64,000 bases of DNA, from assembly GCA_964247055.1 (NCBI GenBank), contig OZ176050.1, forward strand, positions 5,270,001 through 5,334,000, read 5' to 3'. How positions within the stretch are numbered: position 1 is the stretch's first letter; each line of letters opens with the position of its first letter. The position numbers were made by a program, and so were the translations under genes. This DNA is from Paragordius varius. Its lineage: Eukaryota; Animalia; Nematomorpha. The notes beneath the pieces are model-generated. The model had not been told where the DNA came from. It saw only the letters and a program-made list of their open reading frames with translations, and ran no database searches. Shown here in pieces: positions 1 through 64,000 of the stretch.

Positions 1-165
1 AAAATAGGTTAAAAACGATAAAATAGATAAATGATATAGATGTGATTGATAAAAGTTTAAAACAAAACAAAAAAGTCAAAGGACCAATGAAGCGTTCAGG
101 GACCAACTTGAAGTGTTCAAGCACCAACTTGAAGCATTCAAGGACACTCTTGAAGTGCAAATGTA
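1..165. repeat. Dispersed repeat fragment with 21-bp tandem units; second copy at ~54715-54860
   Basis: Units GAAGCGTTCAGGGACCAACTT / GAAGTGTTCAAGCACCAACTT / GAAGCATTCAAGGACACTCTT at ~90-152. The same units and the same AT-rich upstream flank recur at 54715-54860. Confidence 0.7.
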
Positions 166-647
166 TATATAAGTTTTTTATTGAAAATATATATAAAGGT
201 TAAGATTTTAATAGTGAGTTTAGCTAGTAAATAATAAAAAAATATTTTAATATAGTTATATATTTTTTTTTGTCTTTTAAGTACGTTAATAGAAAAACGA
301 GATTTTTTGATCTGAATTTTTATAAAAACCCTAACTATATTGTTCAGGATATTTATAAATTGATCTGCTAATATGATAATAATAAACCATAATATCTCAT
401 GTTTTATCATTATTTTTTAATTATCCTTAATATTAACTTTGTGTCCAATTTTGATTTTCTCTCAATATTTCAAAACTTAGAGTCAACAAATAAAAATTTT
501 GTTAAAAAAAATTAACCCTCTTTTTTGCGCACAGGGTTACAATATGATTAACTATACATTGCTAATTGTTGAGTGGTATTTTTTTATAAAAGTCAAAAAT
601 CATATATATGTTTATCATGTAATTTATCAAATTTTTCATATATTATT

Positions 648-672
648 TATATATATATATATATATATATAT
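648..672. repeat. (TA)n microsatellite forming the LINE 3' tail or target
   Basis: Pure TA run abutting the LINE stop codon; a shorter TA run (3769-3778) flanks the 5' end. Confidence 0.9.
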
Positions 673-3600
673 CAACCTTTAAGGGTTTTTTCTCCCAACA
701 AGGAGGTAACCCTTCGGATAGAATTACGCCATGAGCAACGGTCCTGTGCATCATCCATTTTCAGGTTTAAAATAGCCAGATCGTTTTCCACAATAGAAAG
801 CCAACTTTGTAATGGACGTCCTTTACGATTTCGCAAACTTGTAGAAAAATTGACCATGCGGTATAGCCAACTTTCATGTGGGCGTCGGTGAACATGTCCC
901 GCAAATCTCAGTCGATTTGTGCGCAAACAATCGATAAGGGGAGTCATTTGTAGGACAGTATATGGATCAAATTTATTATTGTAATTATAGAGGTTTGGGT
1001 TTGTAGCATAAAGTATAGTTTTTAGAATTCTCCTTTCCGCTTGTTGTAACTTTAGTGAATTAGTTTTGGTTAAAGCCATAGCTTCTGTTGCGTAAATTAG
1101 AACGGGTCGTATGGTGGTGGTGTACATAGTCGATTTGGATTTGAATGAGATGTATTTATTGTTTATGATACTTTTGAGTTGGTGGTATTTTGACCAGGCG
1201 TTTTTTATACGGTTATTGATGGTTGGTTAAAGGCCCCCACCAGCGCTTATAATGTCACCCAAATATGTGAAACTTTGTACTGTTTCAAAAGGTTCTTCAT
1301 TACGTACACTTTGTGGAGGCTTAGTTGGGTTGGGCGTGGTGCAATTGCTGCATATAAAATCGTGATGTAATTTTAGCGATTTCAACTGAGAGCATTTTTT
1401 GTGGACCCATTTTTTACATTTGAGGCATTGGATTGCGTTAGTTTCATATTGAGCAGGGCCATTTAATGGGATTGTATTTATTATTATCGTTCATTAATTT
1501 TGTTTTTGATACATTTACCTTAAGTCCAAACATCTCTAGCCGTTCTTTCCACCTCGCAAGATTTGTCTTTAATTGCACTTCACTGTTTGCCATTAATACC
1601 AAGTCGTCGGCGTAAAGAATGTTGTATGGTAAGCCTTGCTCTAAGGGTTTAGAGATTTCATCCATAATAGTTATAAACAAGAACGGGCTTAAGAGCGAGC
1701 CTTGATGCAGCCCGGAGTTAATTGAGAGTGTGTCGGAGTGCCCTACGCTTGTCGCCACCTGAGCTTTGCACTCGGTATATAATGCCATTATTGATTTAAC
1801 CATCCATTCGTCAATGCCTTTGTTTCGTAGGGCCCATGGGATTAGAGTTCGGGATACCGAATCAAATGCCTTTTCGAGGTCGATAAAGGCATAAAATAAG
1901 GGGCTATTTCGAAGGTGTGCTTGTTGAAGTTGTCTTAAGATGAAAATGGCGTCTGTGGTTCCTTTGTTGGGTAAGAAACCACACTGCATTTCATTTATAT
2001 CTATCCTATCTTTTAGCTTATTTAATAGAATAAGTTCAAAAAGTTTCATACCATGTTCGAGTAATTTTATTGGGCGATAGGAGTCAGGGTTAAGTCTGTC
2101 CCCTTTGCCCTTATATAGGGGTATTATTAAGCTATTGTTCCATTCGTTTGGAGTTATATTATGGTTAATTATACTATTAAATATATTACACAGTATCGGT
2201 GTGCTTAGTTTTGAATCCAAGGCGCTGATCATTTCTACAGTAAATTCAGAGGGACCGGAGGCTTTATTCCTTTTCATGTAACGAATTCCTTTTTCAATAT
2301 CAATTTCCGTAAACTGTTCAGCACAACTTAATACAGGGGTAGAACATGGTATAAAAGCATTACTATCATTACTGTTGAATATTTTGTAGAAATGGTTCCT
2401 CCAGGTTTGTTTTATTATGATAGGATCATAGCTTATAGAGTTATCGGGTAGTTTGATTGCTTGTTTTGATAGAGTAGAAGATGAATCTTTTATTGATTTG
2501 TATATGGATTGTGATTTAACCTGGGCATCCATTTTCAAGCCCTCTTCATGGCCCTTTTTGCTCATCATTTCCCTTATTGTTTTCCTACATTTTTTCTTTT
2601 CAATGGAATATTCTAATTTGGATTCAACTGTTTTTTCGGCTTTCCATTTGTTAAAAGCTAACTTTTTCAATTTAATACAATCCTTAATAGCAACGTCCCA
2701 CCACCATTTGAACTTGATGTTATTTACCTTTTTACAGCGTCCTGCTACCTTTTCCAATGAATCAACACATAATTGTCTGAAGGTGCTCCAGTTAATAGAG
2801 TCTGAATTAGAGACCTTATCTGATACCAGCTTTTTATAGGCTTCCACGGTAGATGGATGTTTTAGTTTGTTGTAACGTAGTTTTGATACTGTGTTAACTG
2901 GGTGATGTGATAAGGTAATATTAAGATCTGCGATTACCAACTTGTGTTGCAATTGCAGATCGGGGATTGTTCTAATATTTGTAAAAGTGTTTTTTAAAGA
3001 ATAGCTTGACATAATCAAATCGATGGCAGTGCTTGATTTGCCTGAAACATAAGTGGAATATTTAGATGTGTCCTTTTTAAAGAAGGTATTAATTATTGTT
3101 AAATTGTTATTTGTTGCAAAGTCAAGAATACATTTACCATTTTCATTAAGGGAATCAAGATTGAATCCTCCGTGTACATTTGGGATAGGCAAATTGCCGA
3201 TATGACCATTAAGGTCTCCAGAAAGAATTAATTTTTCATTTTCAGGGATTCCATTTGAAATTTGATATAGAGTTGACCAGAACGCATCGGAGACTTCAGA
3301 GATTGTACCAGAGACCGGTGCGTATAATGAGAATATATTGTAGATATAATTATTGATTTTTATTTTTACGAACATAATACGCTCGTTAATATAATGAGTT
3401 GAAATAATATTAGATTTTAAACGTTGCGCGATAAAAATGGCGACTCCCGCCTTTTTTCTTTTGTCTGAGTTACCACACCAAATTAAATGAAAATTTCCAA
3501 CAGTTTTGGTACCTTGCCCTTTCCATTTGATTTCCTGAATAGAACATATATCCACTTTTCTTTCATAAAGTCTAGAGGCTATTTCTTCTGATCTCGCTGT

Positions 3601-3768
3601 CAGTGTATTAACATTCCAAGTCGCTATCCGGAATTTCGATTTTTCACCAAATTTTTTCCGCGAGGATGGCATTCCTTTCCGCAACCTCCCCAACGGGAGG
3701 AAAATGTGTATTAGAAGAAGAAGGTGGGGAAAAAAAAATAAGTTCAAATAGATTTAAAAGTTTACAGC
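672..3768 (-). mobile_element. Near full-length RTE-like non-LTR retrotransposon (APE endonuclease + RT + PHD-like finger + C-terminal domain)
   Basis: APE motifs FRIATWNVNTL, DICSIQEIKW, LSGDLNGHIG and RT motifs YRPIKLL, FIDLEKAFDSV, GLHQGSLLSPFLF, ILYADDL. After a small deletion near 1440 a shifted frame reads NAIQCLKCKKWVHKKC...FICSNC, then FTYLGDIIS, one TAA, and the 672-1127 ORF. The stop runs directly into (TA)n. Confidence 0.93.
1444..3672 (-). pseudogene. LINE ORF (endonuclease + reverse transcriptase), truncated at WPCSI* by a small deletion
   Basis: Track ORF 1444..3747; first ATG at 3672 (MPSSRKK...). Coding sequence resumes in another frame and runs to 672 with one in-frame stop. 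Confidence 0.88.
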
Positions 3769-4515
3769 TATATATATAATTTTTACAACCTAACTTTCTA
3801 CTCTAGGTTTCAAAATTTAACAAAACAGCAGCAGCCGATTTTATATAATTAATTATAAAAATTTGACGTTAAATAATTCAATCATTGCAAAATATTCACT
3901 TTTTTTTACAGTTGCGCATAAAAAATAAATATCCATTCGATCGATGAAACCTTTAGGATAATATAACGAATATCAAAATGATGAAAAATAAAGTTTTATT
4001 GTTTGCCAATATCAAAAAATCGCCCTTTTCTTTAACTTTGAATATAATTGAGGATGCCTCAGCGGGTACTATGTGTTAGAGGACCTAAGCGCAAAATAAT
4101 ATTTATGAATTTAAATTTTTAAAAAAACAGAACGATTCACAATGATTAAACCAAACCGAATTGCCTAAAACAGAATTTTATTGTTTTACATTATTTCCGC
4201 TAGGATGTAAATTTTTTAAAAATGCTTATAAATAACTAAAATATTTTATTCCGGAGATATTTTATTTCATAATATCTGGATCAAAATAGTGGTCTAATGT
4301 TAATTGTCTGATTTGAAAACGAATTAATAAATAATTATACACCAAACTCGCTGGGATGCAAATGACCTAAATTGCTTTTTATACATTGCGCTTACGTTAT
4401 TTTTATAAAGCGATAAATTTGGTTATTGTTTATTAGAGATATTAGACATAAATATTTACCCTCCTTTCTATTGCACATAATATAGGATATACTACCTTCG
4501 TTATTTAAATTAATA

Positions 4516-5665
4516 GTGTATGGGTCAAGCGAAAAAGATTTTAAATGTGGAAGTACGCGGTCTACTTCACTCATAGATTGGATCCCGAACGAAAATTTTG
4601 CCATTCTTGATTATTTCCCAAAAGAAAATGTAGCACAACTCAAAAAACTTAAGGACATTGATTTTCGTTATTTAATAACAGGATCATTGGTTAAGAAACA
4701 GATAAAACAAACCAATGAAATATATTGTGCTCATAAGAGTGAAAGGACAGCATATCATTTTCCCAAAATCCAGCAAAAAATTAACATGTTAAATTCGCCA
4801 TCATTGATCAAAATAAGTGATAAAATAGGGTTTAATTTTAAGTTTTCAGCAGCTTGGTATGGTACGCCGTTTGCTTATGAACATGTAGTTGAAATCAACT
4901 TCCCATTGCCAATACTTATTGATGGCTTTTCAGTCAAAGGAGGGCTGGAAATTAACAATAAAAATGGTTTATATACTCTCAATTATATTATCAAATATTT
5001 ATATTCTAACAACTTGCAGAAAATTTATAGTCGGTTTTAGTGTGTATTTGATAAAAGTTTAAATGGGAACTCGAATTTCCAAAAAAAATACATATTAATA
5101 TTTATAAAAAATTAACTTAATCTCTCGTAACAAAATGCACAATTTAAATTAACTTTTTTAGATTATTTCTATCTTTGGCCTAAGGGAAAAATATTTTAAT
5201 TTATAAAAATACTGAATTGTCAATAAAATAGAATTTGCTGTGTTAGATGAAGTAAAATGCGATATTTGTAAACGATTAGTCACAGAATTCCGCATCACAT
5301 ATCGATCTGGCACCAATGATTGGTTCGTGGTGCACAATGAAAAAGATGAAGAGATTGTAAGTAATAAAGTATTAAAATATATATTCACATAAAAATAAAT
5401 TATCGTTTTTTAGATCTTTAAAACGATCGATGAAAATTATGAATCATTTGAAAACTTTGATGATTTGATCAAAATGGATATAAATAAGGCCCGATTTAAC
5501 AATATTGGATCACCATTTACTGCTGAAGCAATCAGAATCCATGTTGTAGATTGGTGGCCAAAAAATTTAACGCTTTCAAAAAACAATACCCAGGTATTTC
5601 AAAACACAATACTTAATCCGGTCATGAGATTCGACATCATTGGCTGCCATATTTTATTTGAGTAA
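4516..5665 (+). CDS. Divergent discoidin / coagulation factor 5/8 type C domain protein; 5' end uncertain
   Basis: Exons ~4517-4966, 5232 (or 5247)-5356 and 5414-5665 give SAAWYG...HVVEINFPLPILIDGFSVKGG / LVTEFRITYRSGTNDWFVV...EEI / IFKTID...PFTAEAIRIHVVDW...PVMRFDIIGC*. This is the ordered FA58C motif set ending in R-x-D/E-x-x-GC. Intron 5357-5413 (GTAAGT...TAG, 57 nt) is phase-consistent. Confidence 0.62.
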
Positions 5666-5893
5666 AATAAATGGAGAGTAGTAATGACCAAACTAATATT
5701 TATTACATATATATATATCATAAAACAAACTTTGACATAGCATAAGCAAATATAAGAATGGAGGATGAATGAAAATTATAGTTTAAAATAATGATTGCTA
5801 CTAGGGTCCAAAAAATGATATGAGTAATTTAAAATGAATAATTAATCAAACTTACATCGCGCAAATATGTGTATTAAACATCATAAAAGATAA

Positions 5894-6470
5894 TTATGAG
5901 TCTCTTTCCCCATCCAAAAATAGAACGTATTTACGCCCAAAATACAAAAAGGTTGATGCTAACAAGGCGGCGGTAGCAAATCTAGTATAAGGTTCATCTG
6001 GAAGGACAATGCGAGAGGTAGCACATATCAAAATTGAACCTAGTTATTATATAAAGCAAAAAATTTAATCAACACTTAAAACAACCATAATTAATAATTT
6101 AATTAAAACGTATTTAATGTATAATAAAAACCTTACCAAAATTGAACATAGTGGTTCCCAACAATGAATATAAAACACGGTCCGCAGGTTTTGGGCAGTT
6201 CTTCAAATGTTTGCTATTGTAGAGGTACATTCCAATACCCAAATGTGAAGCAAATAATAAAGAATTAGCAAGGGCTAACTTATAATCTGACGAAACACTA
6301 AAATTAATTTCTTTTTACTGATTCAACATATTCGGATTTAATACATTAGATAAAAATGCAAAATATCCGGCAGCGCCAATAACAGGAACATAATTTACGA
6401 GCGCATTTTCAATTTTTTCACCATCTACTTTTTTAGGAAATCCTGGCAAGCTATCATCATTTGAAGCCAT
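5894..6470 (-). CDS. 152-aa multi-pass membrane protein, apparently from an uncharacterised invertebrate family
   Basis: Exons 6470-6319, 6297-6137 and 6039-5894 join into an intact 459-nt ORF: MASNDD...NYVPVIGAAGYFAFLSNVLNP...LANSLLFASHLGIGMYLYN..HL...YSLLGTTMFNFGSILI...FGRKYVLFLD. About four hydrophobic segments. Introns are 21 and 97 nt. Absent from the ORF track. Family resemblance is from recall only. Confidence 0.8.
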
Positions 6471-7912
6471 TTTATGATGCGGTGAACTATTATATATAAA
6501 TGAGTCAACGAGAAATGCAAAATATTGAAATATTTTATAGTCCTAGTTTTATGATGAAATATCTTGAGTGTAAATTGGGTAAATGGTTACCCCCAAATAA
6601 ACAAGATTCGGTATTAAAAAGCTGGGATAGCGAGCTCAGAGTTTAAACTGTGTTTTTCCTTTATAAAAATAGGTTATCTGGGTACAAAATCATGGGTTTA
6701 AATAATGTGAAATATATAAATTCTGATAGTATAAATTATTAAGGTTCTCATAATGCTTTAAATTAGCGTACATTACAATGCACGAAATCGGGGGGGGGGG
6801 GGGTATCAAAAATATCCTGATGAAACATATATTGTGTCAGGATTCTCCTGGTGTTTTTTCTTCACGCAATTTGCTGACTAACTATTTTCCTTGAGTCTTG
6901 TCGATAAAATAAATAAATTCAAGTTATTTAATGAAGCTTTTTTATATTTTGCATAAATGTTATATATGTGCAAACTTTTGCAATGGTGTCATTTGTTCTA
7001 TATTTTTGGAATTATATAATTTTAAACAGAACTGGGGTCCCCAAGTTGAATTGGAGAACTGAAGTATGTATGTTGTATCCAAGTATTAAACAGCAAATGT
7101 CGATATTGGATAAAAAAATTATGCTTATTTTGACATTTTCCGCTAAATTGTTTCTAAAAAATTAATATATAGCCAATTTTTGACTAGGTGAGTATTATGA
7201 TATTTTGAAACATTATAATACTAAAAAAGCTTTAAGACATTGAAAAAACACTTTTCCATATAATTTATGCTAAACATATCCATTTCAAAATTTTAAAATA
7301 AAAATTCGTTCTTAAATTTCGTTCTAAATTGTTTTGAAATACAAGCCTTTAAATTTCTAGGTTATAGAAATGTTAAGCATTATTGAATCCCAATCACCAA
7401 AATAAAGAGGTAAAAAAATATCCTGATAAAAAGTATTATATATTCTGATAGTTAAATGTTTCAGGATTTTTTGGGGGTCAAGAATATAAGAAAGTTTTTT
7501 TTATTACTAGATAGCGTAAAATCGCAAAATTAGCACACATTATTCATAATTTTTTTGACCCAAATGCTTTTTTCCAAAAATCTCATTAATATAATTTTGT
7601 TTAGGATATCACCTGGGGACAACATATCCATTTTAGTCTTTCGATTCAAATTGTGGTAGCTGGATTACCCAGGCCTGTTTAAAACTAAATAATTTAAAAA
7701 ATATGGAATCAAATGAAACCATAAATTTTGCACATTTAAAACATTAATGAAACGTATTAAAAATTTGATTCAAGAATACTTACTTGATATTATTCATTTT
7801 TAGGTAAACCTAAAGAAATTTAGTCAACATGACAAGTGTGCATTAGCTAAATTCAAAAATAATACAAATTAAACCACTTTATCTATTTTTATCAATGTTA
7901 AATGAGATTTAA

Positions 7913-8444
7913 CACTTCGATTCAAATTGGGGTATCGAAATACCCCAAACTAAATTTGATTTAGGATTTTTGAAAAACTACTGAAGGAAACGGTCCCAAT
8001 TTAAATTTATGCTTCTATCCTAATAAAAATCACATAAATATGGCAAAATATCTAAATAAAATTTTGTTTTTAAAAAAAAGTTTCATGTCAAACTACTTCG
8101 ACGTCATTTTTATTTTACAAATTTTTTTCAAAATATCGTCTTCAATTAATTTTAATGGTAAAATTAAAGCTAATTTTTTATTTAAATTACATCAAACATT
8201 TATAGAAATAGAAAAAGCGGTTTATTTTGTATTATTTTTAAATTTTACCATTACACACATGTCAAGTTGACTAAATTTTTACCTCTCGGTTTTAGCTTAA
8301 AATAAGTAATATCAAGTATTTTATAAAATATTTTATATATTTCAGTTTTTCAATGTTATATAAGTGCAAAATTTTAACATGGCACTTCCTTCCATATTTT
8401 TAATTTGAATCGAAGGACTAAAATGAATGTGTTGTATCCAAGTG
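7913..8444 (+). mobile_element. MITE family A (CACTT...AAGTG termini, 4-bp target)
   Basis: TTAA|CACTTCGATTCAAATTGGGG ... GTGTTGTATCCAAGTG|TTAA. Fragments of the same family at ~6970-7085, ~7610-7900 and ~8470-8667. Confidence 0.85.
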
Positions 8445-8681
8445 TTAAATAAAAAACTAGCTTTTTAGCTTTAAAATCAAATAAACAAGATATTTTACAA
8501 AAATGTTGCAAAATGAAAATAATGTAAACCAAATTTAATTTAGATATGTCGGCTTATTTATATAATTTCTATTAGGATAGAATCATAAATTTAATTTGCT
8601 TTCTTTCAGTAGTTTTTTAAAAATTTCAACTTACATATGGTCTGGGGTATTTACATACATCGAAGTGATATACTAGGTTAA

Positions 8682-9255
8682 CACTTGGATACAACACACT
8701 CATTTTAGTCCTTTGATTCAAATTGGGGTAGTTAGGTACCCCAGGCCTGTTTAAAATCAAATTCTTTAAAAAGTATGGAAGGAATCAAAACCATGGCAAA
8801 ATTTTGCACTTATATAACATTAATAAACCGAAATATATAAAAAAATTTTATTCAAAAATACTTGATATTAGTTATTTTGAGCTAAAACCGAAAGGTAAAA
8901 ATTTCATCAACGTGACATATATGAAATGGAAAATTAAAATATAATACAAAAAAACCACTTTTTCTATGTCTATCAATGTTAGATGTAATTTAAATATAAA
9001 ATTACTTTAATTTTACCCTTAAAATTGGATGAAGACGATATTTTGTAAAAATTTTGCAAAATAAAAATGGCGTCGAAGTAGTTAGATATGGAACTTTTTT
9101 TCAAAACAAAATTTTATTTAGATATTGGCATATTTATTTAATTTTCATTGGGATGAAGCATAAATGTAAAATTACCGTTTACTTCCGTAGTTTTTTAAAA
9201 ATCTTAACTTAAATTTAGTCTGGGGTATTTAGACACCCCAATTTATATCGAAGTG
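8682..9255 (-). mobile_element. MITE family A copy
   Basis: TTAA|CACTTGGATACAACAC ... ATCGAAGTG|TTAA; reverse complement of 7913-8444. Confidence 0.88.
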
Positions 9256-9267
9256 TTAATTATACAC

Positions 9268-11659
9268 CAGTGATACTCAAACCGCGGCCCGTGGGCCGCA
9301 TGCGGCCCTTAGAGTGCTTTTAAATTGCCCTATAAGCATATTGATACTTATATTTTTTTTTATTGATGAACTTTTAAAATACACATAAACGAATTTTCAT
9401 AGTTTTTATTTTTTACTCAATTTAAATATAAAAAAATTTCCTTACATTAGAATGATTTCAAAAAATTGGCACACGTTGTTTCTGATTTTGTATTCTATTT
9501 TCTTTTCTATTTTGACATTTATATTGCATTCCTTTTTGTATTTAAGCAAGCATTTCACTCAAACTTCAAATACATATTCTTTTCAATGCTATCCTGCATC
9601 ATTTTTTATAACTCATTCCCATAAAATATTTTTCAAAATAACATCATTAAATTTCGACCTGTTTTTTATATCATAATATAATTTATATTCCCAATTTTTC
9701 GAAAAAATCTACATAATAATTAAACATAAATTCAAAGGATGACATCTAATGCTAAAAAACGTAAATTATCCGATGAAAATCGCTTCTTAAAAAAGAATGG
9801 GAAGAAAAATTCTTTGTCGTTCAAAATAAAAATGTTACCTGCCATATATGTAAGGACAACATAATTATAAAAAAATACAATATTAAAAGACATTTTACAA
9901 TCCATTTTCATACCCGAAAATCATGAGGAAAGAAACGAAAAATATAAAAAGATTAAGGAATTATAGGAAAAATCTATTATGTCCATAGCTTTTTCTCAGG
10001 AAAAAGCTTTAACATTAGCTTCGTATGAAATTTGCTATATTTTTGGAAAAAATATGAAACCACTGATTCCCAACTAATAAAAGAATGTCGAATAAATGGT
10101 TGCACTTTTTTTTGATATATTCCATAATAAAGATCAAATCGTGAGGCAAAATAACTTCAACTTTCAGATTCAACATGTGCTCGGCGCATTCAAGATATGT
10201 CTAAATATATTTTTAACAATACATTATTGGCTCAGAAAAACTGCAAATATTTTAGTATTGCTATTGATTCTAGGACTGATATTAGTTCAACACCACAATG
10301 TGCGCTCTTCGTGAGATTTTGCTACGACAACATAATCAACGAGGAATATTTTAAATTACCAATGAATAATACCACGAAAGGTAATTTTCTCGAAATAATT
10401 AGCACTTTTTTCGATAATAATGGATTATGAAATTGGTGATCTGCACAGATGGTCCTCTATAATTGGAATATACAAAGGATTTATTCCTTTTAAAACAAAT
10501 ATAATTTGCAAAATATTTTATCCTTTCACTGCCTTATTCATCAGCAAAACTTGGTTTCGCATGTAAAAATGAATTATTAAGTAATTAAAACGGTTGTGGA
10601 TATGGTTAACCACATCCGTGGCAGAGAATTTAAACCCCGTATATTCGAAAACCTTCTAAAAGATAACAGTGAGTTTGATGATATTCTTTTGTACACCGCT
10701 GTGAGGTGGCTAAACCTTGCAAAGTATTAAATAAATTTTTTGTTTTAAGTTATGAAATTCTATTATCATAAAGTTAACAGAAAATTTGACGAGGAAATAA
10801 TAGTGACAAATAATGGGTTTTATTAGCCTACCTTTGCAACATTATTTATCTTAGTTTTAATACAAGTCTTCAAGGGAGCAAAATAATAACCCAATTTGCT
10901 AATCAAATATTGCTTTAAAAAAAATTAATAATATATAATCCAGATTTTATAAATAAAACACTCCCATATTTTCCAACACTTAAAACGATTCATGAAGAAA
11001 ATATTGAATTTACCGCGGAGATTAATATAATAATAGACAATCATTTAATATTTTTATATAATGACATGAAATTCAGATTTGAATTAAGAAATATTGTAAA
11101 TGGCTTAAAACTCATTTAAAATCCATGGCATATGGATCCAATATTAAGCGATTTGAGCATTTCGGTATTGATCAGGCGCAATCATTAAAGAATTCGTAGA
11201 TTTCAAAAATGATTCCAATTAGGAGGCTATATTCAAGGAGAAACGTAGAGAAGAAAAATATGTAGAATTTTGGTAAGATGTGCCAAATAAATATGAAAAT
11301 ATAAAAAAATGTGCTCAGTTTTCCTAACTGTTTTTCCCTCATTTTACACGTGTTAGACAGCATATTCAAAAATGAAGTATGCCAAGAATACAAACAATAG
11401 CTTAACCGATGATCATATGGACGACGTATTAAGATTGGCTTGTTATTGGTTAATATCAAAATATTTTAATTTTTAAACTAAATGGTGCAAAACGATTAGT
11501 TGGATCATGCGATACGCAAAAAATTCGTGCTGATTTAGAGTATTAATATGTGCATATGTGTCAAATAGATATGGAATATTTGCCATTATGAGGTTCATGG
11601 CCCTCGAAAAAAAAATATATTTTATTTGGCCCGTCAAATTTTTTTGGTGAGTACCACTG
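9268..11659 (+). mobile_element. Decayed hAT transposon (Charlie/SPIN, EPM2AIP1/GTF2IRD2-like transposase)
   Basis: TIRs CAGTGATACTCA / TGAGTACCACTG with degenerate 8-bp flanks TTATACAC / ATATACAT. Broken transposase remnants: KRKLSDENR, YFSIAIDSRTDISSTPQCALFVR, FHCLIHQQ, AVRW, SLTDDHMDDVLRLA. Confidence 0.88.
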
Positions 11660-11696
11660 ATATACATAGTGGCCAGAAAAAAATATGTGAAATACA

Positions 11697-12297
11697 CTGC
11701 GTCAAAATCGGGGTATGAAAAAATAACCTGATATTCTGATAAAAAAATGTATCAGAATTATCAGGGTGCTTTTAGTTTCATCCCTAAAGAGTGTAATAAG
11801 AAAGTGATTGATTTTTGAGGAAAATGCGCCATATTAGAAAATGGCAAAATTTCCGCCTTTTTTAAAAATATAAATTTTTTGGTTGAAAAATGGTTCATTA
11901 TAAAAAATATCCCTAAAATATAGCATAAACTAAATATGAAATGCAAAACAATATTTTCAAAAATATTTTGTTTTTAGCGGTGGGTTCCAAAAATCCCAAA
12001 ATTTTTCCCTAAAAAGCGGGCGAGTTCTGTTAAAACGCAAAAATGCCAAAATTGCGGGATAAATTTAAGTATATTTTTCCAAACCGTTTCCATCATGACT
12101 TAAATAGTATGAAGCACGGTTTAAATAAATTTTTCTAAAAATGGTTTAAAAAAGGTATGCATTTTTAATATTTTTAATGGCTATCAAAATTTAGCATATA
12201 TTTAAAATTTTTATAGTCGCAATCTCGGCATATTCCCGTTTATTTTAAGAGAACTAGCCTATATTAGAAGAGCGTAACATTTTGGGACTTGCGTAGC

Positions 12298-12344
<47 letters not shown>

Positions 12345-12914
12345 AATATCACTTGGATACAACACATTCATTTTAGTCCTTCGATTCAAATTGGGGTAGT
12401 TAGATACCCCAAGCCTCTTTAAAATTAAATTCTTTAAAAAATATTAAAGGAATCGAAACTATTGCAAAATTTTGCACTTATATAACATTCATAAACCGAA
12501 ATATATAAAAAAATTATTGAAAAATATTTGATAATACTTATTTTAAGCTAAAACCGAAAGGTAAAAATTCAGTCAACGTGACATGTGTGCAATGGTAAAA
12601 TTTAAAAATAATACAAAATAAACCGCTTTTTCTATTTCTATCAATGTTTGATGTAATTTAAATAAAAAATTAGCTTTAATTTTACCCTTAAAATTGAAGA
12701 TGATATTTTGCAAAAATTTTGTAAAATAAAAATGACGTCGAAGTAGTTTGACATGGAATTTTTTTTCAAAACAAAATTTAATTTGGAGATTTTGGCATAA
12801 TTATTTTTTTTAGGATAGAAGCATAAATTTAAATTGGGACCGTTTCCTTCAGTAGTTTTCTAAAAATCTTATAAATTAAGTGTGGGGTATTTATATAAGC
12901 CAATTTGAATCGAA

Positions 12915-12962
<48 letters not shown>

Positions 12963-14025
12963 ACAATACATTGTTTTGTTCTTTATATGTGATATATTTT
13001 GGAGAACCTTTAGCTTTCACCAAAAAAATGTTATTCAAAAAAATGTGCGCAAATCGTCCATATCCGATATGGAGAACTTACCACAAAAGTTTAAACAAAT
13101 TTCTTAAATGCAACCAAAAGCACCATGATAATTCTCATACATTGTCCTTTCAGAATATATATATAGTTAATAAATCAAGTTATTGTTTTATCCTCGATTA
13201 TGGACGCATTGTATATGCTAGGTTATGGCATCCAAAAAAAATATTTTTAAAAATAAATACTTTGCTAAAAAAATTTTTTTTAGAAAAGTTTTGTTAAAGC
13301 GTGCATACTATTGTCATGATGGATATAGTATAAAAGCTTTAAAATATAATAACACTTTCATATAATTTACATATACTGAACATTTCTCACCTAAGAAAAA
13401 TGATAAGGTTTAATTTATGTTAAATATAAATAATATTTATTTAGAAAAATTGACTTATATTTAAAAGCAAACGAACCTCTAAATAAATTATGAATTTGAA
13501 TTTATATAAACGTTCAGCTTCATTGAAAATATAGTAATAATGTGTTTTTACGATGTCTAAAGTGTATAAAAATACCGTTTCCATATGCCTTAAAAGAGTA
13601 TGAACTACGCTTTAACAAAATTTTGCAAATATTTATCTGTTAAACAAAATATGTAATTTCTTGGAAAAAATTTTTTGATGTCAAATTAGCATATATTTAA
13701 AAATTCTATTAGCTTATTTGCGTTTATTTTAAGAGAACTAGCTCATTTTAGAGAGCCGAAAATTTTAAAACTTTTGGATACCACTAAAAATTTAAACAAA
13801 GATGTTCGTTTTTTTATATGTAGTTTAAGCTATATTATAATGATAGTTTTTGAAATGACAAAATCTTTTCAGCATATGTGGGAAAGTTTTACGATTTTTG
13901 ATATTGAGCAATCGCCTCGTCAAAATAACTTTTCCCTCGTAAGGCTAAAAATAAAGCATCAATCCTGAGTACTTAATCTATTAATATATATTTAAGTATG
14001 ATATTTTTTATACTCCCGATTGCGT
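11697..14025. mobile_element. Family B long-inverted-repeat element interrupted by a MITE A and (TA)n runs
   Basis: Left end ACTGCGTCAAAATCGGG...TCTGATA...ATCAGAATTATCAGGGTG matches family B copies at 26940-28035 and ~61750-63250. A degenerate inverted end lies near 14000-14025. Boundaries are approximate. Confidence 0.55.
12350..12917 (-). mobile_element. MITE family A copy inside a (TA)n tract, with ATAT flanks
   Basis: ATAT|CACTTGGATACAACAC ... ATCGAAGTG|ATAT; TA runs at ~12300-12345 and 12918-12958. Confidence 0.88.
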
Positions 14026-14619
14026 GATTTGATATAAATATAAGTAATATAAAATATCAACTTTATTAAGAGTTAAACACTTCTATAAAATATCTTTGTC
14101 CGAATTTTAATTCCAAATTTTTTTTTCGTTTTTTTTTTTCATAAATATTAGAAAGGCCAATTAAAACCAAAATAATTATTTTTATGCCTTTTATTAATTC
14201 TTTAATCACCATTTCCTATATATACAATCCTATAATAACAGTTATACGATTCTGTTCATTTTGTAATGTAGATACCTATTTATGAGTTTAGTTGTTTTTT
14301 ATTATCTTATTTTTAGGATATTTTTTAAGTTATTACTTAGATTGTAAAGACGTAATCCATACTTAAGTATGGTTGAGCAAAGTCCCGGCAAACTAGTTTA
14401 TATAAATATGCCAAAAACTAAAATGATAGATAAAATACGTATAAGAAACTGGAATATCTGGGGTTGGAATGAAGAAAAAAAAGACCCATAAGAAAGTATA
14501 TAAGAATCCAATTAAACATTTTGGGTATCACAGAAACCCATTACAAGAACAATGGTGTTTTATATAACGAAGAAAATTGTATTTATATGTCGGGACATGA
14601 TGAAATAAGGAGGGAGTGT

Positions 14620-16494
14620 CAGTGGCCGAACTGTAAACTGTGCCCCCCCCCCCCCCCCCCGAAAGATTTAAATACTGCCCCCCAAAATCGTTGGCACCTA
14701 TTCCTGGCGCATCACTTAGATTCGTAAAGAAATATAATATTGAAAAATGATAATATTTACATGACTTGCATCCTGAGTTTAAAAGTTTTGCGTTCCTGCT
14801 ATTTTTATATATGATGGTTAGTACCCACCCGCCCACCTTAACCACAGTTCTTACTCTTAACGTTCATTTTTAAAATTTAAAATAATTAAATAACTTATTA
14901 AGAGCATGTAATCAGAAAATCAAGTTTTAAAATTTCGTTTTCTCGATTTTGCGTGAGCATTTTAATTATATCTTTTTTATCTATTTGATCCGCCATCTCC
15001 GCTTCAATTGCTAGTAACGATAAATTGCTTAACCTTTTTCCAGCCATCGTGCTTTTAATATAATTTTTAATTAATTTCAACATTAAAAATGTAACTGGTA
15101 AAGTCAAAAAAATAATAATGCTGTTATAACTTCATCACAACTGGCTGAAAGTGTTGGGTACTTAATAATTAATAGCTCTGCAAATTGCGTGGGATTGTTA
15201 ATTTGAGAGATCTCATCATTAAGCTATATACCATGACGTGCTGTCACTAATATGGGCATAATTATAAACCTATTTTACTATGAAGACTTAATTCCTAATT
15301 CATGGACAGCTTGGTAAAGCTTTCTTTATTTCGCTCGCCTGCATGATCACATATTCGTTTTTCATATAATAACATTGTCAACGTATGCGCGGGATACGGG
15401 CTTACCTAGGAATAGCAGCGGGCAAAAAAATTTTAAACTAATTGCTAAAAGTTATATATATTTTCGGAATTCGCAAAAATAAAATTTTGACAGCTGTTTA
15501 GTCAGAATAATAAAATATTTTTTATGGTAATATAGCTTTTTGTAATTATAATAACAGGGCTTCGAACCGGTCCCAAAAAATGGAACTAGAACCGGGCTTT
15601 AATTAAAATTGGAACAGGAATCGATTCCTAAAACAGGAACTAGATTCCGGTTTGAAGGCCTAATAAATTTGTATAAATGTACTAATTAAACGGATATGAA
15701 TGTGCCGATCGCCAAGATTTTTAAATTTTGAGACTGACCCTCTGACAAAATTGCCGACCCCTGATTTAGTGTGTGGTGATATCGAAATTTTATGTTTTAG
15801 AACTAAAAATAAATTTGAAAATAACATGCATCAAAGGTTAAAAACATTAATAATGCACATTAATGTATACCAGCTAACAAATGTTGGCCAATTCACTTTG
15901 CAGTGAAGTATGTGAAATAACAATCATACAGTAAAATTTAATAAATTTTATTCACGATGTATGCATTTTTTTACATAATTATTGTTATTCCTCATAATTT
16001 GCTGTAATATGAATTGGCCAACATTGTGAGTTGGCCTAATTGCATATTAAATAATTAAAATAAATGAATTGTTACATATTAGAGAATATTGTTATAATGA
16101 ATGTTTTTCTGTTTTCCCTCCTTTTTTTGTTAACTATTAAAACTGCCAGAAATTAATAAAGGAACAAACAATATCATTATGGCTAAAATTTGTAGTGAAA
16201 AAAATGATTTTTTTGCTCTCTCTACCTTTAACTCAATAATATTATAATTTACATGAACCCCAAAAAATTAAAATATGTAAATTGTCTTTCACACTACATT
16301 AAAAAATATTTTTTTACGCTATAAGAATATAATATTGCAAATGAGATTTTATTGGTAATTTTAATTTAACAGAGGCAAAAAAACTTTAGGCCCCCCGCAA
16401 AATAAATAGGTGGCCCAAATTTAATATAAATAATAAAAAGGGCCCCTGTTTTGCCTTGGGTCCGCCCGCACTGCTCCCCTTAGTTTAGCCATTG
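14620..16494 (-). mobile_element. Internally deleted hAT element with a dimerisation-domain remnant
   Basis: TIRs CAGTGGCCGAACT / AGTTTAGCCATTG; 8-bp TSD GGGAGTGT / GGGAGGGT (7 of 8 match). ORF 14898-15107 (TLPVT..LKLIKNYIKSTMAGKRLSNLSLLAIEAE) resembles the hAT C-terminal domain. Confidence 0.82.
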
Positions 16495-18619
16495 GGGAGG
16501 GTTTTGGTGTAATATTAAATAAAGAATATAATAAATATATCAATTCGTTTAATTTATACAATTCCTCATTAGCATGAGATTTTATGTTAGCCCTAACTTA
16601 TATCATTGTGTATGCCCCAATAGCGGACTTCTTACATGAAAAAATAGATGCATTTACGAACAGCTCCAAGACTTAATAAACTCTGTACCTAAAAAGGATG
16701 ATTATAATAGGTGGTGATTGCAATAGTATGGTTGGAAATCAAGATTACGACACAATAGTGGGAAAACACGGATTAGGGGAAAGGAACGAAGCTGGTGAAC
16801 GATTAATAAAATTCTGTATGATTAATCAAATGTTTGTTGTGAATACATGGTATAAACAACATAAAAGACGTTTTACACCTGAACTCCCTTGTGGGAAAAT
16901 TAAAAACCAAATAGTTTATTTTATAGCACAACAAAAATGGAAAAATCATAAATGCTAAAACCAAGAAAAGTTGTGACCGCGCAACCGATCAGCAATTATT
17001 AAAAACAACAATTAAAACGCACCTGTTCTAACCCAGGAAGATTAAAAAAGAACACAAATACAAAGTAAAACTAATTCCTTTAGAATATAAAATATAAGTC
17101 AACAATAGATTTGAATTACTAGCTAAGATAGATAATAACTCAAAAAACCAATGGAATGTATAAAAACAATTCACGAGACAGCACATCTATTTTTACCAAA
17201 GAAAAAAAACATCATATAAAAAAGGGTTATCAGATGACTGCATAAAAATAATTGAAGAAAGAAGAAGAGCTAAGAAAAGAGGAGAAATAGATATGGTTAA
17301 GAAATTAAATTCAAGACTCCAGAGACAGAAAAGGAAGGATCTGGAGAAATACTGAAAGAACGATGGACGACTATTGAGGAAGCCAACAGAAAAGGCTAAG
17401 CCTCTGTTCCAAACCATCAGAAAAGTAACAAATCAATACCACTTCCAAACATTAAAATTAAGGATAATGGTGGAAGAATCTTGACGACGGAAATAGAATT
17501 TAAACAAAGATGGAAAAATTACACCAAACAGCTATATAGTGCGCACTCAGGTGCAAACGATAGACAAATTATGGGAATGGGGATGATGAGTTATGTATAC
17601 TAGAAGCAGAGCTAGTAAAAGCTATAAAAGACCAAGATAAGTCGGGAATAGATAATATTCCCTTGGAATTAATAAGAGATATACCGATATCAGTTATACA
17701 TAGATTGTGTCAGGAAATATAGTCAGGTATTTGGTTAAAAAGACTGGCAAACTTCCCTGTTTATCCTAATCTTTAAAGAGGGAGATAAATCAAATTGCGA
17801 GAACTATAGAAACATAGCTCTCATTAGCCATGCAAGCAAAAGATTGCATAAGAAGCATAATTAAAACTTGTAAAGAATTTCAAGTAGAGTTAATATATTG
17901 TATTAATAATACCCAAGCTTTTAACTCGATTAACCATGTCCATTGGCGAAGTTTGGAAGCAATGGGAGTTAAAGCAAAGCATTTAAACTTGTTCAAAAAT
18001 TTGTATGAATAACAAAAAGCCATAATACAAACCCCGGTGGGCAGAACCAACGAAATTTTAATACAGAAAGGTGTTAGAAAAGGATGTTGCCTCTCACCAT
18101 ACTTGTTTAATATTTGTAGAGAAATAATCATGAGAAAAGTAGATGAAGCTACTGAAAGTCTCTAAGTTTTGACAGGACGATAATGTAGAAATAAAGAATA
18201 TGATAAGGTTAGTAAGAGTAGAAACAAAAGATATGGTTTAAACCTCAATCCAAAGAAAACCAAAATTATGAGTTTAATTAGATAAACCTAATATAACCAC
18301 CATAGACGACACCCCAGTAGAAGTAGTAAATGTAAACCTATTCTTAGGCTCTCCAATAGATATAAACGGCTTCTATACGCCAGATATTAAAAGCCGCATA
18401 GTCTTCGGAAAGTCAGCTGCGAAAAAAATGACTAAATTATTGAAAAGTAAAGATATCACAATGAAAACCAAAAAGAGAGTAATGAAATGCATGGTTTTCC
18501 CGCTAGCAATATATGCTCCCGAAAGTTGACTAAAACAGAATGATAAAAAAAGGATTGTAGCATTTGAAATGTGGTGTTGGAGGAGCATGTTGAATATTAA
18601 ATGGCTAACAAGGTTAAGA

Positions 18620-18782
18620 ATGAAACAATAAGAGAAAAAATTAATAGGAAGCTACGATAAAAAGAAAGTTCACGTACATTGGTCACATTTTAAGAAGTAT
18701 ATATGAAACAATAAGAGAAAAAATTAATAGGAAGCTACGATAAAAAAGTTCACGTACATTGGTCACATTTTAAGAAGTATAT
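18620..18782 (+). repeat. Tandem duplication of ~80 bp inside the decayed LINE
   Basis: ATGAAACAATAAGAG...TTTTAAGAAGTATAT occurs at 18620-18702 and again at 18703-18782. Confidence 0.9.
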
Positions 18783-19101
18783 CTTTTGAGAGGATTTGAT
18801 TTTTGGAAAAGTTGAAGGGAAAAACAGGAAGGCCAATGTTAGGATGGCTGGAATCTGGTAGATGTATAAAGGAATTGAAATAAATAACATGTCAAAAATA
18901 CAAGTGGAGATAACTCGTCATTTTAATTTCCAAGGGGTCAAACTCAACCTAAGGAATTACCTACCTACCTACCTAATAAAAAATTTCATAAAAAAACGAA
19001 ATTATAATATTAATTTAATTTGCATCTAAATCTATTTTTGGAAAATCATGCTTTGTATTGTGTTTCTACACGAGGATAGCAAAGTATTCATAAAAATTTA
19101 A

Positions 19102-19656
19102 CACTTCGATCCAAATTGGGGTATCTAAATACCCCACACTAAATTTGAGATAGGATTTTTAAAAAACTATTGATGGAAACGGTCCCAATTTAAACTTATG
19201 CTTCTATACTAATAAAAATTATATAAATATGCCAAATTATCTAAATAAAATTTTGTTTTGAAAAACAAATTCCATGTCAAACTACTTTGACGCCATTTTT
19301 TTACAAAATTTTTGCAAAATATCGTCTTCATTTAATTTTAAGGGTAAAATAAACCTAATTTTTTATTTAAGCTACATCTAACATTGATAGAAATAGAAAA
19401 AGCGGGTTATTTTGTATTATTTTTTAATTTTACCATTGCAGACATGTCACTTTGGCTAAATTTTTACCTTTCGGTTTTAGCTTAAAATAAATAATATCAA
19501 GTATACATTTCGGTTTATTAATGTTATATAAGTGCAAAATTTTGCTATGGTTTTGATTTTTATATTATTTAAAGAATTTAATTTTAATCAGGCCTGGGGT
19601 TTTTAACTACTCTAATTTGAATCTAAGGAGAAAAATGAATGTGTTATATCCAAGTG
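19102..19656 (+). mobile_element. MITE family A copy ending 52 bp before the dpy-30 ATG
   Basis: TTAA|CACTTCGATCCAAATTGGGG ... GTGTTATATCCAAGTG|TTAA. Confidence 0.9.
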
Positions 19657-19708
19657 TTAAAAGCATATTTTTAACCTTTTTATATAAATTTTTGATTTTG
19701 CCGAATAA

Positions 19709-20186
19709 ATGGAAGATCAAATTAATCAAGAAGCATCCAGTGAGGTTGTTGAAAATTCATCGACTACTGAAACTGAAGATAAACAGGTTGATGAAAACAC
19801 GAAGGAGGTTGAAAAAGTAGAAGACGTTAAAGAAACCGAGAATATGGAAGCCCAAAAAGAAGCTCCTCTAGTAAATTCTAGTGTGGAACTAACTCAGCCG
19901 ACTGAAGTTTTAATAATGTATATTTAAGTCTGTTATAAATGAATCCAAAGCTCACGTTGAAGAAGTAAAACAATCGATTGATACTTCTCCCCAAGCTAAA
20001 AAACCAAAAATTGATTATCAAGCTATGCCAACAAGGGCATATCTTGATAATACTGTAGTACCTATACTTTTGCAGGCTCTTTCAACAATAGCTAAAGAGA
20101 GGTTTATTTTTATATAGTATAGGCCTTCTGATCCAATCTCATTTTTGGCTGAATATCTTATCAATCATAAGCAAGAATTTGCCTAA
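19709..20186 (+). CDS. dpy-30: Protein dpy-30 homolog (COMPASS/SET1 complex subunit), 144 aa
   Basis: Exons 19709-19906, 19929-20101 and 20123-20186. Spliced C-terminus [31 protein letters not shown]|[16 protein letters not shown] is the Dpy-30 motif. Introns are 22 and 21 nt. Confidence 0.95.
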
Positions 20187-20972
20187 TGCATAAAAGAATC
20201 AAAATATTTTAAAGAAAAATAAATTTTTTGAATATTTTTATATAGAGTGTGTGTAGTGTTGAAAATTTTTGATCTCCCAATCAAGATAAATTCTACAATG
20301 TTTTATTTGTTGGTATCTGATTTTACTTGTAATCATAAAATATGATCTTTCAAAAAATAGACAGTATTTTATAAAATTTTATATTTCTTTCATTGTTTTT
20401 TGTTTTACGTCCTAAATTTTCATGCAAACGTTTCAGTTGCTCATCTTCTCTAATTTCTAATCTAGCAATTTAAACCGAAATCGGTTGTGTTGCCGCTTCA
20501 AATATAATTTATAAATGCACATTTCTCTAATATTTTTCTTTGCTTGATGTGAACTTTTTATAAATTTTTATAGTTTTGGGCCGTTTGATTTGGTAGATAT
20601 CTTTAATTTACAATTAACAATTTTTTAAAAATATTTGTTAGCCTGTCGCTCAAATATAACTTAAAATGCACCTTTCTTCTAATATTTACTTTTTTTGATA
20701 TGGATTTATTACAAATTATTATGGCGTGTATATAATCTAGTGTTAATTTAAAATCGCCACAATAGCACTTTTTGGTACCGCGGCATGCTTTCTTAGCCTC
20801 CCAAAGAAGTTTCATTTAAAATAACTTTTATTTTAATCTCTTAAATCAAAATTTAATTAATTAGTTCTTGTTAATGGTTATATGTTTTTTCCCTATGTTT
20901 TTATTTATTAACTATGAATGGTCCGTAGTCGCATAGCTTAGATTTAAATATTGCGCTTACAACGGGTTAAAC

Positions 20973-22694
20973 CAGTGATACTCAAACCGCGGCCCGCATG
21001 CGGCCCTAAGAGTGCTTTAAAATTGCCCTATGACCATATACTTAAATTATTTTTTTATTGATGTACACATAAACAAATTTTCGCTTATTTTAACATTATT
21101 TTTATTTTCTTTAAAATTAATTTCGTTTTATTTTTTACCCAATTTGAAATGTAGAAAAATTTCCCTACATTAAAATGATTTCATAATTGCATACGTTGTT
21201 TCTCTGTATTCTATTTTCTTTTCTATTTTGAAATTTTTATTCCATTCCTTGTATTTAAGCAAGCCTTTCACCCATTGCATATACATATTCTTTTCATTGC
21301 TATCCTGAATCATTTTAATAACTTATGCCCATAAAATATTTTTCAAATCAAGATCATTATTCGACCTGTTTTTTTATAGCATAGTTCAAATTATATTCCT
21401 ATTTTTTTGAAAAAATTTACATAATATTTAAACATCAAGTCAAAGGATGACATTTAATGGTAAAAAACGTAAATTATCCGATGAATATCGTTCCTTTATA
21501 AAAGAATGGGAAGAAAATTTTTTTGTCGTTTTAAATAAAAATGTTGTTACCTGCCTCATATGTAAGGACAACATAATCAACGAAGAATATTTAAAATTTT
21601 TACCACCGAAGAATACACGATATAAATCGATTTTCTCGAAATAATTAGAACTTTTTACGATAATAATGGTATATCTATGAAATTGGTTTCGAGCTGCACG
21701 GATGGCTGTCCCTCTATGATTGGAATAAACAAAGAATTTATTCGTTTTTGAAAAAACAAAATAATTTGCAAATTATTTTATCTTATCCTTTCCCTGCTTT
21801 ATTCATCAGCAAAACTTGGTTTTGCGTGTAAAAGATGAATCACCCAATTCAGTAACTAAAACGTAGTGGATATAGTTAACCACATCCGTGGCAGAGAATT
21901 CTCCGTTTAAAACAACTTCTGATTATTAGCCTGCCTTTGCGACATTACTAAAATACAAGTCTTCAAGGGAGCAAAATAATAACCCAATTTGCTATTAAAA
22001 TATTTGCTTTTGAAGAAAAATTAATAATATATAAACAAGATTTACACCCCCATATTTTCCAACACTTAAAACGATTCATGAAGAAAATATGGAATTTACT
22101 GCGGAAATTAATTTAATAACAGATAATCATTTAACATTTCTATCTAATGAGTTCAAATTTCGAGAAAGAATTATTTAAAAAATCCTTATAACTCGTTGTC
22201 ATGGCATATGGATATATCCAATAGTAAGCAACTTGAACATTTCGGTTTTGATCAGGGGCATTTCATAGATTCCAAAAATTATTCTAATTCGGAGTCTATA
22301 TTCAAGGAAATCGTAGCGAAGAAAGATGTGGGTTTTGGCAAGATGTGCCAAATAAATATGAAAATATAAAAAATGTGCTCAAGTTATCCTAACTGTTTAA
22401 CCCTCAACTTACGCGTATGAGGCATATTCAAAAATAAAAAATGTCATACATACAAATTATTGGTTAATATCAAAATAAATGTTATCAAAATATTTAAATT
22501 TTTTAAACTAAATGGTGCAAAACGCGTTTTTAGCAGGATTTACATGCGATCCGCAAAAAATTCATTGTGCTGATTTAGAGTTATATATGTGCATATGTGT
22601 CAAATATGGAATATTTGCCATATTCAAATTCATGGCCCTCGAAAAAAAAATATATTTTATTTGGCCCGTCAAATTTTTTTGGTGAGTACCACTG
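20973..22694 (+). mobile_element. Deleted copy of the hAT family at 9268-11659
   Basis: Same TIRs, perfect 8-bp TSD GGTTAAAC on both sides, colinear with the first copy apart from internal deletions. Confidence 0.92.
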
Positions 22695-23177
22695 GGTTAA
22701 ACAATGTGAAGAGAGTTTAATTATAAAAATATTGAATTTTTATACAAATATTATTATGCAAATACATTTTTAATGGCTGCTTTTTTTCAGCGAAGCGCCA
22801 TATAAGAGAAAATCCAAAAAATACTGTTTTTAATGTTGTCCCTAATATTTTCAGCAAGTAAGCAAAACTCAAAATTACCACTTGTTTGTACTTAAGATTT
22901 TGAAACCATCTGAAACGCTATAGGGAGGCACCAAAAAATATAATCAGGGTCGTAATGTCTTTGGTTTTAAGGTTGTTTCCACTTTTCAGCTTATCAGCAA
23001 GTTGCGAAATTAACGCCAATTGTCAAAAAAGAGACTTCCAAAAGATATTTATTTGATGCAATAAATACAGGCTCTGGAAGTTTCATATTTTTTGACCCCC
23101 CGATAATGGGCTAGTCATCTTAAAATATTTTCCGAGATGCTCGATAAGAATTTTATAATATATGCTAGATATGACGT

Positions 23178-26088
23178 TGTTAAGTTAGATCCTACTGTCG
23201 CAGACACAAACGCACCTATATAATTGTAAACACTTATAACTTTGTGATACACCTAGTTAATGTTAATTGGAGCTTCAAGCAAAATAGTTAGTATATAATT
23301 GCTGTATTATAATATCACACACACATGTTTGATTTCTGGTATTTTAATAAATGTTTTCTGTTTAATATATCTTTACTTCTATCATTCTGTGTTATACTTA
23401 CTTCTATCATTCCACATCTAGTAGATGACAGTCATTATATACCGACATTTGACGAATTAATTTCCAAAATAGAATTAGGAGAATTATTTTCGGTAATCGA
23501 TTTGAAAGACGCATATCTGCAATTGCCAATAGATCATGAAAGTCAAAAGTTATAACAATTACCACACCCCTAGGGTATTTTACATATAAAAGGCCCCCTT
23601 TTGGCCTAACAAGCGCCCCCTGCATTTTTCAAAGATTAATGGATAAGATTTTAGGTGACTGCCCAGGAACAACTGTATATTTAGACGATATTTTAATAAC
23701 AGGAAAAAACCGAAACTAACATAAAAGAAACTTAGAAAAGGTATTTAAGCGTTTAGACGATTCTGGTTTCAAATTAAGTAAAAGCAAACTAAAACTTTTT
23801 CAACCGTCTGTAAGTTATTTGGGATATGTTATATCAAAAAACGGCATATCCCCAGCTGCCGATAAAGTTAAAGCCATACAAAACTTCCCAAGACCCACTG
23901 ACAAAACAACACTCAAGTCCTTCTTAGGCTCAATAAATTTTCACACACGATTCCTCCCGAAATTGCATGGAAGTTTGGCTATACTTCACGACCTAAGCAG
24001 CTATAAAAAACCCTGGATATGAAACCACGAGAACTGTTTTAACAGAGCTAAAAAATTATTATTTCATACTGTTAAACTAACTCCGTTCAACCCTGGGTTA
24101 CCTATAATAATCGAAACAGACGCCTGGAATAAAGGGTACGGAGCAGTGTTACTACAGACCACGCAGGAGGGCATAAATAAACCCATTGCCTACGCATCTA
24201 GAAAGTGGTCTAAATCCGAAGAAAATTATTCAGTGATAGAAAAGGAATCACAAGCCATACTTTTCGCTTTTGAAAAATTTAGAACGTTCATTACATGGAA
24301 GAAGTTTGAACTGCGTACTGATCACAAACCACTAATAAAGCTGTTTGGAAATAATCGTAAATTAGACCAAATAAATAATTCCAAGCTACTACGTTGGATA
24401 TATAAAGCTAGCGAATTTAATTACAATCTACGGTACATTAAAAGTCACGAAAACATTGCAGATCCATTGTCCCGCATGCCGACAGAACCACAACACGACA
24501 CAGAAAGCCTTCAAACAGCAGAACATGTAAGATTTATCAATAGTAATCTATTCAATATAAATCGTGACCATATTAGAAGCCAGACCGAAACCGACCCTCT
24601 ATTAAAACAGGTAATAAGGGCACTAAGAAAAACAACTGATCCAATAAAATATTACATCCATTCCACAGTTTTAGAATTGAAAATGAAAATACATACGGGT
24701 TATTATATTGGCAAGCTAGATTAATAATTCCCGAATCTCAAAAATTAAATATCTTACAATTATTACACGTCGGACACCCCGGATTCAAAGCAATGTACGA
24801 ACAAGCAAAACAAATAGTCTTTTGGCACAACATGGAAAGCTACATAAAAAAGTGGGTAGATACGTGTAAAAAGTGTCAAGAAAACCGTCCGATGCGAAAA
24901 CTGAATCCCACATAGGAACACGAATACAGAAATATGGGAGAGATTACATCAAGATATAGCAGGCCCGATAGACAATTATTATTATTGGATAGTTCTTATT
25001 GACAGTTATTTTCGATGGGTTGAAGTTAAACTATCGAAAATGATATCGACCAAAAATATATTGAATTTCCTAGACGAATGTTTCAGTCGATATGGATCTC
25101 CAAGAATGATAGTAAGCGACAACGCGTCTTACTTTACATCTGAGGAGTTTAAAAAAGTCATGGAAACGGGAAACATTAAACATGTAACATCAGTTCCCTA
25201 TCATCCAAAAACTAACCATGGTGGAACGAGTAATATATACCCTAAAAACACATTATCGGTCAGCAGAAGACGATGACCCACATTCAAAAATAAATAACAC
25301 ACTTTGGGGATATCGCACTAACATACACAGTGCTACAAATACATGTTCCGCTCAACTTTTTCTAAAACGTACCATACCCAATCCAATCACATGGCTACAA
25401 TATAAACAAACAGACTTCTTAGACGATGTACCATCTAATCACGAATACCATGAAAACGAAAAAGTATACATAAAAAATGAACTAGCGAATGGTTGGCGAG
25501 AAGGAATTGTAAATAAACGACTCGGATTATTCTCATATGAAATACAAGATGATAACAAAATCATCCGAAAACACGCAGACCAACTGAGACCAAGGGAAGG
25601 AGGCGAAAGAATAATGGGTAAGACAATTTCACCCGAAGAGACTCCACCATCGTCTTACCTATATGTTAGGTACTCTACTGCGACGACCGAAGCCCCGACC
25701 TTACCTCCGCCTCAACCCTCGGAACCCATCATTGAGTTGCCATCCCAACAAACACCCACTATAGCACCTACCATTGACACTCATACAGAACGGCGATACC
25801 ATACACGAATCCGACACCCACCACATAGATATCAAGGACAGGGAAAGAGTGATGTTAAGTTAGATCCTACTATCGCACACACAAACGCACCTATATAATT
25901 GTAAACACTTATAACTTTGTGATACACCTAGTTAATGTTAATTGTAGCTTCAAGCAAAATAGTTAGTAAATAATTGCTGTATTATTATATAACACACACA
26001 TGTTTGATTTCTGGTATTTTAATAAATGTTTTCTGTTTAATATATCTTTACTTCTATCATTCTGTGTTATATAATTTTACTTCTATTA
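23178..26088 (+). mobile_element. Ty3/Gypsy (Mag/K02A2.6-like) LTR retrotransposon lacking PBS, gag and protease; decayed pol
   Basis: LTRs 23178-23409 (TG..CA) and 25853-26088; 5-bp TSD GACGT; purine tract before the 3' LTR. RT (IDLKDAYLQL, YLDDILI), RNase H (ETDAWNKGYGAVL, TDHKPL), integrase HHCC (HVGHPG...CKKC) and core (IVSDNASYF), all with stops and frameshifts. Confidence 0.93.
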
Positions 26089-26939
26089 GACGTCCATAAA
26101 TTTTTTTGTAAAAATGCGTCTGCTTAAAAATCTAAGCAATGTTTTGTAACGTATTTTATGGTAATTCGAAACGAAACGGTTTAGCAGCATTTTGTTATGT
26201 ATAAATTTCCTTCCATATTCGATACTAGTTTCGATGCTTCCCCATGTTTCCATTTTGTTGGCTGACGGGAGAATGAATGATTTTTTGTCGAATTCATTAA
26301 TCATATTTTCAATCAACGTATTATTTTTGATATTCCTTTGAAGAAAAATCGTCCGAAATATCCTCATTTACAACGGCAATAATATCTATATTAATACGTT
26401 CCTCTGCATCAATAAAAGTTGTCAGCTATATTTTTCTGCTCAAAACTGAGTTAATTTTTGATCTTGCCTCTAAATATGCAGCGGCTCTAGAAATTTTCCG
26501 GTATCGTTCAACAAGTAAGCAATATAATGATTCAAACATGATGGGAGACCAAAAACAAATACAATCAAATTTAAATATTATGTAAAATTTTATTTTTTAA
26601 AAATAAGAAAATATGATAATTACTCTTTTTGGCGGTGGAACCGGAGCCGGGCTGGTTCTAACCCAACGAAATCGATCCGGTTCAATGCTCTGCCTTTCTG
26701 ATAACTACTTCTTAATTAACAGTATATATAACTTTTAACTGTTCACAAAAAGTTATAATAATAATAATTCAAAACTTGTATATTTCTAATTTAAGCGCCG
26801 AAATCTAAATATAATCAATTTTTTGACTTAGATGAAAAAAAGTTTGGTTGAGTCGATATGTTGGATTATATTATGTAAATACCAGTAAAAGATTATGCAT
26901 ATATAACGACCAACTTGAAGTGGATATGGTATATTAATT

Positions 26940-28035
26940 AATATCCCAAAAAAATATCCTGATGACCTATATATATATTCTGATAGGAAAATGCATCAGG
27001 ATTATCATGGTGCTTTTGGTCTTAGCTCTTACGAGTGATATAAGAAAGTTATTTACACTTCAATGACAATTTGTGCACAATTTTTAAATAAAGTTATTTG
27101 GTGAAAGCTAAATGCTTCCTCTCTTCCAAAAAATATCACTAATATATATCATAAATTACACAAAAGCAAAACAATATTTTTAAATGTTAGTTTCGAAAAT
27201 CCCAAAATTTTTCATTCTAAAATGGGCCAGCTCTCTTAAAATAAACGCAAAAAATCCGAAATCTGGCGATAAAAATTTCAAATGTATACTATATTTTGAT
27301 ATCAATTAAAATTATCTTATCTTTCAAAAAATGCATAATTTTTTGAAAGTACTTCACACTATTCTGATGCATGATGGAAACGGTATATAAACACTTTTTC
27401 TATATAATTTGAAGATGCCGAACCTTTCTATCGCTTTATTTTAGAGTTTAAATGCTTCCAAATTTTGGTGAATGTAAAAAACACATTTAACTTATAATTG
27501 AGTAGAACGAATATTTAAATTAAAATTTTGAGGTGATAAAAATGTTCAGCATCATTAAATTGTAGATAAAGTCTTATAATATCATGAAGCATTTTTTATG
27601 CGTTTCCATCATGCCAAAGTAGTATGAAGTGCCCTTTAACAATTTTTTTAAGTTGATATTATTTAGCATATATTTATAATTTTACCGTGCAATCGGTATT
27701 TTTGCGTTTATTTGAGCGAACCTTTTTAGAAAAGCGAAAACATTTGGGTTTCAGGCTCACATCTATTAAATATTGTTTTGCTTTTTATATGTAGTGTATG
27801 ATATATTTTAGTGATATTTTTTTGAAGCACTTAGCTTCAAAAAATTTATTTAAAAAAGTGTACAAATTTGGCCATTTTCTGATCTGGACTTACCACAAAA
27901 TAATGATTTTTTTAAATTACACGTGAGGGTCAAAACTAAAAGTACTATGATAATTCTGATATATTTTTCTATCAGTATATATATATATATATATATCAGT
28001 ATATTTTTTTATATCCCCCGAATTTTGACGCAGTA
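26940..28035. mobile_element. Family B near-palindromic non-autonomous element (arms ~450 bp)
   Basis: 26945-27400 (AATATCCTGAT...ATCAGGATTATCATGGTGCTTTTGG...) is mirrored by the reverse complement of ~27590-28030, ending CCCCCGAATTTTGACGCAGT. Fragments also at ~6790-6870, 7420-7600, 29260-29330, 39840-40020, 60540-60626 and 61552-63500. Confidence 0.7.
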
Positions 28036-28441
28036 TTATTTTAATTACATTAAAATTTTAGGTTTCACCAGATCTATTAACACTACTGTTAATCAGCTGG
28101 TAGTAGCATTTAAATTTTTGCATTTAATTCTCGTATATGGCGTTACCTCCTGTTTTTGGTGATTTTAATAATTCAAAACTCCATCTTTTACTATATCTAA
28201 CAAAACTTTCAAACAATGACAGATGCACATTGATTCATCAGCCTTTATATAAATTAACTTAACATTTTAAATTAAATTGAAATAATTAATGAGAGTTCAT
28301 TCATCTCATGAGAAATAATGTGATATTTTCCCAACTTTAAAACGGTATAATTAAAATTTTTATTATTACGAAGGTTTTATATTCCTTTTATGAGATTGTT
28401 TCACGTAAACAAGCATTCGTTATGTAATATTTAAATAACAA

Positions 28442-31400
28442 ATGAGAGAAAACATTCAAGAGAGATTACAAAAACTCAAAAATACAGGTAGTTTTATCAT
28501 GGAATGATTTCAGATAAAGCGATAAATATTATTGACTTAAAGCAAGAAGTAGAAAAAATATTTCCATGCAGCCTAAAGCCAATAATATCGCTTTTCAATA
28601 TGAATGATTCTGGTATTATTTCCTAAAAACTAGCAATGTATTTTGGATCATATTGTTTAAAGGGCGATTTTTTTTGTATCGAGTTGAACTTGCATTGCCA
28701 ATTATTAATAAGGTGCTATCTAAACAAATAATTGATATTATAGGTTTGTGTTTAATTATGGCATTTTTTGATTGTTATGAATTGGTTTAACAAGAAACAA
28801 TCATGTTTTTGCGGTGAAACGACATGTAAACTCCAAAATGACGCTAAACAAATGGTTGACAATAAATTATCTTTTGACGTCCTGGTATTTTTACTCTCTG
28901 GCTAAATTATTTTAACTGGCTAGACTTGTTGTCGAAATATTAATAAATATTATTTATTAGTAAGACTGAATGGTGGGTGCATCTTCATTTTATTTCTTGT
29001 ATACGGAAATTTTAATCATATTGTGTTATAATTATTATAAATTTTCTATCATTAAATATAAAGAAAAGGGTGGTGTGGGTTTTTGACCGTTTAAAAATAA
29101 TTATAAAAGTTAGAGTGCAACTAAACCAAAAAAGTGAAGGTAACCGTACCTTGTTATAAGAGCATTAATATAATAACAGCCCTCAATGAAAATCTGATAA
29201 ATGTCAAAATTTTTTATATTATTTTGTGTTTTGATCTCCTACATATGTTTATAGTAAGTCCATATATATTCTGGTAAATAAGCTATATCAGGATTCTCAT
29301 GGTTATTCTGGTGTTTGCTTCATCCATATAATATACTAAAATTTGTTGCAGCTCAAAATTAGAGAATTGCCTATTTCGCTAACACGTCTATTTTTTGGCA
29401 GATAAATATTTATGTCTAATAGGCAAATGATTTGGCTTAATTTTTAATTATTATACCCTTGGATGACATTAAATAGCCGGATTACATCTAGATCCCTTTT
29501 TGAAAAAAATCGCCTGCTTTTTTTGAATCAAGCTTTTTAAATTTTTGTTAATTTTTTTTTACTATTTTGCACCATAAAAAAGTGTAATACAAATTATTAA
29601 CGTCAGCAATTTATTGATATTAATTTAACCTCCATTAAAAATTTGTGCCTTACAATTATTTTAAATTTAAATAAATTTGGGGGCCTTTTAGCAGATATAA
29701 ATTTTCAGCTGCATCGAATTATGATATAGAGTGTTTTGGTCTGAATATCTTATATTGGTAAATATTTTGAAATCGGATATTAACAAGGTATGTTTTTTTC
29801 AAAAAAAATATTTTTTTACATAAATGCAGCCTAATTCCTATCTTGCGCTCATTTTTATTTAGTATTTAGGTGGGAAAGCTATTGAAGAGCTAACGTATGA
29901 TTCGATTAGTAGAGGTGGTCGTAGCCCAGAACTACTCAAATCATGTCAAGCCACATTCTCCCAAATCGTTGTATAAAATTTTTTATTATTTTTGTGAAAC
30001 AGTAAATTTAGTTTAATTACAGAACCTGGGCTGGAAAATTTTAAAAAACGCCTTTTTATTTGTTTTTTTGATAATATTGATTTGAAAAAAACGGTGACAT
30101 AAATTTTATTATTTGAAAATTAGTTTAAAAATGTGCTTTATCATTTATTTCTCTTATTTTAGAGAGATCCATTGGAAAAAACGAAGATGACTTTAAAAAT
30201 AAATGAAAATCATATTGTATTTACAGAAAAAAGAAAACAGGTATTTTTAATTATATAGCTGCTCTATCATATAGCAAACTAATTCAATCACATCTGATAA
30301 TTGTTGTACCAGAATATAATTATTTACATATATATATATATATATAGAATTAAATATTTTCCGTCTTTAATCACTTTAGATTGTCCATATTTCCAGCCGT
30401 TAGGATAAATAAATATTAACGTTTATGAGTTTTATTTGATCAAGATTTGATACAAAACTGTTTCTCGTGGAAAAATTTAAATTAGTTCCTAAGAGACCTA
30501 TTAATAAAAACTAACAATAATCTTCTTCTAGATTTTGAGGAAAAATAAAATGCCTCATAGCTTTTCTATTTGTTTCAATAGTTTATCTAAATGGCTTTAA
30601 CTCAAATTATTTTTATTAAAATTCCGTATAATATCAATAATTTTTAGAAAAAAACATCTCTAAAAATGTTTTTTACCAATCTGGATAAAATAGCCGCTAG
30701 CTTTTATAGAAGTAATGCAATGGGAATAGTCGTTTTTGAAGTTCATGAACGATGTTTTGTAACACACGCCATATACCAATACAATATGGTAACTAATGAT
30801 ACATGAATACGCTTTCTTATATTTAACTTTCTCTGGGAATATATACCATTTCCCAGGTAAAAAAACGTTTTCCCAGTCAATCAAATTTTCCCAGTCAATC
30901 GTAACGTTTTCTCAGTCAATCGAAACATTTTCCCAGTCAATAAAACATTTTCCCAATCAATAAAAACGTTTTCCCAGTCAATAAAAACGGTTATATTTTT
31001 GATGATAAATATCAAAACAAGATATAAAATTAACTTTTAACCATTATCAGCCTAATATTAGGACATTTTTTATAAAAACCAATTATTGAATGACAATTTT
31101 TCCAATTATAATCCAATGCACAATCATCAATGACTTATTCTTCAAACGTATATTTTTTGGATTTCGAGATATTTATAAGATAATATTTTTATTTTATCGA
31201 TGGTTCGCATTAATATTTACGGCTAACTTATAAAATCTATAGTTACGGATGAAATAATAAAAATTATAAAAATAAACCATTTTTATCTCAATTTTAAACA
31301 TGTCAAGTTTGTCGATAAAAATACTATCGGAAAATTATATCTAAAAAAATTTTTTAGATAAAAATGTTTTTGATTAAAAATATTATATAAAAAAGATATT

Positions 31401-34400
31401 CCAACACAATGTCTTCGCGGGCGGCATTTTTAACTCAAAAAGCACGGCGTTACGCATTCGAAATATATACAGGTATTTATAAATAATTTATTTGATTTTA
31501 GACATAAGAAGGTAAAATACAAACACAATATAACAATTTTTTTAACGCGTTGCCAATATAATCGTTCAGAATAATTGCGTAAGAAATATGAATTTTACTA
31601 AGATTTTGTGAGCATTTTGCATATGGATTTCAAATTTTTTCGCGGGCCGTACAAAGAATCTCGGAGGGCCGCGTTTGGCCACCCCTGGACCAAATGATAA
31701 ATATTATATAAACAATATGAAGTGTTAAATGACCTTTGAGATAAAAATGGCATATTTTTATAAATTTTATTATTTCATTTGTAACAATACATTGTCGCAA
31801 ATATTAATGCGAACCATCGATAAAATAAAAATATTATCTTATAAATATCGCAAATTCCAAAAAATATAACTTTTGTCATAAATGATTGTGCACTGGAATA
31901 TAATTGAAAAAATTGTCATTCAATAATTGTATTTTTATTTAAAAATAATATCTATTCCGCTGATAATGGTTTAAAGTTATTTTTATATCTTGTTTTATTT
32001 GATATTTATATCATCAAAAATAAAACCGTTCTTATTGACTGGGAAAACGTTTCGATTGACTGGGAAAACGTTTCGATTGACTGGGAAAATGTTTTGATTG
32101 ACTGGGAAAACGTTTTTTGACTGGGAAAACGTTTTTTGACTGGGAAATGGTATATTATTTTCTTTAAACCAGCTATATTAGAATCATTATATTATCTAAA
32201 TCAGGAGTAGCCACCACGCGGCCCTCCAAAATATTTCTGCAGCCTATGAGAAATTTTGAACACAAATTTTACGATATCCAAGAATTATTTTTTTAAAAAA
32301 TTTTCTGAAGAAATCGCAATGAACAAGCTAAAAATCCTAAAATAAATAGTAGCTTTTATGGGCTTATGTTTAAAATTTAATAAAATATTTGTTAACGCCC
32401 ATATATTTTGTGAATGCGATCCGCCGGATTTTTTTGTCTAAAAATGCGGCCCGCGAAGCCATTTGTGTTGGACACCCCAGGTCTAAATCCATAAAATAAA
32501 TTACTCTATTTGTTATTTCCAAAGTTTAATAACGGGTTTTGCCATCGCGGCCACTGCCACATGCTTAAGAGCTGATGTCCTCTTAGCAAAAAATGTATTT
32601 AATAAATAGCCTTATAAGAATTTTTCTGAAAATTTGTCATACAGACCAATAGAATTGGACATTCCTTAGGATTAGCATTTAAACTTAACGAACAGAAAAT
32701 CGCAAAAGCCAAACATTTGTTGGAGGAAGTGACAGATCAAACCAAAAAATCGGAAAGCGTAATATCATGGTTCAAATCATCACCGGCTATCAAAACGGAT
32801 GATGATCCTTTAAAGCTTCACGAGGAAAAGATTTTAGATTATCCCCTACAAGAAGAGCAAGAAGGTATACAATCTCCAAAAAACGAGGTTAAAGCGGAAT
32901 TATCAGCATCATCGTTGGATGATGGAAGTTTACTTTTAGAACAACAGTCAAAACAGGATTTGCATGGTGCAGAAAATATTCCTTTGGTCATATCACTTCC
33001 TTCCACACCGATTTCTTCTACCACGCATTTGGAAAAACAAAATGTTCCGATCGTTATACAGTCCCCGACTCCTCTCGTAACGAATGATGTGATGACAATA
33101 GCAAGTTCCCCAAAATCTCAAGAAGGGCCTATTATAGTAATCGTCATTTATAAAAAATAAATGCAGCAAATTTTAATTTATATACCAAAAAACTAGGTCT
33201 ATTTTTTAGATTTCCGCATAAAATTGTTTTGTAAATTAACAGCCCATTAGTGACACACCACCCTTGGAGGATACGATAGAAATTAAGGATATGGAAGACA
33301 TTAATGTTTCACCTCTTAAAGATAAAGAATCTAAACAACAAAAAGAAGAGTATAATAAAATTATTGCCCCACCAGAAGAATTTAAAAGGATTGAAATTCC
33401 TGCGAAGCAGCCCATTTCAGATATAATTCAAATTAAAGATGACGTTCAACCATTTAACATTATAATGCTGTCGCTGATTGGTATGCATATTTTTACAATC
33501 TATAGAAACCATTCAAACTGGTATAAATTTTAGCTCTAATTTACGATATGCTAAAAAGAATGTACAGATTTAATACGGAGATTTGGTAAAATTTGAAGAA
33601 TAAACTATTTTAAAACGGGTTTTGAAGCAAAAGGAATTGATTATAATTCTGTGTAGACTAAATTACATTTATATTGTCCTCGATGATATCCTAGACGAAT
33701 TATTGTAAATAAACTACTGTTTTGAAAGCTATCTTATTTTTAATTTAATTATGAAGCATTTTCCTCCTGCATTACAAATAAAAGCTTACGTATTTTTATT
33801 TTTTTCCAATTGTAGTCTAAACCAAAACATTATTGAAATAAACAGCTGATTTTAAAAATAACAATTATCTAGTGTTTGGTAAATTGTAACAAAGCTTACA
33901 TTTTCTTATTATAATAAACATTAAGCCTATTGTATTAGCGATTAAAATTTTTAGAAAAAAATGACGGAGGATTTTTTTACAATTTAACTTTTTTTTGAGC
34001 ATGCGCCGAAAAAGAAATCATCTTTTTTAATTTGGAATATCTTAAATGCTATTTAAAATATTTAAACTAATTGCTCATTTAAATATAAAAATAATTATTA
34101 AGGGATCATTTCATTAAAAAATTAAATGATTTTCTTTGGGAAATTGCTATAAGTTTGTTTGCCTTTATACTCGAAAAAATTAGGAGATCCAATTTTTCAA
34201 TTCCAAAAGATATTAAATACTTGGCTTTATCACTGAAATCATTTTTTTAAAATTTGGGTTAAATATCATATCAGCCATTTTTTTAAAAGTTCATTTTCAT
34301 ATTCATTTTCGCTACTTAGATAAAGTAGTGGCAGTCAAAAATTTTAACATATAGTGTTTAAATAATATAAATGAATTATAATCTTTTGCAGAGGTGTATT

Positions 34401-34760
34401 AGAGGTGGATTATATTATAAATTTTAATTAGCTTCCTTATTCCAAGCAGTTCAAAATGCAAGCTTGGGTCCTTCAAATGATGCAGAATTTGAGATACATG
34501 CAAATATCGATACCGTTTCCGAATTGACAATGGAAAATAATAGTGATATAGAAAATTGGATTAAATCTCAGCCGTATGAACATACAAACAACCCATACAG
34601 AGTAAAAATTTTAAACCATAAAGATGAGAATTCTCTAAGAGAGGATCTTATTATGCTTATAATGATTCCTTCGTCATCCGATTTAAAATGTAACACAAAT
34701 GATATTGAAATGCTAGTTAATGATAAGCTTTATAAATTTAAAATTGATAATTATGTCTAA
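28442..34760 (+). CDS. Unrecognised multi-exon gene, possibly a PTB/PID-like adaptor; model incomplete
   Basis: Phase-consistent exons 28442-28487, 28514-28612, 28634-~28712, further small exons near 28795, 29870 and 30165, then ~32525-32594, 32645-33136, 33243-33480, from 33506, 34392-34404 and 34432-34760. Segments AMYFGSY, MTLKINENHIVF and TNRIGHSLGLAFK only loosely recall a PTB fold. Acidic S/P-rich middle region. Confidence 0.4.
30842..32154. mobile_element. Foldback-like element with ~380-bp TIRs carrying ~20-bp tandem repeats
   Basis: 30842-~31220 is the reverse complement of ~31795-32154. Outer parts carry 5-6 units of TTTTCCCAGTCAATCGAAACG. Ends TA|TACCATTT ... AAATGGTA|TA. Confidence 0.85.
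31410..31687. mobile_element. hAT-like MITE fragment nested in the foldback spacer
   Basis: GC-rich subterminal motifs ending GGGCCGCGTTTGGCCACCCCTG; left end not identified. Confidence 0.5.
32202..32480. mobile_element. hAT MITE, 279 bp
   Basis: Termini CAGGAGTAGCCAC / GTTGGACACCCCAG; 8-bp flanks ATCTAAAT / GTCTAAAT (7 of 8 match); subterminal GCGGCCC motifs. Confidence 0.75.
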
Positions 34761-35879
34761 TCGTTTTTATATATTTTTAAATGATTTCGTGATTTATACA
34801 CAAAAATATAATGAATAAAATAAAATAATGTGTATGTTTTATAAAACATTTGAATCTTATTAACTAATTTTATTTAATATATTCATAAAATTATGAGCTA
34901 TATATAAAAGGACGTAGTAAAGGCTAAACTAAATGTATGTATAGAGATAGCACAGCAATATTGCATAAAACTCAAATCTTGACTAAAAATTTGTTATAAT
35001 TTGTATATTGATCACGCTTTCTTTGGTTTGAGTTTTTTGTATGCATAATCTATGGCCAAATTGTCAATCCCTAAGGACATAATAAAAAATATAGTAAACT
35101 TATTAAATTATGTTCAACTAACAGAGTGATGGGCTAAAAACGTATCATTTAATTTTCAATGTAAAATTTATCATAAACTTTCAGTTTAATCTTCGTTCAT
35201 ATTATTTCATGGATTTAAAAACTTATTACAAAACATCTTCAATCCGTCATTTACCTTTACAAAAATTAGATTAGTTAATATATTTTCAATGAGGGATTTG
35301 TCATATATTTACCCATTAAACGTTCTATGCGTTTTACACTTAGGTATGATAGCATAGTGTCCTTACTAGTATAAAGATATTAAGAAAAATAGTAAAAACA
35401 TAACATCTATAAGTTAATTGATATTCATAGTATGTTTAACTCTTTTTTCAATTGTACAAATCATAAAATGTAAAAAATTTTAGATAAATTACAAAAGCGT
35501 ATATAAAATTTTTCTCATAAAACTTTTTATTTATTGAATATATAAAGTTACAGTGTTTCACGGCAAAATAAATACAACTCAAAATACAATAAAATCTATT
35601 AAAGTTAATTATGTAAATACTATGCAAATACTTGTATATTTAAATTTTATATATTAAGTTTATACAAGCCGCTTATTTTATTTTAATGCTCTCTAAAAGA
35701 AATCCAATTTATAAACGTATCGGATAATTGAAACAAAAGCTATAAACAATGAATCTACATACATCACAATCATGAAACGATACCTCTGATTCGTAATTTA
35801 GCTCTTTTTTGATAAATTAAAAACATATATATTCATATATTTTGATAAAAACAGCGGAGTTGTTAAAAAAACTAAGAAA

Positions 35880-37745
35880 CTAGCTGAAATAATATAATAT
35901 CATGTCATTACCTTTAGCCTCCTGCCAACCGGCCAAAAAGACTTCGTTATCTTGACCCATAAAACGCAAATCACATCGATAGTATAAAGCTGTAAATATA
36001 GCACTTGCAAAAGTTATGTAGGACATTAGGAAAATTCGCACACGAGTAAAGGGCGACAAAAATATCACATATAAAATGGTGAGGATAAAAACAAACCAAA
36101 AACCTAATGTTATGTATGGTATAAGGGCTAGACCTATGACAAACAATTTTTCAATTAGTTTAGCAAACATGCTGTTGAGAGTGTTATTAGCAGCGTTCGT
36201 AATATCATTCGTTGATTTTGTAAAGTTTGTGTTTGGTAACCCCTTGAATGAATAATCATAAAATGGCTGAAATGGAATAAATGTTTCCACAAATGTAAAT
36301 TTATCTTTATCCTGAAAATACTTTTTTGCATTCAGATTATCTCCGTCGGATTCATTTGAAGAGGAATTAGATTTTAGATATTTATCAGGACTCTCCCTGC
36401 AATACTTATATTGATTCTGTAATATACGATCCTTTGAGGACCACAGTGAACGACACCAATTGACTAGATGATTTTCATTCAAATATTTCGTATGTGACGT
36501 TATGCCATATTTAGTCGTAAAAGTATTATTGTAATCGTTTTTACCATTGCATGTTATTTCATTCGTGTTCCCTTCATTTTCTGTAATTTTAAACAAAATA
36601 GGATGCATAAAGAAAGGCTAAAAGAAAATTAGGTCATTATAGGTAGGTATGTATAGAAAAACATTCAAAAGATATTATTGTTAATACAATCCAAACTTGA
36701 AGTAAATAATAATATAAAAGCACTATATAATACCAGATGAAAAAAGGTCTGCGAGATAAACATTGCGACAACTGAATTTAACTACTCCAGGATATTGACC
36801 ACGAATAAAACCATATTCCGTGCAAGGGGAATCAACCAGTTCATCGCGCTCAGACCATCCACATGCCATTCTTGGTGCTAGATTGTGTACTTTGGAATAT
36901 GCATTATCGTGAAAAATATTTCGTTGGAAAAATGCCGTTTTTTCATTGAGAAAATTTGATTTGTGATGATAACTTACGGTAACATCAATTATTTTATCTA
37001 AATGATACTCTAAAAATTATTTAAACTGTGATTTTACTATTATGCATTTCTTTTATCATATAGGTAAGCCCTGTCGTACGAGGTTGCAACAAGTAATTAT
37101 ATATAGGTAAATTATGTTTTTTAGAGTATTCTTTGCTTTTTTGAATATTATTTGGGCTAAAATCGGTGCCTTCTGGAAATAAAACAATCTAAAAAATTAT
37201 AATTAAAAAACTTTGCATGGATAGTTTAATGATGCAAAGTATTCAATGGTTTGTGATAATATATGTTGGTCTTGTTCCCATTTTCGGTTAATAAAGATAA
37301 AGTTTGCCATTTGCATTGCCCACCCTAGAGTAAAATAAAAAAAACCTGCACCAGGCAAAGTTTTCAATGGAGCTTTTAAAACAATTTTATGGTTCAAGAG
37401 AATTCCCATTCTGAATAAGCATGACCAAAAAAACAACCAATCCACACGACTGTAGTGATTCATCAAAATTAGCGTGGTTTCAGAATCGGTAAATGATAAA
37501 TTGGGATCAATTTCCAATACTACCGTTATTCCAAGAAAATTTTCGATTAAGGCCTAAAAATTAAGATCCTTTACCACAACAAAGAGAAACCATAAATATA
37601 CTATTACATCCACAAGCTTTCGATATATAGAGGGATATATGAATACAAGGCATAAAAATGGTAATAAAAAGAATACGGCGCCAAAAAAACTAGTTAAAAA
37701 CAAGGATAATACAAAAACTACACCTTTGAACTGTCTAATATACAT
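35880..37745 (-). CDS. LCLAT1: Lysocardiolipin acyltransferase 1 (LCLAT1/AGPAT8-like)
   Basis: Exons 37745-37575, 37553-37346, 37324-37212, 37188-37038, 37009-36734 and 36580-35880 are all phase-consistent. Motifs LMNHYSRVDWLFFW, LKTLPGAG|WAMQ, LFPEGTD, QPRTTG, DVTVSY, NWCRSLWSSKD. Introns are 21, 21, 23, 28 and ~153 nt. Confidence 0.92.
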
Positions 37746-37818
37746 ATGCTCTTCACATGTTAATTATGAAATAGTGCAAAACCATCCCATATATGCCTAA
37801 CTACACATTATGATGCAT

Positions 37819-38363
37819 CACTTCGATTCATGGGCTATCTAAATACCCCATAAATTTGAGTTAGGATTTTCAAAAACTGAAGAAAACGGTTCCAATTAAA
37901 ATTTATGCTATCCTAATAAAAATCATATAAATATGACAAAATATCTAAATAAAATTTTGTTTTGAAAAAAGTTCCATGTCAAACTACTTCGACGCCATTT
38001 TTATTTTACAAATTTTTTGTAAAATATCGTTTTCATTTAATTTTAAGGGTAATATTAAAGCTAATTTTTTTTAAATTACATCTAACATTGATAGAAATAG
38101 AAAAAGCGGTTTATTTTGTATTATTTTTCAATTTTACCATTGCACACATGTCACCTTGACTAAAATTTTACCTTTCGGTTTTAGCTTAAAATTATCAACT
38201 ATTTTTGAATATTATTTTTTTATTAATGTTATATAAGTGCAAAATTTGCCATGGTTTAGATTCCTGCCATATTTTTAAAAGAATTTAATTTTAAACAGGC
38301 ATGGGGTATTTAACTACTCCAATTTGAATCGAAGGACTTAAATAAATGTGTTGTATCCAAGTG
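37819..38363 (+). mobile_element. MITE family A copy 73 bp upstream of the LCLAT1 ATG
   Basis: CACTTCGATTC ... GTGTTGTATCCAAGTG|TTAA; the left flank is GCAT, so the TSD is not intact. Confidence 0.85.
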
Positions 38364-38422
38364 TTAAGTATACGTAATTTTCCTGTAGCTGTCCTGCCAG
38401 GCGTCTTAGCTATTAATTTCTT

Positions 38423-38426
<4 letters not shown>

Positions 38427-38462
<36 letters not shown>
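38427..38462. repeat. (TA)n microsatellite
   Basis: Pure TA run; another at ~45775-45802 in a KIF21 intron. Confidence 0.9.
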
Positions 38463-38473
<11 letters not shown>

Positions 38474-41400
38474 TATGTAGATATTCTATTTTTATCGGCT
38501 TTATCAAATACATTAGTTCTAAACGAGTTAATATACGTTATATATTGGCAATATATTGTTCTTATTCATTTAATAAAGTATGTTTATTATTTTCCGAGCG
38601 TAACTAAGTCGTTTTTATTGATTAATCCCTCTCTTTTACGAAAGGTTTTTTAAACTATTGGTCTCTAACTTTTATTTTATACAAATTCGTCTAATTTTAC
38701 TATACCCTATGTGGGATGGTTTCTAAAAATAGATTAGCCTTTAAGCAATTTTTAGACGTTTAGACATTATTTAAAAAGTTTTTTTAAAAATGGAATATAC
38801 AAGAAACCCTCACTTCATCCCCATCTCTCTGTAAGTTGGGTTTTTGAATAAAAATGGCTACTAAAGCATTTTTTGGATAACGTGTACGAATATTTGGAAT
38901 CAATTATTTTCTTATAGGTTTGACTTGAAATAAATGAATGTTTGATAAAAATAGAGCATTTATTTTAAACTTTGTAGAAAATGAATCTTTTAATAAAAAA
39001 TCTGAGGGATAGAAATGTTTGGCATCATTATATTAAAAAGTTATTTTTATAATACCGTGTTATAATACCATTTCCACAATACTTCAAAATACTATAATAC
39101 TAGCCTTACCAAAATTTTACTATAAATCAACACTTCCTTACCTTTTTGTCTTTTACACATTAGGGTAGTATAATATCCCCGAGTTCAATTTTGTAAATAA
39201 ACTACAGTTTTGAAAGTTATTTTGGATAAAAATTAATTTAACATAATTCACAAGCATTAGGTAAGAATATTTTACAGTTTTATGATATGTAGAGTATAAA
39301 ATTGGGAAAACAACATTGTAGGATTGAAACGAACAGCCGATATTAAAATGAAATCATGTTTTTGATGATCAAATGCAGCATGAAAGCTTTTTAACGCTAA
39401 TATTTACATTTTCTAACCATAAGACAATTATTTGCCTGCTGCATTAGCGATTTAAAAAATTTAAAGAAAAAAATCGCGGCAAAAAGTTTGGGATGAGGAT
39501 TTTTTTACAATTTACATTTCTTAAAAAAGTTTTGTATAATCCGTATATAAAAGACTAAAGAAGGCATATTTTTAATTGGCTAAATACCTTTTTTTAGATA
39601 TTAATTTCAAATAGCTCTGGGATAGAAAACTACCCCAAAAAATAATTTAGTATTAAATCTTTAGGCAAAAAATTTAATTTTTCGAAAAATAAAACTTTTT
39701 TGACGACAAAATTTAGCATTTATTCAAGATTTATGTCGTCGGCATTTAGGCTTTTACTTCAAGAAAAATGCCCATTTTCGAAGGGTCCAAAAATTTAAGA
39801 TTTACGGAACCCTTATCTAAATATATTTAAGTGTATTTTTTAGAATGAAGCATTTAGCTTTCACCAAAACAATTTATTTGGTATTTGCCAAGTTTTGCCA
39901 TTTTCTTTTATGGAGCAAATACCACACAAGTGGTAACAACCTTACTATCGTACCCAAACCCAAAAGGACCATATTATCCCGATATTTTTTTACGTCAGGA
40001 TATTTTTTGTACAGTCTGTTATACACTAAGGGTGGAGATATTTTTTTGAATTAGCTCCATATGAACAAACATTGATGAGGCACGTTTCAGATATATGTGC
40101 AGGCCCATTCGATTTCAATAATGGGTTTATATTTCATAGCGCCGAGATTGACTGAGCTATTAAGTTTGCCCCTAATTTTAGCGCCACCCCAATAAAAATC
40201 GAGTTTCCAGACATATGGCTTACCCATTTCCCGGAAAACTTGTATACCCATATAAATTTGATAATGGATTTTTTACGATGCGTCGAGGGTGATAGCCCGT
40301 AGTTTGCAAAAAATCTCTCATTAAAAAATTTAAAGGCAATATTTACGCTAACCTACGAGGGCATGATGCTAAAATGATTCTGCTTATTTTTTAAAGGCAG
40401 GGATTATTTCTAGCGCAATATTTAATTAGCTTCTGGATAAGGGCTTTAAAATACGCCTCGAAATAAATATATGTGTAAAAACATTTTGGGATTCGCCTTA
40501 TTTTAATACTTTCCCTTTATGAAGCAATTATAGCTTTTGGATTAGGCATAGAAAAGGCATGCATACAATATAATAAATTAACACTTTTGACCGATTTTTT
40601 GTAAAACAAAATATTTAAATAAGAATAAAAGTATATAAAAAACTCAAATAAGGGACAGTTTTAATATGATCGTTTTGTGTAACAACAAATATTTTATCTA
40701 CGCTTCTAAAGTTTGTCCAAATTTTATTAAACCGATTAATAATTATTTTTCGTTCAGACTAAGGCACAACGACACGTTAGAGGGTCACCTGGTTGATTAA
40801 TATATAAAAGCAAAACAATTTTTTATTAACTTTTAATAATTAGATATGAGTTTCAAAAGTCATTAAATTTCAACCTCTTTAAAATGGGTTAATTGCCTTA
40901 AAAGCAGTAAAATGGGGAGATTGCGCATAATAAGTTTTAAAAGTTATTTTTATAAAGGTTTATTGTTCACCCAATATCATAATAGCCATTTCTATTTATT
41001 TCTAATCGCTCTGGGATAGAAAACTTACCAAAACAAAGTATAAAGATAATTCATCTAATATAATTTTTACACTAAATATTTATGGGGGAATTGTTTAGCA
41101 CAGTGCTCGATGAAATTTAAAACTGGCCCAGAGAAAAATCGCAAACTTTTCCCCAAATATATTTTTTACAATGAATTTCTCATATAACATCTAAATATAA
41201 CGCTATTATTTATATATAAATTAAGGTTCAGTGCAGATAATAAATATTATCAATTTTAATAGATATAGTTGTCTACAGTGATATCTGTGAATATACAAAT
41301 AGTTCACAAAATGCGAATTCATCTATAAACTAATAAAATAAGCTTTTCTTGATTATTAATAAAGAAACCCAAATGATATAACTGACCTTTTATAATAATC

Positions 41401-41506
41401 AAAGTGCCGTCACATTACAGACATAACAAACGAAAGAACAATATGGCATTTAAAACATTTTAAGTTTGAAGGAACCAGAGAGATAAATTTAAAACATCGT
41501 AACTAA

Positions 41507-43328
41507 TCTATATATTTATAAAAATGGAAAGTGGTGGCTTTGTGATCTGTTTCCGGAAAACCGGTAGACCCATTCAAATCCAAATATCGAAAAAATATAA
41601 TCATTAATAAATGCCCCGACAATAGCTTCGCTCTTTTTTTGAATTATAGGCATCTTGGGCCCACCCAGCGTAAAAAACGTTTTTTTTTTGAAAAAAACAA
41701 GTCCACAAAAATCGTGTCTTTGAGAAAGTTTTCCCAAAAACGTGTTGGACCATTCGATTTCAAATATGATTTTTTTACATATTTTCGAATGCGCCGAACA
41801 TGATCGGCTCGATTTTTTAATTTAGGCCCTCTTTTTACTCCCCCCTCCCCGTAATATGCCACTTTTTTAAAAAATTAAGTCCACAAAAATAATTTTTTGA
41901 ATCTATCAGGCCATATGAGTTCAGCTGCTTAAAATATTACCCGTAAAAAGGCAAAAACTTGGGTTTTACGGTTTTTTAAAATTAGCCGTTAATTAGGCCC
42001 TTCACTCCCTAATAAATGCGCCACCACAGAATGATTTTTTAGTTTTGAGGCAATTTTTCCGAAAACTAATGGGAGCATATGGAATCAATCATGAATCCAT
42101 GTATTCTCCGTAAAAAGGCAAAAATTTTAATCAAGCTCTTTTTTTGTATCAGCCTCTGGGTAGGGAGCTACCCGCCTACAACTGCGCTACCATATCAAAA
42201 TTGCGTTGTTTAGGAGTTAATTTTCAGATTATTAGGCCATATAAGTATTATAAGGGCCTGAAATATTAACCGTGAAATGGCAAATATTTAAGTCGAGCGG
42301 TTTTTTAAATTAGCCGTTAATTAGGCCCTTTACGCCCTAGAAATGCGCTATCATTGAACTATTATTTAGTTTTGAAGCCATTCTTCCATAAACTATTAAG
42401 AACATATGAAGTGAATGATGATTCCAGGTATTCCCGTATTAAGGCAACTTTTTTTTATCTAACTACATTTTATATTGGCCTCTGGTTAGGGGGATACCCG
42501 CCCAAAACTGCGCCACCATATCAAAATTGCGTTGTTTTGGAACTAATTTAAAACTTATAATGAGTCGCTAAGAAAATACGCCCTGAAAAATTTACCGCCA
42601 TAGAACAATTTTTTGGTTTTGAAGCAATATTTCCAAGAACCTATAATTCCAGATATTTTCCATATAAAGACAAAAATTTTACCCGACGCTTTTTTATACC
42701 TGCCTCAGGGTGTGCCCCCCGCCAAAAACTGTGCCACTATATAGAAATTGCGTTGTTTTAGAACTAATTTAAAACTTATGCCATATGAGCTCATTTAAAG
42801 TTCGAATTTTATTAGCCGTTTTGGGACGTTTATGCCCTAAAAATAAGCCATCATATAACGATTATTTAGTGTTGAGGTATTTTTTCGAGTAACACATGAG
42901 ACGATGGTCTCAAAGATGTTTCCAAATATTTTCCCTATAAAGGCAAAAAATTTACCTTTGCGCTTTTTCCACATAGGCCTAGGGTCTACCGGTTTAAAAC
43001 TGAGACGTCATACAAAATGACGTGGCTTTAGAGCTAATTTAAAAAAAAAAAACTTAAAAAGCCATACGAGTTCAATATATACTTTAAGTTTTACCCATAA
43101 AAAGGTAAAAAGTATAGTATAGCGGTTTTTTACGTTAGTCTTTAATTTGGGGCCTTTACACCAGTAAACAATATATTAGTATGAATGCACCGTTTTGAAA
43201 ATCCTCTGAGATCATATCCATTAAATAATCCACATATATGGATTATTTTATTGTCCCTTTTTCCAAATAGCCCGCCAGAAGTCCGAAGGACTTCCTCGGG
43301 CTGCGTAGCACCACGAGATTTACGCTAG
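41507..43328 (+). mobile_element. Non-autonomous Helitron with internal degenerate tandem repeats
   Basis: A|TCTATATATTTATAAAAATG 5' end; 3' end CTAG|T preceded by hairpins (GAAGTCC-GAA-GGACTTC at 43278-43294 and a CTCG...CGAG stem). No TSD. About four internal units of ~220-330 bp. A second 5' end lies on the minus strand at 54461. Confidence 0.85.
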
Positions 43329-44030
43329 TTGCATATATAAATCAAAAAATTATTTTATATTCAAAAAGGGTTTTTTCTCTGTAAAAAAATGCTATAAAAG
43401 ATAAGTTTTAATAGATACATTGATGAGATTTATATATAAAACATAATATCCCAATTAAAAATTAAGTGATTTTTTATGGATACATAAAACAAGATTCGAT
43501 TGCTTTTAGCCTGTTGCGCAAAAATATTATGTGTACGAATTGATTTTTTTGGTATATTATGATAATAATGTCATAAATTATTTTTGTAAGAAAATTTTTT
43601 TATCCATAGTTTTAACCTTTGTCCCATTTATAATATACTAATTCATCCGAATAAACAGTATATGCAGAAACTTTATATTAATTTATGTTACATGATAGAT
43701 TCATCACAAAATAAAAAATTGGCCGGAGAGTATTTAAAAATAAATTATAAATATAACTAATATTGAACATATTATTATGGTTTATGTGAGATATTGTAAT
43801 AATGCATCTTTTTAAATTAGATTACATCTAAATAAAATAAATAATTGTGAGATTTACCAAATTTCTAGGTATTAATATATTAAAGCTAAGTGGATTATAT
43901 ATCTATAAATTTTTTGTATGACAAAAAATAAAATGTAATTTTTGCACGGAATGTTTTTCAAATTAATTGCGGTCCACGTGATCTTTAATATTGTATATTT
44001 AGTTGATTCTTAATTGTCCTGAGATATTAA

Positions 44031-60153
<16,123 letters not shown>

Positions 60154-60626
60154 TGAATGAATTAATATAGAATATTAAAAAAATCCCTGAATATATGCAT
60201 AATAGATGAGTGAGATCAAATTTCTTAAATATATAAAGATCAAAAAGTAGAACACACTGGGGTATGCTTAACGATGTATCATAAGATTTGCCGAATTATG
60301 TAAAAACACATGCGTATGGTATGGTTTTCAACATATTTAGGGTTATATTATTATTTATAGTCAAAATTGAATCGTAAGTAATCAAATTTATTCTAAGTAT
60401 AATAAATTTTTGTAATGTTAAATTTGCCAGCTTTTTGGCTATAAAAATGTTCTTAAATTGGGGAGTTTGTATAGAGAATTTTTTGCTATTTTACATCTTA
60501 TAAATATAATTTTGTTCACATCTCAAAAAAATGTCCCAAAGTCATGTAATTTTGAGAGGCATTATGAGGATTCTCATGGTTCTTTTGGTATTTGGACTCT
60601 ACAAGCGAAATAAAAAAGCTATTACC

Positions 60627-61543
60627 CAGGGTTTGGAACCGGTTCAAAAAAAGTGGAACCGGGACCGGGTCTCCTGAACAAGTGCAACCCGAACGTTGGT
60701 TCGCAAGAATTTAAAAATAGAACGGGCGGTTCCTAAAATTTAGGAACCGGAACCGGAGTGGTTCCTAAACAAACTATAACCGCCTTGGTTCCTTAAAAGT
60801 AGCGCTTACGGAACCGGTTTTTTGTATTTAGAACCGGTTGCATTTTGGGTTCCTGACTTTTAATTAAATGATTTAAAAAATTATTATTATAATAATACAA
60901 TCAAAATTAAATCAATATTATGAATTGCCAAATGTATAGTTAAAGAAATATAGTGTATTACAAAATTATTAGGAAAATGTATAAGTACAAAGGTATAAAA
61001 TGAGTGTTAAATTAAGTATGGCATCTAAAAAAACTTTATTTAACTAAAAAATTATTGCACCGAGCAATTCGCTGGTCAAACTGCTTCTCAAGTCTAAAAC
61101 TAGAAGATTAAGGGTAAAAAATTCTTTCAATGGAGACTTATATATACGAACATATGTATTATAAACAAACTTAAGTTATATCTTAGTTTTTTTAGAAGAG
61201 CCGAATCCATAATTCAGAGAGTATCGCTAATATTAGCCGCTTAGTTTTAGGTTTTAAGTATATTGTAATGTGTAGTGGTACAATCAAATTTAAATGATAA
61301 AATAAAATTTTTATCATAAAAATCATATGGGAAGTAATTAAGGGGGTGGAACCGGAACCGGGTTATTTCCTGAACGGATGGAACCGGGTTGGTTCCTGAA
61401 CGGTTAGAACCGGGACCGGGTTGATTCCTAAAACCGGGGTGGTTCCCGGAGAAGTGGAACCGGGACCGCGTCGGTTCCATCCTAAAGGAACCGGTTCTTA
61501 TTAAAATCCCAGGAACCAGGTTCCGGTTCCGGTTCAAGCCCTG
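60627..61543. mobile_element. hAT MITE (917 bp) with subterminal GGAACCGG arrays
   Basis: TIRs CAGGGTTTGGAACCGG / CCGGTTCAAGCCCTG and a perfect 8-bp TSD CTATTACC; inserted in a family B copy. Related ends at 15555-15660 and ~26630-26692. Confidence 0.92.
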
Positions 61544-62089
61544 CTATTACCCTTTTTGTGGTACCTACATATATCAAAAAATGGCAAGATTTGACATTCA
61601 TATAAAAAATTTAAACTTTATTCCAAAAATATCACTAAAATATGTCATAAACATAAAAAGTATAATATTAAATTTTAATTTTAGATGTAAGTTTCAAAAA
61701 TCGCAAATTCTTTCGCTCTCCTCACACACAGTGCTCAAGTAGGCTGATGAAATGTATTTCCGAAGCAAAATGTATAAGGATTATCATGGTGCTTTTGGTT
61801 TTGGCTTTTACGAGTGATTTAAGATTATTTACGCTTTTGTGGCAAGACTCCATGTCAGAAAATAGCAAAATTTGCGCATATTTTTTTAAAAAATTTTTTA
61901 GTGAAAGCTAGAGGCCTCATTCTAAAAATATCTCTAAAATATATAACTATATGTAAATACCAAATAATATTTTCAAAAAATATTATTTTTAGATGTGTGC
62001 AAAAATACCAAATTTTATTGCCCTTCTATAATGAGCTAGTCCCTTTAACACGAATTGGATTATCTATTTACCTCAGACAATAATTAAGT

Positions 62090-62500
62090 TGATATTTTTA
62101 AAAAAATATTGAAAGAAGCGGTTTCAATTTAAATTTATGTTTCTACCCTACTAAAAATTATAGAAATAAGTAATATTTAAATAGAATTTAGTTTTGGATA
62201 ATAGTTCCGTATCAACTACTTTGAGCCATTTATATTGATTCTAATCCTAAAGTTAATGCTATTTTTTATTTAAATCACTAACACTGATATAAACAGAAAA
62301 AGTAGTTTATTTTGTATTTTTATACTTATGCACACATGGGATGTTGGTATTATATTTCGGTTCATTAATGTTATATAAGTGGAAATTTTTGCCAAGGTTT
62401 TAATCCTTATATTTTGAAATTTTAAATTTTAAACAAGCCTGGGGTATCTAACTACCTCAATTTGAATCGAAGAACTGAAATAAATGTGTTGAATCCAATG
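62090..62500 (+). mobile_element. Degenerate MITE family A copy nested in family B
   Basis: Right end AATGTGTTGAATCCAATG|TTAA; body resembles 7913-8444; left end eroded. Confidence 0.6.
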
Positions 62501-64000
62501 TTAAAAACGCAAAAATGCCGGAGTTTCGCGATAAAAATTTTAAATATGCTAAATTTTGATATCACCTAAAATTATTTTTTACAAAGTGCATAATTTAAAA
62601 ATTTTATTTTTAGCAAAATTTTGTTGAAGTGTACTCCCTATATTTTGAGACATGGTAAAAACGGTAAAAAACGCTCTAAGATAATAAAAAGACTTATTCT
62701 ACATATATTTCAATGATGCTGAATATTTCTATCACCTCAGAATTTTGATTAATTCGTTCGTTATGAAAATTATGTTAAATCAATATCGTGTTTTTTACAA
62801 AAGTTACCAAATTTTAAGCGATTAAACTTTAAATTTTTGAAGCAATAGTGTTCAGCATCGTCGAATTATATAGAAAAAGTGTTTTTATAATATTAAGCGT
62901 TTTTATCCGTATGACGCAAAATAGTATGAATTAGGCTTCAAAAAGTTTTTGTATTTTTTTGAAAAAATTTAGCTGATATCAAAATTATGCACACAATAAT
63001 TTTTATCGCGCAATTCAGGCGTTTTTGCGTATATTTTAAAAGGACTAGCTCAATTTAGAAGAGCAAAAAATTGGGGCTGTCGGAGTCTGCATCCAAAAAT
63101 TAAATTTTTTGGAAATATTGTTTCGCTTTTTATCAGAATATATGTATTTCATTAGAGGGTTTTTTGTGGACATGCCTAGATATCGACATCATTAAATTAA
63201 GTGCATACAAAAAATATTTAATGGTATATATATTCTGGTAGAAGAATGAATCAATTGTAGTGCTGGTTTTAGCCTTATGGGTGATTTAAGATATAGACTT
63301 TGATTGTAAATGATCCATATCGAAATCTCTCAAAATTTTATTCGCATTATGCCAAATAAAATTTTTTTCATGAAGGCTAAATGCTACACTCCAAAAATTA
63401 TCATTTAAAATTATTTATTTAAAATTAAAACAATATTTTTTAAAATGTTAATTTTTAGTGTCGAGAGTCTAAATTTTTGGCCCCCTCTAATATGAGCTAG
63501 CCTTCTTAAAATAAGCGCAAAAATACCGAATCACCATAAGAAACATCTGGCAAATAATGACATATAAAAAAATATTATTGAACAAAAATGCATACTTGGT
63601 TTAAAAATTTTATTTTTTAGAAAAATTTTTTCTAACAAATGCAGATGCTAAACATTTCTAAAGGTTGTTTTGCTTTTAAAAGGCATTTCATAAAAAAACA
63701 TAATTCGGGAAAGCTGTTTTGGTTCCAGTTCCAAAGATTATTTTGGATTATTAAGTATGGATTTTGTTCCGGATTTAGGTTCAGGATCCGATTAATTTTA
63801 GTTCATGCATCCGATCCGAATGTTTTTATCTTCGAAAACAATATTGGTTCTGTATGGTTGCGGCTTTTTTGTTTACGGATCAAAGGGTACTATTTCAGCT
63901 TATATAACAGTTATCCTATTTTTTGATTAAATTTGATATTACAGCCTCAAAAACATAAGCCTGTGAGCCCCTATATTAATGTTTTGTGATAAAATTTAAA

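Follow-up and report, generated by a model that had tools for sequence, protein, structure and literature searches.

Putative spliceosomal introns of 21–28 nt in conserved genes of a hairworm

A 64,000-nt stretch of the Paragordius varius genome (contig OZ176050.1, below called the window) contains conserved genes whose reading frames are interrupted by very short segments that begin with GT and end with AG. This raises the question whether spliceosomal introns of less than 30 nt occur in an animal nuclear genome that also carries kilobase introns and retroelements. The first-pass annotation listed eleven such segments, and the coordinates and GT-AG ends of all eleven (11/11) were confirmed. 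It regarded seven of them as needed to restore conserved proteins. This holds for six, four in LCLAT1 and two in dpy-30, for which the comparative evidence is strong; the seventh, at 6298–6318, follows from frame logic and has no detectable homologue. We consider it highly probable, from the genomic sequence, that the six segments, and probably also 6298–6318, represent true spliceosomal introns of the U2 type, with GT-AG ends, in a nematomorph nuclear genome.

Gene models of LCLAT1 and dpy-30

LCLAT1 lies on the reverse strand. Exon 1 (37575–37745) starts with ATG, matches LCLAT1 of the hairworm Gordionus and belongs to a complete spliced ORF. It is followed by intron 1 (37554–37574; 21 nt, phase 0), retention of which would bring an in-frame stop codon. 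Exon 2 (37346–37553) encodes the NHxxxxD acyltransferase motif and matches the Pfam family Acyltransferase (PF01553, E 5e-10). Intron 2 (37325–37345; 21 nt, phase 1) is free of stop codons, and its retention would add 7 residues within PGAG/WAMQ (the slash marks the junction). Exon 3 (37212–37324), intron 3 (37189–37211; 23 nt, phase 0), exon 4 (37038–37188) and intron 4 (37010–37037; 28 nt, phase 1) follow; both exons are based on the homologue alignment and the spliced ORF, and retention of either intron would shift the frame. All four introns have GT-AG ends. Exon 5 (36734–37009), delimited by tblastn and the spliced ORF, is followed by a putative intron 5 of 153 nt (36581–36733, phase 1), for which a single GT-AG choice was tried and which leaves the last exon (35880–36580, including the stop codon) in frame. 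This last exon matched residues 275–433 of the Gordionus protein (P0151) in tblastn.

Removal of the four micro-introns and the 153-nt intron yields a single complete ORF of 539 amino acids from ATG to stop, with 54% identity to the Gordionus protein over 297 amino acids (E 5e-107). When the product was aligned with 13 metazoan LCLAT1 homologues, all four micro-intron junctions were free of gaps: FLFVV/ALIE (intron 1), PGAG/WAMQ (intron 2), YPCK/IVLFPEG (intron 3) and KEMHNK/YHLD (intron 4). Conversely, tblastn of the Gordionus protein against the unspliced window gave 7-residue insertions exactly at introns 1 and 2, and the frame was lost at intron 3. Exon 5 contains about 29 residues more than its Gordionus counterpart. 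An in-frame 42-nt GT-AG segment in this exon was considered as a further intron and rejected, since its G + C content (about 45%, estimated by eye) is unlike that of the other introns; the extra residues more likely represent a lineage-specific insertion.

The dpy-30 gene lies on the forward strand and its spliced product has 144 amino acids. Exon 1 (19709–19906, from the ORF list) begins with ATG and encodes an acidic, non-conserved N-terminal part. Intron 1 (19907–19928; 22 nt, phase 0, GT-AG) falls in this part, where its support comes from frame logic and not from homology; in the sequence as read by eye, it is the sole GT-AG pair able to connect the two open frames. Exon 2 (19929–20101) covers positions 1–24 of the 42 positions of the Pfam Dpy-30 profile and residues 37–75 of human DPY30. 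Exon 3 (20123–20186, including the stop codon) continues with profile positions 26–42 (E 1e-5) and human residues 77–95. Between them lies intron 2 (20102–20122; 21 nt, phase 2, GT-AG), which would introduce an in-frame stop if retained. The codon that it splits encodes an R, corresponding to profile position 25 and to human residue 76, so that the profile is continuous across the junction. A search for hairworm orthologues of dpy-30 returned a single match, a contig from a coral metagenome.

Orthologous introns in Gordionus and alternative explanations

LCLAT1 exon 2 was searched against 1.84 billion representatives. The best match was Gordionus sp. m RMFG-2023, with 68% identity; all other matches had at most 53%. 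The LCLAT1 of this species (XP_065314340.1, locus L001) served as the hairworm reference, and a search for further hairworm LCLAT1 sequences or transcripts found none beyond it. Each of LCLAT1 introns 1–4 corresponds to a Gordionus intron in both codon position and phase (4/4), whereas the lengths differ greatly: 57 nt (L001:16636–16692), 44 nt, about 1,490 nt and about 6,600 nt in Gordionus, against 21, 21, 23 and 28 nt in the window. At the place of intron 5, Gordionus has no intron. A GT...AG pair spaced at 21–28 nt begins at only about 1.2–1.3% of positions, so that chance falls far short of explaining four segments that lie exactly at orthologous intron sites. Both genomes are AT-rich, with G + C contents of 26.9% (Gordionus) and about 29% (window). 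Judged by its closest homologue and by the shared gene structure, both of which are nematomorph, the window is nematomorph nuclear DNA.

The explanation that competes best with splicing, although we regard it as very unlikely, is that the short segments stay in the RNA, either in decaying gene copies or as tolerated insertions, with 37325–37345 being translated. Intron 2 of LCLAT1 is indeed both stop-free and frame-keeping, so that from the sequence alone its retention is possible. In addition, this explanation is left some room by the mismatch between this genome and the RNA-labelled runs that carry the same species label (X6–X8). When these runs were searched with region 32500–38400 at 80% likeness, three or four spurious pieces of 35–53 nt were obtained, all with less than 90% identity, and a fraction of 0.00 of the sampled words was found; the runs do not match the genome of the window. 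On the other hand, retention would cause a stop or a frameshift in six of the seven main introns, the exception being 37325–37345, yet the LCLAT1 exons are open and conserved over 539 amino acids. Among the main introns with a length divisible by three, 3 of 4 contain an in-frame stop. Retention also leaves unaccounted for the GT-AG ends of all seven segments, the orthologous intron sites of four of them, and the 7 residues that would be added inside PGAGWAMQ, a point at which none of the 13 homologues (0/13) has an insertion.

Less probable still is an assembly artefact, with longer introns collapsed, or short insertions made, by the assembler. DNA run X1 contained all 65 sampled words (31-mers) of the dpy-30 stretch, both introns included, and four other DNA runs (X2, X3, X5 and X11) contained 45–85% of them; the short form of dpy-30 thus stands in read-derived contigs. 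For LCLAT1, run X1 contained 76% of the words, and the one observation in favour of an artefact is the thin coverage of the LCLAT1 introns (37031–37424) by DNA of organism B (X5). Excision at the DNA level, as of the internal eliminated sequences of ciliates, or translational skipping has nothing but the small size of the segments to recommend it and can practically be dismissed, as the ends are GT-AG and not TA, position and phase match ordinary spliceosomal introns of a related animal, and the segments are present in DNA contigs of the searched runs.

The remaining segments and the short-intron class

The segment at 6298–6318 (reverse strand; 21 nt, phase 2, GT-AG) is a probable intron between exons 6319–6470 and 6114–6297. 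Its removal fuses an ATG-started ORF with a second ORF, giving a small membrane protein of 111 amino acids; two other GT-AG segments, of 30 and 66 nt, connect the same frames. No homologue of this protein was found in a word-indexed protein search or in Pfam, and nothing significant in PDB. In Atlas it showed a weak likeness (score 0.64) to small mitochondrial membrane proteins. Its identification as SDHD was a guess without support from the homologue searches and was rejected.

The four additional segments, put forward by the first-pass annotation as phase-consistent introns, are unsupported: they involve short or unidentifiable ORFs without homology. All four are on the forward strand. Those at 28488–28513 (26 nt) and 28613–28633 (21 nt) have GT-AG ends only, and the ORF spliced over 28488–28633 has just 81 amino acids and belongs to no recognised family. 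After splicing of 33481–33505 (25 nt) the ORF runs on for only 22 codons; organism B has the identical sequence at this place in a DNA contig, which is hence uninformative. At 34405–34431 (27 nt) the frame upstream of the junction is open for no more than 11 codons. These four are probably chance GT...AG pairs in AT-rich DNA. They connect just short ORFs of no recognisable family, pairs of this spacing arise anyway at the background frequency given above, and control dinucleotides do no worse than GT-AG in bridging ORFs. Against this, ORFs 32630–33157 and 34428–34757 are long for DNA of 25–31% G + C, and a 3-nt insertion distinguishing organism B from the window at 33055 keeps the frame; on these grounds a real gene may exist around the two ORFs. 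In a blind count of frame-bridging segments over the whole window, which has 29% G + C, those with GT-AG ends were likewise no commoner than those with control dinucleotides. Such a count is uninformative, and the case for the micro-introns therefore rests on homology.

The seven main introns share a number of features. Their G + C content is 9–24%, compared with 32% in the flanking exons, and their bodies consist of 50% T and 34% A. The motif TTAAT is present in 4 of the 7, a sample of only seven cases. A modal length of 21 nt, as proposed earlier, is correct in that four introns have this length, but the mode is based on just these 4 of 7. They occur beside introns of 71, 153, 1,863 and 1,883 nt and several of approximately 100–400 nt. 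The two longest belong to a kinesin gene on the reverse strand: that of 1,863 nt (57487–59349) has GT and AG ends and leaves the Pfam Kinesin profile continuous between positions 83 and 84, and that of 1,883 nt (53256–55138, phase 2) does so between positions 295 and 296. No micro-introns were found in the kinesin motor domain, where introns measure about 100 nt to 1.9 kb. The window also contains LINE and Ty3/gypsy domains, and the earlier description of a repeat-rich setting with kilobase introns was correct. No snRNA gene that would bear on the first-pass conjecture of a spliceosome adapted to very short substrates was found in the window, and no tRNA gene either.

We propose that the introns of 21–28 nt would be shrunken ancestral introns, removed through intron definition on a very short substrate. 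This substrate may consist of a GTWWW donor, a T-rich body of 9–24% G + C and a YAG or AAG acceptor, with in some introns a putative branch-like TTAAT about 8–11 nt upstream of the acceptor, as far as seven cases can suggest. The micro-introns would be placed in the 5' part of genes or in tiny genes, a bias suggested by the same seven cases. The longer introns of the window (71 nt to 1.9 kb) would be spliced in the usual way.

Significance and comparison with known systems

As judged from the DNA, the window very probably adds another animal lineage to those known to have spliceosomal introns of ultra-short length; the earlier claim to this effect stands for the six comparatively supported segments and not for the four additional candidates. 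Beyond this, we lean towards the view that this hairworm lineage possesses a discrete class of 21–28-nt introns, mainly at gene 5' ends and in tiny genes and alongside kilobase introns. The class would descend from ancestral introns that have shrunk here, whereas in Gordionus their lengths are still 44 nt to 6.6 kb. If true, sub-30-nt introns would have originated independently in animals, in a large transposon-rich genome, and both extremes of length would be handled by one metazoan spliceosome. Lengths of 21–28 nt approach the physical minimum for a spliceosome, and animal cases have been published mainly for dicyemids. An ecdysozoan that combines micro-introns with kilobase introns and retroelements would uncouple intron miniaturisation from genome compaction. 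With identical sites in two hairworms, a natural comparison of shrinkage would be available (from 57 and from 44 nt to 21 nt, and from 6.6 kb to 28 nt).

There would also be practical consequences. Many aligners and gene predictors have a minimum intron length at or above 21–28 nt. Genes of this kind would defeat standard gene finders and surveys of the BUSCO type, and hairworm annotations, completeness scores (BUSCO 71.6% for Gordionus) and claims of gene loss may be affected. Part of the reported hairworm 'loss of universal genes' might then be an annotation effect. A literature search whose coverage did not extend to Cunha et al. 2023, the principal paper on hairworm genomes, found no discussion of intron sizes in Nematomorpha, and a prior mention is possible.

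Tiny introns are known from Paramecium (about 25 nt), Stentor (15–16 nt) and the Bigelowiella nucleomorph (18–21 nt), and in-frame stops have been reported in the introns of Paramecium with a length divisible by three. The hairworm introns resemble these in length range, AT-rich body and GT-AG ends, and resemble those of Paramecium in the stops as well. However, introns are uniformly tiny in those systems, which are protists or a relic nucleus resembling an organelle, whereas the present case is an animal with long introns too. Among parasitic animals, shortened introns were described for the orthonectid Intoshia linei (Mikhailov et al. 2016, as cited in PMC6543705); as far as that citation goes, they are closer to the 44- and 57-nt introns of Gordionus than to those of 21–28 nt.

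The nearest parallel is formed by the dicyemids. In Dicyema sp. and D. japonicum the median intron length is 27 bp and two thirds of the introns are shorter than 30 bp (PMC6543705; PMC6736024); the dicyemid genome has 67.5 Mb, about 5,000 genes, a mean intron length of 38 bp and about 49% repeats (PMC6736024). Ogino et al. 2010, cited in PMC6543705, speak in their title of a 'conservative exon/intron structure'. Both systems concern parasites with a repeat-laden genome and nuclear GT-AG introns of less than 30 nt at conserved positions. The first-pass list of known short-intron systems was fair, but repeat richness alone does not set the present case apart, since the genomes of dicyemids are rich in repeats too. 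The differences lie elsewhere. Dicyemid splicing is backed by transcriptomes and the hairworm micro-introns are known from genome sequence; dicyemids belong to Spiralia and the present lineage to Ecdysozoa. Dicyemid introns are short throughout, with a majority below 30 nt; such a majority is not seen here, in one window rather than a genome-wide histogram, and tiny introns are instead mixed with introns of 71 nt, 153 nt and 1.9 kb.

Intron positions in LCLAT1

The exon 2 product of the LCLAT1-type acyltransferase gene (35.9-37.7 kb, - strand) was compared with 1.84 billion representative proteins. The best match (68% identity, E 7e-31) was a "lysocardiolipin acyltransferase 1-like" protein of the horsehair worm Gordionus sp. 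m RMFG-2023, and the remaining matches had at most 53% identity. The gene was modelled by removing four tiny introns, 37554-37574 (21 nt), 37325-37345 (21 nt), 37189-37211 (23 nt) and 37010-37037 (28 nt), followed by a longer, inferred fifth intron at 36581-36733 (153 nt). The resulting ORF is complete, running from ATG to stop and encoding 539 aa, and its product showed 54% identity to the Gordionus protein over 297 aa (E 5e-107). Aligned by MAFFT with 13 LCLAT1 homologues from a broad range of animals, this product had no gap at any of the four junctions (FLFVV/ALIE, PGAG/WAMQ, YPCK/IVLFPEG and KEMHNK/YHLD for introns 1-4; the slash marks the splice), in agreement with the conserved junction PGAG/WAMQ proposed in the first-pass annotation. 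When the unspliced DNA was compared to the Gordionus protein, introns 1 and 2 each appeared as an insertion of seven residues, placed precisely at the junction, and the reading frame was lost at intron 3. Between the conserved motifs DVTVSYH and PCTE, exon 5 (36734-37009, - strand) encodes approximately 29 residues more than its counterparts in Gordionus and other animals.

The Gordionus protein was mapped onto its own locus to locate the introns. These coincided in codon position and phase (0, 1, 0, 1) with all four tiny introns, with corresponding lengths of 57 nt, 44 nt, ~1,490 nt and ~6,600 nt, and Gordionus has no intron at the site of the 153-nt intron. Since a GT...AG pair of 21-28 nt begins at only 1.2-1.3% of the positions in the window, four exact coincidences cannot be due to chance. 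From sequence comparison, the shared sites are the strongest evidence that the four LCLAT1 segments are introns, and that they may be shrunken forms of older, longer introns, or else that Gordionus expanded its own.

RefSeq isoform X2 of the Gordionus protein (P0001) lacks a 39-nt GT...AG segment of exon 2 that isoform X1 (P0151) retains (16758-16796 of the Gordionus locus, L001), and with it the NHxxxxD acyltransferase motif. Should P0001 be supported by RNA, a hairworm spliceosome would also be cutting out 39 nt from the interior of an exon; the difference may equally be a gene-model artefact.

The dpy-30 introns and the anatomy of the short segments

The tiny dpy-30 gene (19.7-20.2 kb, + strand) has two introns, both tiny, and its spliced product is 144 aa. 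Exon 2 (19929-20101) corresponds to positions 1-24 of the 42 in the Pfam Dpy-30 profile and to residues 37-75 of human DPY30; the match in exon 3 (20124-20183) covers profile positions 26-42 and human residues 77-95. The 21-nt intron interrupts an arginine codon, and it is this position that is missing from both matches. Because the split codon supplies the missing position in the profile and in human DPY30, the junction AKER/PSDP is exact, as had been claimed. The 22-nt intron (19907-19928) is located in the acidic, non-conserved N-terminal part, so homology is no test of it; the stops of both frames permit just one GT and one AG to join them. A coral metagenome contig (L002, ENA ERZ922781) carries two ORFs with a Dpy-30 motif. 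The first of these stops just past ...LSKER, the same point as the second dpy-30 intron in the window, which suggests that the position of this intron is old and widely shared.

The seven tiny introns (these six and the candidate at 6298-6318) have GTAAA, GTTTT or GTTTA as donor, and TTTAG (four introns), TTAAG, TATAG or TCTAG as acceptor. Their G + C content was 9-24%, versus 32% in the flanking exons, with C almost missing (3%). The motif TTAAT is present in four of the seven, 10-11 nt from the 3' end in two of them, and is a possible branch site. A length of 21 nt is shared by four of the seven, three of which contain an in-frame stop. The exception is 37325-37345, which if retained would add seven residues within the enzyme's best-conserved motif.

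Frame-joining candidates and their genomic setting

Coordinates, lengths and GT...AG ends of all 11 segments in the first-pass annotation were correct. However, its statement that seven introns are needed for conserved proteins held for six, four in LCLAT1 and two in dpy-30. Removal of the seventh, 6298-6318, fuses two ORFs, the first of which starts with ATG, into a coding sequence for a 111-aa protein that contains hydrophobic stretches. No homologue of this protein was found by Pfam, word-indexed search or PDB; in an Atlas search it resembled small mitochondrial membrane proteins, but weakly. The frames are also joined by alternative GT-AG segments of 30 and 66 nt. On the basis of frame joining, 6298-6318 is a candidate and a probable intron.

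The other four segments had been called phase-consistent. Splicing of 28488-28513 and 28613-28633 gives an 81-aa ORF of no recognisable family, splicing of 33481-33505 lengthens an ORF by 22 codons, and 34405-34431 has just 11 open codons upstream. Since GT...AG pairs of 21-28 nt are common and control dinucleotides bridged ORFs as frequently as GT-AG, these four are unsupported. Compared to the window, organism B (DNA run X5) has three additional nucleotides (TCA) at 33055, within the long ORF 32630-33157, and lacks three at 34361. Both indels preserve the frame, which is consistent with a real protein-coding gene at 32.6-34.8 kb.

The window is AT-rich throughout (G + C content ~29%; 24-37% per 2 kb). 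Besides LCLAT1 and dpy-30 it contains a LINE with endonuclease and reverse transcriptase (675-3753, - strand), Ty3/gypsy RNase H fragments around 24 kb, a WD-repeat gene (44.5-47.4 kb) and a kinesin gene (49.5-59.7 kb, - strand); no tRNA genes or Rfam families were found within it. Two GT-AG introns interrupt the kinesin motor domain, 57487-59349 (1,863 nt) and 53256-55138 (1,883 nt), and the Pfam Kinesin profile is continuous across them (positions 83/84 and 295/296, respectively). A 71-nt intron lies at 49701-49771. Tiny and kilobase introns thus coexist in the region, as was proposed, though within this window in separate genes. For the kinesin gene, no first coding exon was found at 59650-60400 (- strand). 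The motor domain begins with ...RVKPIPAQQ immediately 3' of a possible acceptor, which points to a short exon, and perhaps a further small intron, upstream at the 5' end.

A very high-copy family of short repeats is present at 37819-38400, with a word depth above 10,000 in the organism B DNA run (single-copy depth ~4-6). ORF translations are near-identical in three copies of this family in the window, 7974-8267 (+), 12576-12859 (-) and 37953-38156 (+). A tandem repeat at 31900-32190 is open on both strands, with the plus-strand translation WENV(S/F/L)IDWENV...

Sequencing runs and comparison with known short introns

Two run searches showed that DNA-like runs carry the window; X1-X4 share one organism label, while X5 and X11 are labelled otherwise. 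Each of the 65 words sampled from the dpy-30 stretch occurred in X1, which shows that read-derived contigs contain the short form. DNA of organism B was 95-99% alike to the window, with coverage over 37031-37424 too thin for intron indels to show. The RNA-labelled runs X6-X8 (same species label) contained none of the sampled window words, and on 32500-38400 at 80% likeness they gave just pieces of 35-53 nt with <90% identity and unlike flanks. These runs therefore come from another organism or are too diverged, and splicing of the segments was not seen in them; their species label probably covers a different or cryptic species.

In the literature search, which did not cover the hairworm genome paper of Cunha et al. 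2023, no paper tying hairworms to intron size was found. Introns are unmentioned in the Gordionus genome paper (26.9% G + C, repeats 63.8%, BUSCO completeness 71.6%) and in a comparative hairworm preprint.

Judged on the sequence, it is very probable that the six segments of 21-28 nt in LCLAT1 and dpy-30 are genuine spliceosomal introns, belonging to the genome of a nematomorph. Introns of such small size are known from ciliates and nucleomorphs. The same kind of very short intron is already known from dicyemids, with a median of 27 bp and two thirds below 30 bp (PMC6543705); in Dicyema japonicum the mean is 38 bp, in a genome of 67.5 Mb with 49% repeats (PMC6736024), and in the orthonectid Intoshia linei the median is 57 bp (PMC6543705). 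What appear to be new here are the lineage and the coexistence of tiny with long introns.
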